The position numbers were made by a program, and so were the translations under genes. The notes below the pieces were generated by a model. That model saw only the letters and a list, made by a program, of their open reading frames with translations, searched no databases and had not been told where the DNA came from. From assembly GCA_020632555.1 (NCBI GenBank), contig JACKFI010000002.1, positions 2,621-66,620 of the forward strand: 64,000 bases of DNA, read 5' to 3'. The DNA comes from Candidatus Omnitrophota bacterium. GTDB lineage: Bacteria > Omnitrophota > Gorgyraeia > Zapsychrales > JANLHA01. Shown piece by piece: positions 1-64,000 of this stretch. How positions within the stretch are numbered: the first letter of the stretch is position 1; every line of letters begins with the position of its first letter.

Positions 1-17
1 AATTATTAAAAAATATA

Positions 18-91
18 TCGGGAAGCCGGGATTCGAACCCGGGACCCCTTGCTCCCAAAGCAAGTGCGCTAGCCAGCTGCGCTACTCCCCG
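18..91 (-). tRNA. tRNA-Pro (anticodon UGG), 74 nt, no encoded CCA
   Basis: The reverse complement folds as a cloverleaf. Acceptor CGGGGAG/CTTCCCG plus discriminator A; D arm GCGC-AGCTGGCTA-GCGC; anticodon arm CTTGC-TTTGGGA-GCAAG (anticodon TGG); variable GGGTC; T arm CCGGG-TTCGAAT-CCCGG. Confidence 0.93.
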
Positions 92-92
92 T
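53..92. repeat. Left att repeat: 40 bp covering the 5' half of tRNA-Pro, identical to 44170..44209
   Basis: The exact string tcccaaagcaagtgcgctagccagctgcgctactccccgt is present at both positions. The flanking bases differ (c52/a44169, a93/t44210). Confidence 0.9.
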
Positions 93-94
93 AA

Positions 95-1186
95 TTATTT
101 AACTAATTGTTTGTCAAATGATTGCAAGACTTCGGATTTTTCTGATGTTTCAGCTTTTGGGCTAAGTGTCCAAAAAGTGTCCACTTTCTTACCCAAAATG
201 TCAACCGCACGCTGTTTATGGCTCGGTGCAAGATGACTATAGCGAAGCGTCATCGTAATATCTTTATGTCCCAATAATTCTCTCACCGTGTTAATGTCAA
301 CCCCAGACATGACCAACTGACTCGCAAAAGTATGTCTTAGATCGTGAAAGTGAAAACTAGTTATACCAGACTTCGCCAAAACTGTCGAGAATGATTTACG
401 GATGTCGTGCAGTGGTTCACCTGCTTCGTTACAAAATACAAAAGGACTCTCGGGGTTCTTCCTGACTCTTATGAGCGCAGTCTTGACTTGTTCATTCATG
501 GGGAGTTCCCTTTTATCGCCGTTCTTCGTGTCCAGCAAAGTAATATTATTGCGTTTGAAATCTATATCATGCCATTTGAGACTAAAAATTTCTCCTCGAC
601 GCATTCCGGTAAATAGGGCCACGACAACGATAGGACGCAACTTTTTATTGCAATGCGCCAAAAGCTTAATAATTTCTTCTTGTTCAAGAAAGCGTAATCG
701 CCCTTGAGCCTCTTTTAAAAACTGCACAGATCGCATGGGATTGACTTGTAATTTTCCCCAAGCAATTGCCTTGTTAAACATTCCCCGCAGTGTTCCCATC
801 TGACGATTGACGGTAGAAGTAGCGACGCCTTCCTTCAACCTCGCTATTTTGAAATCTTCAATGTCCTTGGCTGTAATCGTGTATAGAAATTTACCTCCTA
901 AGAATCGTTTTAAATCGGCAATGTGATAAGAGTCTGTGACCCAACTTTTCTTGTGCTGCTTAGAATGAATATTTAAATATTCTTGAGCAAAATCTTCAAA
1001 TTTAATACGCTCTTTTTTAACGACATCTAAAAACTTGCCCTCAGCAATCCCGACCTTGCGCTTACTTAAAACATTTTCTGCAAGCTTCTTGCTTGTGCCA
1101 ATGGTTTCTCGCCGACGCCTTCCATTTGGAAGTCGATAATCGATATACCAATTGCCGGTCTTTTTGTTTTGAAATACACCCTTCAT
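95..1186 (-). CDS. int: Tyrosine recombinase / phage-type integrase
   Basis: 363-aa ORF. The C-terminal catalytic region reads ...HDLRHTFASQLV...LLGHKDITMTLRYSHL (R..HxxR..Y pattern), with an N-terminal SAM-like/arm-binding region. Its stop codon is 3 nt from the tRNA 5' end. Confidence 0.92.
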   Translation of the reverse strand: MKGVFQNKKTGNWYIDYRLPNGRRRRETIGTSKKLAENVLSKRKVGIAEGKFLDVVKKERIKFEDFAQEYLNIHSKQHKKSWVTDSYHIADLKRFLGGKFLYTITAKDIEDFKIARLKEGVATSTVNRQMGTLRGMFNKAIAWGKLQVNPMRSVQFLKEAQGRLRFLEQEEIIKLLAHCNKKLRPIVVVALFTGMRRGEIFSLKWHDIDFKRNNITLLDTKNGDKRELPMNEQVKTALIRVRKNPESPFVFCNEAGEPLHDIRKSFSTVLAKSGITSFHFHDLRHTFASQLVMSGVDINTVRELLGHKDITMTLRYSHLAPSHKQRAVDILGKKVDTFWTLSPKAETSEKSEVLQSFDKQLVK

Positions 1187-1187
1187 G

Positions 1188-1334
1188 CTATTTCTTCACT
1201 TTCGACTTCTGCCATTCTTTCCAACACCATAACAACAGATTGCTGACTGTCCGTCCCTGATCCTCTGCATCTTTCTGAATTTGTTTCTTTTCTTCCTTAG
1301 TTAAACGAACATTGACTTGTTCTTCTCTCGGCAT
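1188..1334 (-). CDS. Small ribbon-helix-helix (CopG/Arc-like) protein, 48 aa (below the ORF-track cutoff)
   Basis: Hand translation gives MPREEQVNVRLTKEEKKQIQKDAEDQGRTVSNLLLWCWKEWQKSKVKK. The V-N-V-R-L-T-KEE...A...G.(T/S)VS..L pattern is typical of RHH proteins. An AGGAG sits 6 nt upstream of the ATG, and the stop is 1 nt before the int ATG, suggesting translational coupling. Confidence 0.6.
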   Translation of the reverse strand: MPREEQVNVRLTKEEKKQIQKDAEDQGRTVSNLLLWCWKEWQKSKVKK

Positions 1335-1345
1335 CGCACGCTCCT

Positions 1346-1373
1346 ATTGTATATCAATGCTATACATTGTCAA
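1346..1373 (-). promoter_or_regulatory. Sigma70-like promoter for RHH-int, with an inverted repeat in the spacer
   Basis: The minus strand reads TTGACA-16 nt-TACAAT (-35 at 1368..1373, -10 at 1346..1351), ending 11 nt upstream of the RHH ATG. An inverted repeat TGTATA-N7-TATACA overlaps the -10 hexamer and the spacer. Confidence 0.55.
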
Positions 1374-1414
1374 TCAATCTCTTTACAGCCGGACGGCTAA
1401 TTGTAGCAATATCA

Positions 1415-1594
1415 TTATATGGATTCAACAGAGTTTTCGGCTATCCACGCATCAATTTTTCGCAAGTCAAATTTGACAAGTCGGCCAATACGGACAAACG
1501 GGATCTTCCGATAGCAAACCCAAACGGAAACAGTGCCTTCCTTGAGGCCAAGGTACTGAGCGAGTTCTTTTTTATTTAAGAAGCGTCTTTCCAT
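1415..1594 (-). CDS. AlpA/excisionase-family HTH DNA-binding protein, 59 aa (below the ORF-track cutoff)
   Basis: Hand translation gives MERRFLNKKELAQYLGLKEGTVSVWVCYRKIPFVRIGRLVKFDLRKIDAWIAENSVESI. The pattern L..KE.A.YLG....T...W......IP..R.G....F....ID.W is the excisionase/HTH_17 signature. Confidence 0.7.
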   Translation of the reverse strand: MERRFLNKKELAQYLGLKEGTVSVWVCYRKIPFVRIGRLVKFDLRKIDAWIAENSVESI

Positions 1595-1667
1595 TAAATC
1601 CCAGTTTGCCTTTCTCGGCTCTGTTGATTAACTTCCTACAGCCACTCCACAAACCTATAAGATAAAT

Positions 1668-1973
1668 CTAAACTTTTGAAATTCTTCCCCCAAAAATCAT
1701 TAATACATCTAATAATTTTTGCGACATTAAGCCCTTCCCCACTAAAATCTCAGCAGCCAATCGTTGCTTACGATTATCTAATTTTCTAAAAGCAGCGTTT
1801 GTCTTTACTTCAAGCTTGCAGAATCGAACATGCTCATGTCCCGCATCGATCCCTTTATCCCGAAGCTCCTTAACACGTTTCATTGTCTTGATCATTTCGG
1901 TATAGAGCTCGACCGCCTCTGTAATATCATCACTTTGATTAATTCCCGCCGCTGATATTATGTCCATAATCAC
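1668..1973 (-). CDS. Hypothetical protein (101 aa)
   Basis: ORF co-directional with the island module. I recognise no motif. Confidence 0.4.
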   Translation of the reverse strand: MIMDIISAAGINQSDDITEAVELYTEMIKTMKRVKELRDKGIDAGHEHVRFCKLEVKTNAAFRKLDNRKQRLAAEILVGKGLMSQKLLDVLMIFGGRISKV

Positions 1974-1994
1974 TTAATCTATCGGCAACAAAAG

Positions 1995-2240
1995 CTACTA
2001 CAAAATCATTATTCCGACAGCACACCTACAACATAAACCAAGAAATTTAAAGAACTTACGGGAAATGTAGGACTATCGGAGATAAATTCGTAAAATATTC
2101 TTCCCAGCGGTGTCATTTTATGAATCATAAATTTTTAGAAATTAATTCTTCTCGTAGACTTTCATAAATTACTCCTACAATCCTACAAATTTCATAAACT
2201 TAATACTTCAAGTCACTTGCGATGTCGGAGCAATGTCGGA
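1995..2240. repeat. Iteron-like repeat array, a candidate replication origin
   Basis: CCTACAA-type heptamers at 1997, 2025, 2174 and 2182 (the last two tandem as TCCTACAATCCTACAA) and inverted at 2067..2073. TTTCATAAA flanks the tandem pair at 2160 and 2190. ATGTCGGA-N3-ATGTCGGA lies at 2222..2240. The array sits directly downstream of the primase-helicase gene. Confidence 0.45.
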
Positions 2241-2242
2241 AT

Positions 2243-4750
2243 TCAACTTTCGGTAGGAGCGCTATCCCCTACAATGTCTCCCACTAAGTCTCTTATAAAA
2301 CCTGGGCAAGCATCAATGGAAAAAACCACACAACTACAGTTAACCTTTTTAAGACGGTGATCTACGCTAACGCCAACAAAACCAGGCTCATCTTTTAAAT
2401 AATTTCTTATAGCCGCCTCCTTAAATGGCGCTTCTCGATTACGACTCTGGTATTCCTTAGCATAAAGGTTGTACAATCCATGGAAGTAAAGATAAATCTT
2501 CCCCTCTTTTACATCCCAATAGCTCTCCATTTTAGCTGACTCATTAAAGGCCAATGCCTGGATGTCCTTAAAAAACATAGCCACTGCATTCTCAGACTCT
2601 TGCTCGGCCTTGACCACGAGCAACCCCTCCTTAAACATTTTGGCAAAATCAGTATTCTCTCCAAATAGCGTGAAGGCTCCTGCCGATGCTACAGCCATAT
2701 TCGTCGCTAAACGATCATCGCCGGTAAGTTTTGCGATAGCTTCCTTATCTTCTACAAGCTGGCTCAGAAATGTTTCACAATATTGCTTACGGTTTCTTAA
2801 TATTTGATAAGCAAAAGCTGATAGTTGATCACGCTGCTTAACAAACCAATCAAAATTATTAACACGTCGGTTCTTTTCTGATACTTGCACCACCACACAA
2901 CGAGTCAAGAGAGCATTGTCACTAGGAGTTTCTTCACCGGCAATAATTAATGTCCCTCGAACCTTACCCTCGCGTATACCAAATTCCTGACGCATCCCTT
3001 TTCCTGCTGATTGGCGGTTGTACGCATTTCGCAAAAACCCATTCTTGGATGTGACCTTATCAATATTGCGGTACTCATCAATAAAAAACGGCAATGAACT
3101 GTAATAACTCAGGTACCTCTGAATCGCAACTGCGGTCGTATCGGCCGCTTGTTTACCAGCATTTTCCATCCCGAAAGAATTCATTATCCATTCCGCCACC
3201 GTTGATTTTCCCGATCCCCTTCGCCCGGTAATAAATAAGAAAGGAAAGCATCCATACTTTTTAAATACTTCATCCATAAATAAAACTCCGCATGCCCAAC
3301 CTAAACATATGGTGGCCACAAAATCTCCAATACTTTCAGCGAATTTAGCTCTTAAAAGTCCGAAATCGCATTTATTCATATTAAGGTAAGGAATACCCTC
3401 AGCGATTACGCTTTTGCCTGAAGAAATACTTAAAGGGACCGGTTTATAACCACAATTTTTTATCCAAAAAATACCCTTTTCATCATGCCGTAATTCACCT
3501 TGCTCTGAAAACACTACATTGCCGAAAACCCAGAATTTACCATCGGGAAGCCAGCCAACACAATCGGGTTCAATGATGTGTCGGCCATCATCTTCCAAGA
3601 ATAGGCTCTGCCAGATAATTTTAAGATCCTCTATGCTCCCAAGCCAAGTGTAATTGCCCTTATTCATTACGAAATTAGCAAAGGCGTCATTCTTGACCAT
3701 GGGTTCACTGGGAAGTGGAAAACTATGGGAGTGCTTGCCAAACTGATCAACGATCACAATTTCGCGGATAACACCTTCCATGGTTTCATGGCGGGCAATA
3801 ATTTTCAATGTAAAATCAGAAATGGTCTCCTGCCATTCCTGCTTTCCTTGTTTGCGGCTGGCGACGTATTTTCCAAATTCAACGGTAATGTGTGTGCGGT
3901 GATATTTCTTGGCTTGTTTGCGATTGATGATGTTTTGGACTTCTTGCGGGAGATCTTGAACAAAGGCTTTCGGATTTTTTGATTCAGAAATGACTTGTTT
4001 AATCTCCCCTGAGGTCTTGCCTTGTGCCAATGCACCGTCAAGATCTATTTTACCGTTTACACGCCAGCTATCAGGCAATCGACCGATTCGCGTATCGATA
4101 CCTTCCGTATTAAGATTTTTTGCCAAAATGAAAGAAAAATATTCCGTGTCATAACGCTTAAAAGGGTCCTCTTTATAATTAGGAAAAGCAGGATCGTCTT
4201 TAATCTCATTGTCAAACAATATACAGATCTGCTTAATCCCAGCAGCCTGTATGAACTTAACTAAGTTCTTAAAATGAGTGTCGACGAAAGATGATATCCC
4301 TGGAACGCCGATAGTCTTGATTCCCCAGACATGTCCGGCGACGGCTTTAAATTCTGACTCTGTGAGTATTGCTCCTGGAGTTGGGTCGTTAAAAACTTTC
4401 TCATGGTAAATTTGTATTGGGATTTTGAGTCCCATTTTGTGAGGACGTAGAAAGTATGCCTTATTCTCTTTGTCTAGATACGGAATAATTATGCGATCGT
4501 CCGATAGCTGAGATGAAATTATAATTTTGTCAAAGCCTTCGTACTTATGAAAAACCCCTGATACCAGGAGATTATCTTCGCTGAAGTTTGATAACAGTTC
4601 GTTCTCAAGAGTAAGCAAATACTTCCCCCCAGAAAAGAAACGATGAGATTTTATTACCTCCTCAGAAAATCCACGCTTTGACTTTAGTTCTTGTAGATGC
4701 TCAGAGCTCAATTCGCCTCGTGAAGTTATAAATTCATAAATTTCATTCAT
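2243..4750 (-). CDS. Bifunctional DNA primase-helicase (TOPRIM domain plus P-loop NTPase), P4-alpha/D5-like
   Basis: 835 aa. The N-terminal third carries TOPRIM-like acidic motifs (ILTESEFKA...GVPG...ICILFDNEIKDD). The centre carries Walker A (ITGRRGSGKST) and Walker B-like (PFFIDEY) motifs. It overlaps the upstream ORF by ATGA. Confidence 0.8.
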   Translation of the reverse strand: MNEIYEFITSRGELSSEHLQELKSKRGFSEEVIKSHRFFSGGKYLLTLENELLSNFSEDNLLVSGVFHKYEGFDKIIISSQLSDDRIIIPYLDKENKAYFLRPHKMGLKIPIQIYHEKVFNDPTPGAILTESEFKAVAGHVWGIKTIGVPGISSFVDTHFKNLVKFIQAAGIKQICILFDNEIKDDPAFPNYKEDPFKRYDTEYFSFILAKNLNTEGIDTRIGRLPDSWRVNGKIDLDGALAQGKTSGEIKQVISESKNPKAFVQDLPQEVQNIINRKQAKKYHRTHITVEFGKYVASRKQGKQEWQETISDFTLKIIARHETMEGVIREIVIVDQFGKHSHSFPLPSEPMVKNDAFANFVMNKGNYTWLGSIEDLKIIWQSLFLEDDGRHIIEPDCVGWLPDGKFWVFGNVVFSEQGELRHDEKGIFWIKNCGYKPVPLSISSGKSVIAEGIPYLNMNKCDFGLLRAKFAESIGDFVATICLGWACGVLFMDEVFKKYGCFPFLFITGRRGSGKSTVAEWIMNSFGMENAGKQAADTTAVAIQRYLSYYSSLPFFIDEYRNIDKVTSKNGFLRNAYNRQSAGKGMRQEFGIREGKVRGTLIIAGEETPSDNALLTRCVVVQVSEKNRRVNNFDWFVKQRDQLSAFAYQILRNRKQYCETFLSQLVEDKEAIAKLTGDDRLATNMAVASAGAFTLFGENTDFAKMFKEGLLVVKAEQESENAVAMFFKDIQALAFNESAKMESYWDVKEGKIYLYFHGLYNLYAKEYQSRNREAPFKEAAIRNYLKDEPGFVGVSVDHRLKKVNCSCVVFSIDACPGFIRDLVGDIVGDSAPTES

Positions 4751-5043
4751 TTTCTACCCTCCCCATATTTGTCTATTAGTTCACTAAGTTTGTTTATGAC
4801 ACTTTTATGAATTTGATCGCCTGTTACTTTGTTAATAGGATAAAAGGTTGATATTTCTTTACCATTTAACAGCTGTTTGCTCGGGTAGACTAATCGAAAG
4901 CCGTCTCCGCTGGGCCGAGAATAAATTGCAATCGAATTTAAAGAAAGTTGATTATTGAAGGTGCAGGATGCAAAAGCTACGAGTCCTTTCGAGCTAGGTT
5001 TGACTGGATAAATAATTATTTCGGATATTACTACTTCAGACAT
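4747..5043 (-). CDS. SpoVG-family nucleic-acid-binding protein
   Basis: 98 aa. The pattern ...KGLVAFASCTFNNQLSLNSIAIY...GFRLVYPSK......EISTFYPINKVTGDQIHKSVINKL parallels SpoVG (..AIASIT.D..FVVHDIRVI...G.FVAMPSK....G....IAHPIN...R..I..AV). A strong SD (AGGAGG) precedes it. Confidence 0.55.
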   Translation of the reverse strand: MSEVVISEIIIYPVKPSSKGLVAFASCTFNNQLSLNSIAIYSRPSGDGFRLVYPSKQLLNGKEISTFYPINKVTGDQIHKSVINKLSELIDKYGEGRK

Positions 5044-5055
5044 TTTTTACCTCCT

Positions 5056-5092
5056 AAAATAGAAAAACCTAACGCGAATTGGTTGCGTTAGG
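5056..5092 (-). terminator. Rho-independent terminator after ORF 5159..5812
   Basis: Perfect 8-bp stem CCTAACGC/GCGTTAGG (5068..5092) with a 9-nt loop, followed on the minus strand by TTTTTCTATTTT. Confidence 0.7.
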
Positions 5093-5158
5093 CTTATTAA
5101 ACCATGCTTCTAAAAGCATGTCGTTGCAGTCAAGAAAAATACTTTTTCATGAAGAAAA

Positions 5159-5812
5159 TTATTTCTTTGTGAAAGGCTTCAGCCACCTCCTTATAGCTGC
5201 ATCGCTAAACTTTAATTTGTCTGCTTTCGCCTTATCAGAATCGTTTGGATAACGTTTTGCGACCTCGATATCTAGGATCTTTAATAAGGGCCCCATTGGC
5301 AGAGGGGTCTTCTTTTCCATTCCCTGAAAACTCTTTATGACAATCTGTTTTAACTCTTCTTTCTCTGCAGGGACGCTTTTAAATTTGCCCCGGCGCTCCT
5401 CAATAAGGCCGTATTTTCGCAGAACATCCTTTGCAAGTTGGAACTGATCCTTTTCAATTTGAAAAATTCCTTTAAGTAATACAGCATCTATAGGGATCTC
5501 AAACATGCCCTCCGGGTAAACAAATTCGCCGGGGGTCTCTCTAGCATGTGCTATTTTCTCGTTATAATGTTTAAGGAACTCGGGAGGGAAGCAATCTCTC
5601 ATGAACTTGCCTTGCCAATAAACAATAAAATCAAAGACGTTTTCTCGACCCACATAATAAATAGACGGGGCAATCATCAAAAACGGCACCACACCACTTT
5701 TAAAGATTACGACAGGATCTTCATAATTAGGAATACTGGCAAAAACCAGACTACCATATTTATTTGCATACTTTTTAAACTCATTCTGTATAACTTCGTT
5801 GATTTTCGACAC
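5159..5812 (-). CDS. Hypothetical protein (217 aa, GTG start)
   Basis: Long ORF with GAGGA 5 nt upstream of the GTG. No recognisable motif. Confidence 0.5.
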   Translation of the reverse strand: MSKINEVIQNEFKKYANKYGSLVFASIPNYEDPVVIFKSGVVPFLMIAPSIYYVGRENVFDFIVYWQGKFMRDCFPPEFLKHYNEKIAHARETPGEFVYPEGMFEIPIDAVLLKGIFQIEKDQFQLAKDVLRKYGLIEERRGKFKSVPAEKEELKQIVIKSFQGMEKKTPLPMGPLLKILDIEVAKRYPNDSDKAKADKLKFSDAAIRRWLKPFTKK

Positions 5813-6141
5813 ATCTTCCTCACTTTTTCACTTAACAATATCAACATATTAATATCGACATTAAATCATGGCAAAAAAACAAAGTTGCAGGAAGAAATGC
5901 TTTTTCTTACGAATAGGTTCCCAGCGGAAGTTTAAAACGCAGAATGTGTTTTAGATCACCTGAAGCGAAATAACGAGATTGAAAACGTAATTTGACCCTT
6001 TTAAAGCGCCCAGTTGCCAAAACTACGTGGCCATGAACTATCAGCGGCTTGCTTTGCGGTATTGGCGCGGGTCATTGGGGCTTGCACGGCTACCGCAAAC
6101 CCATGCTCAAAATACTATTTCTTCCCCTAGGCCGCGGTACT

Positions 6142-6696
6142 TCAAACGTCGCCATTCTCAGCGTCAACTTCCAATAAAGGGAATGCTTTTTTCTCATCTA
6201 ACTGTATCGAACGGCGAACCTTTGCCAGCAATTCAGCATGAGCTGTTCGAAGTTCTTCATCGCTCATAGTGGAAAATTCGTTAACAGAAAAACTGGCCAT
6301 GAGCTCCGGCTTACGCTCTGTCTCTGATTGCGCTTGTTGAATAACTGTAACCAACCGACTAGAAAAGGCAAGAAATTCGTTTCGCTGCTTCTGAGTCTCA
6401 AGTGGATTTTTCTCAATTGCCTTTAAAATTCTCCCGCGAACTTTTTCCAGATCATCGATCCTGATCCTTTTATTTGCAATAGGGACATCGCTAATCCTGC
6501 TCAAATAAGCCGCCCGAAACTTATCTATAAACGGCTTGTTGATCTTTGCATCGCAGGTTGACCGGATGGATTCGTGGTGCAGAGAAATACCAAAATCGAC
6601 TTTTAATTGTCGCTGGATGTCCGAATAACGATACCCCTCGCCATACATGCGAAGAGCCATCATTCTTTGATCATGTGTTAGTTTTGGTTCAGCCAT
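6142..6696 (-). CDS. HTH-containing protein, possibly small-terminase/DUF2280-like
   Basis: 184 aa. The N-terminus LTHDQRMMALRMYGEGYRYSDIQRQLKVDFGISLHHESIRS resembles the HTH of phage small-terminase-like proteins, and the C-terminal half is helical. The family call is weak. Confidence 0.35.
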   Translation of the reverse strand: MAEPKLTHDQRMMALRMYGEGYRYSDIQRQLKVDFGISLHHESIRSTCDAKINKPFIDKFRAAYLSRISDVPIANKRIRIDDLEKVRGRILKAIEKNPLETQKQRNEFLAFSSRLVTVIQQAQSETERKPELMASFSVNEFSTMSDEELRTAHAELLAKVRRSIQLDEKKAFPLLEVDAENGDV

Positions 6697-6861
6697 CGAT
6701 TGATTATACCAAAAGCATCGGAAGATTTTAAGAAGAATTCTTTAGTATTATTTCAGGAAAAACGTCTTTAGATCACGGCTGTAAGAAAACGGGGGCTTTC
6801 AGCGGCATTAAGCAGTTTAATAATGAACTCGGCCTCGCTGAACTTGCCTAACAAACAAAAG

Positions 6862-7317
6862 CTACGGGGTGGTTTTGATATATATCGGATCAAGAATTGA
6901 CCCGCGACGTTGATTTTCCATTTCGCGACGCCTGCGATTTATATCTTCAATTTTTCTTTGATACTCATCATTAATTTCCTTTTGTCTAGCTTGAAACGCT
7001 TGCATTCTTTGTTGCTGAATTTGCTGCTGTTGTACCTGTATTTCATAAGTGTACCGATTCATGGCCATCTGGGCATCTTGATTAGCTCCGCAATATGGAC
7101 ACACAACTTCTTTACTGCTTTGAAGAACTTCATCAGTTACAACAAAGCCACGCAGGCAGACAGAACATAATGCACCATGTTGAGTCGAAATTTGTTGCGG
7201 TTCTGGTGGATTTTTCCACCAAGCTCCTTTAGGGTTCCCCCACACAACCTGATTCCACTGAGTCGTTGTACACCCCGCCAAACAGACCAAACTCATAATA
7301 AGAGCAATGTTACGCAT
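6862..7317 (-). CDS. Lipoprotein with a zinc-ribbon-like CxxC...CxxC motif and a Q/R-rich coiled coil
   Basis: Start moved to MRNIALIMSLVCLAGC, which has a lipobox LAGC and GGAGG 5 nt upstream. CSVC...CPYC follows, then QVQQQQIQQQRMQAFQARQKE. Confidence 0.6.
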   Translation of the reverse strand: MRNIALIMSLVCLAGCTTTQWNQVVWGNPKGAWWKNPPEPQQISTQHGALCSVCLRGFVVTDEVLQSSKEVVCPYCGANQDAQMAMNRYTYEIQVQQQQIQQQRMQAFQARQKEINDEYQRKIEDINRRRREMENQRRGSILDPIYIKTTP

Positions 7318-7384
7318 AATGCCTCCATATTCCATTTTGGCATATTACATAATGGAATATATCATTTTTGACATAGAAAGGCAA

Positions 7385-7618
7385 ATGCCAATGTCTGCCA
7401 AAAAGACAATTTATTCACAAGAGCATAAACAACTTATTGAACGGCTGATCGAAGCGCGGGAGGCTGCAAAAATACGCCAAGAAGATGTTGCGAAAAAGCT
7501 TGGAAGGACCCAATCCTACATTTCAAAGATTGAAGCCGGCCAACGCCGGGTTGATCTCGTACAACTGCAAGAACTCGCCAAAATTTATAAGAAACCTTTG
7601 AAGTTTTTCATTTCTTAG
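7385..7618 (+). CDS. XRE-family HTH transcriptional regulator
   Basis: The sequence ...IRQEDVAKKLGRTQSYISKIEAGQRRVDLVQLQELAKIY is a classic Cro/C1 HTH. Start set at the ATG at 7385, preceded by GAAAGG. It is the only non-IS plus-strand gene in the island. Confidence 0.8.
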   Translation: MPMSAKKTIYSQEHKQLIERLIEAREAAKIRQEDVAKKLGRTQSYISKIEAGQRRVDLVQLQELAKIYKKPLKFFIS

Positions 7619-7671
7619 AAACTACACCACGCCATGCCATGCCATACATTGATCATCGCCATTGATCCAAC

Positions 7672-7848
7672 CTAACGATGATTTGTGGTTTCTTCATTGC
7701 GGTAGCCACTAATACACTGCCAAGAGCCGCGGTAAAACTTTCCGCCTGAATCAGGTTTAACATTAGCAACATGCCTATGTCCACAAACCGTGCATTCCAT
7801 CAACCCTGTGCTCGGATCCAACAGCTTCATTGTACCTTTAGCCATCAT
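7672..7848 (-). CDS. Small Cys-containing protein (58 aa), possibly a zinc ribbon
   Basis: MMAKGTMKLLDPSTGLMECTVCGHRH...SWQC. A strong SD (AAGGAGGTG) lies 5 nt upstream. The gene starts 90 nt downstream of the HerA stop, on the same strand. Confidence 0.45.
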   Translation of the reverse strand: MMAKGTMKLLDPSTGLMECTVCGHRHVANVKPDSGGKFYRGSWQCISGYRNEETTNHR

Positions 7849-7938
7849 TAACACCTCCTTTCTATTCTTTACTGGCAAGCCCAAATGAGGCAGCAATTAC
7901 CCAACGCATTTTATCCCGTAGTCCTACCTGTTTCACAA

Positions 7939-9690
7939 TTACTGAAGATTTTGCTTTCTCCAAGCCTCTACCGCATCCACGATGCCATCTTCGCATGAAG
8001 ACTTTGCCCATCTATCCCAAAACTCAACAGTACCACTATTCGGCTTAGAGTTCGGCTCTTTAACACGAACTCTACTTGGTAACAAACTTGCATCACCAAC
8101 TACCAACGCCTCTCCCGTATCTAAAATTGGCAGTACATCTCCAAACCCACCCAAACTATCCGGCAATAATTTCCGCACAACGTTTTGATCCTCCGCATTT
8201 GTTAATCTCATTGCAACAAGATTATTGCATTGGCTCAATACGGTATGATTTACTTCCGATGGCCGCTGGCTGATGATTACAAGCCCTACCCCATATTTAC
8301 GACCTTCTTTTGCTATTTTTTCAAAAATCTTAATAGACACTTCATTAGCAGCGTCACCTTCAGAGCGCAGAGGAATATACAAGTGAGCTTCATCGCAGAA
8401 TAAGGCTATAGGATGTCTCTTTTCCAAAGAAGTCCATTGTTGCAATGAAAATGTTAGCCGTGCAACAAGACTGACTATTAAAGGTAAAATATCTGACGGC
8501 ACCTCAGAAAAATCGATTATTTTTATTCCACCCTTTTTATCAGACTGATTGCTTGTCCCAGCAATCAATTTTCGGGACAATTCATCAAGCCAAGATAATT
8601 CATTAGCCTCCGCAGGGGCTTGAAACAAAAATCCAAGCCGTCGATCTGTACGCTTATTCTCAAGCCGAGCAATCATCCTACTCAATTTACCATAAAAATC
8701 CCCCTGCTTGTCGCCTCGCGCACCCTGAACCATCTCGGTATTAATATTATTAATTTCAGCAAAAAGCTCATCCATTGAAAACGGAACCGGACTGTCTATC
8801 GTAAAATTCTCTAATAAAGCCTTTGCTTTTTTCTGTTCCAAAAACTTCTTTTTCATTTTTACAATTTCTCTGCCAATAATCATGGCTTGGTTAGGCGCAT
8901 TTTGATCACTCCGATCAACAAACATTGAAATAAGTGCTTCGTACCCCAATAACCAATACGGTAAATACAATACTCCATCTTTTAATCCTTTTTTATTACC
9001 CAAGTCTCCTGGACCCGCGACACGATAATGCCTTATACCAGCCCCTTCCATCGGGGCATACTCTCCATGAAGATCAAGGACCAAAGCATTAACGCTGGGC
9101 AATATGGCTGCCTGTTCAAGCACTCTTGCAGTCGTCCATGACTTGCCCGATCCAGTACTTCCGACAATTATCGCGTGGCGCTGAAAAAATTTATTTCCAT
9201 TCAGATAAGCCTCAGCGTCCTCATCCAAAGTATAATGACCTAAAGATAATTTTTGTCCTTCATCCGCGACGTTAGCGACGACACGCATAAAAGATGTTAA
9301 AACCTCCCCTTCAACGGCAAAACAATTTGCATCAATTTCGGGAACTGTTTCAAGAGTTCTACGAAAGACATTTTCCTTGGTGCCGACTTTGTCTATTAAT
9401 GTTCCAATAAGGGAAACACGCACAAGGTTGAGCTGAGGCATCAGCGGTTCAGACTCAAGGGGTTCTCCATCTTCTTTGGCGGACAATTCTTGCTCAACGC
9501 TGCTCCGCGTAATCTTCTGTATGATTCCAATTAAATGCTGCCCGGCCTTACTACTCTGTAGGACAACAAGTCTATTGACCTGCATTCTACGAAGCCTGTC
9601 TAAGTCGGCAACCTTAACGATGACCATAGCCGTATCCACCGAAAGAACTGCGCCCAATGCTTCTTCATCTTTGTACTTAAAAATCTTCAT
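7939..9690 (-). CDS. herA: HerA-like (DUF87) hexameric ATPase, partner of the SIR2 defence protein
   Basis: 583 aa. Walker A is IIVGSTGSGKSW and Walker B is ALFCDEAHLYIP. The HerA-type C-terminal region reads KYGVGLVIISQRPSEV...NLVAMRLTN. Confidence 0.85.
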   Translation of the reverse strand: MKIFKYKDEEALGAVLSVDTAMVIVKVADLDRLRRMQVNRLVVLQSSKAGQHLIGIIQKITRSSVEQELSAKEDGEPLESEPLMPQLNLVRVSLIGTLIDKVGTKENVFRRTLETVPEIDANCFAVEGEVLTSFMRVVANVADEGQKLSLGHYTLDEDAEAYLNGNKFFQRHAIIVGSTGSGKSWTTARVLEQAAILPSVNALVLDLHGEYAPMEGAGIRHYRVAGPGDLGNKKGLKDGVLYLPYWLLGYEALISMFVDRSDQNAPNQAMIIGREIVKMKKKFLEQKKAKALLENFTIDSPVPFSMDELFAEINNINTEMVQGARGDKQGDFYGKLSRMIARLENKRTDRRLGFLFQAPAEANELSWLDELSRKLIAGTSNQSDKKGGIKIIDFSEVPSDILPLIVSLVARLTFSLQQWTSLEKRHPIALFCDEAHLYIPLRSEGDAANEVSIKIFEKIAKEGRKYGVGLVIISQRPSEVNHTVLSQCNNLVAMRLTNAEDQNVVRKLLPDSLGGFGDVLPILDTGEALVVGDASLLPSRVRVKEPNSKPNSGTVEFWDRWAKSSCEDGIVDAVEAWRKQNLQ

Positions 9691-9703
9691 TTTTATTATC
9701 CTT

Positions 9704-10756
9704 TCATAATACGCGATCTAACAAATCTCCAAGCGCCCAAAGTTTTATGCCCTTCAACTCCACACCGCTGCAATGCTCGCAATTAAACATGCGCGTACCA
9801 CCATCCATTTCTTCAAAAGCTAAAAAATTCTTGCAACCTCCATCCAGCAAGACTTTTTTTGCTGCATCTGTAAGTTTTTTGGCAAGAACAACGATATTTT
9901 TATTATATCGTCGGCATTTTTCTAAAAGCTTCGGTTGAATATGGTCATCATTAAATCCGTACCCAATACAAAAGAAACTATTACTTAAATCGAGAGCTAA
10001 ATCTGCTCCCGCAACAATAGAACGGAATGGTTCCTCGTGTGTTTCTTTGTATTTATTAATCCCTGGGGTCACTATTGCAGGTGTAAATCCTTCAGGCAAT
10101 ATGTCCAAAGAAGGAAAATTATATACAATCCCATCGCTACCTCGATACCACTTGATAGACCCATGGACTTTCCAAAGATCTACCATACGGAATGGCGTCT
10201 GATTTTTATAAATAGTTACGGGTTGTTTTACGCAGCGTTGACCTATATAACCATAGTCAAATCCAGCGGTCCAAGCATACCCAGCTAGATCGGCGGCATA
10301 TTCTGCTATGTGATCGTAATTTGTTGTTATGACGGAAAGCCTGAGATGCGTACTTTGAAAAAGATGCGCATAAAGCCGCGCAAGCGGAAATACTTCAGAT
10401 AATGATTTGACGATTTCAGAGAAAGCCTTCTTATCTGCTGCGTAAATGAATTCCCAGGTCGTCTGGATTAAAAGTTTTGTCACCTGAGGGCCCAACTGAA
10501 CTTCATGTAAAGCAGCTTCCAAATGCTTTTGCTTTAAAACTTCCCGAAATTTCTGCCAAGCAGTTTCATTCTCCTTATCGATTAAAGGAGTAACTGTATC
10601 TATAAGATGTTCGCCGAGCATTTGTACACCAGGAATACCGTAAGCTGCAGAATGACCACTTCCAAGAATAATAACAGGGTTGGTAGCAAAGCAGTCTTGA
10701 ACAAATTTATAAATAAACTCTAATAATGATTTTTCTAAATTTTCTTCCATAACCAT
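9704..10756 (-). CDS. SIR2-like (SIR2_2) NAD-binding/NADase domain protein
   Basis: 350 aa. Motifs seen: VIILGSGHSAAYGIP (Rossmann GxG), ITTNYDHIAEY (TNYD motif), WKVHGSIKW (HG motif) and CIGYGFND. Confidence 0.8.
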   Translation of the reverse strand: MVMEENLEKSLLEFIYKFVQDCFATNPVIILGSGHSAAYGIPGVQMLGEHLIDTVTPLIDKENETAWQKFREVLKQKHLEAALHEVQLGPQVTKLLIQTTWEFIYAADKKAFSEIVKSLSEVFPLARLYAHLFQSTHLRLSVITTNYDHIAEYAADLAGYAWTAGFDYGYIGQRCVKQPVTIYKNQTPFRMVDLWKVHGSIKWYRGSDGIVYNFPSLDILPEGFTPAIVTPGINKYKETHEEPFRSIVAGADLALDLSNSFFCIGYGFNDDHIQPKLLEKCRRYNKNIVVLAKKLTDAAKKVLLDGGCKNFLAFEEMDGGTRMFNCEHCSGVELKGIKLWALGDLLDRVL

Positions 10757-10773
10757 TATCTACCAACTTGAAA

Positions 10774-10797
10774 GCCCGGGAGGTTATCTACCCGGGC
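10774..10797 (-). other. Hairpin in the SIR2-HerA leader
   Basis: GCCCGGG-10 nt-CCCGGGC, followed on the minus strand by TTTCAAGTT. It lies 18 nt upstream of the SIR2 start codon. Confidence 0.4.
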
Positions 10798-10927
10798 CAA
10801 ATTTTTGACAATGTATGTATTTGCTAAGAACATTCAAAATTCCATTTTGTACTATTTAGATTATTGGCTATTGTAACATTGTTACCTTGCTACTGCCACC
10901 ATTTCCCTCCGGTAAGTCTATTACCGC

Positions 10928-11001
10928 ATAATATGTAACCTCCCGCTAGGGGTGTCAAAAGGGGGATTTGGGTGTGCCAAAAATGTGCCAGATTTGTGCC
11001 A
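10928..11001 (-). promoter_or_regulatory. Promoter-like module A plus three phased TGTGCCA heptamers
   Basis: The minus strand reads TGGCACA x3 (plus-strand starts 10973, 10984, 10995; 11-bp phase), then AAATCCCCCTTTTGACACCCCT, with -35 TTGACA (10953..10958), a 17-nt spacer and CATATT (10930..10935). It faces the SIR2 gene. Confidence 0.45.
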
Positions 11002-11069
11002 ACTTTGGACCCCTTCCTATTGGACAGTTAGAGGATTACAATGTTGACAAGCCAATAAGGAGACTTGTC

Positions 11070-11420
11070 ATGAAATACCGCAAATTTATTAACGAATTCA
11101 AAAAGCATTTAGTAGAACAGCTGCTTAGTGGCGTCAAAGTTTCAGAGATATGCCGGCAATATGATGTTGCAAAACAGGTTCTGGCTCGCTGGCAAAGAAA
11201 ATACGAACAAGGGGAACTCGACAACGCCCCCAAGAACGGTCAATTAGCTACTGAGATCAAAATCAAAGAACTTGAAAGTTTAGTTGGCCGGCTAACGCTG
11301 GACAATGAACTTTTAAAAAAAGCCGTGAAGCTAGCCTGCTCACAACAAACGATAAGCGCAAATTCATCTTCGAAAACAAAAATTTATTCGGGAGCATTGC
11401 CAGGGGGTGTCGCATGTTAA
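11070..11420 (+). CDS. IS3-family transposase OrfA (HTH)
   Basis: MKYRKFINEFKKHLVEQLLSG.KVSEICRQYDV....LARWQRKY, followed by a leucine-zipper-like region. AAGGAG lies upstream of the ATG at 11070. Confidence 0.85.
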   Translation: MKYRKFINEFKKHLVEQLLSGVKVSEICRQYDVAKQVLARWQRKYEQGELDNAPKNGQLATEIKIKELESLVGRLTLDNELLKKAVKLACSQQTISANSSSKTKIYSGALPGGVAC

Positions 11421-12250
11421 ATATCCCCCACAGCACGTATTATCATAAGACTCAAAAAGAACAAAATCTTATAAAGCAAGTCCAAGAAGCAGCCTTAATA
11501 GACAAGATTGAAGAAATCATCTACGAATTTTCTGGTTATGGAACGCGCAGGGTTACCAAAGAACTCAAACGCCAGAATTGGGACGTTAATCGTAAAAGAA
11601 TTCAGCGCATAATGCGCGAGAATTCTTTGCTGCACGTCGTTAAACGTAAATTCGTCAAGACCACTGATTCTGATCATCCGTATAAACGTTATCCCAATTT
11701 AATTAAAGGATTCAGAACCACTAGACCCAATCAATTATGGGTATCCGACATAACCTATATCCGTATTTTGACAGGGTTTGTATATTTAGCCGTGATTTTG
11801 GACGCCTTCTCGCGCAAAGTGATTGGATATGCCTTGTCCAGACGTCTTTTGGATGAGTTAACCGTTGCCGCATTAAATATGGCTATCTCACAACTTCATC
11901 CAGCAGAAGGCTGTATTCATCACTCAGATCAAGGTGGACAATATGCCTCAGATAATTATATTAACAAGCTGACAGAGTATAAATTCAAGATCAGCATGTC
12001 CAGGCAAGGCAACCCGTATGACAATGCCATGGCTGAAAGCTTTATGAAAACTTTAAAATACGAGGAGGTTCGACTTTGGGATTATAAAAATATGGACGAT
12101 GTATTAAGAAGGGTTCCATATTTTATTGCCGAAGTCTATAATAAAAAACGTTTGCACTCATCGCTGGGCTATGTGCCACCCGATGAATATGAGTCGTCGT
12201 ATGTTGAGAAAGATCAAACTATATTAACCAGTCAACTTGTCACTTCTTAA
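11414..12250 (+). CDS. IS3-family transposase OrfB (DDE/rve integrase core)
   Basis: 278 aa in the -1 frame relative to OrfA. Motifs: WVSDITYI, HSDQGGQYAS, and NPYDNAMAESF...K.E, the DD(35)E region. Confidence 0.88.
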   Translation: MLNIPHSTYYHKTQKEQNLIKQVQEAALIDKIEEIIYEFSGYGTRRVTKELKRQNWDVNRKRIQRIMRENSLLHVVKRKFVKTTDSDHPYKRYPNLIKGFRTTRPNQLWVSDITYIRILTGFVYLAVILDAFSRKVIGYALSRRLLDELTVAALNMAISQLHPAEGCIHHSDQGGQYASDNYINKLTEYKFKISMSRQGNPYDNAMAESFMKTLKYEEVRLWDYKNMDDVLRRVPYFIAEVYNKKRLHSSLGYVPPDEYESSYVEKDQTILTSQLVTS

Positions 12251-12346
12251 CTGTCTCACTGAAAGGGTCCACTCCACTCCTACACAACCTCTTCAAATAA
12301 CTAAACTTATAAAACCCTAAAAATTTCTGTGCCGGATTTGTGCCAA

Positions 12347-14629
12347 TTATTTTAATTCTATTCTTCTCAAACGCAAAGAATTTCCAACCACTGAAACCGA
12401 ACTAAACGCCATCGCCGCGCCAGCAATGATTGGGCTTAACAAAATTCCGAAGAATGGATACAAAAAACCAGCAGCAACCGGCACACCTAAAATATTGTAG
12501 ATAAAAGCAAAAAACAAATTTTGACGGATATTGCTCATAACCGCCCGGCTTAAACGCAAGGCTTTCACAATACCGTTAAGATCGCCTTTGACCAAAGTAA
12601 TTCCTGCACTTTCAATGGCCACATCCGTGCCTGTTCCCATCGCCACACCAACTTCGGCTTGGGCCAAAGCAGGAGCATCGTTAATCCCATCTCCCGCCAT
12701 CATGACTCGCGCCCCCTGCGCTTTGAATTGCTTAACAATCTCTTGCTTACTTTTGGGTTCCAATTCAGCACGGACATCATCGATCCCTAATTCCTTTGCG
12801 ATCACCTGAGCAGTTTTATGATTGTCTCCGGTCAGCATAATTACTTTGATTCCCATATCGTGAAGCTCCCGGATCGCCTGTGAAGAAGTTTTTTTAATTG
12901 GGTCAGAAATTCCAAGAATACCCACGACTTTTTGTTCAACCGCAACCCATACAACCGTCTGTGCTTGATCTTGCAACTGCGCAGATTTTTTCTTGATGTC
13001 CTCGGGAAGAATTATTTTCTCCTCCTCAAGAAACTTCTGCTTACCCAAGACAATCTTTTGTCCGTTGATTTTCCCCTTAATGCCACCACCAGTGATCGAT
13101 TCAAAATCTTTTACGGATTCAAACTTTGCATTCTTTTCTTTGGCGTAGTCGATTACAGCACGTGCCAAAGGATGCTCACTGCTTTGTTCGATAGAAGCGG
13201 CGAAGCCAAGAAGCGTTTGTTCATTCCATCCCTGACTTGGAACGCAGGTGGTCACTTTCGGCTTTCCTTCAGTCAGTGTGCCTGTTTTGTCCGTCAAAAC
13301 ATATGTAATTTTCTCCGACTTCTCAATAGCCTCGGCATTTTTAATCAAAATTCCCATCTGGGCCCCGCGCCCAACGCCAACCATAATTGACATGGGTGTT
13401 GCCAATCCTAACGCACACGGACAAGCGATGATGAGAACGGCAATAGCATTGACAATGGCATAAGCCAATCTTGGTTCAGGCCCCCAATTCGCCCAAATAA
13501 TAAAGGTAATAACGGAAATCAAAACCACAATCGGAACAAAATAGCCGGATATTGTATCGGCTAATTTTTGAATAGGCGCACGGCTGCGCTGTGCTTCCGC
13601 GACCATGTGGACAATCTGGGAAAGTAAAGTTTCTGCTCCCACTTTTTCCGTTCGCATCACAAAGGTTCCCGTTTGATTGACGGTAGCGCCGATCACCTTG
13701 TCACCGGTCTTTTTTTCTACCGGCATAGGCTCGCCGGAAATCATCGACTCATCGACACTGCTTTTCCCTTCAATAATAATTCCGTCGAGAGGAACTTTTT
13801 CGCCTGGACGAACGCGCAACAAATCTCCTTTTTGAACAGAATCAATAGGCACTTCTTCTTCATTTCCATTTTGAATTCTGTGAGCATTCTTCGCCGCCAA
13901 ACCCAAAAGTGCTTTGATCGCTTGGCCGGTTTGGCTCCGCGCCTTGGCTTCCAATAATTGCCCCAAAATAATCAAGACAGTAATTACCGCCGCAGCCTCA
14001 AAATAAAGATCGATTTTTCCCATTTTTTTGAGCGATTCCGAAAAAATCTGCGGGAATAACGTTGCAATAGTGCTATAAGCATAGGCCGCACCGACACCCA
14101 AAGCAATTAGCGTAAACATATTAAGGCTACGATTGACCAAAGACTTCCAGCCTTTGACAAAAAACATTCCTCCCGCCCATAACACAACCGGGGTTGCCAG
14201 AATGAATTGTATCCAGGGAATAAAACGGCGAGGAATAATCGATTCTACATTAAAAGCGGGAATCATTTCTCCGAGCACGAGTAACACTAGAGGAACTGTA
14301 AGCCACAGTCCAATCCAAAATTTTTGTGATAAAGAATGAATTTCTTTCTGATCTTCATTCTCTTCGCCGTTTGGGTTCAGCGGCTCCAAATGCATTCCGC
14401 ATTTCGGACAATCTCCAGGATGATCTTGCCTGATCTCTGGATGCATCGGGCAGGTATAGATCGTTTTTCCATCCGCGCTCGTTTTTACTGATGCAGTTTT
14501 CTTTGATTTCTGATCAAGGAAGGTTTTTTTGCAATGTTCACTACAAAAATAAATGGGAAGGCCACCAAAATCTAATTTGATGGCCTTTCCCTCTTGAACT
14601 TCCATTTCGCAAATCGGATCAATAGCCAT
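12347..14629 (-). CDS. copA: Copper/silver-translocating P1B-type ATPase
   Basis: 760 aa. Motifs: CPC in [27 protein letters not shown]-terminal YHS/TRASH (DPICEMEV...FCSEHC) and YTCPMHPEI...CPKCGM metal-binding modules. Confidence 0.92.
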
Positions 14630-14638
14630 GGATTTCCC

Positions 14639-15103
14639 TTATTTATTTTCCGGATGATGGCTTTCGTGTTCAGCTTTTTCATCTTGAGCTGACTCTTTCA
14701 ACTCTTCGGCTTTTGTATCATCTGATGGCTTCATCTTTCCCATCATCGGACACATGCTTTTCATATTTTCCATCATCTTTTGCATACCTTCCATGTCCAT
14801 CTTGAGTTCAACTTCCTTGACGACATTCAAATCTTTGTCGTATTTGGTAAGTTTATTTGCTGTAACAACAATAATTCCACCATCATTGGTTGAGACAACT
14901 TGTTTTTGCATCATGGCCTGCATCATACCCATGCCCATCATCATTCCGCCCTTGTCCATCATACCACCCTTCATCATCCCTTCCCCCATCATGCCGCCTT
15001 TCATCCCTTTATCCATCATGTCGCCCTTCATACCCTCAGCATAGACCAAGCTGACGCTTGCGAATAAAAATACAAACATTATGCCCCAGACATTCTTTTT
15101 CAT
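14639..15103 (-). CDS. Secreted methionine-rich protein, a putative Cu(I)/Ag(I) binder
   Basis: Signal peptide, then MKGDMMDKGMKGGMMGEGMMKGGMMDKGGMMMGMGMM repeats, further M-rich stretches and a C-terminal HESHH. Confidence 0.6.
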   Translation of the reverse strand: MKKNVWGIMFVFLFASVSLVYAEGMKGDMMDKGMKGGMMGEGMMKGGMMDKGGMMMGMGMMQAMMQKQVVSTNDGGIIVVTANKLTKYDKDLNVVKEVELKMDMEGMQKMMENMKSMCPMMGKMKPSDDTKAEELKESAQDEKAEHESHHPENK

Positions 15104-15132
15104 TTCATTTCTTCCTTTTTAAACAGTTATTA

Positions 15133-15291
15133 TTATTTTGTCCCCATATATTTCATTGGTTCTTTTTCAAACTTTTGCTTACACGAGTCGCTACAAAAAT
15201 AAAATGACTTGCCCATGTGACTCGCCGATCCTTTGGCTTTTTCTTTATCAATCTCCATCCCGCAAACCGGATCTTTAACTTTTTCTGCCAT
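15133..15291 (-). CDS. YHS/TRASH-domain small protein, 52 aa (below the ORF-track cutoff)
   Basis: Hand translation gives MAEKVKDPVCGMEIDKEKAKGSASHMGKSFYFCSDSCKQKFEKEPMKYMGTK. DPVCGM...YFCS..C...F is the YHS signature. Confidence 0.7.
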   Translation of the reverse strand: MAEKVKDPVCGMEIDKEKAKGSASHMGKSFYFCSDSCKQKFEKEPMKYMGTK

Positions 15292-15318
15292 TCCAACTTC
15301 CTTTCTTTAATAAACGGT

Positions 15319-15630
15319 TCAATGACAACATGACCCGTGCTTATTATCTCCCTTAGTGTTTAAAAGAATTGGTAAATTATAAATACTAGCCAGCGTGGCT
15401 CCTCCCAGCCAACCTAAAATAAATATTTGAACTAATCCATAAATAACTTCCAAAACTGATGTTTCGGTTTTTAAAATCGCTGTTACATCAATTCCATGCA
15501 ACAGAGTATTAAAAAACGCGATTGCTTGTTCACGGCTAAGCGCCATAAAGACGATAATACATCCCAACCGAAAAACAACCAAGGTCAAACCGCAAGCCAG
15601 TCCCATTTTTTTAACATTAATGGCACCCAT
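15319..15630 (-). CDS. Small integral membrane protein with a C-terminal HGSCCH
   Basis: Start set at MGAINVKK, with GGAGG upstream. Three hydrophobic segments; ends ...KHGSCCH. Confidence 0.5.
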   Translation of the reverse strand: MGAINVKKMGLACGLTLVVFRLGCIIVFMALSREQAIAFFNTLLHGIDVTAILKTETSVLEVIYGLVQIFILGWLGGATLASIYNLPILLNTKGDNKHGSCCH

Positions 15631-15844
15631 GATGTTCCTCCTTTTTATCCCCTTTATCCTCTTTATCTTGATGATCATCATGTTTATGATGGCCGCTGCC
15701 CATCATCATAAAATGGCAAGCGAACATCATGACAATAAAGAAAAATATTGAATTATTTCCTTTTAAACCAACTCCCGGCGCTATAAAAATCAACAACAAC
15801 GGCAATAAACAACAAAGCATCATCCACCAGCTATGATTTCTCAT
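15617..15844 (-). CDS. DUF2933-like small membrane protein with a His-rich tail
   Basis: MRNHSWWMMLCCLLPLLLIF... is followed by HHKHDDHQDKEDKGDKKEEHHGCH. The start overlaps the upstream stop (ATGA). Confidence 0.5.
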   Translation of the reverse strand: MRNHSWWMMLCCLLPLLLIFIAPGVGLKGNNSIFFFIVMMFACHFMMMGSGHHKHDDHQDKEDKGDKKEEHHGCH

Positions 15845-16497
15845 TTCAAGGCTCCTTTCCAAAACTTAGGAATAAATGCAGGAACATTTTCCCTGTATTC
15901 TTCGTATTGTTTTCCAAATATTGTTTGGACATCTTTTTCTTCCCGCATAGCTAAACGATAATATGCAAACATCAAGATCGGCCACATGATTAGCGTCGTT
16001 AAAGAAGGCCATTGCATCAGGAATCCAATTGTGATCAAAAATAAACCACTGTACTGCGGATGACGCACATAAGCATAAACACCTTCAGTAACCAGCTTCT
16101 GACCTTTTGCCGCATAAATCAGCATCCATCCTTTGTAAATAATGTAAAATCCAAAAAATACAATTCCGTTGCTAATGATGTGTAAAATTGTCATCGCCAA
16201 TGCGGAGTCGGCCAGACCAAAAAGAACCAATAACAAATGGCCATGATTATGGGTGAATGGATTTAAAACAGGGTACGATTGCCCCATCCATGAAGACAAT
16301 AAATAAATCGTTAAAGGAAAACCATACATTTCTGTAAATAAAGCCACAATGAATCCGATAAACGCCCCCATCGATCGCCATTCGATATTTTTCTTAGGGA
16401 CAATGTAGCTTGCTACAAAAAATAAAATCAATAACGAATTAAAAACTACTGTTGTCCACATCCCATAGGCATATAATCCAGCTGCTTCTCCGTGCAT
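15841..16497 (-). CDS. Isoprenylcysteine carboxyl methyltransferase (ICMT/PEMT)-family membrane protein
   Basis: Polytopic membrane protein carrying GVYAYVRHPQYSGLFLITIGFLMQW, the ICMT-family signature. Start set at MHGEAAG, with AAGGAG upstream. Confidence 0.65.
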   Translation of the reverse strand: MHGEAAGLYAYGMWTTVVFNSLLILFFVASYIVPKKNIEWRSMGAFIGFIVALFTEMYGFPLTIYLLSSWMGQSYPVLNPFTHNHGHLLLVLFGLADSALAMTILHIISNGIVFFGFYIIYKGWMLIYAAKGQKLVTEGVYAYVRHPQYSGLFLITIGFLMQWPSLTTLIMWPILMFAYYRLAMREEKDVQTIFGKQYEEYRENVPAFIPKFWKGALK

Positions 16498-16554
16498 TTT
16501 AGGCTCCTTTCTTTTTAGAACCGCTTGATTACATGTTTTGGTCAATTCCCACTT

Positions 16555-16911
16555 TTATTGCCATTCCTGACTTACCTCATTCATAATATGAAACACTGCA
16601 GCACAGGTAGGACGGCAGAACTTGTGAACCACACCATTCATCGCCATTGTCGTCTCAAAGTTGTCGTTTTTGTGAATTTTCTTACGGCACCCCTTACAGA
16701 TATAAATTTCACCGGCCACTTCTTCCAAGGCATAGTGACGAGGCTCCTTTATAAATTTCTTCAAACACCCGACGGAGCAAAAAACATGTTCTTTCTGTTC
16801 ATAAACATAAAATAAGTCTTTGGTTAAAGCCTCTTGAACGGAAATATCCTTTCCACAGACCGGATCAATTCTTAGAATTTGCACATCAGTATCTCTGCAA
16901 TCAAGTGACAT
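16555..16911 (-). CDS. Protein with tandem YHS/TRASH-type Cys motifs
   Basis: DPVCGKDI...VFCSVGCLKKF and CKGCRKKI...HKFCRPTCAAVF. Confidence 0.6.
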   Translation of the reverse strand: MSLDCRDTDVQILRIDPVCGKDISVQEALTKDLFYVYEQKEHVFCSVGCLKKFIKEPRHYALEEVAGEIYICKGCRKKIHKNDNFETTMAMNGVVHKFCRPTCAAVFHIMNEVSQEWQ

Positions 16912-16928
16912 CGTTCCCTCCCTTAGGC

Positions 16929-19900
16929 CTAATGTTTCTGTAATTCAGGAATTGGCAGTTTACTGATATCAACTGTGCCCTTCTTCATCTCGTAATTCCA
17001 CTTCCAAATATAATAAATAACTGGATAAACAAGAAGTTCTAAAATAAAACTGCTAAATATTCCACCAATCATTGGAGCAGCGATGCGCTTCATCACATCC
17101 GCACCCGCGCCCATAGACCACATAATCGGAATCAAGCCCATAAACATTGCTGTCACAGTCATCAGTTTCGGACGAATACGCTTGACCGCACCATAAACAA
17201 TCGCTTCTTCAAGATCTTCTTTAGTTCGCATTTTCCCCTGACGAACGGCATCATAATAAGCTATGTCTAGGAACAAAAGCATAAAAACACCTGTTTCAGC
17301 ATCAAGTCCCATGAGCGCAATCATTCCCACCCATACCGCAATTGACATGTTGTAGTCAAGCATCCACAAAAACCAGACTGCTCCAACCAGTGAAAACGGT
17401 ACCGCTAGCATCACAATACCTGCTTTGATAGGCGAACGGGTATTCATGTAAAGAAGCATAAAGATCAAAAATATCGTGATCGGAAGAACAATGCGTAATC
17501 TCTCCTGTACGCGCAACATATTCTCAAACTGCCCGCTCCACTGAAGAGCATAACCGGTCGGAACTTTCAATTCCTTATCAACAACCTTCTTGGCCTCTTC
17601 GACAAAACTTCCGATATCACGACCAGCAATATCAACATACACATATCCCGTAAGCATACCGTTCTCATCACGGATCATAGCGGGCCCGGTTGTCAACTTA
17701 ATATCGGCCAACTGTTCAATAGGAACCTGAGCGCCAGACATGGTCGGAACCAATACCCGTCTTAACTTCGGTAAATCATCCCGCAATTCACGGGCATAGC
17801 GGACATTCACCGTATAACGCTCACGGCCTTCGACCGTTGTGGTCACAGGTTCGCCACCAATCGCTGACATGATGATCTCTTCAACCTCTTTAATAGTCAG
17901 CCCGTAACGTGCAATCTGCTCACGCTTGATATCAAAATCAATAAAATACCCGCCGGTCACGCGCTCGGCGTAAACACTACGCGCGCCTTTGATATTCTTC
18001 ACAATACTCTCAACCTGAATCCCGATTTTCTCGATCTCTCCAAGATCAGCACCATAAATTTTTATGCCAATCGGTGTGCGAATACCGGTTGAAAGCATGT
18101 CGATTCTGGCCTTGATCGGCATTGTCCAAGCATTGGAAACACCGGGAAACTTCATTTTGCTGTCAAGATCAGTAATCACATCTTCCCATGAATAGCGATC
18201 CGGCCAGATCGGACGGAAAGGTGCTTGCAAGAAACTCGGAAATTTTGAATACCAGCGCGGCTTCTGACGCCACTCATTCTCAGGCTTTAAAATAACCGTC
18301 GTCTCCATCATGGAAAAAGGTGCCGGATCAGTTGATGTCTCGGCACGACCCGCTTTACCAAAGACACGCTCAACTTCGGGGACAGTCTTGATAATCTTAT
18401 CCATTTGCTGCAATAACTTTTCTGCCTCGGTCACGGAAAGACCCGGTAAAGTCGTCGGCATATAAAGAATCGTGCCTTCGTTTAAGGGGGGCATGAACTC
18501 CGATCCCAAACGCATAAAGACTGGGATCGTCGACAAAACTAGCACACCAGCGGCTACAAGCGTCCATGTACGGAACTTAAGGACAAAGCGGCAAACCGGT
18601 TCGTAATATTTAAACAACACTTTGCTAATGGGATGATTCTCTTCTGAGTAATACTTGCCGACAAAAATACTATTTAAAACATTTGATGCCCAGCGCGGGC
18701 GAAAATTGATCGGGTCAATGCGCGTAAAGAACATCCGCATGGCCGGATTAAGAGTAAGTGCCAAAACAGCCGCAATCGCCATGGCAAAGTTCTTGCTAAA
18801 AGCCAGCGGCTTAAACAACCGACCTTCCTGATCAAGAAGCGTAAAGACCGGCAGGAACGCCACGGCGATGACCAGCAACGAGAAAAAAACGGACGGCCCC
18901 ACCTGTTTTAAGGCACGGAGTAACACGTCATGGTAATCCTCTTTTCGTCCCCCTGCATCCCACAGCTGGAGCTTCTTATATGCATTCTCGACCTCGATAA
19001 TAGCCCCATCGACAAGAACGCCGATCGATATGGCGATCCCTGCCAAAGACATGATATTTGACGTTAATCCCATCATAGCCATTGGAATAAAACTTAATAA
19101 AACAGCGATGGGGATGGTCACAATAGGAACGCTGGCTGAAGGGAAATGCCACAGAAATAAAATAATGACCAACGCCACGATGATCATTTCCTCAATCAGT
19201 TGATGCTTAAGGGTCTCAATGGCACGATGGATCAAGTCCGAACGATCATACGTCGTCACCAGCTCCACCCCGGGAGGCAATGATGACTTGATTTCCTTCA
19301 TCTTCTCCTTGACCCGACTGATGACATTCAGAGCATTTTCCCCTGAGCGCATAAGAACAATCCCGCCGACAGTATCACCTTCGCCGTCAAGATCCGCTAT
19401 GCCACGCCGTATGTCCGGGCCAAGAGAAACAGACGCAACATTCTTAACAAAAATCGGTGCGCCATTAGCATCATTCTCCAAAACAATGTTCTCGATATCT
19501 TTAACCGATTTGATATACCCGCGACCGCGTACCATATACTCGGTTCCCGAGAACTCAACCAGACGGCCACCGACGTCGTTATTGCTATTGCGGATGGCCT
19601 CGGTCACTTTCATCAATGGGATGTTGTACGCCAATAATGCATTAGGCTTAACATTGACCTGATACTGCTTCTGAAAGCCACCCACTGAAGCAACCTCAGC
19701 AACGCCCGGAACAGACTGCAACCAATAACGTAAATACCAATCCTGAAAAGAGCGCAGTTGCGCCAGATCATTCTTACCGGACTTATCGACCAATGCATAC
19801 TGATAGACCCAGCCAACGGATGTCGCATCCGGCCCAATCTCCGTCTTAACCCCTTCCGGAAGTTTCGGCAGTATTTTGCTTAAATACTCCAGCGTCCGGC

Positions 19901-20219
19901 TGCGCGCCCAATAAATATCCGTCCCATCCTTAAAAATAATGTAAACAAAAGAATACCCGAAGTCGGAAAAACCACGGATGGCCTTAACATTCGGTGCGCC
20001 AAGCATGGCCGTAATAATAGGATATGTCACTTGATCTTCAATAATGTCCGGAGAGCGATCCCAACGGGAATAAACAATGACCTGAGTATCCGAGAGATCT
20101 GGAATAGCATCCAGCGGGATATTCTTCATGCTGTACACGGCACCAAGAATCGCTACCAGAGTCAAGATCATGACAATGTATTTATTCTTTGCTGAGAACT
20201 CTATGATTTTCTCGATCAT
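16929..20219 (-). CDS. cusA: Heavy-metal efflux RND pump, CusA family
   Basis: 1096 aa with 12-TM RND architecture. It sits next to a CusB-like adaptor that has a metal-binding insert. Confidence 0.9.
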   Translation of the reverse strand: MIEKIIEFSAKNKYIVMILTLVAILGAVYSMKNIPLDAIPDLSDTQVIVYSRWDRSPDIIEDQVTYPIITAMLGAPNVKAIRGFSDFGYSFVYIIFKDGTDIYWARSRTLEYLSKILPKLPEGVKTEIGPDATSVGWVYQYALVDKSGKNDLAQLRSFQDWYLRYWLQSVPGVAEVASVGGFQKQYQVNVKPNALLAYNIPLMKVTEAIRNSNNDVGGRLVEFSGTEYMVRGRGYIKSVKDIENIVLENDANGAPIFVKNVASVSLGPDIRRGIADLDGEGDTVGGIVLMRSGENALNVISRVKEKMKEIKSSLPPGVELVTTYDRSDLIHRAIETLKHQLIEEMIIVALVIILFLWHFPSASVPIVTIPIAVLLSFIPMAMMGLTSNIMSLAGIAISIGVLVDGAIIEVENAYKKLQLWDAGGRKEDYHDVLLRALKQVGPSVFFSLLVIAVAFLPVFTLLDQEGRLFKPLAFSKNFAMAIAAVLALTLNPAMRMFFTRIDPINFRPRWASNVLNSIFVGKYYSEENHPISKVLFKYYEPVCRFVLKFRTWTLVAAGVLVLSTIPVFMRLGSEFMPPLNEGTILYMPTTLPGLSVTEAEKLLQQMDKIIKTVPEVERVFGKAGRAETSTDPAPFSMMETTVILKPENEWRQKPRWYSKFPSFLQAPFRPIWPDRYSWEDVITDLDSKMKFPGVSNAWTMPIKARIDMLSTGIRTPIGIKIYGADLGEIEKIGIQVESIVKNIKGARSVYAERVTGGYFIDFDIKREQIARYGLTIKEVEEIIMSAIGGEPVTTTVEGRERYTVNVRYARELRDDLPKLRRVLVPTMSGAQVPIEQLADIKLTTGPAMIRDENGMLTGYVYVDIAGRDIGSFVEEAKKVVDKELKVPTGYALQWSGQFENMLRVQERLRIVLPITIFLIFMLLYMNTRSPIKAGIVMLAVPFSLVGAVWFLWMLDYNMSIAVWVGMIALMGLDAETGVFMLLFLDIAYYDAVRQGKMRTKEDLEEAIVYGAVKRIRPKLMTVTAMFMGLIPIMWSMGAGADVMKRIAAPMIGGIFSSFILELLVYPVIYYIWKWNYEMKKGTVDISKLPIPELQKH

Positions 20220-20252
20220 ATCCCTTATCTCCGGTGTAAAAACTTGTACGAA

Positions 20253-21407
20253 TTACATTGCGCCTTTAAGCTTGCTTTCCGCATCGATCAAGAAGTTGCC
20301 GCTCGCAACGACCTCTTCGCCTTCGTTAAGACCGCTTATAATCTCATAAAATTCGCCAGCCTTTGGCCCAAGTGTCACTTCCCGCATTGCAAACCTGTTA
20401 TCTTTAACCACATAAACGATCTTCCGCGTCCCTGAATCCATTACGGCCTCTTCTGGAATCGCCAGCTTCTCTCCCAAATCTATCGAGATCTTTGCATTAA
20501 CAAACATTTCCGGCTTTAATTTACCGGCCTTATCCTCAACTTCAGCCCGTACACGGACAGTACGGCTTTCGGCATTAAGGATCGGCGTTAATGCTGTAAC
20601 CTTCCCTTTATAAACCTCCCCGGGAAACGCTACTGCATCAATAAGAACTTCCTGACCCTCTTTAACAAGTCCCAATTCATATTCATAAACTGTTATATAA
20701 ATCCACGCCTTACCGGAATTGCCCGGAAAATATAGATTGTCCTGCGCCGCACCGCTATTCCTAAGCGCTTCGATTTCGAACTTACTCATGCCCAACAAAA
20801 GAAGTTTTCTTTCAGCCGACACCAGTAATCCGACGGACTGTTCCCGAATAGACGAAAGCGAGCTATTTTCGGTTGCCGCAGCAGTCTTAACGGCCTGAAT
20901 ATATTCCTCCTGTGCTACATATAGATCAGGATCATAGGCAACCTTGCCGACGGTAGAAATCTCGACTGCAAGCGAGCGCTTCATCACGACATCCTTTCTT
21001 ACCCCGATCATCTGTTGTTTGCTTGTATTAATGGGAACCCCCTGCGGAGCACCCTTTTTCTCCTCATAAACCGGAACATATTCCATGCCCATCGAGTCCT
21101 TTGTAGGAACCGGCGATGTCACTGATGGATTCATGGGATTGCGATAAAAAAGAATCTTGTGCTCCTTGGTTTCTGAAGCTACAGGTAACTCCTCTTGTGC
21201 TTCTTCCTTTTTAACAAGATCCATCCCACAAATAGGGCAAGATCCTTTTCGATCCGAAGTAATTTGCGGGTGCATCGGGCATATATACACCGCCTTGCCT
21301 GAATGCTGATGAGATTTTTCTGCCCCATAACCCTGCGACATGAAGACCCCCGAAGTGAAACCTGCGATCAACAATACTACCAACATAAATAATATTTTTA
21401 TACTCAT
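20253..21407 (-). CDS. cusB: RND periplasmic adaptor, CusB-like, with an N-terminal metal-binding module
   Basis: 384 aa. YICPMHPQITSDRKGSCPICGMDL module, then membrane-fusion-protein barrel-sandwich and beta-barrel regions. Confidence 0.85.
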   Translation of the reverse strand: MSIKILFMLVVLLIAGFTSGVFMSQGYGAEKSHQHSGKAVYICPMHPQITSDRKGSCPICGMDLVKKEEAQEELPVASETKEHKILFYRNPMNPSVTSPVPTKDSMGMEYVPVYEEKKGAPQGVPINTSKQQMIGVRKDVVMKRSLAVEISTVGKVAYDPDLYVAQEEYIQAVKTAAATENSSLSSIREQSVGLLVSAERKLLLLGMSKFEIEALRNSGAAQDNLYFPGNSGKAWIYITVYEYELGLVKEGQEVLIDAVAFPGEVYKGKVTALTPILNAESRTVRVRAEVEDKAGKLKPEMFVNAKISIDLGEKLAIPEEAVMDSGTRKIVYVVKDNRFAMREVTLGPKAGEFYEIISGLNEGEEVVASGNFLIDAESKLKGAM

Positions 21408-21418
21408 AACCTCTCCTG

Positions 21419-22708
21419 TTATATGTCCGCCAACTCAATACCACAGCACTGAAGAAGATCCGCAAGGGCTATCTGCGCCTCCGCAACTGATTCAAAATAT
21501 TCCATCTGCAGATCCCTAAGCATCCGTACAGCGTCTAATAATTCAAGAAAACTCAACTGACCTGCCTCATACGCACGACGAGCTGTCATAACTGCAGATG
21601 TCGCCTGTGGAAGAACGCCGGTCTCATATATCGCAATCAAACTTCGAGCTGATGAATATTTTGCATAAGAACTCCTGACCTCAGAAACAGTCACATTTTC
21701 AGCCTGTGCATAATCCGCCTTGGCTGCTTCGAGATTTGCTCTGGCCTCCCTTATCACGGGAAGTTGCTTGCCCCAAAACCATATCGGAACATTAATACCG
21801 ATCATGCCGCTCCCCTCACCATCCCGATACGATCCATCTTTCTCTTCCCTCTTATATTTCAAAGTAACATCCGGAAGCAATTCCTGTTTACTCAAGGAAC
21901 TCTCAACTTCGGCTTTCGCAAGTATTGCCCTCACCGCTCTTAACTCGGGACGATGCTTCTTAGCAAGAGCAACCGCATCCTCCTCACTCAATAGAAGATC
22001 CTCGGCAGGATCAGCGTCAATGATATCGAGAGGAACACTATCACTTCGGCCCAGCACTGCCTTCAAAAGATTTTCCGCAATCTTCGCTTCTTGCTCGTAA
22101 AGAATGACCATATTTGATAACTTGGAATACTCGACCTGAGCGCGCAAAACATCTTGCTGGCCAGCCTTATTAGCCGCATATTTCTTGTTGGTCACTTCAG
22201 CGAATTGCCGCATCAAACTCAAGGAATCTTTAATAAACAGAGTTTTTTGACGATTCAAAAATAGCCGAAAATATGCCTCTTTAACATCTTTCCTGACAGA
22301 TTGCTCGACCTGCTTGTACTCTTGCTCCAATACATTAGACTCTTTTTGAGCAGACTTCTTGCGCATGAAAATCTTAGTCGGAAAAGGCACTTCCTGCGAT
22401 ACCGCCAGTGACTTCATAGGACGGACTTTACCCCCATCCGTCATAGATGCTGCAGGGGTAATTTTGTCATATTCATACTCAACCGTCGGATCAGGAATAC
22501 TACGAAAAAGTGCAACGCGAGATTTAGCCGCCTCAAGACGATATTGAGCGGCCTTTAACCGGGGATTGTTATTCAACGCCTCTTCAATTAATGAATTTAG
22601 TGACGCCTTAAATTCAGCCGCTTGCGAAACTGAGATATCCGACGTGAAGATTGGTGTAAGCAGAAATATAAAGATAATAAAAACTACAAAATTATGCTTC
22701 ATACGCAT
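21419..22708 (-). CDS. cusC: TolC-family outer-membrane factor, CusC-like
   Basis: 429 aa with a signal peptide and two OEP repeats (long coiled alpha-helices). First gene of the CBA triplet. Confidence 0.85.
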   Translation of the reverse strand: MRMKHNFVVFIIFIFLLTPIFTSDISVSQAAEFKASLNSLIEEALNNNPRLKAAQYRLEAAKSRVALFRSIPDPTVEYEYDKITPAASMTDGGKVRPMKSLAVSQEVPFPTKIFMRKKSAQKESNVLEQEYKQVEQSVRKDVKEAYFRLFLNRQKTLFIKDSLSLMRQFAEVTNKKYAANKAGQQDVLRAQVEYSKLSNMVILYEQEAKIAENLLKAVLGRSDSVPLDIIDADPAEDLLLSEEDAVALAKKHRPELRAVRAILAKAEVESSLSKQELLPDVTLKYKREEKDGSYRDGEGSGMIGINVPIWFWGKQLPVIREARANLEAAKADYAQAENVTVSEVRSSYAKYSSARSLIAIYETGVLPQATSAVMTARRAYEAGQLSFLELLDAVRMLRDLQMEYFESVAEAQIALADLLQCCGIELADI

Positions 22709-22783
22709 CCATTCTTCTAACTTAAAATAAAGCCCTCAAATTAATAGCCCTACATTCAATAGGGCCATTAACTACTTTAAGAA

Positions 22784-23596
22784 TTATTTCTTACAACTAC
22801 ATTTTTTATGTGCTTCTTTACAGAGCCCACATGTTGCATTACTTCGAGCCTTTTGAAGCATTTGGCTGTGCTGATCGCACTGACAAATCGCTTCATCAAT
22901 CGCAGATTTTTGATCTTCGGGAGACTTCTCTCTAATATTGTTAAGGATATCTTTTTGGTAGGCATTCAAATATTGCAACTTGGCTAAGTAAATTTCTTGT
23001 TGTTTGGTAGGAAGATTGGCAACAAGATTAATAGATGCATCTGCTTCTTTTAACATAGCCTTCATTGTTTCCAAATCTATTTGCCCGTCTTTATTAAACT
23101 TATTTACTAGCTCTTTCGAACGAGTTTCAGAGAATACAATTTTTAGTTCAACCTGCCCTTCGGGATTAATTGCTAAGAAATATTTTACTTTTTCTGTAAT
23201 AAGTTTAACCAAATACAAAGGATCTCCCGGGACACTGCTAGCAGAAACATTGGCTGTCCCCCATACAACAAACAGGATAACTAATGTTAAAGCAACGCCA
23301 CGCGCCCACGACACCGAAGGAAAGAAAAATAACTTTTGAAGTCTAGCCCCGAATGAATGTTCTTTCTGTTGCTGTATCGCCTCTCCGACTTTAATTAAAC
23401 ATGAAACCATGGCTTTATCAGACGCCTCGACTGGTGAAGAACGATGCATGCTTTCTGCTACCGAAAGAAGTTCTCTTAACTCGCTGGCATGATTGGGGTA
23501 CTGGCGAAGAATTTCCTCAATAGGCATGCCATTGAGCATTTTCTCATAACATTCATCAAATATATCTTCTATCGGTCGTTTGTCCATATTGCGCAT
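22784..23596 (-). CDS. Putative single-pass anti-sigma factor with a Cys-rich C-terminus
   Basis: 270 aa. Cytoplasmic N-terminal helical domain, one TM segment (GVALTLVILFVVWG), an extracytoplasmic helical domain, and a terminus reading CQCDQH...CGLCKEAHKKCSCKK. It lies downstream of an ECF sigma gene. Confidence 0.45.
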   Translation of the reverse strand: MRNMDKRPIEDIFDECYEKMLNGMPIEEILRQYPNHASELRELLSVAESMHRSSPVEASDKAMVSCLIKVGEAIQQQKEHSFGARLQKLFFFPSVSWARGVALTLVILFVVWGTANVSASSVPGDPLYLVKLITEKVKYFLAINPEGQVELKIVFSETRSKELVNKFNKDGQIDLETMKAMLKEADASINLVANLPTKQQEIYLAKLQYLNAYQKDILNNIREKSPEDQKSAIDEAICQCDQHSQMLQKARSNATCGLCKEAHKKCSCKK

Positions 23597-23771
23597 CCTA
23601 TTCCAAATTTAAACTCTGTGCATTCCTCATTATTAAGACGTTCCCGTTGTTTTAAAGTTACTTTAAATTATACATACTGTTACCAACTTACAGAATGGCA
23701 GACTAGAAATCACCTGCCATTTTCATCATTAAAACATAAACGTTGTTCCGTTTATACGGCATACTTAAATA

Positions 23772-24059
23772 TTAATTTAACTTTTCTAGATTGGTTACAT
23801 TGCTCCCGTTTTGTAAAACGTTAACTCGGACATAATCGCCCACTTTTATGGATTTGATGATTCTCGGGTTAACAAGCACAAGTTTGTCCTTTACCACTGT
23901 TTTCTCTCTGATTGTAACCTTATTGCCTTCAATTGAGACAATATCTCCCTTTATGACCTTAGAGGTGGCAATCCCTCTTAAAATTTCCTGAGAAGGCCCA
24001 GCATATGCCAAGCTGGTGAATCCAATACTGAAAAATAATACTGCTATCCAAATTTTCAT
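23772..24059 (-). CDS. Small secreted protein, CusF-like OB-fold paralog 3
   Basis: Signal peptide, then ...IKGDIVSIEGNKVTIREK...IKSIKVGDYVRVNV. It is paralogous to the two upstream ORFs. The fold call is inferred from pattern only. Confidence 0.5.
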   Translation of the reverse strand: MKIWIAVLFFSIGFTSLAYAGPSQEILRGIATSKVIKGDIVSIEGNKVTIREKTVVKDKLVLVNPRIIKSIKVGDYVRVNVLQNGSNVTNLEKLN

Positions 24060-24094
24060 ACAAATCATCCCCTTTCAAATCATATTCGTTCTTT

Positions 24095-24124
24095 AAGGAA
24101 GGCGGGTATTAAACCGCCTTCCTT
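24095..24124. other. Intercistronic 11-bp perfect hairpin
   Basis: AAGGAAGGCGG-8 nt-CCGCCTTCCTT, lying between paralogs 2 and 3. The T-tract is on the plus-strand side only. Confidence 0.5.
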
Positions 24125-24136
24125 CTATTTTTAAAT

Positions 24137-24430
24137 TTATTTCTTAATTACATCCATGATCACGCACATAGCACCCTGCATGTTGAATTTGATTTGATCC
24201 CCAACCTGCAACTTAGATTGAGTATCCTGATCGACATGAATGTGGATTTCTTTACCATCATCATTGTCCTTGACAATTAAGGCGCCTTGATCGGGCAGCA
24301 ATTTAATAACCACCCCTTCATATGTCCAATACGAAACTCCTGCGCTCTTATACGGTTTTCCTGCAAAACTTGTTGTTGCAAACCCAAATAACATTAGAAT
24401 AGCAACTGCAATAATTATTTTATTTTTCAT
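24137..24430 (-). CDS. Small secreted protein, CusF-like OB-fold paralog 2
   Basis: Signal peptide, then YEGVVIKLLPDQGALIVKDNDDGKEIHIHVDQDTQSKLQVGDQIKFNMQG. Compare E. coli CusF: ATGVVKGIDLESKKITIHH...MRFTI...SEIKTGDKVAFNFVQQG. The Met/His/Trp metal ligands are absent. Confidence 0.5.
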   Translation of the reverse strand: MKNKIIIAVAILMLFGFATTSFAGKPYKSAGVSYWTYEGVVIKLLPDQGALIVKDNDDGKEIHIHVDQDTQSKLQVGDQIKFNMQGAMCVIMDVIKK

Positions 24431-24532
24431 TTCAAATATCTCCATTTTGTTAAACAATTCGTTAATTAAATTGTCTCCACTATTTTATTCATGCCTATTC
24501 CTGCTTACGAAGTTCTTAAGACTTTCCAAAGA

Positions 24533-24817
24533 CTATCTCTGAACAACCGGCATCCCTCCACCGAAGGCAACTGCAGTAACAGTTTGCCCTACTTGTAATG
24601 AGCCAATCAGAGCCGAATCTACTACCACGGTTTCATAATTAGGGATGTCTTTATCCTTTATCAAAGCTAACCCTCTTGAGAGATTAACGGATTGTACAGT
24701 TCCATTAATTGTTCTTACCTTAACGCCCCCAATCTTATTGGTAGTTTCGGCAAAACTTAACGAACTGAACGAGAGAATACTTAACCCAAGAACCAGAAAC
24801 ATAACTTGTTTTTTCAT
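24533..24817 (-). CDS. Small secreted protein, CusF-like OB-fold paralog 1
   Basis: Signal peptide, then INGTVQSVNLSRGLALIKDKD...SLQVGQTVTAVAF. Confidence 0.5.
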   Translation of the reverse strand: MKKQVMFLVLGLSILSFSSLSFAETTNKIGGVKVRTINGTVQSVNLSRGLALIKDKDIPNYETVVVDSALIGSLQVGQTVTAVAFGGGMPVVQR

Positions 24818-24912
24818 AGCGTCCTCGCTTTGTTAGTTGACTCCCCCATTGGAATCAACATGCTGTTTTCATTAACACAGACGCACAAAGACAGAAAAAG
24901 TTACGCTGTTTT

Positions 24913-25464
24913 TTATTCCTTAAATTCCTTTTTTAGATGTCCCTTAAGCCCTCCAACAGCTCGAAACTGTAAAACCTTCACAGCTCCAACCGATCTTTGC
25001 ATAATTTGAGCCGTTTCCTCTAAAGAATAACCGCTTAAAAATCTCAACGAGATTACCTCCTGCTGCTCATCAGTCAAAACCGTAAGCATATGTTTTATCT
25101 CATCCATTGAAAGTCCTTTTCTATGATCTTCCGCGGATACTGCAATGCTGTCATTCTCCATCTCATCCAAAGAGGATGACTTCTGCCGATCCATTCTTCG
25201 GTAATAATCAATAAGTAGATTGCGTGCTATCTTAAACAACCACGCCGGGAAATTACCCGTCTGATTTTTAATTGAGCCCACCATTCGCACAAATACCTCA
25301 TTGGTTAAATCCTCCGCATCTTCCCGGTTGCGTGTCCGATAAGACAGAAACCTCAACACCGACGGATAGTATTCTTTAACCAGTCGACCAATGGAACCTT
25401 CATCCATTTGACGGGCCTGTTCTAACTCCAAAACCGAAGTATCAAACTCCCTAGGTTCTTCCAT
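24913..25464 (-). CDS. ECF-type RNA polymerase sigma-70 family factor
   Basis: 183 aa. Region 2 reads EDAEDLTNEVFVRM...WLFKIARNLLIDYYR. Region 4 reads LTDEQQEVISLRFLSGYSLEETAQIMQRSVGAVKVLQFRAV. Confidence 0.88.
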   Translation of the reverse strand: MEEPREFDTSVLELEQARQMDEGSIGRLVKEYYPSVLRFLSYRTRNREDAEDLTNEVFVRMVGSIKNQTGNFPAWLFKIARNLLIDYYRRMDRQKSSSLDEMENDSIAVSAEDHRKGLSMDEIKHMLTVLTDEQQEVISLRFLSGYSLEETAQIMQRSVGAVKVLQFRAVGGLKGHLKKEFKE

Positions 25465-25485
25465 AAATCAAATCGCCTTTCTTAA

Positions 25486-25917
25486 TTATTGGTTGACCCC
25501 AGCTCCATATTCATAGACCATCCTTCCGCCTTGATGTGAAGTCAAACCTAATAAACCAGAAATTATGATTAACAAAATTAAAAACATAATCGAAAAATTT
25601 TCTTTATTACGCATAAACCAAAGAAAAGGCAGTGATATCCATGATATCCCCACCGTCCAAAATGCAGCCAGCCTATGGAAATTTAAAACCGGATGGCGCA
25701 AATGCAACCGGTTTACTTCCAGTAAACCTGAAAGGATGACAATGGGCATAGATAAAACTGCCAATATAAACATGAGCCATGCGCATTTGCACCAGGGATC
25801 TTTCTTAAAAAATACCCCCAGTGCTTGCATTCCCATAGCGCTGACCATCAGCGCTATGGGAAAATGCACGAGTTTAGGGTGTATCGGATACAACATTTGT
25901 ATAAATGTATTTTCCAT
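25486..25917 (-). CDS. DUF2231-like membrane protein
   Basis: Four TM segments. The N-terminal HPKLVHFPIALM motif is typical of this family. Confidence 0.5.
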   Translation of the reverse strand: MENTFIQMLYPIHPKLVHFPIALMVSAMGMQALGVFFKKDPWCKCAWLMFILAVLSMPIVILSGLLEVNRLHLRHPVLNFHRLAAFWTVGISWISLPFLWFMRNKENFSIMFLILLIIISGLLGLTSHQGGRMVYEYGAGVNQ

Positions 25918-25931
25918 ATATCACCCTTATC

Positions 25932-26300
25932 TTATTTGGCTTCTTTAACTTCTTTTTCGGCAATGGCACTATATTTTTCAGGATTTTTCTTAAAATCCTT
26001 CACGCACATTGGACAGCAAAGGTTATAGATCTTTCCGTTATATTCGTATTTAACAGCTTCACCCATCTCGCCCTTTTCCCCGGGAGCAGGGATTTTCTCA
26101 CCGCTGACAGGACAAATTTTATTACCAACTTCAACTGATTTGGTCGATGTTTGATTCATCTGGCCTTGAGCCATATCGCTATCCTTCATCATAGTTCCAT
26201 CAGGCATTTGATGTTCCTGACCTTCATTAGCCAAGACATAATTGGAATAAGATAAGGACAAAACGACTGCTAAACTTAAAGCGATTAATTTCGATTTCAT
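25932..26300 (-). CDS. Secreted YHS-domain protein
   Basis: Signal peptide, an M/Q-rich linker, then NKICPVSGEKI...YNGKIYNLCCPMCVKDFKKNPEKY. Confidence 0.6.
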   Translation of the reverse strand: MKSKLIALSLAVVLSLSYSNYVLANEGQEHQMPDGTMMKDSDMAQGQMNQTSTKSVEVGNKICPVSGEKIPAPGEKGEMGEAVKYEYNGKIYNLCCPMCVKDFKKNPEKYSAIAEKEVKEAK

Positions 26301-26419
26301 GTTTTTCTCCTATGATAAACACTGTTATTAAAGTTGAAAGACAGAGGGGCTTACCCTTGGATCTTTAAGACCAAAGAAACACTTCTGGCCTTTGGCTCCA
26401 AGGTCAGTTTTAATTTCGA

Positions 26420-26848
26420 TTAAAGACGGAGATTATGAAGTTTTAGGTAAATGGGTGGCGTGTTGTGATCTAAATGATCTTGCCCAGGCGGGCCCTGCGA
26501 TTGATTCGATAATGATACGAGAAAAACAATGTTTTCGGCATGTAAATTAACCAACAAATCTTTGGTTAATATTTTACTAAAAGAGGAATTAAGAACTGTA
26601 TCCGCGGGTTGGTTGGGAAGAAAACTTAAATGTTTGGGGCAGGTACATTCATGGTCTCCGTCGGAGTGCTGATGCTCAGAATGATCGGTTTTTTCTACCT
26701 CATGGGCATCATGATGTTGTTCTGTATCAACGGTTCCATGCGCTTCATCGGCATGGACTTGATCATCCACGCAACAACATAAAGTGATTACAAATAGAAG
26801 AGGGATTAGCAGTAATCCACCGATTGTCTTTTTATGCAACCTTTTCAT
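26420..26848 (-). CDS. Membrane-anchored His/Cys-rich small protein (142 aa)
   Basis: Start set at MKRLHKKTIGG. One TM segment ending LCCCVDD, then an H/D/E-rich tract (HADEAHG..EQHHDAHEVEKTDHSEHQHSDGDHECTCPKH). The C-terminus reads ...TPPIYLKLHNLRL. Confidence 0.5.
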   Translation of the reverse strand: MKRLHKKTIGGLLLIPLLFVITLCCCVDDQVHADEAHGTVDTEQHHDAHEVEKTDHSEHQHSDGDHECTCPKHLSFLPNQPADTVLNSSFSKILTKDLLVNLHAENIVFLVSLSNQSQGPPGQDHLDHNTPPIYLKLHNLRL

Positions 26849-26972
26849 TATTGATAGTTTCGCACTTAAAAGTTTTTTGGTCAAGTAAATGTTTGATATT
26901 CCCGGGACTGCAATAACTTTGCTTTTGGGACACACCTCTGCTGCTGACCTTGCCCCTTCCGCAAAATTATGA

Positions 26973-27350
26973 TCAGATTGAATCAACAACACTTTTCAAA
27001 ATATCCTCGGCTGTTCCCGCTAAGGTATCTAGCTTTTTATCTCCTAAAAGTCCTATCGCAACCTTTGGTCTAAGCAATGACACCTTCGTTACTCTATCTT
27101 TAGCATAAACAGAAATTTTACAGGGAAGGAGTGCCCCAACTTTAAGATTCGTATCCAGCGCCTCTTTGGCAAACTTTGGATTACAAACGGAAAGGATCTG
27201 ATACTCCCCAAACTCAATGCCTTTGGATTGAAAAATTTCCTTTAGATCATAAACATGCAAGACTCCAAAACTTTTTTCTTTTAAACCGACTTGCAATTTT
27301 TCTGCCGCTTCCTTAACGCTTAACTTTGTTTCAACCGTATAATCTAACAA
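26973..27350 (-). CDS. DUF302-domain protein
   Basis: 125 aa. ...FGVLHVYDLKEIFQSKGIEFGEYQILSVCNPKFAKEAL...LLPCKISVY matches the DUF302 pattern. Confidence 0.6.
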   Translation of the reverse strand: MLDYTVETKLSVKEAAEKLQVGLKEKSFGVLHVYDLKEIFQSKGIEFGEYQILSVCNPKFAKEALDTNLKVGALLPCKISVYAKDRVTKVSLLRPKVAIGLLGDKKLDTLAGTAEDILKSVVDSI

Positions 27351-27365
27351 AACGTTTCCTCCTTT

Positions 27366-29675
27366 TTAATATTTTAGCAAGCGCAATCCATTTGCAATCA
27401 CAATCAACGCGCTCACCTCGTTGAGCAGAAGCCCGGAAACAAGACTGACCAGCCCGAATATCCCCGCCGGAACCAATAAAACGACGATGACGAGTGACGC
27501 AAAGATGTTCTGCTTTATATTGTTAACTGCCCGCTTACTCAGGGATAGTGCGTGAGGCAATTTCAAAAGATCATCGGCCATAAGCGACAAGTCTCCTGTC
27601 TCAATGGCTACATCGGTTCCTGTTGCTCCCATGGATATGCCGACATCAGCCTCGGCCATTGCTGGCGCGTCATTAATGCCGTCCCCAATGAAGCCGACTC
27701 TGCCTGTTGCTTTCAGCTCCTTTACAATTGATGCCTTATCTTCCGGAAGAAGTCCGGCCCGATAATCGTCGATGCCAGCTTCGTGAGCAATAGCCCGGGC
27801 CGTTCCGGGATTATCACCGGTCAACATAATGATCCGCAAACCCAATTCTTTAAGCCTTTTAACTGCTTCTCTCGCTTCCGGGCGCAGTTGATCTGCAACA
27901 GCCAGAACTGCAAGAATCTCTTTATCTGTCCCCAACAAAACCGTTGTCTTACCTTCAGATTGCAAACGATCAACAACGTCACTGGCCTTGCCAAGGTGAA
28001 TATTACTTTCCTCGAATAGTCTCTTTGCTCCAACAAAATAGGTCTGACCATCAATTCGTCCCTGTGCGCCCTTGCCCGGAATAGCCTCGAACGCATCCAT
28101 AGCTGACAGCGAAACTCCTTTTTCTAGCGCCTCTCTCATTATGGCCTCAGCCAAGGGATGCTCCGAGCGAGACTCCAAAGACGCCGCAATTCTTAAAATT
28201 TCTTCCGGATTCTGGTTATTCAAGGGAACGACATCCCGAACCGTTGGCTTTCCTATGGTCAGGGTTCCGGTCTTGTCGAATGCAATAATTTTAAGATGAC
28301 TCGCCGCCTCCAGGCAAGCGCCGCCTTTGATAAGAATGCCGTGCCGGGCGGCATTACCGACCGCCGCTACAACGGCGACGGGGACGGAGAGCGCAATCCC
28401 GCACGAACAAGACACCACCAAGAGCACCAGTCCTCGATAGAACCAGTGATCAAACGGCTGCCCCCATACCAGCGGTGGAAGAACCGCGATCATGATCGCC
28501 AGAACAAAAATTACCGGCGTATAGTATTGTCCAAATTTCTCTCCAAAGCGTTGATAGGTTGACTTTCTGGCCTGCGCTTCTTCAACGGAATGAATAATCT
28601 TCGCCAGTGTTGTGTCCTTGGACAGCTTGGTCACGCGCACTTCCAAAGATCCTCTCTGATTGATCGATCCGGCAAAGACCTCTTTGCCTAAACTTTTCTC
28701 GATGGGAATTGATTCGCCAGTAATGGCCGCCTCATCCACAAAAGACGATCCACCCGACACCTCGCCATCAAGCGGAATCTTTTCTCCCGGCTTAATAACA
28801 ATATTGTCACCGACACGAATTTCCTCAACCGGAACGCCTTCCTCAAAACCGTTTCTTTTGACAACTGCCTCCTTGGGGATCAGCGCCATTAAAGCCCTGA
28901 TTGATCCCCTTGCCTTGTTGGTCGCATATGCTTCAAGAACGTCTCCCAAAGAATAAATGAAAACCAGCATCGCCGCTTCGTCCCAAAATCCCAAAGCAAC
29001 GGCTCCCGCCGCACCGCAGACCATAAGTAAACGGATGTTAACCGTCCAAGTTCTCAGTGCCATGATTCCCATTTTCGCGGGATAATAACCGCCGATAAGA
29101 ATCGACAAGGCGTAAACAAATTTGGCGGTTTGATGAGGGATTCCAGCTCGTTCTAAAATAAAAGCTATCCCGAGAAAAGCACCACAGAGGGCAAGAAAGA
29201 TGATCTGGTTCGTCTTCCACCATGATTCTTTCACCGCCTTTTTCTCGGACAGGCGCGATGCCTTGAGTCCCGTCTGATTAATCGCCTTAATAATGTCCTG
29301 TAGTGAAATGCGGGACGGATCGTAATTCAGAGCAAGGCTTTCCTGCATCAAATTGACTTGAAAACTTTCTATGCCAGAAAGGCTCTTTATTTTCTTCTCA
29401 ATAAGAGAGACCTCGTCCTGACAATCCATTCCTTGAATCAATAAGGAGGTGCTGACACCCTTGGATTCATCAACGACTTGATATCCCATTTTCTTAACTT
29501 CATTAACGACCAAAGCGCGATCAAAAGTTTCATCAGCCACGACCGTCAGGCGCAATGTCTCAAAATAAAAGTCCACGCTCGACACGCCCTTGAGCTTCAA
29601 CACGGCTTTTTTGATGCCCTGAGCGCAGCTGTTGTAATCAACGCCGTTAATATGTAAGTCATAATTTTTCTTCAT
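27366..29675 (-). CDS. Heavy-metal P1B-type ATPase with an atypical CSC TM motif
   Basis: About 769 aa. Motifs: [19 protein letters not shown]. The TM segment reads VVSCSCGIALSVP where CPC is expected. There are two HMA-like N-terminal domains with degenerate metal sites (GVDYNSCAQ; GMDCQDE). Confidence 0.85.
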   Translation of the reverse strand: MKKNYDLHINGVDYNSCAQGIKKAVLKLKGVSSVDFYFETLRLTVVADETFDRALVVNEVKKMGYQVVDESKGVSTSLLIQGMDCQDEVSLIEKKIKSLSGIESFQVNLMQESLALNYDPSRISLQDIIKAINQTGLKASRLSEKKAVKESWWKTNQIIFLALCGAFLGIAFILERAGIPHQTAKFVYALSILIGGYYPAKMGIMALRTWTVNIRLLMVCGAAGAVALGFWDEAAMLVFIYSLGDVLEAYATNKARGSIRALMALIPKEAVVKRNGFEEGVPVEEIRVGDNIVIKPGEKIPLDGEVSGGSSFVDEAAITGESIPIEKSLGKEVFAGSINQRGSLEVRVTKLSKDTTLAKIIHSVEEAQARKSTYQRFGEKFGQYYTPVIFVLAIMIAVLPPLVWGQPFDHWFYRGLVLLVVSCSCGIALSVPVAVVAAVGNAARHGILIKGGACLEAASHLKIIAFDKTGTLTIGKPTVRDVVPLNNQNPEEILRIAASLESRSEHPLAEAIMREALEKGVSLSAMDAFEAIPGKGAQGRIDGQTYFVGAKRLFEESNIHLGKASDVVDRLQSEGKTTVLLGTDKEILAVLAVADQLRPEAREAVKRLKELGLRIIMLTGDNPGTARAIAHEAGIDDYRAGLLPEDKASIVKELKATGRVGFIGDGINDAPAMAEADVGISMGATGTDVAIETGDLSLMADDLLKLPHALSLSKRAVNNIKQNIFASLVIVVLLVPAGIFGLVSLVSGLLLNEVSALIVIANGLRLLKY

Positions 29676-29728
29676 TCTGCACAATCCATGCCTTTAATTT
29701 TAAAGTTTAATTTTTTCATAATTCTTGA

Positions 29729-30067
29729 TTAAATGGCGTGCTCGTTTTCTTCTCCCGTACGGATACTGACAGCTTTTTGAATGTCGGTAATAAATAGTTT
29801 ACCATCTCCTTTACGTCCAGTATGGGCTGACTTTTGAATCGTTTCAATGATTTTTAAACTCTGATCGTCATTGCAGATAATTTCGATTTTCGTTTTAGGG
29901 GTAAAGTCGATGACATAATCAGCTACATGATGTGGATAACTTTCATCTTTTTCTTTACCAAAACCCTTGGCTTCAATCACTGACATTCCATGAATATGAA
30001 TAGCCATCAAAGCGTCTACGACTTTACGCAGCATGAATGGTTGAATATAAGCTTCAATTTTTTTCAT
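29729..30067 (-). CDS. P-II (GlnB-like) signal-transduction protein
   Basis: MKKIEAYIQPFML..V.DAL...I.GMSV.EAKGFGK...IEII...D....I..I...A.TG..GDGK.F......A..IRTGEE aligns along its whole length with GlnB/GlnK. Start at 30067, with AGGAGG upstream. Confidence 0.8.
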   Translation of the reverse strand: MKKIEAYIQPFMLRKVVDALMAIHIHGMSVIEAKGFGKEKDESYPHHVADYVIDFTPKTKIEIICNDDQSLKIIETIQKSAHTGRKGDGKLFITDIQKAVSIRTGEENEHAI

Positions 30068-30077
30068 AGATCCTCCT

Positions 30078-33000
30078 TTAAAATTCGGTTTCTTCTTTTT
30101 CAAACCAACCATACAAAACGGGTAAAACTAAAAGCGTTAATAATGTTGAAGTAATTAAACCGCCGATAACGACGACCGCTAATGGCTTTTGCACCTCTGA
30201 TCCTGGGCCGGTCGCGAATAGAATTGGAACAAGCCCGAGTATAGCTACTGCAGCAGTCATCAGCACCGGTCTTAACCTGCGTTCACACCCGTTTGTAATA
30301 GCTTCATTAAGGGCAATTCCTTCTCGTCTTAATTGGTTGATGTATGAAACAAGAACGACACCATTTAAGACCGCGACACCAAAAAGAGCGATGAATCCGA
30401 CGGATGCCGGTACGCTTAAATACATTCTTGAAATAAATAATGCCACAATCCCACCGATCATAGCAAAAGGCAAATTGATAATAATAAGGGTTGCTTGCTT
30501 GATCGAATTAAAAGTGAGATACAGAAGGAAAAATATTAACGCGATTGTAATGGGAACAATAATCATTAAACGCTTCATGGCTCTTTGTTGATTCTCAAAG
30601 GCGCCACCCCATGTGATGTAATATCCGGCGGGTAACTTTAATTTTTCTTTGAGCTTCGCCTGACTTTCGGCAACAAAGCCGCCAATATCTCTTCCCCGCA
30701 CATTGCATTCAATGACAATGCGTCTTTTACTATCATCGCGGCTGATTTGGACTGGCCCTTCCACTAACTTCACCTCCGCCAATTGTGACATAGGAATTCT
30801 CGATCCGCCGGGAGAAGTGACTAAAACATTACCGATGGTTTCAATGGAGTTGCGTTTATCTTCAGGAAAACGCAGAAGAACATCGAATCTTTTTTCTCCT
30901 TCAAAGACTTGCGTGGCAGCTTTACCGCCAATTGCGGTTTCGATAATATCCTGCACATCGGCTACATTAATTCCAAAACGAGCAATTTGTCGACGATTGA
31001 TATTGACCTCGACATAAGATTGACCGGAAACTTGTTCAACCCGCAGGTCTTCCACCCCTTTGACCTTAGATACAATCTTTGCAATTTCATCAGCCTTATT
31101 CTTCAAGATGTCCATGTCATCTCCAAATAACTTAATAGCAATCTGCGATTTGACGCCGGAGATAAGTTCATCGACCCGCAAGGCAATGGGTTGGCTGATG
31201 TTAAGACCGATGCCAGGAATTTTACTCAATGATTCACGGATCTGCTCGACCAGTTCTTCTTTATTCTTAGTTGTTTTCCATTCTTTGCGCGGCTTAAGAA
31301 CAACAATGGGATCACTTAAATTGGGTCCCATCGGATCAGTCGCGATCTCAGCCGTACCTATTTTGGACACCACTTTTTCAACCTCGGGGAATTTCATTAA
31401 TTCCCTTTGGGCCAATTTTTCAATCTCGATAGATTCTTTAAGGGAAATGCTCGGCAAACGAATGATCTGTGGAGTTAAGGAACCCTCATCAAGTATGGGA
31501 ATAAACTCTGTCCCTAAGAATGGAAATAGTGCTAAGCTTCCCAAAAATAATCCCACAGAAATAACGACGACGGACGCTTTATTTTTCATGGCTTTGGCAA
31601 GCATGGGAAGATAAACTCTTTTTGCCTTGCGGAGAATAAAAACATCTTCGTCCTTGCCACCTTTTAAAAAATAAGAGCTTAAAACTGGCGATACCGTCAG
31701 AGATAGAACAAGCGAAGCAAAAAGCGCAATACTTATTGTATACGCCATCGGGCTAAACATTTTCCCTTCCATACCTTCTAATGTGAACAGCGGCAGGAAA
31801 ACAATGATGATAATAATGATGCCGAAAACAATAGGTTTGGCGACTTCATTAGCCGATTCGAGGATGATTTGGATTTTATTTCTCTCATGGCCACTTTTTT
31901 CTGACAGGTGTCGAAAAATATTTTCCACCATAACAATGGAACCATCCACCATCATCCCAATAGCAATGGCCAAACCTCCCAATGACATAAGGTTTGCTGA
32001 CAGATTCATTTGTTTCATAGCAATAAAAGTGACTAAAGCTGCTATCGGCAAATTGAGCGCAACAATAAGAGCACTTCTGGCATTTCCCAAAAACAAAAAC
32101 AAGATAATAACGACTAGAATGCCACCCTCAGTTAAAGCTTTAGTAACTGTTTCTAAACATTTCTCGACGAGCTCAGAGCGGTCATAGAATGGTTTGATTT
32201 GAATGCCATTCGGAAGAATTTTATTCTCATTAATATCACGGACTTTCTCCTTAACCTTCGCGACAATTTCTTTCCCACTTCCGCCGCGGATCATCATCGC
32301 GATCCCAGCAACACCTTCTCCTTTACCATCAACAACCAAAGCCCCTTGTCGTGTTTCCGGACCAAATTCGACCTTAGCTACGTCACGAACATAAACGGGA
32401 ACGCCTTCATTTGTTTTTAGAACAATCTCTTCGATGTCTTGGACCGATTGAATGATCCCAATGCCACGGACAATGTATTGTTCCGAGATATGCTCCAGAA
32501 CATTTCCGCCCGCATTGCCGTTGTTAGCAGCAATAGCTTCCGAAATCTCTCTAAGGTTTAGGTTGTACTTAACTAATTTCTGCGGATCAACAACGATCTG
32601 ATATTGCTTAACATACCCGCCGAATGAGTTGATATCGGCAATACCCGGAATATTTTTTAAAATAGGACGAACAATCCAATCCTGCACCGTGCGCAATTCC
32701 ATCAGGTTCTCGGCAGTTTCTTTTCTGTCCGGCCGTTCTAATGTGTATTGATAGATCTCACCTAATCCGCTGGAAATAGGCCCCAAACCTGTCTCCACCC
32801 CATCCGGTAGTTTTTCTTTGGCTTCGATCAAACGCTCCAAAACAAGTTGACGGGCAAAATAAATATCTACATTGTCTTCAAAGACAATTGTCACCATTGA
32901 AAGCCCAAATTTTGACAGCGAACGCAGCTCGACAAGGCGCGGAAGGCCTGTCATCTGAACTTCAATAGGATAGGTAACGAATTTCTCGACTTCGATAGGT

Positions 33001-33170
33001 GAGCGGCCGGGAGCTTCGGCAATGACCTGAACTTGAACATTCGTAACATCCGGGAAAGCATCAATTGAGAGTTTCTTTAGAGAATAAAAACCAAAAACAC
33101 CGACAATGATAACACCCACTACAATCAAAAGCCTTTGGCGTAGGGCAAAAGAAATGATGTTCTCAATCAT
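30078..33170 (-). CDS. czcA: Heavy-metal efflux RND pump, CzcA family
   Basis: 1030 aa with 12-TM RND architecture, in a CBA operon behind an SmtB/ArsR regulator. Confidence 0.9.
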   Translation of the reverse strand: MIENIISFALRQRLLIVVGVIIVGVFGFYSLKKLSIDAFPDVTNVQVQVIAEAPGRSPIEVEKFVTYPIEVQMTGLPRLVELRSLSKFGLSMVTIVFEDNVDIYFARQLVLERLIEAKEKLPDGVETGLGPISSGLGEIYQYTLERPDRKETAENLMELRTVQDWIVRPILKNIPGIADINSFGGYVKQYQIVVDPQKLVKYNLNLREISEAIAANNGNAGGNVLEHISEQYIVRGIGIIQSVQDIEEIVLKTNEGVPVYVRDVAKVEFGPETRQGALVVDGKGEGVAGIAMMIRGGSGKEIVAKVKEKVRDINENKILPNGIQIKPFYDRSELVEKCLETVTKALTEGGILVVIILFLFLGNARSALIVALNLPIAALVTFIAMKQMNLSANLMSLGGLAIAIGMMVDGSIVMVENIFRHLSEKSGHERNKIQIILESANEVAKPIVFGIIIIIIVFLPLFTLEGMEGKMFSPMAYTISIALFASLVLSLTVSPVLSSYFLKGGKDEDVFILRKAKRVYLPMLAKAMKNKASVVVISVGLFLGSLALFPFLGTEFIPILDEGSLTPQIIRLPSISLKESIEIEKLAQRELMKFPEVEKVVSKIGTAEIATDPMGPNLSDPIVVLKPRKEWKTTKNKEELVEQIRESLSKIPGIGLNISQPIALRVDELISGVKSQIAIKLFGDDMDILKNKADEIAKIVSKVKGVEDLRVEQVSGQSYVEVNINRRQIARFGINVADVQDIIETAIGGKAATQVFEGEKRFDVLLRFPEDKRNSIETIGNVLVTSPGGSRIPMSQLAEVKLVEGPVQISRDDSKRRIVIECNVRGRDIGGFVAESQAKLKEKLKLPAGYYITWGGAFENQQRAMKRLMIIVPITIALIFFLLYLTFNSIKQATLIIINLPFAMIGGIVALFISRMYLSVPASVGFIALFGVAVLNGVVLVSYINQLRREGIALNEAITNGCERRLRPVLMTAAVAILGLVPILFATGPGSEVQKPLAVVVIGGLITSTLLTLLVLPVLYGWFEKEETEF

Positions 33171-34115
33171 TTATTCTCCCTCCAGTTCATCTTTTAATAA
33201 TCCAGATTTGAGGAGAAATGCTCCGTCGGTTACGACCATATCGCCGGCATTGATTCCTTCACGCACTGCCACTTCCTCAGCCGTTTGCGAGTTGATGACA
33301 ATCTCCTTTTTATGAAATTCACCCTCTCCAGCTTTGACAAATACAACCATTTTATCGCCAAAGGTCTGGACGGCGCTTGTAGGGATGATGAGATGTTCTT
33401 CCGTACCATGTGAAATCACGACACCATTGACAAACATTCCAAGTTTTAATAAATAGTCAGTGTTCTGGATTAAAGCTCGGATTTTAATCGTACGGGTCGT
33501 TTCATCCACGCGCGGCGATATAAAAATAATATTACCTTCAAAGGATTCCTCGGGATAGGCGCTGGAGCGTACAGTAATCTTTTGATCGATTTTGACTTTG
33601 GCGATATCTTTTTCGTAGATATCAAAGTTTGCCCAAACCTTGGATAAATCAGCAATGGCACAAAGTGCAGAAATTTTTTCTACTTTTTGGCCGACAGTAT
33701 CAAAATCTCCGATCACAACACCCGCATAAGGGGATTTAACGTCGATTGGTGTATCCTGATCTTCAACCTTTATACGGCAAATGACATCACCTTTTTTGAC
33801 GACCGCGCCTAATTGGGCGGTGTTTTCTACGACAAAACCGGATTGCGGAGGAAACACATTATGTGTTTCATTGGCATCTTGAGCAATTTGGCCTGATATA
33901 GAGATATTCTCCGTGAGAGGCGCTTTTTTGACTTCCACCGTCTTAAAATCTACCAATTTCTGCGATTCTTTCTCTAACTTAACCACTCCCTCTTCTTCAT
34001 GTTCTTGTGCAGTCTCTTCGTGGGCTGGCGATTTATGTCCACGAATATATGGCGAAATAAAAATGCCTAAAATAAAAGCGATAGCAATAATGAATAAACT
34101 TTTTAAATTCTTCAT
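33171..34115 (-). CDS. czcB: RND periplasmic adaptor, CzcB-like
   Basis: 314 aa with an N-terminal anchor, a His/Glu-rich tract (HKSPAHEETAQEHEEE) and a membrane-fusion-protein core. Confidence 0.85.
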   Translation of the reverse strand: MKNLKSLFIIAIAFILGIFISPYIRGHKSPAHEETAQEHEEEGVVKLEKESQKLVDFKTVEVKKAPLTENISISGQIAQDANETHNVFPPQSGFVVENTAQLGAVVKKGDVICRIKVEDQDTPIDVKSPYAGVVIGDFDTVGQKVEKISALCAIADLSKVWANFDIYEKDIAKVKIDQKITVRSSAYPEESFEGNIIFISPRVDETTRTIKIRALIQNTDYLLKLGMFVNGVVISHGTEEHLIIPTSAVQTFGDKMVVFVKAGEGEFHKKEIVINSQTAEEVAVREGINAGDMVVTDGAFLLKSGLLKDELEGE

Positions 34116-35374
34116 TTTAAAAATTCCTCCTCACGTAAAGAACTATAAATGGCTCGTTCTAGTTCATTGATACTTTGGTCGAGATTAAATATGCCTTCGT
34201 AATACCTCACCTTGGTTTCGCTGGCGGTTTTAACTTGATCACGATAATTAATAAAGTCAATTTCGCCTTCTCGGTACTTTAAATCCGCCAGCCGGATAAG
34301 CTCATTAGCTTCCTCGACGGATTCCTTTAAATATTCCACTTGTTTTTGAGCTGTCTCAGCGTTAAGAAAAGCTTGGTAAACGTCAAACCCAATCTCGTGC
34401 TCAATGGTTTGCAATCTAGCTTCTTGTATTTCTTTTTCGGCCTTGGCTTTTTTTACTTCCCCTTGATTCAAATTCCACAAAGGCATACTCACTGAGACAA
34501 GTGCCGCGTAATCCTTGTCGTATTCAGCATCAGTTTTTTCAAATCCTAAAGAAAAGGACGGAAATCGATTTAATTGCTCTTTTAGCAAATTCTTATTTTT
34601 GGAATCAACTTTCAATTTTTCTATTTTCAAGTCAGGGCGTTGGAAAGCCAAATCCGTTAAATTCTTCAGATCAAACTTCAAGTCCTCGACTTTTAACTCT
34701 TCCTTAATATCAAGCGGATTGTCTAGACGCCGTCCAAGAAGAAGATTCAATCTGCCTTTATCAATTTTTATATCTTTCTCAACGATTAAATAATCATTCT
34801 CAGCTTTAAGCATCTCAATTTTGGCCCGCTGGAGATCATTTTTAAAACCCTGCCCAGATTGAAAACGGATCTGCACATTGCTAAAAAGTTGACGCATTGT
34901 GGCTAGATTAGCTTGAGCTAATTCCAATTCTTTTTTATCGAGGATGATTTTCATGTAGGCCGAACGGACTTGAGAATAAATACTCGACCAGACAGCCTTA
35001 AGCGCTTCTTCCCCGACTTTGACTTCATTTTTTGCAATTTTCGTTTTTAGTGCCCGAACTCCGAGAGGCTCAAAGGGCTGGACAATGGAAATCTTTTCGA
35101 GGTGCCCTTTACGTTTACCTTCCTCGTTCTTTTTAAGACCACCGATCTCAGCTTCAAGTTCGGGATTAAGGAACGTACGGGTCGTTATTAAATCTCCCTG
35201 AGCGGCTTGAATGTTTTTTCTAGTTTCGACCATTTGCGGATTATGATCGTAGGCCGAAGATAACGCTTCTTTTAAACTCAAAGCTACGCTTGTCTCGTCT
35301 GCCCCCACAAGAGGACTGAAAAATTGACCTATGACAATAAATGTAAGAATTAAAATGCGTATGTTCCTGCTCAT
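34112..35374 (-). CDS. czcC: TolC-family outer-membrane factor, CzcC-like
   Basis: 420 aa with a signal peptide and OEP repeats. It overlaps czcB by 4 nt. Confidence 0.85.
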   Translation of the reverse strand: MSRNIRILILTFIVIGQFFSPLVGADETSVALSLKEALSSAYDHNPQMVETRKNIQAAQGDLITTRTFLNPELEAEIGGLKKNEEGKRKGHLEKISIVQPFEPLGVRALKTKIAKNEVKVGEEALKAVWSSIYSQVRSAYMKIILDKKELELAQANLATMRQLFSNVQIRFQSGQGFKNDLQRAKIEMLKAENDYLIVEKDIKIDKGRLNLLLGRRLDNPLDIKEELKVEDLKFDLKNLTDLAFQRPDLKIEKLKVDSKNKNLLKEQLNRFPSFSLGFEKTDAEYDKDYAALVSVSMPLWNLNQGEVKKAKAEKEIQEARLQTIEHEIGFDVYQAFLNAETAQKQVEYLKESVEEANELIRLADLKYREGEIDFINYRDQVKTASETKVRYYEGIFNLDQSINELERAIYSSLREEEFLK

Positions 35375-35422
35375 AAATAGACTCCGAGATTACAGTTTTT
35401 AAAATAAAACAAAACCGGAATT

Positions 35423-35689
35423 TTATGAGAGGACTATTGGGGGACGCTCAGAAGTGCTGAGAGCTGGATTTTGATGAAAACTATTTTTAGAGGCAGGAAG
35501 AAAGATAAATTGTGAGGTAGCAGCGAAACTAAATGTGGTGTTTGGAAGTATCGGTGAGCAACAGGACACGTGACAAACTATCGTGCAATGATTTGTTGCA
35601 TTCAATGAATGGGAATCATCACAAAATCCACTGGCGGGAATAGCGGAAAGAAGAAAAATTGCTATTAAAATTATTTTTAGAATTTTCAT
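35423..35689 (-). CDS. Small secreted Cys-rich protein (88 aa), paralog-like to 26420..26848
   Basis: Signal peptide ending GFCDD, then HCTIVCHVSCCSP; the C-terminus reads ...RPPIVLS. It shares the order C-DD / H-C-T / FLP / PPI-x-L with the 142-aa protein. Confidence 0.5.
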   Translation of the reverse strand: MKILKIILIAIFLLSAIPASGFCDDSHSLNATNHCTIVCHVSCCSPILPNTTFSFAATSQFIFLPASKNSFHQNPALSTSERPPIVLS

Positions 35690-35849
35690 ATGCTAAGAAT
35701 ATTATCACAGAAGAGGGTTGTTGTAAAGTCTTCGTCCCTCAGGGCAAAAACCTGCTTCAGTTATTTCACAATTAATTGGAATAATTTTGGAGACATCACA
35801 CTTAATTACAAATTAATTCTCGTGTTCCCTATAATTACTTTAATTGCAA

Positions 35850-35882
35850 AAGGGATGGGTAATTCTAACTTACCCATCCCTT
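35850..35882 (-). terminator. 13-bp perfect hairpin after the mini-ORF, a possible attenuator or terminator
   Basis: AAGGGATGGGTAA-7 nt-TTACCCATCCCTT, 12 nt past the stop of 35895..35987. On the minus strand it is followed only by TTTGCAATT, a weak U-tract. Confidence 0.45.
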
Positions 35883-35894
35883 CTTAGTAATTTC

Positions 35895-35987
35895 TTAACA
35901 ACCACCCGGACAAGAACAAGCATAGGCTTGCCCAGCAATTAAGGCAACGCCTGCAATTAACAATGCTGCGAATAATAATGTTTTCAT
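35895..35987 (-). CDS. 30-codon mini-ORF encoding a signal-peptide-like segment plus CSCPGGC (below the ORF-track cutoff)
   Basis: Hand translation gives MKTLLFAALLIAGVALIAGQAYACSCPGGC. An SD (AAAGGAGGAAAAC) lies immediately upstream. The ATG is 13 nt after the stop of the SmtB/ArsR gene. Confidence 0.5.
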   Translation of the reverse strand: MKTLLFAALLIAGVALIAGQAYACSCPGGC

Positions 35988-36000
35988 GTTTTCCTCCTTT

Positions 36001-36375
36001 CTAAGTAGTAAATTTCTTGTTTTGAATACCAAGCAAACATTTGCCTTCTTCTCTTATCGACAAACGTTTTTTAAATCTCCCAAGGTCTGCTTGATAAATT
36101 TTTTCTTCAGCTTCCTGAATCACTTTACAAATTGATACACAAAAAGGTGAACAATCCGGACAAGCCGAATAATAAACCCAGCGGCCCTCTTTTCTGGATT
36201 TTATGAGTCCAGCGGCCATAAGAACATCGATATGTTTTGTAAGATTGTACTGCGGGGTTAGGATTGAATCGACGAGCTCACACCCACATGCTTCTTTTCC
36301 AGTCTTCAATAGAAGTCTTAAAATGCGGAGGCGAGTTGGTTCACCTAAGGCTTTAAATATTGCAACATTATCCAT
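36001..36375 (-). CDS. ArsR/SmtB-family metal-sensing repressor
   Basis: 124 aa. FKALGEPTRLRILRLL...ACGCELVD is the winged-HTH with an alpha-3 Cys site. There is an additional C-terminal Cys cluster, CPDCSPFCVSIC. Confidence 0.85.
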   Translation of the reverse strand: MDNVAIFKALGEPTRLRILRLLLKTGKEACGCELVDSILTPQYNLTKHIDVLMAAGLIKSRKEGRWVYYSACPDCSPFCVSICKVIQEAEEKIYQADLGRFKKRLSIREEGKCLLGIQNKKFTT

Positions 36376-36390
36376 AAATTTTCTGCCTTC

Positions 36391-36437
36391 ATACTTGCGT
36401 TATAATGCAAGTATAGCATCTTAAAATCTACTGTCAA
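36391..36437 (-). promoter_or_regulatory. Sigma70-like promoter with a perfect palindromic operator for the SmtB/ArsR operon
   Basis: The minus strand reads TTGACA (36432..36437), a 16-nt spacer, then TATACT (36410..36415). The palindrome ATACTTGC-N8-GCAAGTAT (36391..36414) overlaps the -10 and the predicted TSS. Confidence 0.6.
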
Positions 36438-36446
36438 TAATTCGTT

Positions 36447-36566
36447 TCTCCATTTTGCACCGGGGTTGGTCAAGACCACTGTCCCTGCTTCAACCTATGG
36501 TTGAGGGAGAGTGGTCTTGGACGAATTGGAACGCGAAGCGTTTCAAAACCCCAAACAAAATGGAGA
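36447..36566. other. 120-nt element predicted to fold as a three-way junction; function unknown
   Basis: Outer stem 36447..36457 with 36556..36566, plus GGGGTT/AACCCC (36462..67 with 36547..52). Long hairpin 36471..36519: 15 bp with one mismatch, plus an inner 6-bp stem and a TAT loop. Short hairpin 36528..36544 with a GAA loop. Confidence 0.5.
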
Positions 36567-36792
36567 GTTACGAATCCTAAAAATTACAAACGCACTACAA
36601 AAAGTAACAAAATTGTAATGAATTTGTAATCTAAACATTGGGGGAGTTTTCTGACCTTCATATTATGAGAGAACAAGGTTCAAATTTTATACATTGCAAT
36701 TAAATAATTTACACTAACCCATCAAAACGATGTGCCAAATCTGTGTCATGTTAGAGTTGTTAGCAAAGCTACGTCAGAACCAACACAGGATA

Positions 36793-37227
36793 TCAATCGA
36801 CTTTTTGAAGGCTTAGCCAACCTTCAATTTTTCTCCTAATCTCCTCACGAACGGCTCTGGTCTTGGCAATTTTTTCTTCCCAAGTCCCTTCAAACTTTGA
36901 CGGATCGGTAAATCCCCAATGAAGTCTCTTGGCAATCCCGGGAAATATTGGGCAACGTTCTGCGCTCGTTTCATCGCAGACCGTAATCACATAACTGTAT
37001 AATTTACCCTGTTTAAGAAGATCCATGACAGCTTGGGTCTTCTTTCCGGAAATATCAATCCCCTCCTCTTTCAACACTTCGACCACAACCGGATTTAACT
37101 TGCCCGGTTCAATGCCAGCGCTTTCGACCTCAAAACGATCCCCAGCCAACTTTCGCAATAGCTCTTCGGCCATTTGGCTTCTGGCAGAGTTGTGAATACA
37201 CACAAATAATACTTTGTCTTTTGACAT
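36793..37227 (-). CDS. arsC: Arsenate reductase, LMW-PTP (thioredoxin-coupled) type
   Basis: 144 aa. [16 protein letters not shown] is the P-loop CX5R, with downstream Cys residues ([10 protein letters not shown]). Confidence 0.88.
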
Positions 37228-37300
37228 TTTGACCCTCTCCTTTTACAGTTTATACCGCGCTAAAAATAAGGGGAGTAACTTATGATAACATTGCTTACCC

Positions 37301-37858
37301 CTACTTGATTGCTGAACACCAACTATCAATTTTTTCCTTTATGGCGTCACGCATGACTCTGGTTTGCTGCAATCTCTCTTCTTTACTGCCAACAAATGCT
37401 GATGGATCAGCGAAATTCCATCTGATGCGTTCGCATTCGCCGGAGAAAGCGGGACATTGTTCAGCGCTTGCTTCATCACAAACAGTAATGACAAAATCAA
37501 AAGATATGTCTATTTTGACAAGATCAAAAACGTTTTGTGTCTTTTTATTAGATATATCAATCCCTACCTCTTGCATCACTTCAACCGCCAAAGGGTTTAA
37601 TAACCCGGGTTCTAGTCCTGCACTTTGTGCATAAAAGGAATCTCCATGCAGATAATTTAACAAGGCTTCGGCTATTTGACTACGTGCTGAATTGTGGACG
37701 CACACAAATAGAACCCTCTTTTTTATTTTGCCACCAAAAAATGAATACACCTTTCTCCAAAAACCCGGCCTCTTTGCCGGTAAATGGATGAGATCTTTCG
37801 TGGCGAAGAAATTCTTCCAGAAGCTATCTAACTCATTATCCATAGCACTTCCTATCAA
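37301..37858 (-). CDS. arsC: Second LMW-PTP-type arsenate reductase, with an N-terminal extension of about 45 aa
   Basis: 185 aa. VLFVCVHNSARSQIAE and CDEASAEQCP. The N-terminal extension has no recognisable motif. Confidence 0.8.
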   Translation of the reverse strand: MIGSAMDNELDSFWKNFFATKDLIHLPAKRPGFWRKVYSFFGGKIKKRVLFVCVHNSARSQIAEALLNYLHGDSFYAQSAGLEPGLLNPLAVEVMQEVGIDISNKKTQNVFDLVKIDISFDFVITVCDEASAEQCPAFSGECERIRWNFADPSAFVGSKEERLQQTRVMRDAIKEKIDSWCSAIK

Positions 37859-37984
37859 ATCTCAACAATTGAAGTCCAGAAACTTTTCTCTTCAAACAGT
37901 ACTTATTCTAAATTCTTTGTTTTTTCAAAATTCTCCCAAAACTTCTTACTTTTCTCTTCTTCCGTTTCCATAATCACTAAACAC

Positions 37985-39073
37985 TCAGGAGCAACAAGAT
38001 TTCTCAATTTCAGCCTTTTTTTGAAAAAATCGTGCAACATGAACCAATAACAACATGACCGGCACTTCAATCAATGGCCCGATGACTGTCGCAAATGCTT
38101 GCAAAGAATTGATCCCAAAGATCGCTACCGCGACCGCGATCGCCAGCTCAAAATCATTACTCGCCGCTGTAAATGACACCGCTGTTGCTTCAGCATGATT
38201 TGACTGTAATTTTCTTGAAAACCAATACGCTACAAACCACATGACAATAAAATAAATCGTCAAAGGCACTGCGATCCGAACGACGTCCAATGGCAAGCGA
38301 ACGATATACTCACCTTTGAGCGAAAACATGACAAAGATCGTGAAAAGAAGTGCGACCAGCGTGATCGGGCTAATACGTGGAATGTAAACTTTGTCGAACC
38401 ACTCCTGCCCCTTCATTTTGATCAACGCAAAACGACTGACCACACCCGCAAAGAACGGAATTCCGAGATAGATCAAAACAGTCTTGGCCGACTCCAGCAT
38501 CGACACCTGAATATTCACCCCCTTAACCAAGCCAAAGAAATTTAGCGCAAATGTAATAAACACATAAATATAGACTGCATAAAGAAGCACTTGAAAAACA
38601 GCATTAAAAGCCACCAGGCCGGCAGCCAGCTCTCTGTCTCCGTCAGATAGATCATTCCAAACAATCACCATAGCAATACATCGCGCAAGGCCGACAAGAA
38701 TAACGCCGATCATATACTCTGGATAATTGTGCAAGAAAATCACAGCCAAAATAAACATCACAATTGGCCCAACGACCCAGTTTTGCAGTAGTGACAATCC
38801 TAAAAGTTTTTTGTTTTGAAAAACTTTCCCGATCTCTTCATATTTCACTTTTGCCAATGGCGGGTACATCATCAGGATCAATCCAATCGCAATGGGTATA
38901 TTCGTCGTGCCCGCCTGAAATTTATTCCAGAATACAGCGATGCTAGGGATAAAATATCCAACGCCCACTCCAATCGCCATAGCTAAAAGAATCCATAATG
39001 TCAAATAACGATCAAGAAACGACAACTGTTTAGTTGGCGGCCATGGATTAAGTGCCTCGACATTAATTGCCAT
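37985..39073 (-). CDS. acr3: ACR3-family arsenite efflux permease
   Basis: Start set at [20 protein letters not shown] and 10 TM segments are typical of Acr3/ArsB(ACR3). Confidence 0.88.
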
Positions 39074-39077
39074 ATTT

Positions 39078-40838
39078 CTATTTCCTTCCATTAATTGAAT
39101 CTTCCGAAATATTGACCATCCAAGGCAAAACAACCGTTCGTTTAGAAAGCTTATTTGCCGTTTCGTTGATAAACGTCAACTCATGAAAACCCTTGGCACA
39201 TATCAAAGGGTCTTTCGATCCGGAAACAGCAAAATTCCGGTTAATGACCCATCCAAATGGATTAATACCGGCTCTTTGTAAATCAACTTGCAATGCCTCG
39301 GCTTCATGCGTCGGAGTTGCTTCTGCCAAAGAAATGATTACAAGCTTTGTAAACTTGGGATCGCGAATGCGAGGCAATAATTCCTTAACATCATCTGACA
39401 TATTATCCGTCGATTTAGCAACCTGCCTGTGATAAGACTCGGTCGCGTCCAATAGCAGAAGTGTGTGTCCCGTCGGCGCTGTGTCGAGAACAATAAATTG
39501 ATTTTCACCTTTTGCAACGGTTTGCGCAAAAGCCTTAAACACCGCAATCTCTTCAATACAGGGAGAACGCATTTCTTCTTCAAGAAGTTCCATATCTTCT
39601 CTCGATAATTTCTCCCTGTTTTCCTTCAAGACACTTTCAACATATTTCCGTGTTTCGATCTTAGGGTCAATCTTATCAATAGAAAGATTGGCAATTTCTG
39701 TCTTAATGACTTTAGCAATATGCGCGGCGGGGTCTGTTGTCGATAATAAGACCTTGTGGCCGCGACTAGCAAGCTCGACTGTTATCATAGCCGCAACCGT
39801 CGTCTTACCCACTCCGCCTTTTCCCATAGTCATAATGACCCCGGAACCATCGTTCTCGAGGCTCGACATAAATTCTGACCATTTACAGGTATTCTTTAGC
39901 GCTTCGGAAAGCTCCTCTTTCAATTTGGCTATAACTTTTAACTCGGGAGCATGAGTTTTATCATCCAGCATATTTCGTAAAGCCTCAATTCCGACTACTC
40001 CCTGCGACCTAAAATTTATAATTGTCTTATCGAGATGCTTTATTTCATCAGGCACATTTTGCATTGCTAACGCCGATGTTAAAGCAAAGGCTTTTGCGAT
40101 TTCATCCTCTGAGGAAGTTTTAAAAACTCCATTAATCACAAGCCTCTGATTATTTAATCCCAATAAACCAAGCTCCCCACTTGCCCTCGCCGCCTCATCC
40201 AGACTCATTTTCTCCGGTCTTGATACTAAGACAAGAGTCGTCTGCTTGGGATTCTTAAGCTCATCTACAACCGCTTGATAAAGATGCTGCTGTTCTTTTA
40301 GGCCGGATAAAGGGCCCAGACAAGAGCTGCTAGCTTTATTGGATGCAATAAAATCACTCCATGCCGACGGAAGATTCAAAAGCCGAAGCGTGTGTCCGGT
40401 AGGCGCCGTATCTAAAATAAGGTGGTCATATTCGATACTAGCTTCTTTAAGACCTATGAATTTTGAGAACTCATTAAACCCAGCAATCTCGACGGTACAA
40501 GCCCCCGAAAGCTGTTCCTCCATCTGCTTGATTGATTCATCGGGTAAAACTCCTTTGTATGGATCAATCATGCGCCTTCGATATTCCTCAGCCGCCTTAA
40601 CGGGATTAATGTTCATGGCATGAAGGTTGGCAACATTAGCAACTGCAGTTGGCGTCGATGACAACTTTGTCTCTAAAACTTCATCAAGATTTGACGCGGG
40701 ATCTGTGCTGATCAGTAAAACTTTTTTGCCTGAATCGGCAAGCCCAACGGCAACGGCACACGATACGGAGGTCTTTCCAACTCCGCCTTTTCCGGTAAAG
40801 AATAGGAAACGGGTTGCTTCCTCCATTAAAGTTTTCAT
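39078..40838 (-). CDS. arsA: Arsenite-stimulated ATPase ArsA (two homologous halves)
   Basis: Two P-loops ([11 protein letters not shown]; [11 protein letters not shown]) and two DTAPTGHTL signal-transduction motifs. The start overlaps the arsD stop (TGATG). Confidence 0.92.
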
Positions 40839-41194
40839 CAGCAACACCCGTCTCCCCCGCAGCAACTGCTCTTCTTGTTAGGCTGCGCTTTTTGATCGAG
40901 CTTGAATGTTTTCAGAATTTCTGCCGCGGATGGAATTTCCCCTGACCACTTGAGCTCATCATCAACAAAAATAAACGGCAAAGCGCTTTGTCCTTTTTCA
41001 GCCAGGAGCTTCTTAACATTAGGGTTTGCAACAAAAGCTTGCGGCTCCTGAGACATATTAAAACGCCGAACAACTACACCAGAGCTCGAGAGCGTCTTTA
41101 AAACGCTGGCGAACTCAACCAGCTTTTTATCAACCGTTGTTCCGCATACTCCGCTTGAACAACACATTGGCGGATCATAGATTTCAATTTTCAT
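40838..41194 (-). CDS. arsD: Arsenic metallochaperone/repressor ArsD
   Basis: MKIEIYDPPMCCSSGVCG is the canonical ArsD N-terminus. The C-terminus has a CCGGDGCC tail. Confidence 0.9.
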   Translation of the reverse strand: MKIEIYDPPMCCSSGVCGTTVDKKLVEFASVLKTLSSSGVVVRRFNMSQEPQAFVANPNVKKLLAEKGQSALPFIFVDDELKWSGEIPSAAEILKTFKLDQKAQPNKKSSCCGGDGCC

Positions 41195-41210
41195 ATCTGA
41201 CTCCTAATTT

Positions 41211-41999
41211 TTAAGGTTTCACCGCATGGACTTTGATGCTTGCAATTGAATTTTCTACCTCTTTTATTTTCGTATCGATAACCATCGCGTCAACAGGATA
41301 ACCGCTCTGGCTAACAACCCTAATATCCTTAAAACCTGCCTCTTCAATACAGTGAAGATAGGCATCTTTCATTTCAGCACCGGCAAGACATCCCACGTAA
41401 GCCTCAACCGAATTTTTGACAGCTTCCGGCAAGTTTTTTATCAGAACAAGATCCGAAACCATCAACCGACCTTTGGGCTTGAGAACCCGGAATGCTTCCC
41501 TAAATACCTTGTTCTTCTCTGGAGATAGATTAATCACGCAATTAGAAATGATCACATCAACAGAATTGTCTACTACTGGAATTGACTCTATTTCGCCATG
41601 CCGAAATTCGACATTGCTATAACCTCCCTTTCGAGCATTATTCTTCGCCCGGTCAATCATCTCCTGAGTCATATCAACTCCGATAACATGTCCAGTCTTA
41701 CCAACTTTCTTGGCCGCAAGAAATACATCAAATCCAGCGCCGCTTCCCAGATCGAGAACCACATCGCCCTCCTGTAAAGAGGCAATAGCAACCGGATTAC
41801 CGCAGCCAAGTCCCAAAATGGCACCATCAGGCACTGTGGAAATATCTTCCTCACTGTAGCCAACGGTTTTGCTGATATTATGAGCGGTAGAGGAAGGTAA
41901 ACAGCACCCGCCGGATGAACAACAAGAAATTCCCTGTTGGGCGACTTTAGCATAACCATCCCTAACCATCTTCCTAATATTTTTTGATTTGCCTTCCAT
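41211..41999 (-). CDS. arsM: Arsenite S-adenosylmethionine methyltransferase ArsM
   Basis: Start set at MEGKSKNIRKMVRDGYAKVA, with AAGGTG upstream. Cys pairs (CCSSGGCC), the SAM motif VLDLGSGAGFD, and NCVINLS. The longer track ORF (to 42092) runs into IS sequence. Confidence 0.88.
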   Translation of the reverse strand: MEGKSKNIRKMVRDGYAKVAQQGISCCSSGGCCLPSSTAHNISKTVGYSEEDISTVPDGAILGLGCGNPVAIASLQEGDVVLDLGSGAGFDVFLAAKKVGKTGHVIGVDMTQEMIDRAKNNARKGGYSNVEFRHGEIESIPVVDNSVDVIISNCVINLSPEKNKVFREAFRVLKPKGRLMVSDLVLIKNLPEAVKNSVEAYVGCLAGAEMKDAYLHCIEEAGFKDIRVVSQSGYPVDAMVIDTKIKEVENSIASIKVHAVKP

Positions 42000-42103
42000 A
42001 AATACACCTTGTATTATTTCACAACCTGGACCTTCCCCCCAAAAACTGTACCACTTGCAATTAGAGTTGGGTCGTGATAAAACCAACCGCAAGGAGGTAC
42101 AAG

Positions 42104-42370
42104 ATGAAAGGGAAGCGATTTTCAGCCGAGCAAATTATCAACGTTCTCAAAGAATCCGATGCCGGGGTAAAGCCTGCGGATCTGTGCCGCAAGTACGGCA
42201 TCAGCGAGGCCACGTATTATCACTGGAAGGCCAAGTACGGCAATATGACCGTCAGCGATGCCAGGCGGCTTAAAGAACTCGAGCAAGAAAACAGCCGCCT
42301 AAAGAAGCTGGTAGCTGATCAGGCTCTTGACATCCAGATGCTCAAAGAGGTCTGCTCAAAAAACTTCTAA
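42104..42370 (+). CDS. IS3-family transposase OrfA
   Basis: MKGKRFSAEQIINVLKE.DAG....LCRKYGISEATYYHWKAKYG, then a leucine zipper. AAGGAGG lies upstream. Confidence 0.88.
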   Translation: MKGKRFSAEQIINVLKESDAGVKPADLCRKYGISEATYYHWKAKYGNMTVSDARRLKELEQENSRLKKLVADQALDIQMLKEVCSKNF

Positions 42371-42390
42371 CGCCCGAAGCCAGGCGCAAA

Positions 42391-43221
42391 GTGGTCAGAC
42401 ATTTAATGGCTCTCTTCGGGCGGAGCCAGAGACGAATCTGTTCATTGATAGGCATTCAAAGATCGACGTTGCATTATCGACCCAAACTGAAAAATGATAA
42501 CCAGCTCCGTCAACGCCTGCGGGAATTGGCGCAGAAGCATCGTCGCAGGGGATGCCCGCATTTGCACCGCATCCTGCGTCGCGAAAAACTGGTCATCAAC
42601 CATAAACGCACCGAGCGTATTTACCTGGAGGAAAACCTGTCCATTAGACGGAAAAAGCGTAAGAAGACGGCTTCCCAGTTGCGCATTCAAATCCCTGATG
42701 CGGCGCGTCCCAATCAGCAATGGGCGATGGATTTTATGTCGGACGCGTTGTTTAACGGCCGTAAAATCCGGCTGTTGACCTTAATCGACGAATACACCCG
42801 TGAATGCCTAGCCATTGAAGTTGATACCTCGATCAACGGTGTCCGGGTGACCGGCATCTTAAGCCGAGTGGCTATGATGCGTGGTCTGCCGGAGATTATC
42901 AAAGTCGACAACGGGCCCGAGTTTATCGGCAAGGCTTTGGATGCCTGGGCGTATCAGCGGCAGATTCATCTTCAATTTTCCAGACCTGGTAAACCCGTTG
43001 ACAATAGATTCATCGAAAGTTTCAACGGCCGATTTCGGGAAGAATGTCTCAACGACAATTGGTTCATGAGTTTGCAGGATGCTCGGGATATCGTCGAAAC
43101 GTGGCGTCTGGATTACAACACGGCTAGGCCGCATGGCTCTTTGAATGATCTGACACCCGAAGAATTTGTTAACAAAGAACAGAAAAAACTCCAACTCAAC
43201 TTGGTACAGTCAATGGGGTAA
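42391..43221 (+). CDS. IS3-family transposase OrfB (DDE/rve core)
   Basis: In the -1 frame relative to OrfA. Motifs: WAMDFMSD, KVDNGPEF, GKPVDNRFIESFNGRFREECL. Confidence 0.88.
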   Translation: MVRHLMALFGRSQRRICSLIGIQRSTLHYRPKLKNDNQLRQRLRELAQKHRRRGCPHLHRILRREKLVINHKRTERIYLEENLSIRRKKRKKTASQLRIQIPDAARPNQQWAMDFMSDALFNGRKIRLLTLIDEYTRECLAIEVDTSINGVRVTGILSRVAMMRGLPEIIKVDNGPEFIGKALDAWAYQRQIHLQFSRPGKPVDNRFIESFNGRFREECLNDNWFMSLQDARDIVETWRLDYNTARPHGSLNDLTPEEFVNKEQKKLQLNLVQSMG

Positions 43222-43288
43222 GGTCCACCTAACCAAAGATCATCCCGCTGATCATCGCAATGATGATAACAAGACGTGAATAAAAGCA

Positions 43289-43627
43289 TTACTTACTACA
43301 TAACTTAGTTCGCTCAGCCTTTTTCAACCGCTCCAAATCTGCTTTAATAACTTTGTCATTTTTAAGAAATGACTTAACACTCTTAAGAATTACACCTGCC
43401 TTAGAGTTCTTTATTAAAAAATAATTAGTCCAAAACCCATCCTGCTCATCCGCAATCAATCCAGTCTCCTTTATCCGCTTTAAATGCCGCGAAATGCTTG
43501 GCTGAGTCACCTGCAATACAAAAGCAAGTTCACAGACGCACATCTTCCGCTGCAAGAGGAGATTCAAAATCCTCAATCGGTTCTTATCAGCAAATATTTT
43601 AAAAAGTTTTTCTGTTGTTGTTAGCAT
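43289..43627 (-). CDS. arsR: ArsR-family arsenic-responsive repressor
   Basis: 112 aa. FKIFADKNRLRILNLL...MCVCELAFVLQVTQPSISRHL carries the CVC As(III) site in the HTH. Confidence 0.88.
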   Translation of the reverse strand: MLTTTEKLFKIFADKNRLRILNLLLQRKMCVCELAFVLQVTQPSISRHLKRIKETGLIADEQDGFWTNYFLIKNSKAGVILKSVKSFLKNDKVIKADLERLKKAERTKLCSK

Positions 43628-43630
43628 ATC

Positions 43631-43679
43631 TATATAACCATTCTGTTATATACATTAACAGAGTCAGTCTAATTGTCAA
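43631..43679 (-). promoter_or_regulatory. Proximal ars promoter with a palindromic operator
   Basis: The minus strand reads TTGACA (43674..43679), a 16-nt spacer, then TAATGT (43652..43657). It is immediately followed by the perfect palindrome TATATAAC-N6-GTTATATA (43631..43652), ending 3 nt before the arsR ATG. Confidence 0.6.
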
Positions 43680-43721
43680 GTTTCAATTTCTCAAGATGCA
43701 TCGACAAATCTCTAGCCAAGA

Positions 43722-43774
43722 TATATAGAAGGACGGGGTAGGGGTGTCAAAGGGGGATTTCGGTTTTGGGGATC
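43722..43774 (-). promoter_or_regulatory. Promoter-like module B
   Basis: The minus strand reads GATCCCCAAAACCGAAATCCCCCTTTGACACCCCT, with -35 TTGACA (43745..43750), a 17-nt spacer and TATATA (43722..43727). It is about 85 percent identical to module C over roughly 55 nt. Confidence 0.5.
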
Positions 43775-43973
43775 AGGAATTCTTATCGGCACGAACCCCT
43801 CGTGTCTTAGAGTGCCCTTTAATCGCTCCACGCGTCCCCTTGTGGCAACAAAGTTGCAACTTCCCTCCTTTTCTTTTGGTGGGAACAGGCAAAAGATTCT
43901 AAAAAACCTCAAATTTTCGCTGGGGGGGTTTTCGAAAAAGATCCTATCACTGCATCAAAATTTCTATTGGGGA

Positions 43974-44048
43974 TATATAAAAGCCGGGGGCAGGGGTGTC
44001 TAAGGGGGGATTTCGGTTTTGGGGATCGCCGTGTCCAAAAAGTGTCCA
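43974..44048 (-). promoter_or_regulatory. Promoter-like module C plus a GTGTCCA heptamer pair
   Basis: The minus strand reads TGGACAC-TTTT-TGGACAC (44031..44048), then GATCCCCAAAACCGAAATCCCCCCTTAGACACCCCT, with TAGACA (43997..44002), a 17-nt spacer and TATATA (43974..43979). Confidence 0.45.
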
Positions 44049-44169
44049 TCTTTGGTTAAAACTGATGACACTTGGTAAAACATGATAAAAATAAAAATGG
44101 CCCTATCCTCGTCGGGAGATCCTCAACTTTGAATCATTTCAAACGGTTACAAAATACGCCTTAATCGCA

Positions 44170-44209
44170 TCCCAAAGCAAGTGCGCTAGCCAGCTGCGCT
44201 ACTCCCCGT
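44170..44209. repeat. Right att repeat: an orphan 5' half of tRNA-Pro
   Basis: Identical to 53..92. On the minus strand it reads CGGGGAGTAGCGCAGCTGGCTAGCGCACTTGCTTTGGGA and then diverges, so there is no anticodon 3' stem or T arm. Confidence 0.9.
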
Positions 44210-44317
44210 TAAAAATCAATTAAAGTTAACATCCAGATTATCCCGCATCGCGGGATCCCCGTTAAACCAATCAAAACTAACATTCAGATTATCCCGCCTT
44301 GCGGGATCCCCGTTAAA
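44204..44317. repeat. 2.2 tandem units of about 52 bp, each with a GC hairpin, abutting the att repeat
   Basis: Units at 44204..44256 and 44257..44307, plus a partial unit at 44308..44317. Each starts CCCCGTTAAA, the same bases as the tRNA 5' end, and carries ATCCCGC-N3-GCGGGAT. Confidence 0.8.
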
Positions 44318-44426
44318 AAAACTTAATACCACAATTCAATATTTCATAGCTTCTAAAAGTCGTTAGTATAGCACGAAAGCAGAAAATCTTAAAAAATACT
44401 TTTTAAATGCTGCACGCACAATACCT

Positions 44427-46823
44427 ATGCTACTATGTACAACATTAATTTCTGTATTATTAAAAGATATGTCCACCTCAAATACTATTCCTGCTAGTAA
44501 TTCTTCTCATAAAACACATCACTCCCTTATGCACAATTGGTCATTAAAATTTCTACTGTGCAGTATTTTCTTTTTTTCTGGATTGTCTGCTTTAATATTT
44601 CAAATCAGCTGGCAAAGACTCCTAACCGTTTATTATGGCGTTGGCATGGTTTCCATCACACTTATTGTTAGTGTTTACATGTTAGGCTTAGGTTGCGGAG
44701 CACTGATCGGCGGATGGCTGGCAGAAAAATCCCTCAATCACATCCGTCTTTATTTTTGGGTTGAACTTATGGTCGCTATTATCGGAGCCTTAAGTTTTCC
44801 TTGTATTATGGCAATCGGCCAACTGACAGCGACAAGCCCCTATTTATACAGCCTGATATTTAAAGTCCCTTTACTTTTAATTCCTACCATATTCATGGGC
44901 ATGTCTCTGCCAATACTTGTCAAAATTTTTACACAAATTCTTCCTGACTTTACCCGAGCTTTAAGCATCTTGTACTTCGTTAACACCTTAGGCGCGTCAA
45001 TCGGAGCATTAGTAGGCAGCTATATTCTGATTTCCTTTCTTGGAATTCATTGGGCTATTTACATCGCAGCCGCAATCAACTTCTTTTTAGCGATTACCAT
45101 TCTTATAACCAGCAAAATCTATAAAGCAAAACTTCACAAATTATCAAGAATCTCACACTTCAAATTGCGCGTTATCTCCCCAATCACTTATTACGCCCAT
45201 TGGATCGTGTTTATTACTGGATTCTTAGCAATCGGCTACGAGATTATCTGGTTCCGTGTCATTGGAGTTTTAATTAAAGCGTCCCCTTATTCTTTTTCAA
45301 GTGTCCTCGCTGTTTATTTATTAGGCATTGCCATCGGTAGTTTTGTAATAGGCCGCCGGACCAGCAAATTAACAATTCGCAATAAAGTTAAAACATTTTA
45401 TTTCTTACAAGCAGCACTCGGATTGAGCGTAGCAATCCTCTTTATTGGTTATTACTACTTAACCAAATACAGCCCTCTAGGAGAACTAACAGCAATCTCT
45501 TTTCTTCAGCCGGTCCATCCTCCCGCCCATTTCTTATTTTTTGATCATCACATTAATTCTATCGCAAGATTTCTAAGATTTATTTTTTTATCAGGAACTG
45601 TTCTCATCTGGCCTCTATTTTTTGTTCTTATTCCAACACTTTTCATCGGCGCTTCTTTCCCACTAATCACCAGCCTTGCTGTCAATAACAAATCCAGCAT
45701 CGCGCAGACAACCGGACGTATTTATTTCTTTAATATCTTGGGCAATGTCCTGGGGGGACTTGTAACCGGTTTTTTCCTGCTCCCTTTTCTTGGCTCTGAA
45801 CCAACTCTCTTACTTTTTATTCTCATCGGCTTACTCTTCGCACTTCCCCTGTTGGAAAAGAAAAGCATACTAACAGGCTACGTACCTCTTTTGTTAACCG
45901 TGGCCTTGATTTTTGGAACCTTCCCTCGAAAATCCGAACTTTACAGTGTCATGCATACACGCCCAGAAGGATACACTCAATACTTTGAAGAAGGTCTTGA
46001 TGGCATTGTCATGACTTATATCAATAACGACAATACCGTCCTTAACTACATCAACGGAGATAGCCACGGTGGCAGGCCTGGGTATTCATTTTACGTGCAA
46101 GTCATTGAGGCCATAAATTGCGCAAGAAAAGCTGAAAACATCTTAGTCATAGGATACGGGACAGGGTCAATCACAGAAGGTGCGTTAAAGATTCCCGGAG
46201 TTAAAAAAGTGACGATTGTAGAACTTAACAGCACACTATTGAAGAATCTAGAGAAAATCCCTTTATTCCGTAAACTTTTAAGCGATCAACACCTCAATAT
46301 AGTGTTAGAAGATGGCCGACGATTTCTCAACAATCAACAAGCCAAATATGATTTAATCTTTCTTAGTCCTTTAAGGACAACAACAGCTTATAGCAACAAT
46401 TTATATTCCAAACAATTTTATGAACTTCTCCTGTCAAGTCTTTCACCTACCGGCATAGTCTCCACATGGACTAATGAGGACACTGTCATATTTAAAACTT
46501 TAGCATCAGTGTTTCAACATATTCGACTCTATACAACAAATGATACCGCGTTCTTTCTCGCATCTCCCCTGCCGCTTGAAGAACAAGATAAAAACAGACT
46601 CATCCCACTTGCTAGTTCTTTCAACAATGAAGATTGGAACAATATTCACTCAACCGGTCAAAAATATAAAATAATCTCTGGTGAGTCTCTCCTAAAATAT
46701 ACTCAATCTGCACCCATCAACCAAGATTGGCATCCAGTAACAGAATACTTTATAGGCCTGCGATTTTCTCAAAAAGAAATTTATAAGAAAAACTATGCCC
46801 AATCAACACAATCAAATCAATAA
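44427..46823 (+). CDS. Fused polytopic membrane / spermidine-synthase-like (SpeE-fold) protein
   Basis: 798 aa. About 500 aa of TM helices, then a methyltransferase-fold domain with ILVIGYGTGSITEGAL...VTIVELN and YDLIFLSP. Confidence 0.6.
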   Translation: MLLCTTLISVLLKDMSTSNTIPASNSSHKTHHSLMHNWSLKFLLCSIFFFSGLSALIFQISWQRLLTVYYGVGMVSITLIVSVYMLGLGCGALIGGWLAEKSLNHIRLYFWVELMVAIIGALSFPCIMAIGQLTATSPYLYSLIFKVPLLLIPTIFMGMSLPILVKIFTQILPDFTRALSILYFVNTLGASIGALVGSYILISFLGIHWAIYIAAAINFFLAITILITSKIYKAKLHKLSRISHFKLRVISPITYYAHWIVFITGFLAIGYEIIWFRVIGVLIKASPYSFSSVLAVYLLGIAIGSFVIGRRTSKLTIRNKVKTFYFLQAALGLSVAILFIGYYYLTKYSPLGELTAISFLQPVHPPAHFLFFDHHINSIARFLRFIFLSGTVLIWPLFFVLIPTLFIGASFPLITSLAVNNKSSIAQTTGRIYFFNILGNVLGGLVTGFFLLPFLGSEPTLLLFILIGLLFALPLLEKKSILTGYVPLLLTVALIFGTFPRKSELYSVMHTRPEGYTQYFEEGLDGIVMTYINNDNTVLNYINGDSHGGRPGYSFYVQVIEAINCARKAENILVIGYGTGSITEGALKIPGVKKVTIVELNSTLLKNLEKIPLFRKLLSDQHLNIVLEDGRRFLNNQQAKYDLIFLSPLRTTTAYSNNLYSKQFYELLLSSLSPTGIVSTWTNEDTVIFKTLASVFQHIRLYTTNDTAFFLASPLPLEEQDKNRLIPLASSFNNEDWNNIHSTGQKYKIISGESLLKYTQSAPINQDWHPVTEYFIGLRFSQKEIYKKNYAQSTQSNQ

Positions 46824-46881
46824 AACTCATACACATAAAGTCATCCCCAACTTTCACGCACCTTAATTCATCCCCCTAGAA

Positions 46882-48306
46882 TGTAACCCCAAAATGATAA
46901 TGTCCTAATTGACCAAAATAAAAATGTCCTAATCTGATAACCTACCATAACGCAATAAAGGAGGCGTTATGGTTCACAGAGAGGACATGATGATGGTAAG
47001 GTCAAAGGAGATAAAGCGTTATCAAATTATTGGGAAGGTCTTTGACAAAAGTATTAACCAGCAGGAAGCGTCCGAGATCTTAGAATTAAGTGATCGACAG
47101 ATCAGGCGGATTGTCCGACGGGTACGCAAGGAAGGAGAACGCGGAGTCATTCACCGATCGCGAGGATGCAAAGGACGGCGTAGTGTTGCCAAAGCGGTAC
47201 GTGAAAGGATTTTGGGTTTGTACCGTGAGCGATACAAGGGATTTGGTCCACTTTTAGCCAGCGAGAAACTTTGGGAATTAGATCATATTAAGATTAGTGA
47301 TGAGACATTGCGGCTGTGGCTGATAGCAGAAGGATTATGGCATGAGGGCAAGCGTCGAAAAGTTAAAGAGCGCAGTTGGCGAGCCCGTAAGGAACGGTTT
47401 GGGCAAATGGTGCAGATGGACGGGAGTCATCATCTTTGGCTGGAAGACCGAGGACCGAAGTTGGTCTTGATGGGATTTATCGACGACGCAACGAGTAATT
47501 TTGATGGGTTGTTCTTTGAGTATGAGGGGACCAAACCGGCGATGGGCGGGTTAAAGTCTTACGCCCAGAAGTATGGATTGCCGGTGCAATTGTATCTTGA
47601 TAAGCATGCGACGTATAAAAGCAATGCTAAGAAAAGATATCGCTATGCGAATTGGGATTTTGAGGACAAAGAAGAGCTGACGCAGTTTGAGCGAGCATGC
47701 AAGCAACTTGGGATCGAAGTTATTCATGCGCATAGTCCGCAGGCCAAGGGACGCATCGAGCGTGTTTTTAAGACATTGCAAGACCGGTTGGTTAAAGAGA
47801 TGCGGTTGGCCGGGATTAAGAGTTGTGAAGAAGCCAACGCATTCTTAAAAACGTATTTGCCGAAGTTTAATAAGCGCTTTAGGGTAGTAGCGCGGTTGTT
47901 GGGTGATATGCATCGGCCGATTGATAAGAGCGTTAAACTCGACGAGATATTGTCCGTACAGACAGGGCATGTGTTACGCAATGACCGAACCGTGTTGCAT
48001 GAACGCCGGTTGTATCAGGTGACAGATAAAACGCGGGCTCGGCAGGTGGTAGTTTTTGAGTATTTAAATGGCCGGCTGGCGATCAAGTATGGGAAGCAGC
48101 CATTAGCGTTTAAACCGATAGACCAACGGCCGCAGCCAGAGGTTAAGGTTGCCGTTGTCAAAAAGGTCAAAAGATTGCCGCGATATGTGCCGCCTAGGGG
48201 GTCATATTGGCGCAACGGGTTTAAGCTCAAAGGGAGCTTACGAAACTTCTAAAATTAGGACATTTTTAATTTGGTTAAACTAGGACATTTTTAATTTGGC
48301 TGGACA
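46882..48306 (+). mobile_element. ISNCY-like insertion sequence, copy 1 (1425 bp), with a 15-bp target duplication
   Basis: Ends TGTAACCCCAAAATGATAATGTCCTAATTGACC and, reverse-complemented from the right end, TGTCCAGCCAAATTAAAAATGTCCTAGTTTAACC. Flanked by TTCATCCCCCTAGAA at 46867..46881 and 48307..48321. Identical to 61135..62559 in inverted orientation. Confidence 0.9.
46969..48252 (+). CDS. DDE (rve-type) transposase, ISNCY/IS1202-group-like
   Basis: 427 aa. N-terminal HTH (INQQEASEILELSDRQIRRIVRRVRKEG), then the catalytic region MVQMDGSHHLWLE...GFIDDATS...YLDKHATY...SPQAKGRIER. The family name is from memory of similar annotated proteins. Confidence 0.7.
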   Translation: MVHREDMMMVRSKEIKRYQIIGKVFDKSINQQEASEILELSDRQIRRIVRRVRKEGERGVIHRSRGCKGRRSVAKAVRERILGLYRERYKGFGPLLASEKLWELDHIKISDETLRLWLIAEGLWHEGKRRKVKERSWRARKERFGQMVQMDGSHHLWLEDRGPKLVLMGFIDDATSNFDGLFFEYEGTKPAMGGLKSYAQKYGLPVQLYLDKHATYKSNAKKRYRYANWDFEDKEELTQFERACKQLGIEVIHAHSPQAKGRIERVFKTLQDRLVKEMRLAGIKSCEEANAFLKTYLPKFNKRFRVVARLLGDMHRPIDKSVKLDEILSVQTGHVLRNDRTVLHERRLYQVTDKTRARQVVVFEYLNGRLAIKYGKQPLAFKPIDQRPQPEVKVAVVKKVKRLPRYVPPRGSYWRNGFKLKGSLRNF

Positions 48307-48322
48307 TTCATCCCCCTAGAAC

Positions 48323-48351
48323 TTGAACCCTTATCTACATTCCTCTATAAT
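48323..48351 (+). promoter_or_regulatory. Sigma70-like promoter of the AsmA-like gene
   Basis: TTGAAC (48323..48328), a 17-nt spacer, then TATAAT (48346..48351). An ATG at 48359 lies 7 nt after the -10, which would give a leaderless mRNA. Confidence 0.45.
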
Positions 48352-48358
48352 GCCCGCC

Positions 48359-51300
48359 ATGCGTCGCTTTAAGAAAATAATCTTTATTCTTTTTCTTACT
48401 CTTATCGTGCTAATAGCAGGACTGTTCTACCTGAATAACATTTTCCTTCCCTTTCAAGCCAAAGATATGCTTACCGCGAAAGCAAAAAGCTTGCTGCAAC
48501 GCGACGTGTCGATAGAAAGAGTGGAATTTCAACTGAACAAAGGATTTGTTCTTCATAACATCCGCGTCGCTGAAAAAGACAATCGTCCTTTATCTTTTAT
48601 CAGTATTGAAGAAATTCAAATTGGCATCCCTTTGCCAAGTTTTTTTCAAACCGGACACATCTTTATTCCCTCAGCAAAAATGACCAAACCCATTGCGCAT
48701 CTAATCCGCGCCTCAAACAATCAATGGAACTTTACAGATCTTTTGATTGCCAAAGCAAGGACCTCACAACCAACCAACAAAATCAAAGCTAAAGAATCTT
48801 TCCTATCTCTTGGGGCCATCACTATTGAAAAAGGTCAATTGGTCGTTTCTGACCCAAGCAATACAAAAGTTGTCGACAATTTCGATGCAACCATCACTCT
48901 TGCTTTGCCAAACAATATCTCTTTTGCAACCAAATTCACAATTCCATCTGATCATTCCACGTTCACTAGCAAAGGCCAATTTAACCTCACAACTCAAGAG
49001 TTAACAGCGGCCATCCAAACACAAAATCTCAATCCGCCTTCCTTAATCCATTTAACCGGCGTACCGCTGTATGTTGTCTTTAATCAATGGCTTATTTCCA
49101 ATGCCGATCTTCTCTTAAGATTTAAAAAAGGAGCTCTAACTTTATCAGGCTCTATCGCTGGCCCCATTGACATCACAACGAAAACAGACATCCCCGTCAG
49201 TGCCAAAGGGTTAGTGATCTCAAAAGAATTTACATTTCATAAAGAAAATAGTGATTTTAATTTAAAAGGAGATTTTTCAGCTGCCGACACCGCCATCACC
49301 GTTGGTGCCAACAAAACATTTTCGGGTAATTTCTCTGGAGAAAATATAAATCTCCAAAAAACCAACACTCAATTCACCTTAACCGGTGATCTATTCAATC
49401 AGAATGCGAAGATGTCTTTTGCTCAACATACTTTAAACGGCGACCTCAAATTGAAAAATATTGTTTTTCATAAAGATGGTTCCCATTTCGATTTGTCTAC
49501 ACAAAGCCAAATTACCAAAGCAAGTTTTAAAAACTCTGCTTGGGATATTGCCGCTGACTTTAGCTCTGCCCAATGGAGTTTACAAAACAATGAAAAAGAC
49601 CTGACTTTAACCATACCAAATTTCTCGACTCAAAACTTATCCGGTGACTTTTTGAAGAACAAAATTTCTGGCCATGCAATCGGACAAAATATTCAAATTC
49701 GCACTGATATTGCCAACTTTAACGCGCAAGGATACTTCACGACCCAAAACCTTAAAATCACAACACCTAATCAAATCACGTTCATAGGTCATCCACAAAT
49801 TGATTTAACCTTAACTCAAAATGCTGCTGTCGACCAAGGAAAACTCAACCCCAAAGGAACCATTTTGTTTAACAATGACCAACTGCAAAATATTCCCACA
49901 ATCAAAACAATCCATAACCTCCAAGGAAAAATTTCTTTTACGACAGACACTGTTGCCAGCAAAGAATTAACCTTAAAATTAGATCAAACAATCCTGTCCC
50001 TTTCCGGAACAATCGATCTTTCCAAAACCCCTGTTCTTAAAATCACCGCTAAATCTAACAATGTTATTATTGATGATGTAAAAAAATTCTTTATTCAGAA
50101 GCTCTCGAATCTGCAAACCGACATCTGGGGCACAGCGCAAAACGTCAGTGTTACTTACGATGGTCTTTTATCTAGTCCCCAATCCGCGATAATCACCGCA
50201 GCCGCGACCATAAAAAATGCGAAATTAAACACTGCCAAGCTTCCCGCGCCGATCATTCAAATTAACGGACAGGTCAAATATGTCCCTGATCATTTCAGCT
50301 GGACAGATTTAGGTTTTTCATATCAAGAACAAAACTATGCCACTGATGGTTTCGTCAAGAATTTTACAACACCGCATATCGAATCAACACTGAGAGGTGA
50401 AAACTTTAACATAGCGCTTGCTGGCTCACCTGTTGACAATGCTTTTTCTCTTACTCTATTAAAAGGCCAATATCATCAAACCACCTTCGATCTCCAAGGA
50501 ACCCTCAATCTGTTTAACGCGCCACCCAATGCCCAGTTCAATGGAACTGTCGCCCTAAATTTGACAGATCTTTCTTCTTTACCGATAATACCCCCAGCCT
50601 TAAAACAGGCGTCTTTGGACGGAATCATAAACTTTGATGGTCAATACTTTCTACCGGATTTAGCTTGGCAAAAACTGTCACTCAATGCCAAAGCAACAGC
50701 CAAAGAACTCAACCTCTACGGGCATTCTTTCCAAAACGTATTTGCCAACCTAACAACACACGCTAACAAAAGCCAGAATATTAAACTTGATGCCACGCTT
50801 TATCATGGACAACTGTCGCTGGATGCCACACTAACACCAACAGCAAAAGACCTGTTTGCCGACATTTCTGCCAATCTTTCAGAATTAAATCTCGCCGAAC
50901 TTAAGCACAACTTCCCAAAACTGGAAAATAAAGATTTATCCGGACTTTTATATGCCAACACAAAGTTCTCTGGACCACTTGCAAATTCCTCAGCTTTAAA
51001 AGGCACTGGAGCGATTCTGATAACCGACGGAAAATTGTTAGAATTAGAAATGCTCAAAGGCATTTGGAAAGTTTTATTCAACAATCTTCTGGTCAGCGAT
51101 TACAGAAATATCAAATTCACCCAAGCCAAAGCAACTTTTAAAATAGCTGACGGAAAAGTAACAACCGAAGACCTTATTTTAAAAAGCATCCCCGCGGATA
51201 TCTCAGCGCGAGGATGGGTGGGTTTTGACAACACCTTAAATTTTGACATCGTCGCCGATGTCCGTGAAACACCACTGATCACTTCCTCTGCTATTCAAGC

Positions 51301-51478
51301 AGTCCCAACCACCATCATTTCTCAAGTCGCAAAAAATGTCATTGGCATCAAATTGACCGGTTCACTGACTAACCCAAAAATAAAATACAAAATACTACCC
51401 TTAAAAGCCCTCAAAAAAACCGGCGATTCCATTTTTCAAGGAATTGCCGGCATGTTCGAAGATTTGCTGGATCAATAA
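48359..51478 (+). CDS. AsmA/TamB-like large envelope protein
   Basis: N-terminal anchor MRRFKKIIFILFLTLIVLIAGLF, about 900 aa of repetitive beta-rich T/N/Q-rich sequence, and an AsmA-like C-terminus (DISARGWVGFDNTLNFDI...LTGSLTNPKIKY). Alternative starts at 48350 (ATG) and 48323 (TTG). Confidence 0.6.
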   Translation: MRRFKKIIFILFLTLIVLIAGLFYLNNIFLPFQAKDMLTAKAKSLLQRDVSIERVEFQLNKGFVLHNIRVAEKDNRPLSFISIEEIQIGIPLPSFFQTGHIFIPSAKMTKPIAHLIRASNNQWNFTDLLIAKARTSQPTNKIKAKESFLSLGAITIEKGQLVVSDPSNTKVVDNFDATITLALPNNISFATKFTIPSDHSTFTSKGQFNLTTQELTAAIQTQNLNPPSLIHLTGVPLYVVFNQWLISNADLLLRFKKGALTLSGSIAGPIDITTKTDIPVSAKGLVISKEFTFHKENSDFNLKGDFSAADTAITVGANKTFSGNFSGENINLQKTNTQFTLTGDLFNQNAKMSFAQHTLNGDLKLKNIVFHKDGSHFDLSTQSQITKASFKNSAWDIAADFSSAQWSLQNNEKDLTLTIPNFSTQNLSGDFLKNKISGHAIGQNIQIRTDIANFNAQGYFTTQNLKITTPNQITFIGHPQIDLTLTQNAAVDQGKLNPKGTILFNNDQLQNIPTIKTIHNLQGKISFTTDTVASKELTLKLDQTILSLSGTIDLSKTPVLKITAKSNNVIIDDVKKFFIQKLSNLQTDIWGTAQNVSVTYDGLLSSPQSAIITAAATIKNAKLNTAKLPAPIIQINGQVKYVPDHFSWTDLGFSYQEQNYATDGFVKNFTTPHIESTLRGENFNIALAGSPVDNAFSLTLLKGQYHQTTFDLQGTLNLFNAPPNAQFNGTVALNLTDLSSLPIIPPALKQASLDGIINFDGQYFLPDLAWQKLSLNAKATAKELNLYGHSFQNVFANLTTHANKSQNIKLDATLYHGQLSLDATLTPTAKDLFADISANLSELNLAELKHNFPKLENKDLSGLLYANTKFSGPLANSSALKGTGAILITDGKLLELEMLKGIWKVLFNNLLVSDYRNIKFTQAKATFKIADGKVTTEDLILKSIPADISARGWVGFDNTLNFDIVADVRETPLITSSAIQAVPTTIISQVAKNVIGIKLTGSLTNPKIKYKILPLKALKKTGDSIFQGIAGMFEDLLDQ

Positions 51479-51675
51479 TTCTTTATCCCAAATTTGGCAT
51501 TACAACACAGTGCGCGACGATACGTTGCGCACAAAAAAGTGAAATGCAAAATTTGCCTTTGGCTGCGGTTTTCCGCAAGGATTAACCCCGCACGTCTCGT
51601 TTTTGTCGAGACATGCGGCCCTTTGGGCGAATTTTGCTGGGCCTCGCAGAGGCGAGGCTAATGCAAAATCCGGGT

Positions 51676-52272
51676 TTAAATTAAATATTGCTGTAACAAA
51701 ACTTTGAGCTTTCGCAAAGCACGCGCCCGATGACTAATCCTAGATTTAATGGCAGGGTCAAGCTCACCAAAAGTTTTCTGATAACGAGGAATAAAGAATA
51801 ATGGGTCATACCCAAAACCATTGCTGCCGCGACGTTTCTTCTCAATCAAACCGCCACAACGACCGTCAACGACACCAATAAGCTTATCTGCGTCACACAA
51901 AGCCACAAAACACCGATAACGCGCCTGCCGTCGAGATAACGGAATATCTTTCAATGACGCCAGAAGCTTATCATTGTTTTTTTCATCCGTCGCATTCTCT
52001 CCAGAAAATCGCGCCGAATAAATACCCGGAGCATTATTCAAAGCCACAACCTGCAGCCCCGAATCCTCACCCAAAGTCAATTTCCCGGAATACTTCCCAA
52101 CCACTATTGCTTTCTTAATCGCATTAGCTTTAAACGTTCGTCCATCTTCGACAATCTCAGGACAATCTGGATAATCAGCCAAGGATGTCACTTTAACTGG
52201 GATTTCTTTTAAAAGTTCCCGAATTTCTCGCAGCTTCCCTGGGTTTTTAGTCGCTACTAAAAGCTCTCTCAT
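51676..52272 (-). CDS. rdgB: Non-canonical purine NTP pyrophosphatase (RdgB/HAM1)
   Basis: [14 protein letters not shown]...EDSGL.V..L...PGIYSAR...GF.GYDP.F...SHRA. are family signatures. Confidence 0.9.
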
Positions 52273-52985
52273 ATTTTTCCAATATATTTCTTTTGCACCA
52301 CCATCAACTCCTGAATTCCTTTTTCTGCCAATTTAAACAGACCATCCATCTCTTTTTTAGAAAACGGATTCTTTTCGGCTGTGCCTTGAACTTCAACAAA
52401 TTTTCCCCGACCAACCATCACCACATTCATATCCATATCCGCCCCAGAATCTTCTTCATAAGGCAAATCCAAAACAGGCTGACCTTGGTAAATCCCAACA
52501 CTAACCGCCGCGACAGAATCAATCAGCGGGTTGACCGTCAGAACATCGTTTTTTAATAATTTCTGAATAGACAAAGCCAAGGCAATAAATCCCCCCGTCA
52601 CCGACGCTGTGCGCGTTCCGCCGTCGGCTTGCAAAACATCACAATCAATTTTAATGGTTCGTTCACCAAGCTTGCTGGTATCAATCACCGCGCGCAAAGA
52701 GCGACCAATCAAACGCTGTATCTCTAACGTACGACCCGTTGTTAATGTTTTTTCCCGATGCATCCGTGTATTGGTTGAACGCGGCAACATGCCATATTCG
52801 GCGGTGACCCAACCCTTGCCCGAATTGCGCAAAAATGGCGGAACATTCTCTTCAACCGTCGCAGTACACGCAACCTTGGTGTCACCAAATTCAATGAGGC
52901 AAGAACCTTCGGCGTGTTTGTTAAAAGGAACCGTCACCTTGATTTTACGCAATTGATTAAATTTTCTTCCGTTAGCTCTTGTCAT
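52269..52985 (-). CDS. rph: Ribonuclease PH
   Basis: 238 aa. [15 protein letters not shown]...[14 protein letters not shown]...E....[15 protein letters not shown]...[11 protein letters not shown]. Confidence 0.93.
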
Positions 52986-53010
52986 ATTACCTCCAATTTA
53001 TTATCAGGTG

Positions 53011-53116
53011 AAGGGGGTTAATTTTTCGGCTCAAGAAACGGTCCCCGGTAGAGTCCCGCCATACGGCGGGAGACAATCGGGGCTGCGTTCCAATTCGCCT
53101 TAAAAATTACCCCCTT
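53011..53116. other. 106-nt rod-like nested inverted-repeat element between queF and rph
   Basis: Outer arms AAGGGGGTTAATTTTT (53011..26) and AAAAATTACCCCCTT (53102..16). Middle pair CCCCG/CGGGG (53043..47 with 53078..82). Central hairpin TCCCGCC-ATAC-GGCGGGA (53054..71). Confidence 0.5.
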
Positions 53117-53125
53117 AACCTCCTA

Positions 53126-53527
53126 TTATTTTTTACTTTTATACTCCGCACAAACCGTCGTTGCTATACCACCCCGCGGATTCATACCCGCTTGCACGCG
53201 TACCCAACGCGGACCACAAGCTTTAACAATGTCATCAAGAATTTTGTTGACCAAATGTTCATGAAAAATCCCAACATTACGATAATACACAATGTACATT
53301 TTTAATGATTTTAATTCGAGACACATTTTTGCCGGACTATAATCAATTTTAATTGTCGCAAAATCCGGCAAACCCGTCTTGGGACAAATACAGGTAAACT
53401 CTGGAATTTCAATGGTGATCTGATACTCCCGATCCGCATACTGATTGTCCCAAACTTCAATAGCTGGCGTCGGCAAATTACGCACATGCGATTGCAATCC
53501 TTGATAGGAACTCTTTTTGTTTTTCAC
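53126..53527 (-). CDS. queF: NADPH-dependent 7-cyano-7-deazaguanine reductase (unimodular QueF)
   Basis: 133 aa. EFTCICPKTGLPDFATI... and ...FHEH are the QueF motifs. Confidence 0.9.
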   Translation of the reverse strand: MKNKKSSYQGLQSHVRNLPTPAIEVWDNQYADREYQITIEIPEFTCICPKTGLPDFATIKIDYSPAKMCLELKSLKMYIVYYRNVGIFHEHLVNKILDDIVKACGPRWVRVQAGMNPRGGIATTVCAEYKSKK

Positions 53528-53545
53528 TTTTTCATCCTCCCCAAA

Positions 53546-54244
53546 CTATTGTATCTTCATAAACTTATGCATTTGCGGCATCACGCGGGTGTTGGGTAAA
53601 CTTTCAAAACACAAACGCTGAAAATGATCACATTTCTCAACAACACCATGTTCCAAATCAAATGTATTGGGCTGCAAAATAAAAAGCAATTGCGAATCAA
53701 TCTGTTTTAAAAGTTTAACAGCACAAACAATATCTTTTCGTGAAGTTTGACTACTAATCACAGCTTTAACAAAAACATGTTTCTTGTGTTTCCGTGCCAA
53801 TGTTAGAAACTGTTCATGTTCTTTCCAAAAAGCTCTTTGTCCCGTCGAACTGGGCAGTTTAATATCCATCGCAACAATATCAATCCCCCCAATCACCTGC
53901 CCCAAAGCTTGATACAAAACACCGCTGGTTTCCAAATAGACGGGTATTTTCGCCTTTTTTAATAGAGGTATCAACTGAGCCATAAAATCAACCTGCATCA
54001 AAGGCTCACCGCCGGTCAAACTCACCGAATGACAATCTTTTGATAAAGCTTTGATTTTTGCAAAAACTTGTGCCACCGTCATGTCTTTATATTGTCCGGT
54101 CGTGTCTCCTATCGACTCTGGCGTATCACACCAAAAACAATGCATGTGACAACCAAAAAAACGGACAAAAACTTGCCGCAGGCCAACATAAGGGCCTTCT
54201 CCTTGAAGAGATTGAAAAATTTCAAAGATTTTAGCTGTTGACAT
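53546..54244 (-). CDS. queE: 7-carboxy-7-deazaguanine synthase (radical SAM)
   Basis: Start set at MSTAKIFEIFQSLQGEGPYVG. The cluster motif is FFGCHMHCFWCDT; LTGGEPL is also present. Confidence 0.88.
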   Translation of the reverse strand: MSTAKIFEIFQSLQGEGPYVGLRQVFVRFFGCHMHCFWCDTPESIGDTTGQYKDMTVAQVFAKIKALSKDCHSVSLTGGEPLMQVDFMAQLIPLLKKAKIPVYLETSGVLYQALGQVIGGIDIVAMDIKLPSSTGQRAFWKEHEQFLTLARKHKKHVFVKAVISSQTSRKDIVCAVKLLKQIDSQLLFILQPNTFDLEHGVVEKCDHFQRLCFESLPNTRVMPQMHKFMKIQ

Positions 54245-54251
54245 ATAGTCC

Positions 54252-54926
54252 TTACGGTCGGTCGATAACCCCAGCTTCTTTAAACCCTCGGGCACGAATC
54301 AAACAACTGTCACACACGCCGCACGGTTTTTTACCGCCCGCATAACACGACCAGGTCAATTGATAAGGAACTTTGAGTTTGCGCCCTAAACGAATTATGC
54401 CGCCCTTGGTTTTGTGAATCAACGGCATATAAATTTTGATCGGCCGGCCGCCAACTCCTGTTTTCAATCCTCGCTTCATAGCCAATTGAAACGCTTGATA
54501 AAATTCCGGCCGGCAATCGGGATAACCTGAATAATCCACAGCATTAGCCCCAATAAAAATCGCATTGGCACCGACGGTCTCGGCATAAGAGGCAGCAAAA
54601 CTCAAAAAAATAAGATTGCGTGCCGCAACATAGGTCACAGGGATATTCTGTTTGTGAGCTATATCTTTACGATTCTTGGGTAAAGCAATTCTTTTATCCA
54701 GCAACGCGGATCCACCCCACGGCAAAGATATTTTGACCACGCGATATTCACTTTTCGCATAACGCGCCAACTTTTTGGCTTGCAAAATTTCCTTTGCATG
54801 TCTTTGACCGTAATCAAAAATCAAACAAAAAGTTTGATAGCCCTTAGCCTGGCTATCAAAAAGAGTGGTGGCGGAATCCAAACCGCCAGAAAGAAGAACA
54901 ATCGCTTTTTTACTCATCATTCCCAA
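54252..54926 (-). CDS. queC: 7-cyano-7-deazaguanine synthase
   Basis: KAIVLLSGGLDS (PP-loop) and a C-terminal zinc site C..C..C.C (SCYAGGKKPCGVCDSC). The true start is probably the MSKK at 54917. Confidence 0.92.
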   Translation of the reverse strand: MGMMSKKAIVLLSGGLDSATTLFDSQAKGYQTFCLIFDYGQRHAKEILQAKKLARYAKSEYRVVKISLPWGGSALLDKRIALPKNRKDIAHKQNIPVTYVAARNLIFLSFAASYAETVGANAIFIGANAVDYSGYPDCRPEFYQAFQLAMKRGLKTGVGGRPIKIYMPLIHKTKGGIIRLGRKLKVPYQLTWSCYAGGKKPCGVCDSCLIRARGFKEAGVIDRP

Positions 54927-55279
54927 TAGGTTACGCTAGAGGTCTCACTTTCCCAAACTCGAACGTGTTTCAGAATAAATGGAGCTGTCACCTTCGCGAA
55001 TTCCCGATAAATATATTGCGCAAGGTTCTCCGTCGATGGATTAACAGCTTGAAAAGAAGGCAGGTCATTGAGACACACATGATCGATGGGCATCAAAATT
55101 TCTTTTAAACGCTGTTTCATATCACGAAAATCCACCACCAAGCCAATCTCATTCAGTTTTTCCGACTGAATGGTCACTTCAACCTTCCATGTATGTCCAT
55201 GCAAATTCTTGCATGGGCCTTCATAATTTCTTAAAAAATGCGCGGACGCAAAATCTCCAGTAATCGATAACTCAAACAT
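54917..55279 (-). CDS. queD: 6-carboxy-5,6,7,8-tetrahydropterin synthase
   Basis: MFELSITGDFASAHFLRNYEGPCKNLHGHTWKVEV is the QueD/PTPS signature. Start set at 55279. Confidence 0.9.
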   Translation of the reverse strand: MFELSITGDFASAHFLRNYEGPCKNLHGHTWKVEVTIQSEKLNEIGLVVDFRDMKQRLKEILMPIDHVCLNDLPSFQAVNPSTENLAQYIYREFAKVTAPFILKHVRVWESETSSVTYWE

Positions 55280-56099
55280 GACATCTCTCCACATCTTGAA
55301 TGTCAAAACCTAAAAATCGCCGTGCCAGTTTCTGAAAATGGGCTGGTTCATCACTAACTAAAAATTGAACAGTGCCCTTGCGCGAGCCCGCATATCCAGC
55401 AGCTTTATTCGTTAAAACCGCGCGAACATCATGCACCACTTCTTCCGCGGAATCAACCAACTTAACTTTAACACCCAAAACTTTGCGTAATGTCGTTTTA
55501 AGCAAGGGATAATGCGTACAACCTAAAATCAAAGTGTCAATTTGAGATTGTCTCATTTTCTTTAAATACTCTTGAGCAATGGTCAAAGTAACCATTTTCG
55601 CGGACCACCCCTCTTCAATCAATGGAACAAACAACGGACACGCTTGCCCCAAAACCTTGATCGATGAATCTAACCGCGCAATTTCCTGCGGATACGCGTA
55701 ACTGTTGATCGTCGCAGGAGTCGCGATGATCCCCACTTTTTTATTCTTGGTTGCTTTCACTGCGGCCCGGCATCCCGGCTCAATCACGCCAATAATCGGC
55801 ACATCAAACGTTTCGCGCAAAGCAGCCAAAGCGTGACTTGATGATGAATTGCAAGCCACCACAATCATTTTAACTTGCCGCTTTAATAATAAAGCTACAT
55901 TCTCTTTAGAAAAACGAATAATCGACTCGCGTGATTTCGTTCCATAGGGAACACGTGCGGTGTCACCAAAATAAATAATATCCTCCTGCGGCAAGCGACG
56001 CATCAGCGCTTTAACCACCGTCAGACCGCCTAAGCCAGAATCAAAAACACCAATGGGCTGATTTCTATTTTTTGAACTCAACATAATAATATTTACCAA
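55272..56099 (-). CDS. murI: Glutamate racemase
   Basis: IGVFDSGLGGLTV, VVACNSSS and LGCTHYP contain the two catalytic Cys motifs. Confidence 0.92.
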   Translation of the reverse strand: MVNIIMLSSKNRNQPIGVFDSGLGGLTVVKALMRRLPQEDIIYFGDTARVPYGTKSRESIIRFSKENVALLLKRQVKMIVVACNSSSSHALAALRETFDVPIIGVIEPGCRAAVKATKNKKVGIIATPATINSYAYPQEIARLDSSIKVLGQACPLFVPLIEEGWSAKMVTLTIAQEYLKKMRQSQIDTLILGCTHYPLLKTTLRKVLGVKVKLVDSAEEVVHDVRAVLTNKAAGYAGSRKGTVQFLVSDEPAHFQKLARRFLGFDIQDVERCHV

Positions 56100-56142
56100 T
56101 ATCTACCACTGCCCTCTAACCACCAACCCTTAACCCCTGCCG

Positions 56143-57153
56143 TCACCTTGCCGAAAAACTGACCAAACTGGCAACAATACCATCAGCAATCCTTTGACGA
56201 TAATCTGGTTGCCGCAACATCAATTCTTCTTGAGAATTAGTCAAAAACCCAACCTCAACTAAAACCGCTGGAATCAAGGTATTGCGCAGAACATGAAATC
56301 CTGCCAGTTTAACCCCACGGCTATTGACTCTGGCTCCCAAACTGGTTCCTTTATTCACATACGCGGCCAATAACTGAGAATCAGAAACTTTATAATTATA
56401 CAGCATGTCTGCGATAATTGTTTCTAAGCTTGCATCGCCGCTCTTCATTTTCAAATTTCCATACAATAGACGTTGGTTCTTTAAACGCTGCGCATCGTGT
56501 TTTTCTGCACCCTCTAATTCTCTCAAAGCATACACCTCAATCCCATCAACGCTTCGGGAGGGACTGGAATTGGCATGAATACTAACAAAAAGATCCGCAT
56601 TGACACGCGTGGCAATTTCTGTTCGTTCTTCCAAAGAAATAAAAACGTCCCTATCGCGTGTCATTGTCACTTTAAAACCTTTTGTAATCAAACCGCGCTT
56701 AACTCTTTGCGCAATATCTAACGTTATACCTTTTTCTTCTGTGCCTCTGCGACCTAAAGCTCCCGGATCTTTACCACCATGTCCGGCATCAACAACAATT
56801 TGATATCCGGCCCGGCTAACAGTTTCAGAACCGGTAAGGCGCAAAATCACTTTTGACAAAAAATCTGCCGGCACAATCACGGTGCCCCGTTCACGACGTA
56901 AAACATCCGCTAAAAAAACTTTTTCCCCATCAACAACCACCACATTGCTTCCAACCATAGCCCTGGCTTCACGCCCAGCGCCCCGCAAATTGACAACTTG
57001 TGAAACATTATCCAAATAGGATTGCACATTATTCTGTTCACAAAGAACTTTCAAATCGCGCGAAGCCCCCGGCGCAATTGGAACAGTTTCACAACCTGCC
57101 GCTCCCAAAATAACAATTCCAGCAAAAAAATAAAATAAAAGTTTCTTCACCAT
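56143..57153 (-). CDS. N-acetylmuramoyl-L-alanine amidase (Amidase_3), probable lipoprotein
   Basis: Start set at MVKKLLFYFFAGIVILGAAGC (lipobox). VVDAGHGGKDPGA...SIHAN...GFL.N are the catalytic motifs. Confidence 0.85.
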   Translation of the reverse strand: MVKKLLFYFFAGIVILGAAGCETVPIAPGASRDLKVLCEQNNVQSYLDNVSQVVNLRGAGREARAMVGSNVVVVDGEKVFLADVLRRERGTVIVPADFLSKVILRLTGSETVSRAGYQIVVDAGHGGKDPGALGRRGTEEKGITLDIAQRVKRGLITKGFKVTMTRDRDVFISLEERTEIATRVNADLFVSIHANSSPSRSVDGIEVYALRELEGAEKHDAQRLKNQRLLYGNLKMKSGDASLETIIADMLYNYKVSDSQLLAAYVNKGTSLGARVNSRGVKLAGFHVLRNTLIPAVLVEVGFLTNSQEELMLRQPDYRQRIADGIVASLVSFSAR

Positions 57154-57297
57154 ATGGGAATTAAACCTATTATTGATCGTCCATATTTTCATTAACCAAG
57201 GGCTCATTATAACAGCATTTATTAAAAAGAAAATGATCCTCCAACATTCTGTCCAACATTCTTAAACCAAAACATTTCTGATTTCCCCGATGCTCTT

Positions 57298-57846
57298 TCA
57301 TAAAAGACAATGCCGCAAATAATACCCAACAATCCCAAACGCAATACCAACATTTAAAGAATTCTTCTGTCCGGCCATTTCAATTTCAATCGATGCATCC
57401 GCCAATTTGACCAAATCTTCAGAAACTCCCTCAATCTCATTTCCCAAAACCAAACACAGCGGTGCCTTAGGCAAAAACTTGTGGTAAGAAACACTGTGAT
57501 CTGTCTGTTCAACTAAAACAATTTGATAACCTTGTTTTCTAAGGTCCGCAATCACAGCTGACGCATCATAGGAATGTTCCCAAGGCACAGAAGTTTCAGC
57601 ACCCAGAGCCGTCTTGGAAATTTGTGAATCCGGCGGGTAACCGGTAATACCACACAACCAAATCTTTTCAACACCAATCCCGTCAGCCGTCCGAAAAACA
57701 GACCCCACATTATGTAAACTGCGAATATTGTCAAGCAGAACTGTCAAAGCCAAAGGTTTTTGAACCTGCGCCACCTGTCGCGCGACAATCTCATTGTGGG
57801 ATAATTTTCTCATAAGCGATAAGGGGGATGACCAAAATTTGGTCAC
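57298..57846 (-). CDS. SpoU/TrmH-family RNA 2'-O-methyltransferase
   Basis: LLDNIRSLHNVGSVFRTADG, LVLGNEIEGVS and SLNVGIAFGI are SPOUT motifs 1 to 3. Confidence 0.85.
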   Translation of the reverse strand: MTKFWSSPLSLMRKLSHNEIVARQVAQVQKPLALTVLLDNIRSLHNVGSVFRTADGIGVEKIWLCGITGYPPDSQISKTALGAETSVPWEHSYDASAVIADLRKQGYQIVLVEQTDHSVSYHKFLPKAPLCLVLGNEIEGVSEDLVKLADASIEIEMAGQKNSLNVGIAFGIVGYYLRHCLL

Positions 57847-57896
57847 CCCCCAATCATAATTTCTAGACTCTTATAACAATTTTAAAATCCTAACGT

Positions 57897-58922
<1,026 letters not shown>

Positions 58923-59030
58923 TTACTGTTGTTAAATAAATGTTCAATCCGCCAAAAAACATTGCTTTAAAAATCTTAAGGGTGTTTGTCTAGACGACGT
59001 TTTGCCCCGTGTGTTTAAACACGTGCAAAA

Positions 59031-60035
59031 TCACGTAACCGCGCCGCGCAAACATTCAGCGGCAACCGAAGGGGCGGTACGAACAACATAAAACCCTGTT
59101 CCCCACTCAAACCCAGCCACACGGGTCAGTTGCGGAACAATTTCAATATGCCAATGATAGCTCTGCGGATTTTCATAATTCACCGGAGCCACGTGCAGAT
59201 AAAAATTATATGACGGATCTGACAAACATATCTTCATCCGCAATAAAACATCTTTAAGAATCTGCGCCAATTGATAACGTTGCGTATCCTGCATGGTAAC
59301 AAAATCAATTCCATGCTCTTTGGGAAAAATCCAACTCTCAAACGGAAATCGCGGCACAAACGGACAAAAACTTAAGAAATCGTCATTGCTGGTAATCATC
59401 CGACGCTGGTCTTGATATTCTTGTTGAATCATATCACAAAACACGCAACGTCCGCGAAAATCATAATACTTTTGCGCGCCATCTAATTCTTCAGCCACAT
59501 ATTTGGGCACCATGGGCAAAGCAATAATCTGACTATGAGCATGCTCCAGCGAAGCCCCCGCAGACTGCCCATAATTCTTAAAGATCATGATATATTTAAA
59601 ACGCTTATCCCGCGCTAAACTCATCGAACGATTCTGATAAAGCTTAATAACATTAACCACTTCTTCAATTGAATAATCCGCAAAATTCTTATGATGATCC
59701 GGCGTTTCGATCAAAACTTCATGCGCTCCAACCCCATTGGTCATATCATAAAGGCCCACTCCGCGACGATCCAACGCGCCTTCAATACGCAAAGCCGGAA
59801 ATTTATTGGGAACAACACGCGATAACCACCCTGGCGCGTTCGGGGCATAAGCTCCCGGACGAATCGCATCAACTTCCGGCGGAGTTTGCCCTTCCCGTCC
59901 ATTACAAAATTGACAAAATGCTCCCTTTTTAGTAAGGTGCGATTCTTTTTCATAATCCGCCGGCCCTAAAGATTTATCTCTTTGTTCCACAATCACCCAA
60001 CGGCCAATAACCGGATCACGTCTGACTTGAGCCAT
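59031..60035 (-). CDS. galT: GalT-like HIT-family nucleotidyltransferase (galactose-1-phosphate uridylyltransferase family) with an intact HxHxQ
   Basis: Start set at MAQVRRDPVIGRWVIV, whose ATG overlaps the upstream stop (TAATG). CQFC zinc motif and active site LEHAHSQIIALP. Confidence 0.8.
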   Translation of the reverse strand: MAQVRRDPVIGRWVIVEQRDKSLGPADYEKESHLTKKGAFCQFCNGREGQTPPEVDAIRPGAYAPNAPGWLSRVVPNKFPALRIEGALDRRGVGLYDMTNGVGAHEVLIETPDHHKNFADYSIEEVVNVIKLYQNRSMSLARDKRFKYIMIFKNYGQSAGASLEHAHSQIIALPMVPKYVAEELDGAQKYYDFRGRCVFCDMIQQEYQDQRRMITSNDDFLSFCPFVPRFPFESWIFPKEHGIDFVTMQDTQRYQLAQILKDVLLRMKICLSDPSYNFYLHVAPVNYENPQSYHWHIEIVPQLTRVAGFEWGTGFYVVRTAPSVAAECLRGAVT

Positions 60036-61036
60036 TAGATTTGAACCTCCCGCAAAAACTCCGCGACATTTTCCGGCGGAATCGATGAAATATAAAATCC
60101 AGAACCTTTTTCGAATCCCGCGACTCTGGTCAAGCGAGGCGAAACTTCTATATGCCAATGATAATCGTCAGCCAGGGTTTTCCACTTTGTTCCCGTGTTA
60201 CCATGACGAAACGGCGCCGATTGAATCACATAATTATACGCCGGATCATCCAATCCCACTTTTAACTTAGTCAAAACAATTTTCATCATTTTAGCCAAAT
60301 CATGCTCTTGTCCAACAACCCCTTTAGCAAAATCGCAATCATGCTTTTTAGGCAAAATCCAAATCTCAAAAACAAAACGCGGAGCAAACGGAGACATCGC
60401 GACAAAATGCTCAGTTTCGGCAATGATTCGAACTTTGGCCTCGAGTTCTTGCTGAATCATATCGCAATACAAACATCGCTCCCGATAATTATAATATTTC
60501 TTGGCCCCATCAAGTTTTTGTTTAGCGCTAAACGGATTGACAGAAGTCGCAATAATTTGCGAACGAGAATGTCCGATACGACGAGAACCAGCGGCCCAAC
60601 CATAATTCTTATACGCGATCACATATTGAAAACTCGGATCTTTCGCCAATTCATTGTAACGAATAGCATACGTCTCAAAAACCAAACGGATCTGATCTTG
60701 ACTCAAATCTGCCATATTCGCAATATGGTCCGGCGTTTCAATAACCACCTCATGCGTCCCATAATCATTAACCACATCATACAACCCATGCCCTTTACGA
60801 TGAAATTTACCATCGTTTAACAAAAGCGGTGTCCCACTTTGCACAACCTTAACTCGATGAGCTAAATCACCTTGCGGATAAGAAAGAATCTGTGGATCCT
60901 GATTATGACAAAAGGAACAATCGCCCGAATCAAAAATGTTTTTTTGTGAATCAAAAAAAACACCAGGCCGTCTGGCCCTTTCGGTGGCGATAATAACCCA
61001 ACGCCCAATAACTGGATCTTTTCGTAATTCTGGCAT
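60035..61036 (-). CDS. GalT-like paralog with the nucleophile His replaced (HSRSQ)
   Basis: MPELRKDPVIGRWVIIA and CSFC. The position aligned with HAHSQ reads GHSRSQIIAT. Confidence 0.75.
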   Translation of the reverse strand: MPELRKDPVIGRWVIIATERARRPGVFFDSQKNIFDSGDCSFCHNQDPQILSYPQGDLAHRVKVVQSGTPLLLNDGKFHRKGHGLYDVVNDYGTHEVVIETPDHIANMADLSQDQIRLVFETYAIRYNELAKDPSFQYVIAYKNYGWAAGSRRIGHSRSQIIATSVNPFSAKQKLDGAKKYYNYRERCLYCDMIQQELEAKVRIIAETEHFVAMSPFAPRFVFEIWILPKKHDCDFAKGVVGQEHDLAKMMKIVLTKLKVGLDDPAYNYVIQSAPFRHGNTGTKWKTLADDYHWHIEVSPRLTRVAGFEKGSGFYISSIPPENVAEFLREVQI

Positions 61037-61090
61037 ATGTTTGAATAAAAAATTATCTATTAAACGAAATTTTGCTGATTAAGATTAGGG

Positions 61091-61118
61091 ATTATACCAC
61101 AATGCTCCTAGGGTGCAA
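61091..61118 (-). promoter_or_regulatory. Sigma70-like promoter (extended -10) of the GalT-like operon
   Basis: The minus strand reads TTGCAC (61113..61118), a 16-nt spacer ending TGG, then TATAAT (61091..61096). Confidence 0.5.
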
Positions 61119-61134
61119 ATCATTCTCCGTATTC

Positions 61135-62559
61135 TGTCCAGCCAAATTAAAAATGTCCTAGTTTAACCAAATTAAAAATGTCCTAATTTTAGAAGTTTCG
61201 TAAGCTCCCTTTGAGCTTAAACCCGTTGCGCCAATATGACCCCCTAGGCGGCACATATCGCGGCAATCTTTTGACCTTTTTGACAACGGCAACCTTAACC
61301 TCTGGCTGCGGCCGTTGGTCTATCGGTTTAAACGCTAATGGCTGCTTCCCATACTTGATCGCCAGCCGGCCATTTAAATACTCAAAAACTACCACCTGCC
61401 GAGCCCGCGTTTTATCTGTCACCTGATACAACCGGCGTTCATGCAACACGGTTCGGTCATTGCGTAACACATGCCCTGTCTGTACGGACAATATCTCGTC
61501 GAGTTTAACGCTCTTATCAATCGGCCGATGCATATCACCCAACAACCGCGCTACTACCCTAAAGCGCTTATTAAACTTCGGCAAATACGTTTTTAAGAAT
61601 GCGTTGGCTTCTTCACAACTCTTAATCCCGGCCAACCGCATCTCTTTAACCAACCGGTCTTGCAATGTCTTAAAAACACGCTCGATGCGTCCCTTGGCCT
61701 GCGGACTATGCGCATGAATAACTTCGATCCCAAGTTGCTTGCATGCTCGCTCAAACTGCGTCAGCTCTTCTTTGTCCTCAAAATCCCAATTCGCATAGCG
61801 ATATCTTTTCTTAGCATTGCTTTTATACGTCGCATGCTTATCAAGATACAATTGCACCGGCAATCCATACTTCTGGGCGTAAGACTTTAACCCGCCCATC
61901 GCCGGTTTGGTCCCCTCATACTCAAAGAACAACCCATCAAAATTACTCGTTGCGTCGTCGATAAATCCCATCAAGACCAACTTCGGTCCTCGGTCTTCCA
62001 GCCAAAGATGATGACTCCCGTCCATCTGCACCATTTGCCCAAACCGTTCCTTACGGGCTCGCCAACTGCGCTCTTTAACTTTTCGACGCTTGCCCTCATG
62101 CCATAATCCTTCTGCTATCAGCCACAGCCGCAATGTCTCATCACTAATCTTAATATGATCTAATTCCCAAAGTTTCTCGCTGGCTAAAAGTGGACCAAAT
62201 CCCTTGTATCGCTCACGGTACAAACCCAAAATCCTTTCACGTACCGCTTTGGCAACACTACGCCGTCCTTTGCATCCTCGCGATCGGTGGATGACTCCGC
62301 GTTCTCCTTCCTTGCGTACCCGTCGGACAATCCGCCTAATCTGTCGATCACTTAATTCTAAGATCTCGGACGCTTCCTGCTGGTTAATACTTTTGTCAAA
62401 GACCTTCCCAATAATTTGATAACGCTTTATCTCCTTTGACCTTACCATCATCATGTCCTCTCTGTGAACCATAACGCCTCCTTTATTGCGTTATGGTAGG
62501 TTATCAGATTAGGACATTTTTATTTTGGTCAATTAGGACATTATCATTTTGGGGTTACA
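61135..62559 (-). mobile_element. ISNCY-like insertion sequence, copy 2 (1425 bp, inverted), with a 15-bp target duplication
   Basis: Same termini and encoded protein as copy 1. Flanked by TCATTCTCCGTATTC at 61120..61134 and 62560..62574. Confidence 0.9.
61189..62472 (-). CDS. DDE (rve-type) transposase, identical to 46969..48252
   Basis: The 427-aa translation is identical to copy 1. Confidence 0.7.
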   Translation of the reverse strand: MVHREDMMMVRSKEIKRYQIIGKVFDKSINQQEASEILELSDRQIRRIVRRVRKEGERGVIHRSRGCKGRRSVAKAVRERILGLYRERYKGFGPLLASEKLWELDHIKISDETLRLWLIAEGLWHEGKRRKVKERSWRARKERFGQMVQMDGSHHLWLEDRGPKLVLMGFIDDATSNFDGLFFEYEGTKPAMGGLKSYAQKYGLPVQLYLDKHATYKSNAKKRYRYANWDFEDKEELTQFERACKQLGIEVIHAHSPQAKGRIERVFKTLQDRLVKEMRLAGIKSCEEANAFLKTYLPKFNKRFRVVARLLGDMHRPIDKSVKLDEILSVQTGHVLRNDRTVLHERRLYQVTDKTRARQVVVFEYLNGRLAIKYGKQPLAFKPIDQRPQPEVKVAVVKKVKRLPRYVPPRGSYWRNGFKLKGSLRNF

Positions 62560-62609
62560 TCATTCTCCGTATTCTCCGTTTTCTGATCGCGCCTGAAAAT
62601 CATAAAACC

Positions 62610-62987
62610 TTATGTTGACAATGCTTTTTCAATAGCGGCAACAATCTTTTCAATTTGATAAGGTTTGGTAAAATAATCTGACACTCCCGCCACTTTAAAT
62701 AAAGAATCCAAATTCTCATTGGCTGTCAACATAATCACGGGAATCTTGGCATATTCCTTTTGCGACTGTAATTCTTGAACAAATGTGTAACCATCAATCT
62801 TGGGCATCTTAATATCAAGAATAATCAAATCAGGCTTGCCTTCTGCGACTTGCTTGAGACCTTGTTCACCATCGCCAGCCTCTAAAACCTGATAATGATA
62901 ATTTTCTAAATGCTGACTTAAAACTTTTAACAAATCTGGTTCGTCTTCAACAATCAGTATCTTTTTCACCAGTTCCTCCTTGTTCAC
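62610..62987 (-). CDS. Single-domain response regulator (CheY-like receiver)
   Basis: KILIVEDEPDL...DLIILDIKMPKIDG...PVIMLTA...K is the receiver D-D-D-T-K pattern. Confidence 0.88.
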   Translation of the reverse strand: MNKEELVKKILIVEDEPDLLKVLSQHLENYHYQVLEAGDGEQGLKQVAEGKPDLIILDIKMPKIDGYTFVQELQSQKEYAKIPVIMLTANENLDSLFKVAGVSDYFTKPYQIEKIVAAIEKALST

Positions 62988-62988
62988 T

Positions 62989-63390
62989 TTAAGGTAACTG
63001 CAACAATATCTTCATTTTTCTATTAACCTGTGCCCAGTCCAATGGCTTTACAAAAAAAGCATCTGCTCCACAATCGATGGCTTTTTGCCTAAAAACAGAT
63101 TCCTTTAATGCGCTCACAGCAATAATTGGAATATGTTGAGTTTTTTGTGATTCTTTAAGCAAGGCACATACTTTAAAACCATTAAACCGCGGAATCATCA
63201 TATCTAATAAAACCAAATCAGGAATATTTTTCTTCACTAAATTCAACGCCGTCTGACCATCACCAACGGATTCAACATGAAACCCCATAATCTTCAGACG
63301 AACAATATAAGAAATTTGCAAATCCGGTTCATCCTCAACCAATAATATTTTTTTATTAACTTTGTCCGATAAATTCATAATTGAAATCAC
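62989..63390 (-). CDS. Single-domain response regulator (CheY-like receiver)
   Basis: KILLVEDEPDL...DLVLLDMMIPRFNG...PIIAVSA...FFVKP. Confidence 0.88.
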   Translation of the reverse strand: MISIMNLSDKVNKKILLVEDEPDLQISYIVRLKIMGFHVESVGDGQTALNLVKKNIPDLVLLDMMIPRFNGFKVCALLKESQKTQHIPIIAVSALKESVFRQKAIDCGADAFFVKPLDWAQVNRKMKILLQLP

Positions 63391-64000
63391 CCCACTGGTA
63401 AATCAAATTGAAAATTTGACCCTTGCCCCCACTGCGATTGAGCCCAAATCTTGCCTTTATGTTGTTCGATAATTTCCTTACAAATCACCAACCCTAAACC
63501 GGTGCCGCCAATACGCCGACTTTCATCACCCAATTGCTGAAAACTCATAAACAAACGACTCATATTCTCAGCTTGAATCCCTATCCCGGTATCTCTAACT
63601 TGAACATGAATACAATTATCTTTCAATGCCGACGATATCGTAATGGAACCCTGATCGGTATTTCTCACCGCATTATTAACCAAATTGGTTAAAACCTGCA
63701 CAATTTTATCACGATCCATCATAATGGCAGGAATGTCAGACTGCAAGTCTAAATCAAAAACTAAAGATTTCTTAGCCACAAAACTTGTCATTGTACCATA
63801 AACATCACGAATAACTTCATTCATATCATACCGGCTAAAATTCATTTCCAAAGTATCGCTTTGCATTCTTTGAAAGTCCAAAACATCATTAATCAAACGG
63901 CTCAATCGCTCAACATTTCGTCTCGACAAATCCAAAAATTGTTTTTGCTTAACATTAATCTCCCCCAAAGATCCATCAATCACCAAATTGATTCCCTCTT
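63387..64000 (-). CDS. Sensor histidine kinase, C-terminal part (5' end lies outside the window)
   Basis: HATPase_c N, G1 and G2 boxes: LTNLVNNAVRNT, VRDTGIGI, GGTGLGLVICKEI. Only the distal DHp helix is present and the phospho-acceptor His box is not in the window. Confidence 0.85.
   Translation of the reverse strand, partial: EGINLVIDGSLGEINVKQKQFLDLSRRNVERLSRLINDVLDFQRMQSDTLEMNFSRYDMNEVIRDVYGTMTSFVAKKSLVFDLDLQSDIPAIMMDRDKIVQVLTNLVNNAVRNTDQGSITISSALKDNCIHVQVRDTGIGIQAENMSRLFMSFQQLGDESRRIGGTGLGLVICKEIIEQHKGKIWAQSQWGQGSNFQFDLPVG

Follow-up and report, generated by a model that had tools for sequence, protein, structure and literature searches.

A 44.1-kb resistance and defence island integrated at the 5' half of a tRNA-Pro gene in an Omnitrophota bacterium

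Locus and boundaries

The window, a stretch of 64,000 nucleotides from a Candidatus Omnitrophota bacterium (contig JACKFI010000002.1, assembly GCA_020632555.1), begins just 17 nt to the left of a tRNA-Pro(UGG) gene. ARAGORN and Rfam (RF00005, 65.7 bits) each recognise a single intact tRNA-Pro(TGG), at 18-91 (minus strand, +1 at 91). A 40-mer, TCCCAAAGCAAGTGCGCTAGCCAGCTGCGCTACTCCCCGT, is found at 53-92 and again at 44170-44209, in both cases on the plus strand and without mismatch, and nowhere else in the window; it turned up in 0 of 100 shuffles of the sequence. The first copy (the attL core) comprises 1 nt upstream of the tRNA and tRNA nucleotides 1-39, and ends with the last base of the anticodon loop. 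The second (the attR core) is an orphan tRNA-Pro 5' half that lacks the T arm and the 3' acceptor strand and to which the native upstream region is still attached. An intact tDNA and a displaced tDNA end-fragment in the same orientation bracket the element, which measures 44,117 bp (93-44169 plus one 40-bp core). An earlier note on this DNA had read the region as a 44.1-kb island inserted in tRNA-Pro and bounded by a perfect 40-bp direct repeat, the second copy being an orphan tRNA fragment; the repeat, the single intact tRNA and the gene content described below all bear this out. The origin of the repeat in a larger segmental duplication, which had been raised as a possible objection, does not agree with a self-BLAST of the window, in which the identity stops at exactly 40 bp and the only other long repeat is an ISNCY pair.

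The earlier reading had the insertion site right and missed its unusual orientation. Since the tRNA gene is on the minus strand, the repeat corresponds to tRNA nt -1 to 39, i.e., to the 5' half, and the island consequently lies upstream of the tRNA, between this gene and its own promoter. Identity reaches the 5' end of the tRNA and not, as in insertions that keep the promoter, the 3' end. At attL, nt 1-39 of the tRNA come from the island-side core while nt 40-74 are host DNA. A profile of GC content, proposed by the earlier note as a check across positions 53 and 44209, gave no sharp step at either the attL or the attR boundary, and inside the island GC is heterogeneous (38-48 %).

To the right of the orphan copy, positions 44213-44314 hold two tandem 51-nt units, each with a hairpin and a promoter-like TTAACG-17-GATAAT on the tRNA (minus) strand. 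The latter is a consensus match only (9/12) in a phylum whose promoters are uncharacterised. The stretch was probably the promoter region of tRNA-Pro before the insertion and now faces into the island. The first gene beyond 44209 encodes an MFS/spermidine-synthase fusion (44427-46823), followed by an ISNCY element (46881-48306) and, on the plus strand, an AsmA-like gene (48323-51478; matched by tblastn in L008 and L009) that opens a conserved gene order. The genes right of 44209 had been described as housekeeping. This does not apply to the lineage-specific segment 44210-48322, whose fusion gene and ISNCY element are absent from relatives with an empty site. Such relatives, which the earlier note had proposed to look for, are the related Omnitrophota L008 and L009, in which the AsmA-like gene is followed after 109-179 nt by tRNA-Pro and then directly by ptsP, with nothing inserted; in L009 the next six genes have the same order as in the window at 51.6-56.1 kb.

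Genes of the island

The inventory previously claimed for the island (an integrase, a replication gene, SIR2-HerA, metal resistance, an ars operon and two IS3 transposase pairs) was recovered, as was its strand bias: on the plus strand, a single gene of the island was found besides the IS3 transposases, an XRE-type HTH regulator (7307-7618; PF01381, E = 6e-13). Directly upstream of the integrase gene int (95-1186), a 48-aa ribbon-helix-helix (RHH) protein of the NikA/CopG type (1188-1334, minus strand; PF21983, E = 1.6e-8) is encoded, and the same gene is called in L001, from another MAG, and in L002, a Logan contig. It is preceded by a promoter-like TTGACA-16-TACAAT at 1346-1373 on the minus strand, an 11/12 consensus match subject to the same reservation about the promoters of the phylum. 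No terminator-like site was found between this element and the tRNA, and 1346-1373 is a candidate promoter for an RHH-int-tRNA transcript. A 59-aa HTH_17 (Xis/AlpA-type) protein (1415-1594, minus strand; PF12728, E = 1.4e-9) is a probable excisionase; a 60-aa HTH_17 gene lies within two genes upstream of int in the related loci L172, L174, L176 and L178.

The backbone continues on the minus strand with an 835-aa primase/helicase-like replication protein (2243-4750), which matches PHROG DNA primase families (E = 6e-14) and no Pfam family, and with a SIR2-HerA anti-phage pair (7939-10756; PADLOC and Pfam). In the latter, the HerA ATPase gene (7939-9690; PADLOC E = 2e-242) and the SIR2-domain gene (9704-10756; E = 2e-114) are adjacent and 13 nt apart. 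An IS3-family element (A, orfA/orfB, 10968-12250, plus strand; NF033516, E = 1.5e-85) separates them from a metal-resistance block at 12347-35374, entirely on the minus strand. This block encodes two P-type ATPases, one of the Cu type (12347-14629) and one of the Zn/Cd type (27366-29684), two sets of CzcA/B/C-like proteins, both of the CzcCBA RND type (16929-22708 and 30078-35374), an ECF sigma factor (24913-25464) and a P-II protein. The arsenic cluster (36001-42092, minus strand) comprises ArsR, two proteins of the LMW-phosphatase family (ArsC-type), ACR3, ArsA, ArsD and ArsM. A second IS3-family transposase pair (B, 42074-43221, plus strand) and an ArsR-family regulator (43289-43627, minus strand; PF01022, E = 4e-17), the island gene nearest to attR, complete the element.

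Several familiar categories do not accommodate this gene set. A composite transposon, with the same IS on both sides of the cargo, was rejected, as blastn detects no similarity between the two IS3 regions. No relaxase, coupling protein or type IV secretion gene was detected among the approximately 50 island ORFs scanned, which speaks against an ICE, and no capsid, terminase or other virion or packaging match (PHROG, Pfam) was obtained in the island, as would be expected of a prophage or phage satellite. DNA similarity to plasmid or phage records was not found either. The nearest thing to a conjugation gene on the island is the 48-aa NikA-like RHH protein.

The integrase and its attachment sites

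As the earlier note had it, the integrase gene ends 3 nt from the tRNA: the ORF at 95-1186 on the minus strand, directed toward the tRNA, encodes a 363-aa tyrosine integrase (PF00589, E = 1e-36) and its stop codon lies 3 nt before +1. The full R, K, H-x-x-R, H/W, Y set of tyrosine recombinases is present as R196, K221, H281, R284, H307 and Y316, all in invariant alignment columns and confirmed by a residue check, and the gene resides inside the element beside the att site. Among solved structures, those of the P2 and HP1 integrases come closest. The N-terminal 66 residues have no Pfam match, and arm binding by the protein is therefore deduced from DNA repeats only.

Two identical 18-nt sequences (18/18) are candidate arm-type sites. 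The putative P-arm site GTGTCCAAAAAGTGTCCA (sense strand TGGACACTTTTTGGACAC) occupies 166-183, within the part of int that encodes VDTFWTL, and ends 74 nt short of the tRNA +1; the putative P'-arm site at 44031-44048 is its exact copy, 121 nt from the attR core, and there are only these two copies in the window. The sites, in the form TGGACAnTTTnTGGACA, are common to the window and to three further elements (L172, L178 and L092), and their geometry is the same in all four, with one site 73-75 nt ahead of the tRNA start and the other some 120-122 nt beyond the core. Because the P-arm repeat sits in conserved codons, its conservation alone is no evidence at the DNA level. The non-coding P' copy at a fixed distance, in comparison, lends real support to the assignment of arm sites from these repeats.

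Occurrence in other genomes

The same element appears in a second host. Positions 1-3754 of L001, which cover island sequence and tRNA nt 1-49, are 100 % identical to the window (0 mismatches), while the next 43 nt, T-stem and flanking host DNA, contain 10 mismatches. Identity over the comparable 3.75 kb suggests that the element was apparently recently mobile. A third MAG (L010) carries a diverged int at the same position. Two complete islands of only 9.6 kb, L172 in a tRNA-Leu gene and L178 in a tRNA-Pro(CGG) gene, are flanked by perfect 41-nt repeats corresponding to tRNA nt -2 to 39; as in the window, the last loop base, nt 39, closes the repeats. A small terminase is encoded on L172, and a TraG/VirD4-like gene is present on L178. 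L092 is a circular phage-like genome of 14.7 kb (127-nt terminal overlap) that encodes a major capsid protein, a large terminase and a primase, and in which only tRNA nt 1-37 are present, 7 nt behind int; by its sequence this tRNA 5' half would be a free attP.

The same integrase family also includes loci in the normal (3') orientation, among them L038, L045 and L093. In L038 and L045 the repeats begin with the opening base of the anticodon loop (tRNA nt 33), whereas those of the 5' type end at nt 39, so the two mirror types share only the 7-nt loop. In a neighbour-joining tree, the clade of the window integrase shows the 5' arrangement in all 13 placeable loci; outside it, 10 loci have the 5' and 39 the conventional arrangement (Fisher p = 1.4e-7). 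In four further close homologues the start of a co-oriented tRNA ranges from 10 nt within the int ORF to 12 nt after the stop codon.

Integration model and alternatives

The region is supported as a site-specifically integrated island in tRNA-Pro with attL and attR, a reading that draws on the empty sites in relatives, the identical element in a second host, where identity breaks off in the anticodon region of the tRNA, the intact integrase with its catalytic residues and the matching arm sites. It is very probably a 44,117-bp integrative element in which a P2/HP1-like tyrosine integrase would recombine the attP of the element with the chromosomal tRNA-Pro(UGG) gene, so that the tRNA 5' half is replaced. 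The attP would read: P-arm site in the int 3' coding region, about 74 nt, core, about 121 nt, P'-arm site, with a core that copies tRNA nt -1 to 39 and follows the int stop at a distance of 3 nt. The crossover lies within the 40 bp, at or 5' of tRNA nt 39, and the 7-bp anticodon loop is the most likely place of strand exchange. The tRNA 5' half of the element would then rebuild an intact tRNA at attL, and the host's own 5' half would be left orphaned at attR with the native promoter region attached, mirroring the usual anticodon-loop (class I) case in which the 3' half is replaced. Transcription of the rebuilt tRNA would have to start in island DNA, most plausibly at the 1373-1346 site and jointly with RHH-int, and the native tRNA promoter region may point transcription into the island, whose genes are nearly all co-directional. 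Excision would depend on Int and the adjacent HTH_17 Xis-like protein, and the excised element could replicate through the primase-like protein; the related circle L092, with an attP of the predicted form, lends indirect support to such an excised state. Its cargo would provide the host with heavy-metal and arsenic resistance and with SIR2-HerA phage defence, the resistance genes having probably been added to a backbone of about 11 kb carrying int, primase and defence.

An assembly artefact would produce the same picture if the element were episomal (attP), the chromosome retained an intact attB and the four flanks had been misjoined across the 40-bp repeat. The short-read Logan contigs L002 and L003 (SRR12358676, same sample) do break off within the core, the element encodes a primase-like replication protein and the related L092 occurs as a free circle. 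This explanation is nevertheless highly improbable: the contigs L001 and L010, from other MAGs, run continuously from int through the full tRNA to ptsP, L172 and L178 each have both junctions on a single long contig, and the identity break between island and host in L001 is the one expected from true integration. Even a misassembly would leave the element and its att system unchanged. A fixed and immobile relic, with the repeat as the fossil of an old insertion, is very unlikely as well. The two IS3 insertions and an internal P'-arm relic do indicate rearrangement, and conjugation and packaging genes are missing from the island; yet the core copies are identical over 40/40 bp and the arm sites over 18/18, the int, Xis-like and RHH ORFs are intact, and two hosts show 0 differences over 3.75 kb where adjacent host DNA differs at 10 of 43 positions. 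That a conventional 3'-half island has simply been read on the other strand is almost certainly wrong, for its appeal is one of prior expectation only (in Islander, the fragment is a 3' one for about 96 % of islands; PMC4383910), and the minus-strand tRNA with +1 at 91, a repeat of nt 1-39 and an orphan copy devoid of T arm and 3' acceptor strand contradict it.

The history of the island is a separate matter. It may be a fusion of two related 5'-half-integrating elements once arranged in tandem. One would be the int-primase-SIR2/HerA part of about 11 kb; the other, an older island with the metal and arsenic genes, would since have lost its own int and the middle att site. Such a fusion would complement the integrated-element model, as it concerns the past of the island and not its present mobility. 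The internal relic just mentioned (10950-11002) sits directly at the left end of IS3-A. It shows homology to the true P' arm (43994-44055) and contains variant arm repeats (sense TGGCACA, three times); a further variant, GTGCCGGATTTGTGCCA, occurs at about 12328-12344. This relic suggests construction by accretion, and the small size of the related complete islands (about 9.6 kb) and the heterogeneous GC content point the same way. However, no third copy of the tRNA 5' half was found, even at 3 mismatches, a second int is absent, and the P-arm repeat in int matches the distal P' site at 44031-44048 exactly and not the internal relic, which makes the fusion a tentative proposal, rather doubtful at present.

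Relation to other integrative elements

The island is ordinary in kind except for its location at a tRNA 5' half. Islands with a 5' tDNA fragment are a documented minority, accounting for 159 of 3,919 in Islander (Hudson, Lau and Williams 2015, PMC4383910). Like these, the element is a tyrosine-integrase island flanked by an intact tRNA gene and, in direct orientation, a displaced fragment; that fragment lies upstream of the tDNA, and the att site is centred on the anticodon. Unlike that set, its host belongs to the uncultured phylum Omnitrophota, and the 5' property is tied here to a coherent integrase clade with a conserved attP layout (core 3-13 nt after the int stop, arm sites about 74 and 121 nt from the core). 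Class I (anticodon-loop) sites are used by P4, P2 and HP1-like integrases (Williams 2002, as far as related in PMC8371274), and typical 3'-half cores are described in PMC10865867. The window shares with them an identity block that ends exactly at the edge of the 7-nt anticodon loop, a tRNA rebuilt on integration, and an apparently heterobivalent integrase with flanking arm repeats whose closest structures are those of P2 and HP1. It differs in carrying tRNA nt 1-39 and not nt 33 to the 3' end, so that the tRNA loses its own promoter and not, as in class I, the terminator side.

The archaeal pTN3-like integrases of Thermococcales provide a parallel, since their attB is also a tRNA gene 5' half (Cossu et al. 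2017, PMC5495485; PMC8371274), and the rebuilt tRNA is expressed from the integrase promoter according to the review PMC8371274. The likeness is one of site layout, and the window host is bacterial. Moreover, the pTN3 type is a "suicidal" integrase of the SSV type, in which int contains attP and is split on integration; this was rejected for the window, where the int ORF (95-1186) is intact and its stop precedes the core. As a chromosomal heavy-metal resistance island with its own mobilising integrase, the element resembles G08 and G62 of Acinetobacter baumannii (PMC6070778), from which it differs in host, integrase lineage and insertion site.

Implications

The window integrase might belong to a large, mostly Omnitrophota clade that always uses tRNA 5' halves and rewires transcription both ways, an unlikely generalisation as it stands. 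If it were true, the host tRNA would depend on the promoter of the element's int operon, and the host would need that promoter to be active. Conversely, the element would have captured a strong native tRNA promoter to drive its co-directional genes. As int has a complete tRNA 3 nt behind it only when the element is integrated, cleavage by RNase P could make the trimming of the int mRNA depend on integration, which would be a counterpart of lambda sib retroregulation. No description of such tRNA/int rewiring or RNase P trimming in bacteria was found in the literature searched.

For annotation, the clade offers a simple rule: a core located 3-13 nt past the int stop predicts one end of an island, the same tRNA 5' half marks the other, and TGGACA arm repeats are expected at fixed distances. 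The presence of mirror-image att sites, 5' versus 3' half, within one integrase family gives a handle on the evolution of att sites, and the arrangement makes it possible to ask what happens when an element removes the promoter of a tRNA gene. In a phylum known only from metagenomes, the locus provides a precisely bounded and apparently recently mobile resistance and defence island.

An island that replaces the 5' half of tRNA-Pro

The 40-mer at 53-92 occurs exactly twice in the window, the second copy lying at 44170-44209 on the same strand with zero mismatches, and a 40-mer repeat arose in none of 100 shuffles. An earlier note on this DNA described a tRNA-Pro island bounded by this perfect direct repeat and named a larger segmental duplication as the alternative; a self-BLAST of the window, in which identity between the copies spans exactly 40 bp, speaks against the latter. 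The only tRNA in the window, on which ARAGORN and Rfam agree, is tRNA-Pro(TGG) at 18-91 (minus strand, +1 at position 91), and the ORF of the tyrosine integrase gene int (95-1186, minus strand) ends 3 nt from it. In the tRNA sense the repeat reads A, then CGGGGAG, TA, GCGC, AGCTGGCTA, GCGC, A, CTTGC and TTTGGGA, that is, 1 nt of upstream sequence followed by tRNA nt 1-39, the end being the last anticodon-loop base. Since tRNA-Pro is encoded on the minus strand, the island lies upstream of it, and what stands at 44170-44209 is a tRNA 5' half left as an orphan, the original upstream region still joined to it.

The island with its perfect repeat is thus borne out, but that the repeat is the tRNA's 5' half had been overlooked. 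According to two papers (PMC10865867; PMC8371274), tRNA islands usually duplicate the 3' half, leaving the tRNA its promoter, and in the Islander counts 3,760 islands have a 3' fragment and 159 a 5' fragment (PMC4383910). We regard the island as real and its first interpretation as supported: the element is a tDNA-integrated tyrosine-integrase island of the less common, documented type in which it is the tRNA 5' half that is replaced. A search for a third, degenerate tRNA 5' half as the sign of a tandem array, allowing up to 3 mismatches, found none. The GC profile has no sharp step at either island boundary and gives no decision. Short-read contigs of the same sample break inside the 40-bp core, and the joins in this assembly are therefore probable rather than certain.

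Empty sites and the flanking DNA

An exact-pattern scan for the tRNA-Pro yielded eight loci, all from uncultured MAGs, whose labels read Candidatus Omnitrophota/Omnitrophus or 'uncultured Planctomycetales'. The unoccupied tRNA-Pro site that the earlier note proposed to look for in related genomes was found in two Omnitrophota loci, L008 and L009. Neither has an integrase or anything of the 44 kb at tRNA-Pro. The distance from the tRNA to the start of the homologue of the window's AsmA-like gene (48323-51478) is 179 nt in L008 and 109 nt in L009, and both have ptsP downstream of the tRNA. L009 further shares six genes (rdgB, rph and others; 69-88 % aa identity) in the order of window positions 51.6-56.1 kb. 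By their gene order, these loci are unoccupied sites.

The genes to the right of 44209 had all been taken for housekeeping genes. The order of the flank is conserved from the AsmA-like gene onwards, but 44210-48322 is lineage-specific and contains a fused MFS/spermidine-synthase gene (798 aa, 44427-46823, between attR and the conserved flank) and an ISNCY element. The fused gene is missing in the two relatives with an empty site, L008 and L009, and a search of genome contigs with its protein returned zero relatives. The only other long repeat found in the window by self-BLAST is an inverted ISNCY pair (46881-48306 and 61135-62560). Its copies are 99.86 % identical over 1,426 nt and enclose about 13 kb of housekeeping genes, for which the pair could act as an inversion substrate. 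The first copy lies between direct repeats of 15-16 nt (ATTCATCCCCCTAGAA at 46866 and 48306) that look like a long target-site duplication.

In four other loci, outside the window, an insertion of about 128 nt directly follows tRNA-Pro (L001, 3780-3907; L004; L011; L007); it is not present in L005, L008, L009 or L010. It is bordered by GAATCCCGGCTTCCCGA, 17 nt repeated from the tRNA 3' end, and holds a GC-rich structured segment starting with GGGATTCGAAGCC. An Rfam scan of the insertion in the relatives gave no family besides the tRNA. Possibly it is an element, miniature or decayed, which used this tRNA's conventional 3' site. To the left of tRNA-Pro the window has just 17 nt, which resemble the start of the L004 version.

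A clade of integrases with uniform orientation

Integrase homologues number in the thousands, and those with a source name are mostly labelled Omnitrophota/Omnitrophica. For 80 metagenomic and 80 viral loci, collected via an alignment of 38 homologues, tRNAs were called and an NJ tree was built. The window's integrase falls into a clade with roughly 41-68 % identity to it, in which tRNA and int share one strand in all 13 loci with a recognisable neighbour, one of the 13 being a free attP. The tRNA starts anywhere from 50 nt inside the int ORF to 30 nt past its stop codon, and the targets comprise tRNA-Pro, Lys, Ala, Leu, Arg and Thr. Outside the clade, 39 loci are conventional versus 10 with the 5' arrangement (Fisher p = 1.4e-7, clade vs rest). 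In four more close homologues on long contigs (66-73 % identity to the window's integrase) the tRNA is likewise co-oriented. Judged from these gene arrangements, the 5'-half orientation is uniform in this clade.

Two relatives are complete. In L172 a perfect 41-nt repeat corresponds to positions -2 to 39 of tRNA-Leu(CAA) and encloses an island of 9.6 kb, and in L178 the same segment of tRNA-Pro(CGG) bounds an element of 9.6 kb, again as a perfect 41-nt repeat. In L172 (1411-1532 and 11108-11192) the island parts tRNA-Leu from tRNA-Ala, otherwise 6 nt upstream, so that tRNA-Leu is cut off from whichever promoter served the pair.

A third relative, L092, is a viral contig of 14,874 nt (IMGVR_UViG_3300035659_002352) whose 127-nt terminal overlap makes it a circle of 14.7 kb. 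Among its genes are those for a major capsid protein, a large terminase, a tape-measure-like protein and a primase. Beyond its int, at a distance of 7 nt, only tRNA nt 1-37 are present (anticodon CAT); past the anticodon loop the tRNA sequence stops, and no complete tRNA is found anywhere on the contig. L092 is, in this arrangement, what the model predicts for the free attP form. Besides the clade integrase it has genes for a serine recombinase and for another tyrosine recombinase, which looks truncated; being unusually small for a tailed phage, it may be a satellite.

The conventional relatives, which use the 3' half, are the exact mirror image of the 5'-half elements. The repeat of L038 comprises tRNA-Arg nt 33-77, that of L045 likewise starts at nt 33, and in L093 and L048 an antisense 3' half follows int. 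Only the 7-nt anticodon loop is common to both mirror types, and it is for this reason most likely the overlap region in which the strands are exchanged.

Architecture of the putative attP

The 18-mer GTGTCCAAAAAGTGTCCA occurs in the window only at 166-183 and 44031-44048. In the reconstructed attP the two copies are direct repeats, one ending 74 nt before the tRNA +1 and the other starting 121 nt past the core. In L172 and L178 the distances are 74-75 nt and 121-122 nt and the sequence is TGGACAnTTTnTGGACA; in L092, GTGACAcagtgGTGACA is found at distances of 73 nt and about 120 nt. We interpret the 18-nt repeats as putative arm-type sites for the integrase protein. The P-arm copy lies within int, in codons for the conserved C-terminal motif VDTFWTL, and its conservation could therefore stem from the protein; evidence for a function at the DNA level comes from the non-coding P' copy and its fixed distance. 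The same bases at 166-183 serve as codons and, apparently, as an element of the recombination site. A Pfam scan of the N-terminal 66 residues of the integrase for an arm-binding domain gave no match.

The non-coding right end of the island also contains a 66-nt direct repeat (43706-43771 and 43958-44023, 73 % identity), the second copy of which adjoins the P' arm-type site; a similar motif occurs at 10950-10973. This repeat may bind an accessory factor of the Xis or IHF type. The recombination module runs from an Xis-like HTH_17 gene (1415-1594) through an RHH gene (1188-1334) and int to the core, and L172, L174, L176 and L178 likewise have a 60-aa HTH_17 gene closely upstream of int, at most two genes away.

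Transcription of the rebuilt tRNA

A promoter-like sequence, TTGACA-16-TACAAT (1373-1346), matching the consensus at 11 of 12 positions, lies upstream of RHH-int. The promoter scan found no terminator-like site before tRNA-Pro and called no promoter inside the 3' end of int, so that co-transcription of tRNA-Pro with int would be the simplest reading. An internal tRNA promoter in the last 40 nt of int was considered and rejected: its TTGACA is too near the tRNA for a normally spaced -10 box. The same situation of tRNA and integrase expression has been reported for archaeal pTN3-like elements (PMC8371274).

Adjoining attR are two tandem units of 51 nt (44213-44314), each with TTAACG-17-GATAAT on the tRNA strand, identified by consensus match only. 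In the tRNA sense each unit starts with TTAACGGGGA, like the tRNA itself, and continues with a GC hairpin and the promoter-like GATAAT. L008 and L004 have degenerate copies resembling the tRNA-Pro 5' half 60-70 nt upstream of the real tRNA. These units and copies may be promoters that were duplicated, or scars left when elements integrated into the 5' half at an earlier time. If the 51-nt units are the native tRNA promoters, the orphan half would be transcribed, with reading on into the island. All genes found on the island besides the XRE gene and the IS3 transposases run on the minus strand, as previously noted, and thus in the direction of these presumed promoters.

Composition and history of the element

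The backbone, from 93 to about 10.8 kb, comprises int, RHH, HTH_17, primase/helicase-like and SpoVG-like genes, several unknown proteins, XRE and SIR2-HerA, and the cargo (12.3-43.6 kb) consists of metal and arsenic genes. No conjugation or virion genes were found on the island. An IS3 composite transposon is ruled out, the two IS3 elements having no mutual DNA similarity. Next to the left IS3 element (10968-12250), positions 10950-11002 hold a homologue of the true P' arm with TGGCACA repeats instead, and a further TGGCACA repeat is found at about 12328-12344; the relic has been split or truncated by the IS3 element. It is a sign of another, related element in the island's past. Together with the size of the related complete islands, only about 9.6 kb, the relic suggests that related elements fused and, with IS activity, built up the 44 kb. 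The repeat within int exactly matches the distal one at 44031-44048, so that the att sites now define the full 44 kb as one unit.

Evidence for recent transfer between hosts

Another Omnitrophota MAG (L001/L006) encodes an identical integrase protein on its contig JAYRHV010000362, where tRNA-Pro and ptsP come next. Positions 1-3754 of L001, which take in a portion of the primase gene, the small genes, int and also tRNA nt 1-49, have 0 mismatches to the window; the 43 nt that follow, made up of T-stem and downstream flank, have 10, some of them compensatory T-stem changes. Identical island DNA gives way to diverged host DNA between tRNA nt 39 and nt 50, the switch expected of one and the same element that recombined in two hosts at the anticodon region. 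L010, from a third MAG, has a diverged int at this position, with a DNA identity of 92.6 % across 394 nt. Megablast found no match to the cargo (12300-37200) among plasmids, nor to the backbone (93-10800) among phages. The identity of L001 positions 1-3754 to the window is evidence for a very recent transfer of the element between Omnitrophota hosts. What the analysis adds is a model of attP with good support, an integrase clade of uniform orientation and evidence that this element has moved very recently between hosts within the Omnitrophota.

Follow-up and report, generated by a model that had tools for sequence, protein, structure and literature searches.

The window, a 64,000-nucleotide stretch of a Candidatus Omnitrophota genome, carries a 44-kb integrative island for metal resistance and defence (about 92–44169) within a tRNA-Pro gene. 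The reading that we favor, at a probability of roughly two in three, is that the island has putative P2-type integrase (Int) arm sites, that TGTGCCA heptamers are remnants of such sites at its internal seams, and that a promoter-like module was copied along with an arm. A first-pass annotation of this DNA had proposed one DNA-binding protein recognizing phased heptamers upstream of a shared promoter, as an island-wide regulatory design. The heptamers are almost certainly the predicted, helically phased sites of one island-encoded DNA-binding protein, but the motif matches a P2-type Int arm site.

The limits of the island are set by a 39–40-nt direct repeat (40/40 identical in local alignment; repeat family D8). 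Its left copy (53–91), the attL identity segment or core region, is the 5′ half of the tRNA-Pro(TGG) gene targeted for integration (18–91, minus strand; ARAGORN; Rfam tRNA, 65.7 bits) and is supplied by the island. The right copy (44170–44208), the attR identity segment, is the displaced chromosomal 5′ half. In locus L002 the same island right end abuts a different tRNA-Pro flank, and in L094, a sister island that is roughly 80% diverged, it abuts a tRNA-Pro(CGG) half. Three nucleotides from the tRNA gene and in the same direction lies a gene for a 363-aa tyrosine integrase (95–1186, minus strand), identified by PF00589 (E = 1e-36) with Int_N and by the phrog_1 integrase profile (E = 9e-85). 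At higher coordinates lie genes for a 48-aa NikA-like ribbon-helix-helix (RHH) protein (1188–1334, minus strand; PF21983, E = 1.6e-8), a possible accessory factor for recombination or mobilization, and, as a candidate recombination directionality factor (RDF), a 59-aa excisionase-type HTH_17 protein (1415–1594, minus strand; PF12728, E = 1.4e-9; phrog_66 ‘excisionase and transcriptional regulator’). The island also encodes an 835-aa primase-like P-loop protein (2243–4750); ATGTCGGA is present twice at 2222–2240, right after this gene and beside an AT-rich stretch.

The exact 18-mer GTGTCCAAAAAGTGTCCA occurs in the window twice (0.01 expected), once on each arm and in the same orientation, one copy lying beside the attL repeat and the other beside the attR repeat. 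The int-distal pair (GTGTCCA-AAAA-GTGTCCA, 44031–44048, plus strand), 121 nt from the core repeat, had been annotated correctly. The identical int-proximal pair (166–183, plus strand), 74 nt from the core repeat, fell outside the span first reported and had been missed. It lies within the int 3′ end, where it reads TGGACAC-TTTT-TGGACAC on the minus strand and covers int codons for VDTFWT. Helical phasing had been singled out in the first-pass annotation, and this stands for the pairs (4 versus 0.15 expected). It does not extend to single heptamers (13 versus 12.3 expected) or to an 11-bp period, which showed no genome-wide enrichment. The sole non-random feature is the recurrence of this heptamer family as phased arrays.

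The arrangement resembles the attP of phage P2. The Int-binding site of the P2 P′ arm is cTGTGGACACTGTGTGGACACtc, i.e., TGGACAC-N4-TGGACAC, and overlaps the int 3′ end (GenBank AF063097). A second heptamer pair lies on the opposite side of the core (GenBank AF063097; Yu and Haggard-Ljungquist), and the consensus for Int arm binding is tgTGGaCa (PMC3448106). The island shares with P2 the heptamer itself, present twice as a direct repeat with 11-bp spacing, like-oriented pairs to either side of the core, an int-proximal pair within the last int codons, and an integrase of the same broad family (30% identity, E = 4e-28). The first 60 residues of the window Int gave no BLAST alignment to P2 Int; a likeness can be seen by eye (GNWYIDYR..GRRRRE versus GRYEVDIR..GKRIRRK, respectively). 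The two systems differ in that the island is a metal-resistance and defence element of an uncultured Omnitrophota host and no phage, targets the 5′ half of tRNA-Pro, and encodes HTH_17 and RHH proteins but no Cox homologue. They also differ in arm-to-core distances (74 and 121 nt in the island, 87 and 36 in P2) and in the spacer between heptamers (TTTT versus TGTG). These parallels suggest that the GTGTCCA/TGGACAC pairs are P2-type arm sites, which Int would bind.

Relatives point in the same direction. The 18-mer was found in 17 viral contigs, in eight of which it lies in the 3′ end of an Int-like ORF or at most 300 bp past it; two of these eight copies are 78–83 bp from a tRNA gene. The proviruses are unrelated, and their 18-mer is either translated in a different frame (GHFLDT) or located outside the Int-like ORF, which indicates that the constraint acts on the DNA. 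The L094 arm pair is identical at 18/18 positions, with 86% conservation in the spacer and 69% in the interior. Among the 120 closest Int homologues, 92 have D[TS]xWT about 28 aa from the C-terminus. The sister integrase P0328 has GTNWAH instead, and its DNA (TGGGCACAAATTGGGCACA, 72 bp before tRNA-Pro(GGG)) shows TGGGCAC at each of the two positions, a joint change of both heptamers. This sequence is close to TGGCACAAATCTGGCACA of the first internal array described below. Among the relatives examined, none of the integrases had arms that read exactly TGGCACA; TGGGCAC came closest.

Heterobivalent integrases of the lambda type bridge arm sites (P1, P2, P′1–3) to the core with the help of IHF, Xis and Fis. 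The island would be similar in combining two DNA-binding specificities in one recombinase and in having arm sites to either side of the core; its motif and site number are different. The lambda system also leads one to expect accessory sites between arm and core. Candidates for such sites (Xis or IHF-like) are two copies of a direct repeat, TTGGT(T)AAAAC(T/A)TGAT(G/A)A, that lie 20 bp apart in the arm-to-core interval (44053–44089, plus strand) and are kept in L094. P2 Cox and 186 Apl are directionality factors that act on helically phased direct-repeat arrays at attP and early promoters. The island repeats are likewise short, direct, phased at about 10.5–11 bp and located at an att site and near promoters. 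However, RDF sites lie on a single arm, where they fall between the Int arm site and the core. The 18-mer is instead carried by both arms and agrees with the P2 Int site rather than with the Cox box, and no TGTGCCA heptamers occur in the att arms of the island.

Array A consists of three TGTGCCA heptamers at 11-bp phase (10973–11001, plus strand; TGGCACA on the minus strand) that start at 10973, 10984 and 10995, as first annotated, and it aligns by position with the arm pairs of unit C (described below), the left arm, L094 and L098. Four nucleotides past its third heptamer begins an IS3-family insertion sequence (11006–12271, plus strand; Pfam HTH_Tnp_1 and rve; terminal inverted repeats TGGACCCCTTC / GAAAGGGTCCA; orfA listed at 10968–11420, orfB at 11414–12250). 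A pair reported at 12328 and 12339 is present, but its first member is TGTGCCG and not TGTGCCA (TGTGCCG-GATT-TGTGCCA, 12328–12345, plus strand; repeat family D9, 17/18 identical to part of array A). This pair lies 1 nt past the stop codon of a P-type ATPase gene and 56 nt beyond the far end of the IS3, so the five heptamers never formed one contiguous array. No clear target duplication was seen at the ends of the element, which fits a deletion without proving one.

The pair TGTGCCA-AATC-TGTGTCA (36731–36748), also noted earlier, is real and belongs in addition to a fourth unit of module plus heptamers, now decayed, at the ars/czc seam (36706–36748, plus strand). Alignment to the intact L094 unit (12085–12160) revealed that the module (about 36706–36730) has suffered a 15-nt deletion and substitutions. 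Here the window no longer has the module, and the two lineages have each degraded a different heptamer; such decay argues against an operator under selection. Array A, on the other hand, has three perfect heptamers out of three and an intact module, and could therefore still be in use.

Most likely, the TGTGCCA arrays are variant arm sites remaining at internal seams. Phased triple arrays of this type are present in 43 viral contigs, in two of which they lie 6–15 bp past the int 3′ end; many of the viral arrays have no adjacent integrase and may be sites for other proteins. Tandem accretion and deletion of integrative elements is described for ICESt1-related elements and CIMEs of Streptococcus thermophilus (Pavlovic 2004 and Bellanger 2011, as cited in PMC5812530). 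The island would be similar as a composite of related elements at one attachment site with end remnants at internal junctions. Its junctions differ in that arm sites and the adjoining block persist there while no core repeat is recognizable, so that we infer accretion rather than demonstrate it. Furthermore, no core or tRNA remnant was found beside the internal arrays, and the accretion reading thus requires later deletions.

It is highly improbable that the TGTGCCA arrays are instead replication-origin iterons bound by the primase-like protein, as at P4 ori/crr or the origins of phage-inducible chromosomal islands. The island does encode such a protein, its three plus two direct, phased repeats flank a moderately AT-rich spacer of ~60 bp, and TGTGCCA is abundant in some viral contigs, where copies in both orientations or long tandem runs give an origin-like picture. 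But the arrays are 6 kb from the primase gene, and both the window and L094 have a near-identical pair at the ars/czc seam, distant from replication genes. The position of array A makes it a homologue of the arm pair of unit C, a single step separates the motif from the arm sites that the sister integrase has in its int 3′ end, and the doublet of ATGTCGGA next to the primase gene is a better origin candidate.

The promoter-like module was confirmed at the three places first reported, where the minus-strand core AAATCCCCC(C/T)TT(T/A)GACACCCCT gave 3 matches versus 0.00 expected (100 shuffles). All three annotated hexamer pairs are present as well. Unit A (10930–10969, minus strand) combines the module (10948–10969) with TTGACA-17-CATATT (TTGACA, 10958–10953; CATATT, 10935–10930). 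Unit B (43715–43774, minus strand) has TTGACA-17-TATATA and an upstream block, GATCCCCAAAACCGAAATCCCCC (43752–43774); its core, within the module at 43740–43761, is one base shorter than the other copies, and it has no adjacent perfect heptamers. Unit C (43961–44027, minus strand) has TAGACA-17-TATATA with a conserved −10 block, the module at 43992–44013 and the upstream block at 44004–44027. An alignment of units B and C covers about 79 columns; its central 56 nt are about 86% identical, close to the ~55 nt at ~85% estimated initially. Across A, B and C, 21–22 nt are near-identical, and the flanks of A otherwise share nothing with B or C.

Promoter function is plausible for the module, although the first assignment of all three units to sigma70-type promoters stands only for A: a consensus scanner accepted A and not B or C, which lack the T at the last −10 position. 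Support comes from unit C, in which the −35 and −10 blocks are conserved relative to L094 while the spacer has diverged (39% identity). Also, TTGACAC in the module has not changed along with the TGGCACA array in A; this would be expected if TTGACAC were a −35 element rather than an arm site. We consider it unlikely that the heptamers are arm sites but the module is functionless, arm-adjoining DNA duplicated along with them, its promoter likeness being fortuitous. Such a history would suit a module that, beyond chance-level matches, is absent from species genomes, viral contigs and metagenomes, that fails the strict −10 rule in B and C, that has no gene between C and B, and that was lost at 36731 with no visible consequence. 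It would also suit the sequence after the heptamers, which is partly common to the left arm (CCCAAAA..; AAATCC..TTTGACA) and suggests that one arm arose long ago as a duplicate of the other. Against it stand the near-identity of the module in three units while the flanks of A differ, and the kept −35/−10 blocks of unit C, a pattern of constrained promoters.

The same conserved blocks would also fit operator arrays beside a shared promoter, through which one island protein co-regulates SIR2-HerA, the ars operon and other blocks. The protein would be either a dedicated regulator (the XRE protein encoded at 7307–7618, RHH or HTH_17) or Int, which would tie cargo expression to the state of the island. 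The heptamers lie 4–28 nt upstream of the module in A, C and the internal L094 unit, the units are at the upstream ends of three minus-strand gene blocks, and P2 Cox binds phased direct repeats at attP and promoters (GenBank annotation). In the tRNA-associated prophage KplE1, furthermore, attL overlaps the integrase promoter PintS, which IntS and TorI repress via the attL arm and RDF sites covering it (PMC2951348). Recombination-protein sites that directly adjoin or cover a promoter, as in KplE1 and putatively in the island, would allow Int and RDFs to act as transcription regulators. The KplE1 promoter is, however, that of int itself at the int-proximal end, whereas the island block is at the int-distal arm and points toward cargo genes.

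Other observations make operator arrays improbable. The module was absent upstream of homologues of SIR2 (81 and 67% identity) and arsR (77%), which indicates that it belongs to the island end and not to those genes. The arsR gene has its own proximal promoter and operator (43643–43679, minus strand; TTGACA, 43679–43674; inverted repeat CTGTTAAT..TAACAG, 43643–43661) ~60 bp downstream of B, conserved in L094 and in a module-less arsR locus (L109). The regulon tied to downstream genes that was first proposed is thus not borne out. Unit B lacks adjacent heptamers and the left-arm pair lacks a module; the unit at 36731 has decayed in the window, as has one of its heptamers in L094; the heptamer-module distance varies (4, 18, 20 and 36 nt) without conserved phase; and two heptamer types demand two proteins or one tolerant protein. 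The module is restricted to these islands: L094 carries it beside heptamers at the island end and the ars/czc seam, and searches returned one chance-level match in 185,579 species genomes (GTDB), two in JGI metagenomes and none in viral contigs. Its units do recur upstream of operon blocks in two lineages, and a regulatory role fits this as well.

In the P2-type arm-site reading that we prefer, the small N-terminal domain of a heterobivalent tyrosine integrase (95–1186) would hold the arm sites and its C-terminal domains the core, as in lambda and P2, while bending proteins would help fold attP, or attL and attR, into a recombinogenic complex. The TGTGCCA arrays (10973–11001, 12328–12345 and 36731–36748) would be sites of the same kind with a sister specificity, remnants of the termini of related elements that the island acquired by joining or by exchange; today they would lie at the seams of its mobility/defence, Cu/czc and ars blocks. 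The 22-nt module would form the −35 side of a promoter-like block of about 60–90 bp situated just inside the int-distal arm and firing into the island; copying along with the arm would be the reason why it adjoins heptamers. Int binding, the accretion history and the promoter activity are all inferred. A P2-like integrase predicted to move a 44-kb island into and out of tRNA-Pro would represent a known mechanism, now in an uncultured phylum.

The 5' half of a tRNA-Pro(TGG) gene (18-91) recurs at 44170-44208, placing a 39-nt core repeat at both ends of the island (repeat family D8; 40/40 identical on alignment). A tyrosine integrase gene (int, 95..1186, minus strand) lies with its 3' end 3 nt from the tRNA gene. 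Matches of its product (Int) to PF00589 (E=1e-36) and phrog_1 confirm that a tyrosine recombinase gene adjoins the att site. Next to int are genes for a 48-aa ribbon-helix-helix (RHH) protein, a 59-aa excisionase-type HTH_17 protein and an 835-aa primase-like protein, and the cargo within the 44 kb comprises SIR2-HerA, two heavy-metal ATPases, Cus-like and Czc-like RND systems, an ECF sigma factor and an ars operon. A metagenome copy of the island (contig L002) has an identical right end with another tRNA-Pro flank. Furthermore, a diverged sister island (L094) has its end joined to the 5' half of a tRNA-Pro(CGG) gene. The core repeat at both ends together with these different insertion contexts identify approximately 92-44169 as a mobile integrative island. 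NCBI proteins identical to the island Int and ArsR belong to Candidatus Omnitrophica MAGs. Protein look-ups for empty-site or variant contexts (ATPase, ArsC, IS3 OrfB, SIR2, ArsR and Int) returned the same island only, and a megablast search for plasmid relatives of 1-25000 gave no match.

Island DNA has replaced the 5' half and the promoter of tRNA-Pro in the window (18-1186). We found no good promoter between int and the rebuilt tRNA gene, and int is co-directional with the tRNA and only 3 nt away, which suggests that the rebuilt tRNA-Pro is probably cut from the int transcript. Directly upstream of the displaced tRNA-Pro 5' half is a 51-bp tandem duplication (44213-44314). Each copy contains TTAACG-17-GATAAT and a CCCGC..GCGGG hairpin, and the doubled sequence is probably the native tRNA-Pro promoter region. 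The window also has two inverted, 100% identical copies of a 1426-bp IS (46881-48306 and 61135-62560), which codes for a 427-aa transposase with weak rve_3/HTH matches. The pair brackets 12.8 kb of housekeeping-looking genes (AsmA-like, Ham1, RNase PH, amidase and GAPDH) in a composite-transposon-like arrangement, and each IS end has two 23-nt subterminal direct repeats (AAATTAGGACATTTTTAATTTGG).

An exact 18-mer (GTGTCCAAAAAGTGTCCA) is present in the same orientation on both arms of the island (two matches in the window versus 0.01 expected). The left pair (166-183) sits in the last int codons (VDTFWT), 74 nt from the attL core repeat, and the right pair (44031-44048, GTGTCCA-N4-GTGTCCA) is 121 nt from the attR core repeat. 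Thus, direct repeats of one short motif flank the core on both sides. Such short direct repeats outside the core on both arms are the signature of the arm-type sites of heterobivalent tyrosine integrases. The heptamers are, therefore, most likely P2-type integrase arm sites, a known kind of element predicted here from the DNA sequence. We also considered an RDF (Xis/Cox/Apl) operator array, which would place phased repeats on a single arm, from the core to the Int arm site, and again at the promoters under its control. We rejected it given that GTGTCCA occurs on both arms and that neither core has the related heptamer TGTGCCA within 900 bp.

The right arm has additional features. Between the pair and the core (44053-44089) are two copies, spaced 20 bp, of a 17-nt direct repeat, TTGGT(T)AAAAC(T/A)TGAT(G/A)A. 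The repeat is largely conserved in L094, and its copies are candidate sites for an Xis-like protein or a bending protein. A 46-codon ORF on the minus strand (43909-44049) opens with MDTFWT, a peptide also found in the integrase tail. The DNA after the right-arm heptamers (CCCAAAA..; AAATCC..TTTGACA) partly resembles the DNA after the left-arm pair, and the left and right arms may go back to an old duplication.

The comparison with phage P2 (GenBank AF063097) supports the assignment of the heptamers as arm sites. The Int-bound P' arm of P2, annotated at 24470-24496, reads cTGTGGACACTGTGTGGACACtc and overlaps the last int codons. It has the form TGGACAC-N4-TGGACAC (TGGACAC-TGTG-TGGACAC), and a second Int-bound pair (P arm) is located across the core. 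The reverse complement of the window 18-mer is TGGACAC-TTTT-TGGACAC, and the two systems share the heptamer, its period, its orientation and its place in the 3' end of int. The motif and spacing also match the published P2 arm consensus, tgTGGaCa (PMC3448106). BLAST aligns 230 aa of the island Int with P2 Int at 30% identity (E=4e-28). Residues 1-60 of the island Int, a candidate arm-binding domain ahead of the Int_N/SAM-like match, show by eye the pattern G-x-aromatic-x-[IV]-D-x-R...G[KR]R-x-RR seen in P2 Int and in viral integrases having the same arm sites, yet gave no BLAST alignment to P2 Int.

The pairs are conserved, or vary as a set, in related elements. The right end of L094 is homologous throughout (~80% identity), with the arm pair (18/18) and the 121-nt arm-to-core spacer (86%) more similar to the window than the C-to-B interior between two promoter-like units (69%). 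We recovered 4,244 Int homologues at E<=1e-30 and inspected the closest 120 (58-100% identity; P0241-P0360). The peptide D[TS]xWT (MDTFWT or MDTIWT), which is the translation of the arm-site pair, is found ~28 residues from the C-terminus in 92 of these 120 and is probably, in thousands of integrases, an imprint of the DNA site on the family rather than a protein constraint. Variant peptides (METFWR, GTNWAH and FGTQLTH) would predict variant arm sites. For example, homologue P0328 has GTNWAH instead of D[TS]xWT, and the corresponding DNA in its small island (L098, 10993-11010), located 72 bp ahead of a tRNA-Pro(GGG) gene, reads TGGGCACAAATTGGGCACA. The two heptamers have thus both become TGGGCAC, as expected if a repeated binding site tracks its protein. 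The right end of L098 was not found within 10 kb.

The 18-mer was also present in 17 IMG/VR contigs. Eight of these, from unrelated proviruses, have it within the 3' end of an Int-like ORF or no more than 300 bp past that end, and two of the eight place it 78-83 bp away from a tRNA gene (tRNA-Met or tRNA-Ser), the corresponding distance in the window being 75 bp. A protein search for close Int relatives among the viral contigs gave one distant match only. Four of the eight viral integrases read the same DNA in another frame (GHFLDT), and the other four have the 18-mer outside the ORF, indicating that the constraint is on the DNA and not on the protein.

The first-pass annotation had also reported TGTGCCA heptamers inside the island, at 10973, 10984 and 10995 (array A) and in a TGTGCCA-N4-TGTGTCA pair at the ars/czc seam (36731-36748); these sites and the right-arm pair at 44031-44048 are as described, and a further heptamer at 12328 reads TGTGCCG rather than TGTGCCA. 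Lone heptamers are not enriched in the window (13 versus 12.3 expected), and when all exact 7-mers recurring at a distance of 11 bp were counted without bias, only eight loci emerged, with no excess of this period over those of 8-15. Phased pairs of this heptamer family numbered four against 0.15 expected. Thus, the non-random part is one heptamer family recurring in phased arrays. Read on the minus strand, the sequence of array A (TGGCACA-AATC-TGGCACA-TTTT-TGGCACA) differs from the L098 arm by a single step, and its alignment with the arm pairs of unit C (the right-arm unit), the left arm, L094 and L098 is in register. Phased triple TGTGCCA arrays were found in 43 viral contigs (~0.05 expected for 21 specified bases), two of them 6-15 bp past an int 3' end. 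Other viral arrays are long tandem runs or mixed-orientation clusters and may serve other proteins. Nine viral loci (L030, L033, L038, L053, L056, L059, L061, L065 and L068) have long perfect tandem TGTGCCAATAC runs of up to 11 copies, with inverted GC-rich repeats at the flanks and unrelated to integrase genes.

The seams offer a clue to the origin of the internal arrays. The unit at the ars/czc seam of L094 is intact and reads TGGCACAAATCCGACACG, followed by AAATCCCCCGTTGACACCCCT and then GATATATC; at the homologous position in the window (36731), the module has decayed through a 15-nt deletion and substitutions. A different heptamer is degraded in each of the two islands, a pattern of sequence decay that points to relics more than to selected sites. 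The 12328 pair is nearly the same 18-mer as the L094 seam unit and array A, and it lies 56 nt past the far end of an IS3-family element with clear terminal inverted repeats (11006-12271) that begins 4 nt after the third heptamer of array A. The IS3 is at the same place in every public island copy found. Its flanks (CTT and CTC) give no clear sign of a target-site duplication, which is compatible with IS-mediated deletion or rearrangement at the seam. Together, the alignment of array A, the seam decay and the near-identical 12328 pair lead us to read the internal arrays as, most likely, what accretion and deletion left of related elements whose ends had a sister arm specificity. Accretion and deletion are described for ICESt1-related islands in references cited by PMC5812530. 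The internal arrays retain no core remnant, and the integrases recovered included none whose arms read exactly TGGCACA.

Phased repeats could also be iterons of a replication origin, a possibility raised by the primase-like gene; iterons would be expected beside the gene for the initiator and around an AT-rich region that unwinds. We rejected it for the TGTGCCA arrays, which are at least 6 kb from that gene and recur at the ars/czc seam, and the spacer between the arrays is merely moderately AT-rich. A better origin candidate is the 11-bp phased repeat ATGTCGGA-GCA-ATGTCGGA (2222-2240), located on the 3' side of the 835-aa primase-like gene, 3 bp from its stop codon, with an AT-rich stretch adjoining.

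The promoter-like 22-nt core (the module) occurs on the minus strand at 10948-10969 (unit A), 43740-43761 (B) and 43992-44013 (C), whereas 100 dinucleotide-preserving shuffles gave an expectation of none. The alignment of B with C extends over ~79 columns, and A has just the 26-27 nt of the module in common with them. The module travels with the heptamers in units A and C and in the end and seam units of L094, and it is essentially confined to these islands. Viral contigs had zero matches; 185,579 species genomes had one, between unrelated genes of a Dehalococcoidaceae MAG; and JGI metagenomes had two, both in unrelated high-GC DNA. We estimate that these outside matches are at chance level, since a few are expected for the pattern length and collection size, which argues against a host-wide or widespread motif.

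Each unit had been read as a sigma70-type promoter, A facing SIR2-HerA and B facing arsR. A promoter that serves the downstream gene should travel with it in relatives, and the module does not. SIR2-HerA homologues at 81% and 67% protein identity are without it, and it was therefore rejected as an intrinsic SIR2-HerA promoter. An arsR homologue (77%) also lacks it and keeps only a proximal TTGACA and CTGTTAAT..TAACAG operator, both of which are conserved in the window and L094 as well, ~60 bp downstream of B; the arsR promoter reading was, accordingly, rejected. In the window, arsR is itself cut off from its operon by a second IS3-family element (42074-43221; orfA 42074..42370, orfB 42391..43221) between arsR and arsM. 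This insertion is polymorphic, as arsM directly follows arsR in the metagenome copies L002 and L003.

A consensus sigma70 scanner that looked for -35 and -10 hexamers 16-18 nt apart, with A2 and T6 of the -10 invariant, called only A (10/12 matches) and passed over B and C, whose TATATA lacks the final T. Comparison of unit C with L094 revealed conserved blocks on the -35 side (GATCCCC-AAAACCGAAATCCCCC-TTWGAC; ~90% identical, gap-corrected) and at the -10 (ATATATCCCCAATAGA; 84%) around a spacer that is only 39% identical. Kept hexamer blocks with a free spacer are a predicted promoter footprint. Unit B is more weakly conserved (TTGGGA in L094). Against a promoter are the position of C with no gene before B, the lost copy at 36731 and the scanner's acceptance of A alone. 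Overall, the module looks like an island-end block resembling a promoter. We put the chance that it is an active promoter firing into the island at somewhat short of even, consider it rather unlikely to be a passenger of arm duplication, and leave the remainder to other roles.

Other identities for the module were weighed. Its TTGACAC matches TGGACAC at 6/7 positions and might be a third arm site, but it stays TTGACAC beside the TGGCACA array A, and its distance to the pair is not phase-conserved (35 nt versus 43 nt in L094). The absence of co-variation and of conserved phase makes a -35 element the better reading. A tRNA fragment or RNA element was rejected after Rfam searches of the window with the gathering threshold, and of 43500-44450 with E<=1, found nothing there; the strands are G-rich or C-rich and without hairpins. 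The G-runs might suggest a G-quadruplex, which we set aside because A has three runs only. The interval between C and B has short non-ATG ORFs only, and a small gene there was rejected.

In lambda and P2, the N-terminal domain of Int binds the arm heptamers, and the core-binding and catalytic domains bind the core. By analogy, the island Int would place its N-terminal domain on the phased heptamers of both arms and its other domains on the tRNA-Pro core. Accessory proteins would bend the arms, allowing Int to bridge arm and core; the HTH_17 and RHH proteins are candidate benders and 44053-44089 contains their candidate sites. Arm folding would, in turn, set the directionality of integration and excision. 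This model would build on what is observed: sites that lie symmetrically about the core, are identical to those of P2 and are conserved or co-vary in relatives, on an island that is mobile.

The idea that one protein recognizes the phased repeats holds in spirit, the protein being most likely the integrase on P2-type arm sites. By contrast, the proposed island-wide regulon was not borne out, as the module is absent upstream of the SIR2 and arsR homologues. A narrower version would have the arm arrays co-opted as operators, where Int, with or without the Xis-like protein, acts upstream of a shared island promoter to couple transcription of the cargo (SIR2-HerA, ars and czc) to the recombination state or integrase level, and the TGTGCCA arrays are kept as tuners. 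We regard this as improbable, although KplE1 provides a partial precedent for arm-site control of an adjacent promoter (PMC2951348). The arm sites would be mechanistically new only if they control an adjacent promoter. The mechanism itself is textbook P2/lambda-type; what is new is the host and the type of carrier.

A motif previously unrecognized is now explained as P2/lambda-type arm sites. To our knowledge, Omnitrophota is a phylum without cultured model organisms. The arm sites and the core repeat show exactly where its 44-kb metal-resistance and defence island begins and ends and by what logic it attaches, and the internal copies most likely record how it was assembled. A heptamer pair in the 3' end of int with a repeat at the far end is a possible marker to delimit islands in metagenomes, and it could also let their assembly history be read there.

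Follow-up and report, generated by a model that had tools for sequence, protein, structure and literature searches.

Organization of the locus

The window, i.e., the whole 64,000-nucleotide stretch of Candidatus Omnitrophota DNA analyzed here, contains on its minus strand an open reading frame of 30 codons (the mini-ORF) directly 3' of an ArsR/SmtB-family metalloregulator gene (arsR), followed by a hairpin. In this window, the mini-ORF also adjoins czcCBA and acr3. The features of the module are:

36410..36437, minus strand: sigma-70-type promoter for arsR and the mini-ORF, TTGACA, 16 nt, TG-TATACT (11/12 consensus positions, extended -10)
36391..36414, no strand assigned: perfect palindrome ATACTTGC-N8-GCAAGTAT overlapping the -10 box, putative ArsR operator (from the sequence)
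36001..36375, minus strand: arsR, ArsR/SmtB-family metalloregulator, 124 aa (Pfam HTH_5 and HTH_20)
35993..36000, minus strand: Shine-Dalgarno (SD) sequence AAAGGAGG, 5 nt 5' of the mini-ORF ATG (read directly)
35895..35987, minus strand: mini-ORF, 30 codons and TAA, MKTLLFAALLIAGVALIAGQAYACSCPGGC (ATG at 35987, TAA at 35897..35895)
35919..35987, minus strand: codons 1-23, n-region MK, 17-residue uncharged helix, polar Gln and A-Y-A (seven-member feature table)
35898..35918, minus strand: codons 24-30, uncharged thiol tail CSCPGGC, putative metal(loid)-binding part (comparison of seven tails)
35850..35882, minus strand: perfect 13-bp hairpin with a 7-nt loop, then UUUUGCAAUU (fold)

The 13 nt between the arsR stop and the mini-ORF consist of AAAGGAGG and AAAAC, and the ORF described in the earlier note, 13 nt past that stop and with a near-ideal SD sequence, is present in full on the minus strand. 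The mini-ORF and arsR frames differ in the window, which rules out an ArsR protein extended by read-through. The mini-ORF is missing from the MAG's NCBI annotation, and the peptide is known from Logan gene calls only, with the adjacent ArsR being present in NCBI (100% identical to a protein from a Candidatus Omnitrophica MAG). The identical peptide was gene-called on nine metagenome contigs of the same organism; these are silent on selection because their DNA is 99.9-100% identical across ~6 kb. They come from the samples ERR15459717, DRR685535, SRR12358675/6, SRR30303755 and SRR18360454.

The mini-ORF as a conserved gene

Relatives of the peptide were sought only in the DNA adjoining ArsR relatives, where seven distinct versions (27-34 aa) were found at the equivalent place, each following an ArsR orthologue (50-72% identity), all from Omnitrophota wherever the source genome is named; the family is small because inspection was confined to this DNA. 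The reading frame is preserved in these homologues, as the earlier note had suggested checking behind ArsR genes, and the two alternative frames of the mini-ORF carry stops and have pN/pS values of 2.15 and 1.25. For the mini-ORFs of the window and L181, pN/pS is 0.27. In the closest pair (L087 and L167), dN/dS is about 0.11 (0.10/0.89), the differences fall 3/4/13 on the codon positions, and the tail SCPPCSLCP has five synonymous and no non-synonymous changes. These comparisons identify the 30-codon ORF as a genuine gene under purifying selection, bearing out the proposal of a small coding gene, and within the DNA inspected the gene is always coupled to this ArsR subfamily.

A spurious, non-functional chance ORF downstream of arsR would be in keeping with the absence of the gene from the MAG's annotation and of any family match; however, the seven syntenic, frame-preserving homologues, each with a strong SD, and the low dN/dS leave this reading a negligible probability, and it can be taken as refuted as far as sequence evidence reaches. 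A loose signal-plus-Cys-tail pattern gave just five distinct spurious matches in 1.33 Mb read in six frames, which places the mini-ORF far beyond chance.

Searches outside the ArsR loci returned little. No match to the peptide was found in Pfam and NCBIfam scans, and in a search of 5.8 billion proteins the 45-aa extended ORF as the query found only the peptide itself, and four family members joined into one query gave P0002 alone. The latter, considered as an ArsR-peptide fusion, is an artefactual gene call that ignores the TGA stop of ArsR and continues into a sibling peptide. A two-row profile recovered the window peptide alone from 1.84 billion proteins, tblastn of the peptide and ArsR against 72,556 plasmids and a scan of viral contigs for ArsR found nothing, and Rfam, searched at a permissive threshold, returned nothing beyond two miRNA matches that were below threshold and due to chance. 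An equivalent small gene was found neither in the literature nor among the passages of a 2024 metallostasis review that a term search returned. The statement that no equivalent had been described therefore holds across family scans, protein searches and literature, with no match beyond the peptide itself and the sibling read-through call.

Architecture of the peptide

The N-termini of the seven members (MK, MR, MKR, MKK or MRIK) all form a positively charged n-region, followed by an uncharged core of 15-17 residues, which is at the long end compared with a typical h-region (~10-15) and borders on a signal-anchor. The motif [AV][YF]A is invariant (7/7), is preceded by Q, N, K or Y, and conforms to the A-x-A rule, with the predicted signal peptidase I site lying after residue 23-25. 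The signal-like N-terminus with A-x-A noticed in the earlier note is thus a feature of the whole family. Codons 1-23 may correspond to a Sec-type signal peptide or to an N-in/C-out membrane anchor, both export and cleavage being predictions; the peptide may stay in the membrane as an anchor, since a cleaved signal peptide would usually have a shorter h-region than these 17 residues.

The part following this motif is a tail of 3-10 aa, which in all seven members has no charged residue, one to three Pro and an invariant C-P, and in six of them exactly three Cys. The Cys are spaced as CxC, CC or CPxPC, with CPC and CC motifs present in L009, L181 and L008, and the first Cys is at +1 relative to [AV][YF]A in four members and at +3 in three. 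If cleaved, the L008 product would be a mere tripeptide, CCP. This architecture is still best read as that of a metal-buffering peptide or of a one-TM peptide with an exposed thiol cluster.

An alternative is a very small lipoprotein, in which the first Cys would be diacylglycerol-modified by Lgt and a signal peptidase II cut would leave a lipid-anchored peptide of five to eight residues that has two free thiols. All seven members have a Cys preceded by Ala or Ser, and Lgt genes are located near the ArsR-subfamily loci L172 and L178 and an LspA gene near L183. The classical lipobox is [LVI][ASTVI][GAS]-C, with the PROSITE-type pattern {DERK}(6)-[LIVMFWSTAG](2)-[LIVMFYSTAGCQ]-[AGS]-C. However, this pattern is matched by none of the seven members, which have Q, K or Y at position -4 or N at position -2, and a lipobox in the mini-peptide was rejected on this basis. 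The invariance of [AV][YF]A and the position of the first Cys at +1 or +3 fit a signal peptidase I site with a variable tail behind it, and the lipoprotein reading is considered quite improbable.

The peptide could also be an uncleaved small inner-membrane protein regulating a larger one (an efflux pump, channel or sensor), with the periplasmic Cys serving as a redox or metal switch and not as a bulk chelator. AcrZ, which binds AcrB, and MgrB, which acts on PhoQ and depends on periplasmic cysteines, are examples of such proteins. The 17-residue core plus [AV][YF]A (~21 residues) is of membrane-spanning length with an aromatic residue at the interface, AlphaFold2 predicts a single helix across residues 3-25 (mean pLDDT 80), and czcCBA and acr3 are nearby in the window. 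Against this, the seven loci have no membrane-protein partner in common, conservation outside the helix is limited to the 3-10 residue Cys/Pro tail, and the helix itself is poorly conserved (35-67% identity among members, with hydrophobic-for-hydrophobic swaps), which is unusual for a specific helix-helix interface. A role as a membrane regulator is accordingly regarded as unlikely.

The arsR operon

All seven loci have the same layout, in which a TTGACA promoter and a palindrome overlapping its -10 box precede arsR, and the mini-ORF with its strong SD comes next, ahead of a hairpin. In the six related loci (6/6), the TTGACA -35 is found at the equivalent place together with an A/T-rich -10, and the palindrome (ATACTTGCA-N5/6-TGCAAGTAT, or AGTTGCA...TGCAACT in L009) overlaps the -10 in 7/7. 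An AGGAGG-type SD is also present in 7/7 loci, inside the 12-26 nt gap 3' of the ArsR stop. The tie to an ArsR/SmtB regulator proposed earlier is therefore sustained by the shared promoter and palindrome, the short gap and the layout kept in every locus.

The regulator has the winged-helix HTH_5 domain of the ArsR/SmtB family and scores 77 bits against NCBIfam HTH_metalloreg (NF033788; cut-off 55). Its best PDB relative is the CadC-like Lmo1102, to whose ELCVCD the CxC (CGC) of this ArsR, matching the thiolate sensing motif of helix alpha-3, aligns, and Cys30-x-Cys32 plus Cys113 are invariant in 82/82 subfamily members. The Cys layout differs from that of the published regulator ArsR2 of ND132. 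ArsR may bind the palindrome over the -10 box. No second copy of the palindrome was found in the 64-kb window with three mismatches allowed, and a larger regulon with further operator copies was rejected for this window.

Gene neighborhoods

The operon layout is conserved among the loci, and the downstream genes are not: each relative has a different gene past the hairpin, with convergent orientation in L009. An arsenic context (arsC together with acr3 or MIP) lies within ~3 kb in the window, L008, L009 and L168; L087 has a context without arsenic genes (Na/H exchanger, PPK2 and P-type ATPase), as does L181 (phage-like genes), and in L008 a MerR-type regulator follows the module. In other members of the ArsR subfamily, the slot of the mini-ORF is taken by an ArsP permease, a secreted HMA-domain protein, hgcAB-like genes, or a secreted-protein/ABC cluster. 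Because the layout is common to seven loci, with the downstream gene variable or, in one, convergent, the peptide would be the cargo of ArsR and not a czcCBA leader.

These neighborhoods also bear on the idea of a precursor of a modified natural product or exported signal, such as a RiPP, a chalkophore-like metallophore or a Phr-type pro-peptide. The mini-ORF product is short with a Cys-rich C-terminal "core", and its length is near that of MbnA; the methanobactin precursor MbnA has 30 aa, and Phr peptides leave by the Sec route and are cut down to 5-10 residues. However, the neighbors differ at every locus, and there is no conserved adjacent radical-SAM, MbnB/C, cyclodehydratase, lanthipeptide, peptidase-transporter or receptor gene; by Pfam content, no conserved maturase or export-protease neighbor was found in the window, L168, L181, L008, L087 and L009. 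The "leader" is also a classical n-h-c signal sequence and not a recognition leader. The RiPP precursor suggested in the earlier note, lacking a conserved adjacent maturase or dedicated transporter, is thus very improbable.

The hairpin and the separate predicted leader of czcCBA

The perfect 13-bp hairpin reported previously is present, starting 12 nt past the mini-ORF stop, and with its flanks it has a predicted dG of -25.5 kcal/mol (z = -6.1, 0/200 shuffles as stable). Its U-tract UUUUGCAAUU is one U short of the scan rule (at least five T in eight), and some read-through is plausible because this tract is weak. An obvious hairpin of 11-17 bp follows the ORF in 6/7 loci, at about 8 to about 33 nt from the stop, most of them with terminator-type U-runs, which are clearest in L008, L168 and L181. 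The hairpin is a putative, possibly leaky, terminator of the arsR/mini-ORF operon. A dispersed, REP-like repeat was rejected, since the hairpin arm occurs only once in the window. Of the separate promoter-like sequence proposed for the next gene, TTTACA-17-TAATAT was located at 35727..35699, with its -10 ending 9 nt before the ATG, although it agrees with the consensus at only 9/12 positions.

Two further features lie outside the module:

35423..35689, minus strand: 88-aa CutF-like ORF with a signal peptide, HCTIVCH (CxxxC) and ...ERPPIVLS
35365..35433, minus strand: stem-loop in which the CutF-like ORF's 3' end pairs with the SD and start codon of czcC (fold)

CutF-like proteins have been filtered as signal-peptide-bearing products of <150 aa that have PP among their last 15 residues and a same-strand OEP gene downstream (PMC9973294). 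The 88-aa ORF passes these filters, its OEP gene being 48 nt downstream, and it weakly matches NCBIfam CopL_fam (E 0.021). The stem-loop has a predicted dG of -20.4 kcal/mol (z -4.2, 0/200 shuffles as stable). By these features, czcCBA has its own predicted CutF-like leader ORF of 88 aa, separate from the mini-ORF.

The mini-ORF had itself been considered as a cis-acting leader, the translation or stalling of which (CutF- or attenuation-like) would control the hairpin and thus read-through into, or translation of, the downstream cutF-like gene and czcCBA. The signal peptide, Cys motif, Pro and hairpin 12 nt past the stop are superficially like the cutF/stem-loop/cutO arrangement (PMC9973294), and the weak U-tract would be compatible with such a role. 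CutF-like proteins act in cis by co-translational export and a stem-loop over the SD of the next gene, requiring a PP motif and a conserved downstream gene (PMC9973294). Like them, the mini-ORF product is <150 aa and has an N-terminal signal peptide and a Cys/His motif; however, its tail in the window has a single Pro, PP occurs in only two of the seven members (L087 and L167) and is missing in the other five, and it has no same-strand downstream gene with a stem-loop-shielded SD. The window hairpin ends ~160 nt short of the next start codon, leaving that gene's ribosome-binding site uncovered, the stop-to-hairpin distance varies, and the hairpins are mostly terminator-like. The conservation is also at the peptide level, including the synonymous changes in the Cys tail, which points to a functional product. 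Furthermore, a 30-residue chain would still be in the ribosome tunnel at termination, which would make co-translational sensing of periplasmic metal impossible. With the downstream gene variable or convergent, terminator-like hairpins, and czcC preceded by its own CutF-like leader ORF and stem-loop, a CutF-type leader was rejected, and the czcCBA leader of the earlier note is abandoned as highly improbable.

Comparison with known small metal-related proteins

A likeness in logic exists with SmtB-SmtA, where an ArsR/SmtB-family repressor has a small Cys-rich metal-sequestering polypeptide as its main output, metal derepresses, and the product then binds the same metal. In the mini-ORF module, a Cys-rich product under an ArsR/SmtB regulator follows from the operon architecture alone (shared promoter/operator and 12-26 nt gap). 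SmtA is cytosolic, has ~56 aa folded around a Zn4Cys9His2 cluster, and is divergently transcribed, whereas the mini-peptide has 27-34 aa, is co-transcribed 3' of its repressor, and has a signal/anchor helix and a predicted periplasm-facing thiol tail of 3-10 residues. No similarity to metallothioneins of the SmtA/BmtA type was found in Pfam and NCBIfam.

A likeness also exists with MerP, MerT, MerE and MerF, which are metal-induced small exported or membrane proteins with paired Cys at or near the periplasmic face (CC in MerT and MerF, CPC in MerE and CxxC in MerP). These are, however, MerR-regulated proteins of 72-116 aa with two or three TM helices or a ferredoxin-like fold that work with MerA; the mini-peptide has no Pfam/NCBIfam similarity to them, and merA is absent from the neighborhoods examined.

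If the peptide is cleaved, the product would resemble phytochelatins as a short oligo-thiol (CSCPGGC, CPCPTPC, CCP) chelating As(III), Cd or Hg. Phytochelatins themselves are enzymatic products of glutathione that act within the cell or vacuole, whereas the mini-peptide would be ribosomal, Sec- or YidC-exported and extracytoplasmic.

The mini-peptide further resembles MntS (MntR), AcrZ (MarA/Rob/SoxS) and MgrB (PhoP) in having <50 aa and being tied transcriptionally to a stress or metal regulator, and AcrZ and MgrB also in being single-helix membrane peptides. All three act via a specific larger protein, whereas the mini-peptide has no evident conserved partner, a conserved thiol cluster and no sequence similarity to them. 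MntS has been proposed to be signal-peptide-derived (bioRxiv 10.1101/2023.06.02.543501).

With the DUF2946-like leaders CutF, CopL and CruR, the mini-ORF shares the signal peptide, Cys motif, C-terminal Pro, downstream stem-loop and association with metal-resistance clusters (PMC9973294). In contrast to these, it is too short for co-translational export, and a putative terminator separates it from variable downstream genes. No Pfam/NCBIfam match of the mini-ORF to DUF2946 or CopL was found; the match to CopL_fam is that of the neighboring 88-aa ORF.

Proposed function

Here it is proposed, with a confidence evenly balanced between right and wrong, that a self-contained, autoregulated operon of two genes has the 30-codon ORF as its dedicated cargo gene and makes an extracytoplasmic peptide that chelates As(III) or soft metals. 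The peptide is most likely a tiny arsenic/soft-metal-binding resistance factor that had not been described before.

In this proposal, the ArsR dimer without inducer would occupy the palindrome overlapping the -10 and block transcription, and a thiophilic metal(loid) bound by the three invariant Cys would take ArsR off the DNA. The inducer is most likely As(III), because of the tri-cysteine site and the neighboring arsC, acr3 and aquaglyceroporin genes. The peptide would then be made abundantly from the strong promoter and near-ideal SD. Having only 30 residues, the peptide would leave the ribosome before its hydrophobic segment is recognized and would therefore be inserted post-translationally as N-in/C-out, exposing the uncharged CSCPGGC at the periplasmic face of the inner membrane. 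Signal peptidase I would then probably cut at [AV][YF]A and free a di- or tri-thiol peptide of 3-10 residues; this cleavage is uncertain, with a slight lean in its favor. Outside the cytoplasm, the tail would bind As(III) or other soft metal ions, lowering their re-entry and protecting periplasmic thiols.

The Cys chemistry is also compatible with Hg(II), Cd(II), Pb(II) or Cu(I). Counting against the model are the cost of stoichiometric sequestration, with one export event per metal ion, the lack of arsenic genes around L087 and L181, and the mere tripeptide that L008 would release.

A bolder version of the proposal is put forward only tentatively, its chances being well short of even. The mini-ORF would be the smallest known dedicated metal(loid)-resistance determinant, i.e., a Sec/YidC-exported pre-peptide trimmed by signal peptidase I to free a tri-thiol chelator of 3-10 residues (an encoded extracytoplasmic "phytochelatin" or arsenophore), being the sole output of an As(III)-sensing ArsR in a module mobile among Omnitrophota and neighboring lineages.

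At this locus, two superficially alike, side-by-side elements can be told apart, one being a cargo mini-gene flanked by a putative terminator and the other a predicted CutF-like translational leader of czcCBA. Direct synthesis of the tail peptides is feasible at their length, and metal binding is therefore cheaply testable; use as minimal chelating tags for As, Cd or Hg is also conceivable. Should the model hold, a metalloregulator can own cargo genes below the standard annotation size, as with this mini-gene, missing from the GenBank annotation of its MAG and with relatives undetectable by profile searches of 1.84 billion proteins. An extracytoplasmic peptide thiol buffer would then join efflux, reduction, methylation and cytosolic metallothioneins as a defense against arsenic and soft metals.

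Genetic organization of the arsR/mini-ORF locus

The elements listed in the earlier note (ArsR stop, 13-nt gap, Shine-Dalgarno (SD) sequence, 30-codon mini-ORF and hairpin) were all found on the minus strand of the window. The features discussed here are as follows.

36437..36410, minus: arsR promoter, TTGACA, 16 nt, TG-TATACT, with 11 of 12 positions matching the consensus
36391..36414: perfect palindrome ATACTTGC-N8-GCAAGTAT, overlapped by the -10 box of the arsR promoter
36001..36375, minus: arsR, with TAG as stop
13-nt gap between arsR and the mini-ORF, minus: AAAGGAGG, then AAAAC
35987 (ATG) to 35897..35895 (TAA), minus: mini-ORF, product MKTLLFAALLIAGVALIAGQAYACSCPGGC
35850..35882, minus: hairpin, perfect 13-bp stem with a 7-nt loop, 12 nt past the mini-ORF stop
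35423..35689, minus: CutF-like ORF of 88 aa, with signal peptide, CxxxC (HCTIVCH) and PP in the last 15 residues

The hairpin and its flanks fold at -25.5 kcal/mol (z = -6.1), with none of 200 shuffles equally stable, and a second copy of its arm was not found within the 64-kb window. The terminator scan of the window did not call this hairpin because the trailing UUUUGCAAUU is one U short of the rule of the tool. The palindrome, a putative operator, is present as a single copy in the 64-kb window, with 3 mismatches tolerated.

On the minus strand, read 5' to 3', the module is preceded by genes for an arsM-like methyltransferase, arsD, arsA, acr3, arsC' and arsC, and followed by the cutF-like ORF, czcCBA, and genes for a P-II protein, a P1B-ATPase, DUF302 and YHS. 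A second LMW-PTP-type arsC-like gene (37301..37858, minus) has an N-terminal extension of ~45 residues; its product has 185 aa, compared with 144 aa in its neighbor, and matches the LMWPc profile in part only. The P-II (GlnB-like) gene (29729..30112, minus) lies between czcA and the P1B-type heavy-metal ATPase, a metal-efflux cluster being an unusual setting for this nitrogen-signaling protein family.

Relatives of the mini-ORF and selection on its reading frame

The identical peptide is gene-called on nine metagenome contigs, which share 99.9-100% DNA identity with the window and therefore represent the same organism, uninformative on selection. An NCBI protein of a Candidatus Omnitrophica MAG matches the window ArsR at 100% identity; the mini-ORF peptide is recorded only in Logan gene calls and is thus unannotated in GenBank. 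Pfam and NCBIfam scans of the peptide gave no match, an index of 5.8 billion proteins returned only the peptide itself or a sibling's read-through call, and a profile search of 1.84 billion representative proteins returned only the peptide itself. Because these similarity searches gave no family, a synteny approach was taken, covering 160 loci with ArsR relatives (from genomes and metagenomes) and the surroundings of 11 additional ArsR homologues. The DNA immediately 3' of the ArsR stops contains six more divergent versions of the mini-ORF (seven with the window), whose paired ArsRs have 50-72% identity to that of the window.

Mini-ORF peptides (/ marks the split after [AV][YF]A) and the gene 3' of the hairpin at each locus
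Window: MKTLLFAALLIAGVALIAGQAYA / CSCPGGC; CutF-like ORF and czcCBA
L087: MKTSIIGLAVLAVIALIAVNVYA / YSCPPCSLCP; Na/H exchanger
L167: MKTSIITMVALAVIALIAANVYA / NSCPPCSLCP
L168: MRTWIITGLLTVGIAVVAFKVYA / CPHPCLFGC; crcB
L181: MRIKALIFGGLLLAGVALIVSQAYA / GSCPCPGPC; phage-like genes
L008: MKRYFVGLMMVAVLVTVSAVQVFA / CCP; MerR-type regulator, then acr3 and arsC
L009: MKKMMIMAIVFASITFVANYAFA / CPCPTPC; convergent crcB-arsC-MIP-arsR cluster

A loose peptide pattern run over 1.33 Mb in six frames gave only five distinct spurious matches, and all seven true mini-ORFs are on the ArsR strand, 12-26 nt past the ArsR stop. In the closest pair, L087 and L167, the three codon positions differ at 3/4/13 sites, the tail SCPPCSLCP has five synonymous and no non-synonymous changes, and dN/dS is 0.10/0.89; the two other frames have pN/pS of 2.15 and 1.25 and contain stop codons. 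For the window and L181, pN/pS is 0.27. Judging from these substitution patterns, selection is acting on the reading frame. The earlier note had made the mini-ORF depend on conservation of its frame in homologous loci, and this is what the seven syntenic versions, with their low dN/dS and pN/pS, display; the mini-ORF is therefore, with little doubt, a real ArsR-coupled gene. A chance ORF is excluded by the syntenic homologues, the selection on the frame and the shared module layout.

The call P0002 (L167, 319..807) is a 162-aa "ArsR" that reads the ArsR TGA as sense and continues into the mini-ORF. It was rejected as an arsR/mini-ORF fusion, since table 11 gives two separate genes, and is a case of the mini-gene being concealed in a mis-called fusion.

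A shared module with varied neighbors

All seven loci share a TTGACA -35 box, a palindrome-fused -10 box, arsR, an SD and the mini-ORF, with a hairpin in most. The palindrome is ATACTTGCA-N5/6-TGCAAGTAT, with the variant AGTTGCA...TGCAACT in L009; the ArsR-to-mini-ORF gap contains an AGGAGG-type SD in 7/7 loci, and the mini-ORF has 27-34 codons. A stable hairpin is obvious in every locus except L087 (6/7), followed by clear U-runs in L008, L168 and L181, and the gene 3' of it differs from locus to locus. The simplest reading is that arsR and the mini-ORF would form a self-contained autoregulated two-gene operon, with the mini-ORF as sole dedicated cargo of ArsR. This reading fits because other ArsRs of the subfamily have different cargo at that position, namely an ArsP permease or a secreted HMA-domain protein and, in further loci, hgcAB-like genes or a secreted-protein cluster with an FtsX/ABC transporter.

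The ArsRs of this subfamily look like a portable switch that is combined with diverse thiophilic-metal cargo. L182 (2940..4696) has an ArsR-subfamily gene followed by a CdhD-domain gene and a ferredoxin gene, hgcAB in appearance; cargo also varies in L183, L113 and L007/L174 (ArsP permease, secreted HMA protein, MerR/MerC neighborhood). A recurrent set directly 3' of the regulator encodes a ~305-aa secreted protein, proteins of ~190 and ~125 aa, FtsX/MacB and an ABC ATPase (L171 5377..6847; L172 5414..9076; L174 6473..9986; L177 504..3513; L180 1208..). The ~305-aa protein has no Pfam match and carries the motif ...LQ[IV]SGG[LV]DGRY....

In L181 (1..6378, GCA_041643075.1), the module lies amid phage-like genes for a GpA terminase, a ParB-N6 methyltransferase and a Prim-Pol/D5 primase, and L171 (1..3349), a subfamily locus without the mini-ORF, adjoins a Gp10_C gene. 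These surroundings hint at mobility; a viral contig collection scanned with ArsR, however, gave no match.

The putative signal or anchor and the thiol tail

The seven peptides have a basic n-region of 2-4 residues, an uncharged core of 15-17 residues, one polar residue and then, near positions 21-25, [AV][YF]A without exception. Their uncharged tails of 3-10 residues contain 1-3 Pro, an invariant C-P and exactly three Cys in six peptides (two in L008). The single-sequence AlphaFold2 prediction is one helix (residues 3-25) with a coil tail (mean pLDDT 80). The A-Y-A that the earlier note likened to a signal peptidase I site is invariant as [AV][YF]A, in agreement with the -3/-1 rule. Counting from this motif, four members have their first Cys at +1 and three at +3, and the classical lipobox pattern is absent from all seven. 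Because of the motif, the Cys positions and the lack of a lipobox, signal peptidase I is favored over lipoprotein processing, and a mini-lipoprotein is unlikely. Since the h-region is long, an uncleaved N-in/C-out anchor is possible; cleaved or anchored, the thiol tail is quite likely on the periplasmic side. A 30-residue chain leaves the ribosome before emerging from the exit tunnel, and therefore membrane targeting would be post-translational.

The peptide could instead stay uncleaved as a small membrane protein and regulate a pump or sensor, as AcrZ and MgrB do; however, no partner is conserved across the loci and the helix sequence is conserved only loosely. The RiPP-like precursor of the earlier note, or a signal pro-peptide, is very unlikely, as no maturase or receptor is conserved near the mini-ORF.

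Regulator, likely inducer and proposed mechanism

The window ArsR (HTH_5 and HTH_20 domains) scores above the NCBIfam metalloregulator cut-off. Its closest solved structure is the CadC-like Lmo1102, in which ELCVCD aligns with its CGC. Cys30, Cys32 and Cys113, the last within a conserved C-terminal GKC-LG-Q motif, are invariant across 82 subfamily members. As(III)/Sb(III) sensors typically have such a site with three thiolates, and Cd or Pb would fit too. L008, L009 and L168 have arsC and acr3 or an aquaglyceroporin within ~3 kb of the module; the neighborhoods of L087 and L181 have no arsenic genes. As the three-thiolate site and the arsenic-gene context agree, As(III) is the most likely inducer.

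Some subfamily ArsRs end in vicinal Cys-Cys (...KTKCC, ...NQCC, ...KKACC; L008 6361..6372, L009 6373..6381, L177 ~505..513), two of these three loci being mini-ORF-positive; this may be an additional sensing or lipidation site.

The sequence comparisons show the module architecture and the selection on the frame; repression, inducer, export, cleavage and metal binding are proposed as follows. ArsR would leave the operator in response to a thiophilic metal(loid), with As(III) the most likely one, and the strong promoter and SD would yield abundant pre-peptide. This would insert N-in/C-out, with probable cleavage after A-Y-A, and the tri-thiol tail would capture As(III) or soft metals on the extracytoplasmic side. 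The model as a whole, an ArsR-controlled, membrane-inserted thiol peptide binding As(III)/soft metals outside the cytoplasm, is held with middling confidence.

A probable separate CutF-like leader for czcCBA

CutF-like proteins must be exported during translation, carry PP at the C-terminus and have a stem-loop that covers the SD of a conserved gene downstream (PMC9973294). By its signal peptide, its CxxxC, the PP in its last 15 residues and the gene czcC (OEP) 48 nt downstream, the 88-aa ORF is CutF-like in the published sense (PMC9973294), and it has a weak CopL_fam match. Folding of the spacer gives a stem-loop of -20.4 kcal/mol (z -4.2); in this stem-loop (element 35365..35689, minus), the ORF 3' end is paired with the czcC SD and ATG. 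In this Omnitrophota genome, the ORF probably serves czcCBA as a metal sensor that acts at the level of translation. The separate promoter proposed earlier for this gene corresponds to the sole promoter-like site (35727..35699), but it ends 9 nt before the ATG, upstream of which no SD is visible.

Because the CutF-like ORF and stem-loop directly precede czcC, czcCBA has its own leader. This bears on the earlier suggestion of a leader peptide controlling read-through into czcCBA, and on any reading of the mini-ORF as a leader of CutF or attenuator type. The window hairpin is weak-tailed and could still permit some read-through; however, the mini-ORF lacks all the CutF features (co-translational export, C-terminal PP, SD-covering stem-loop with conserved downstream gene) and its downstream genes vary, making such a leader extremely unlikely.

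Relation to known systems

SmtB-SmtA, likewise a repressor with thiol-rich cargo, is the closest system in working, and the peptide would work similarly to Mer thiol-relay proteins. However, it lies outside the SmtB-SmtA, Mer, CutF/DUF2946, lipoprotein and RiPP-precursor families. Neither the literature searched nor the database families (Pfam, NCBIfam, protein profile search) describe it, in line with the earlier remark that no described equivalent was known. The mini-ORF is rare so far and restricted to uncultured lineages, and we infer its function; it is conserved, sharply delimited, unannotated and open to direct testing. What appears to be new is the known principle of metalloregulator-controlled thiol cargo in a minimal, extracytoplasmic format.
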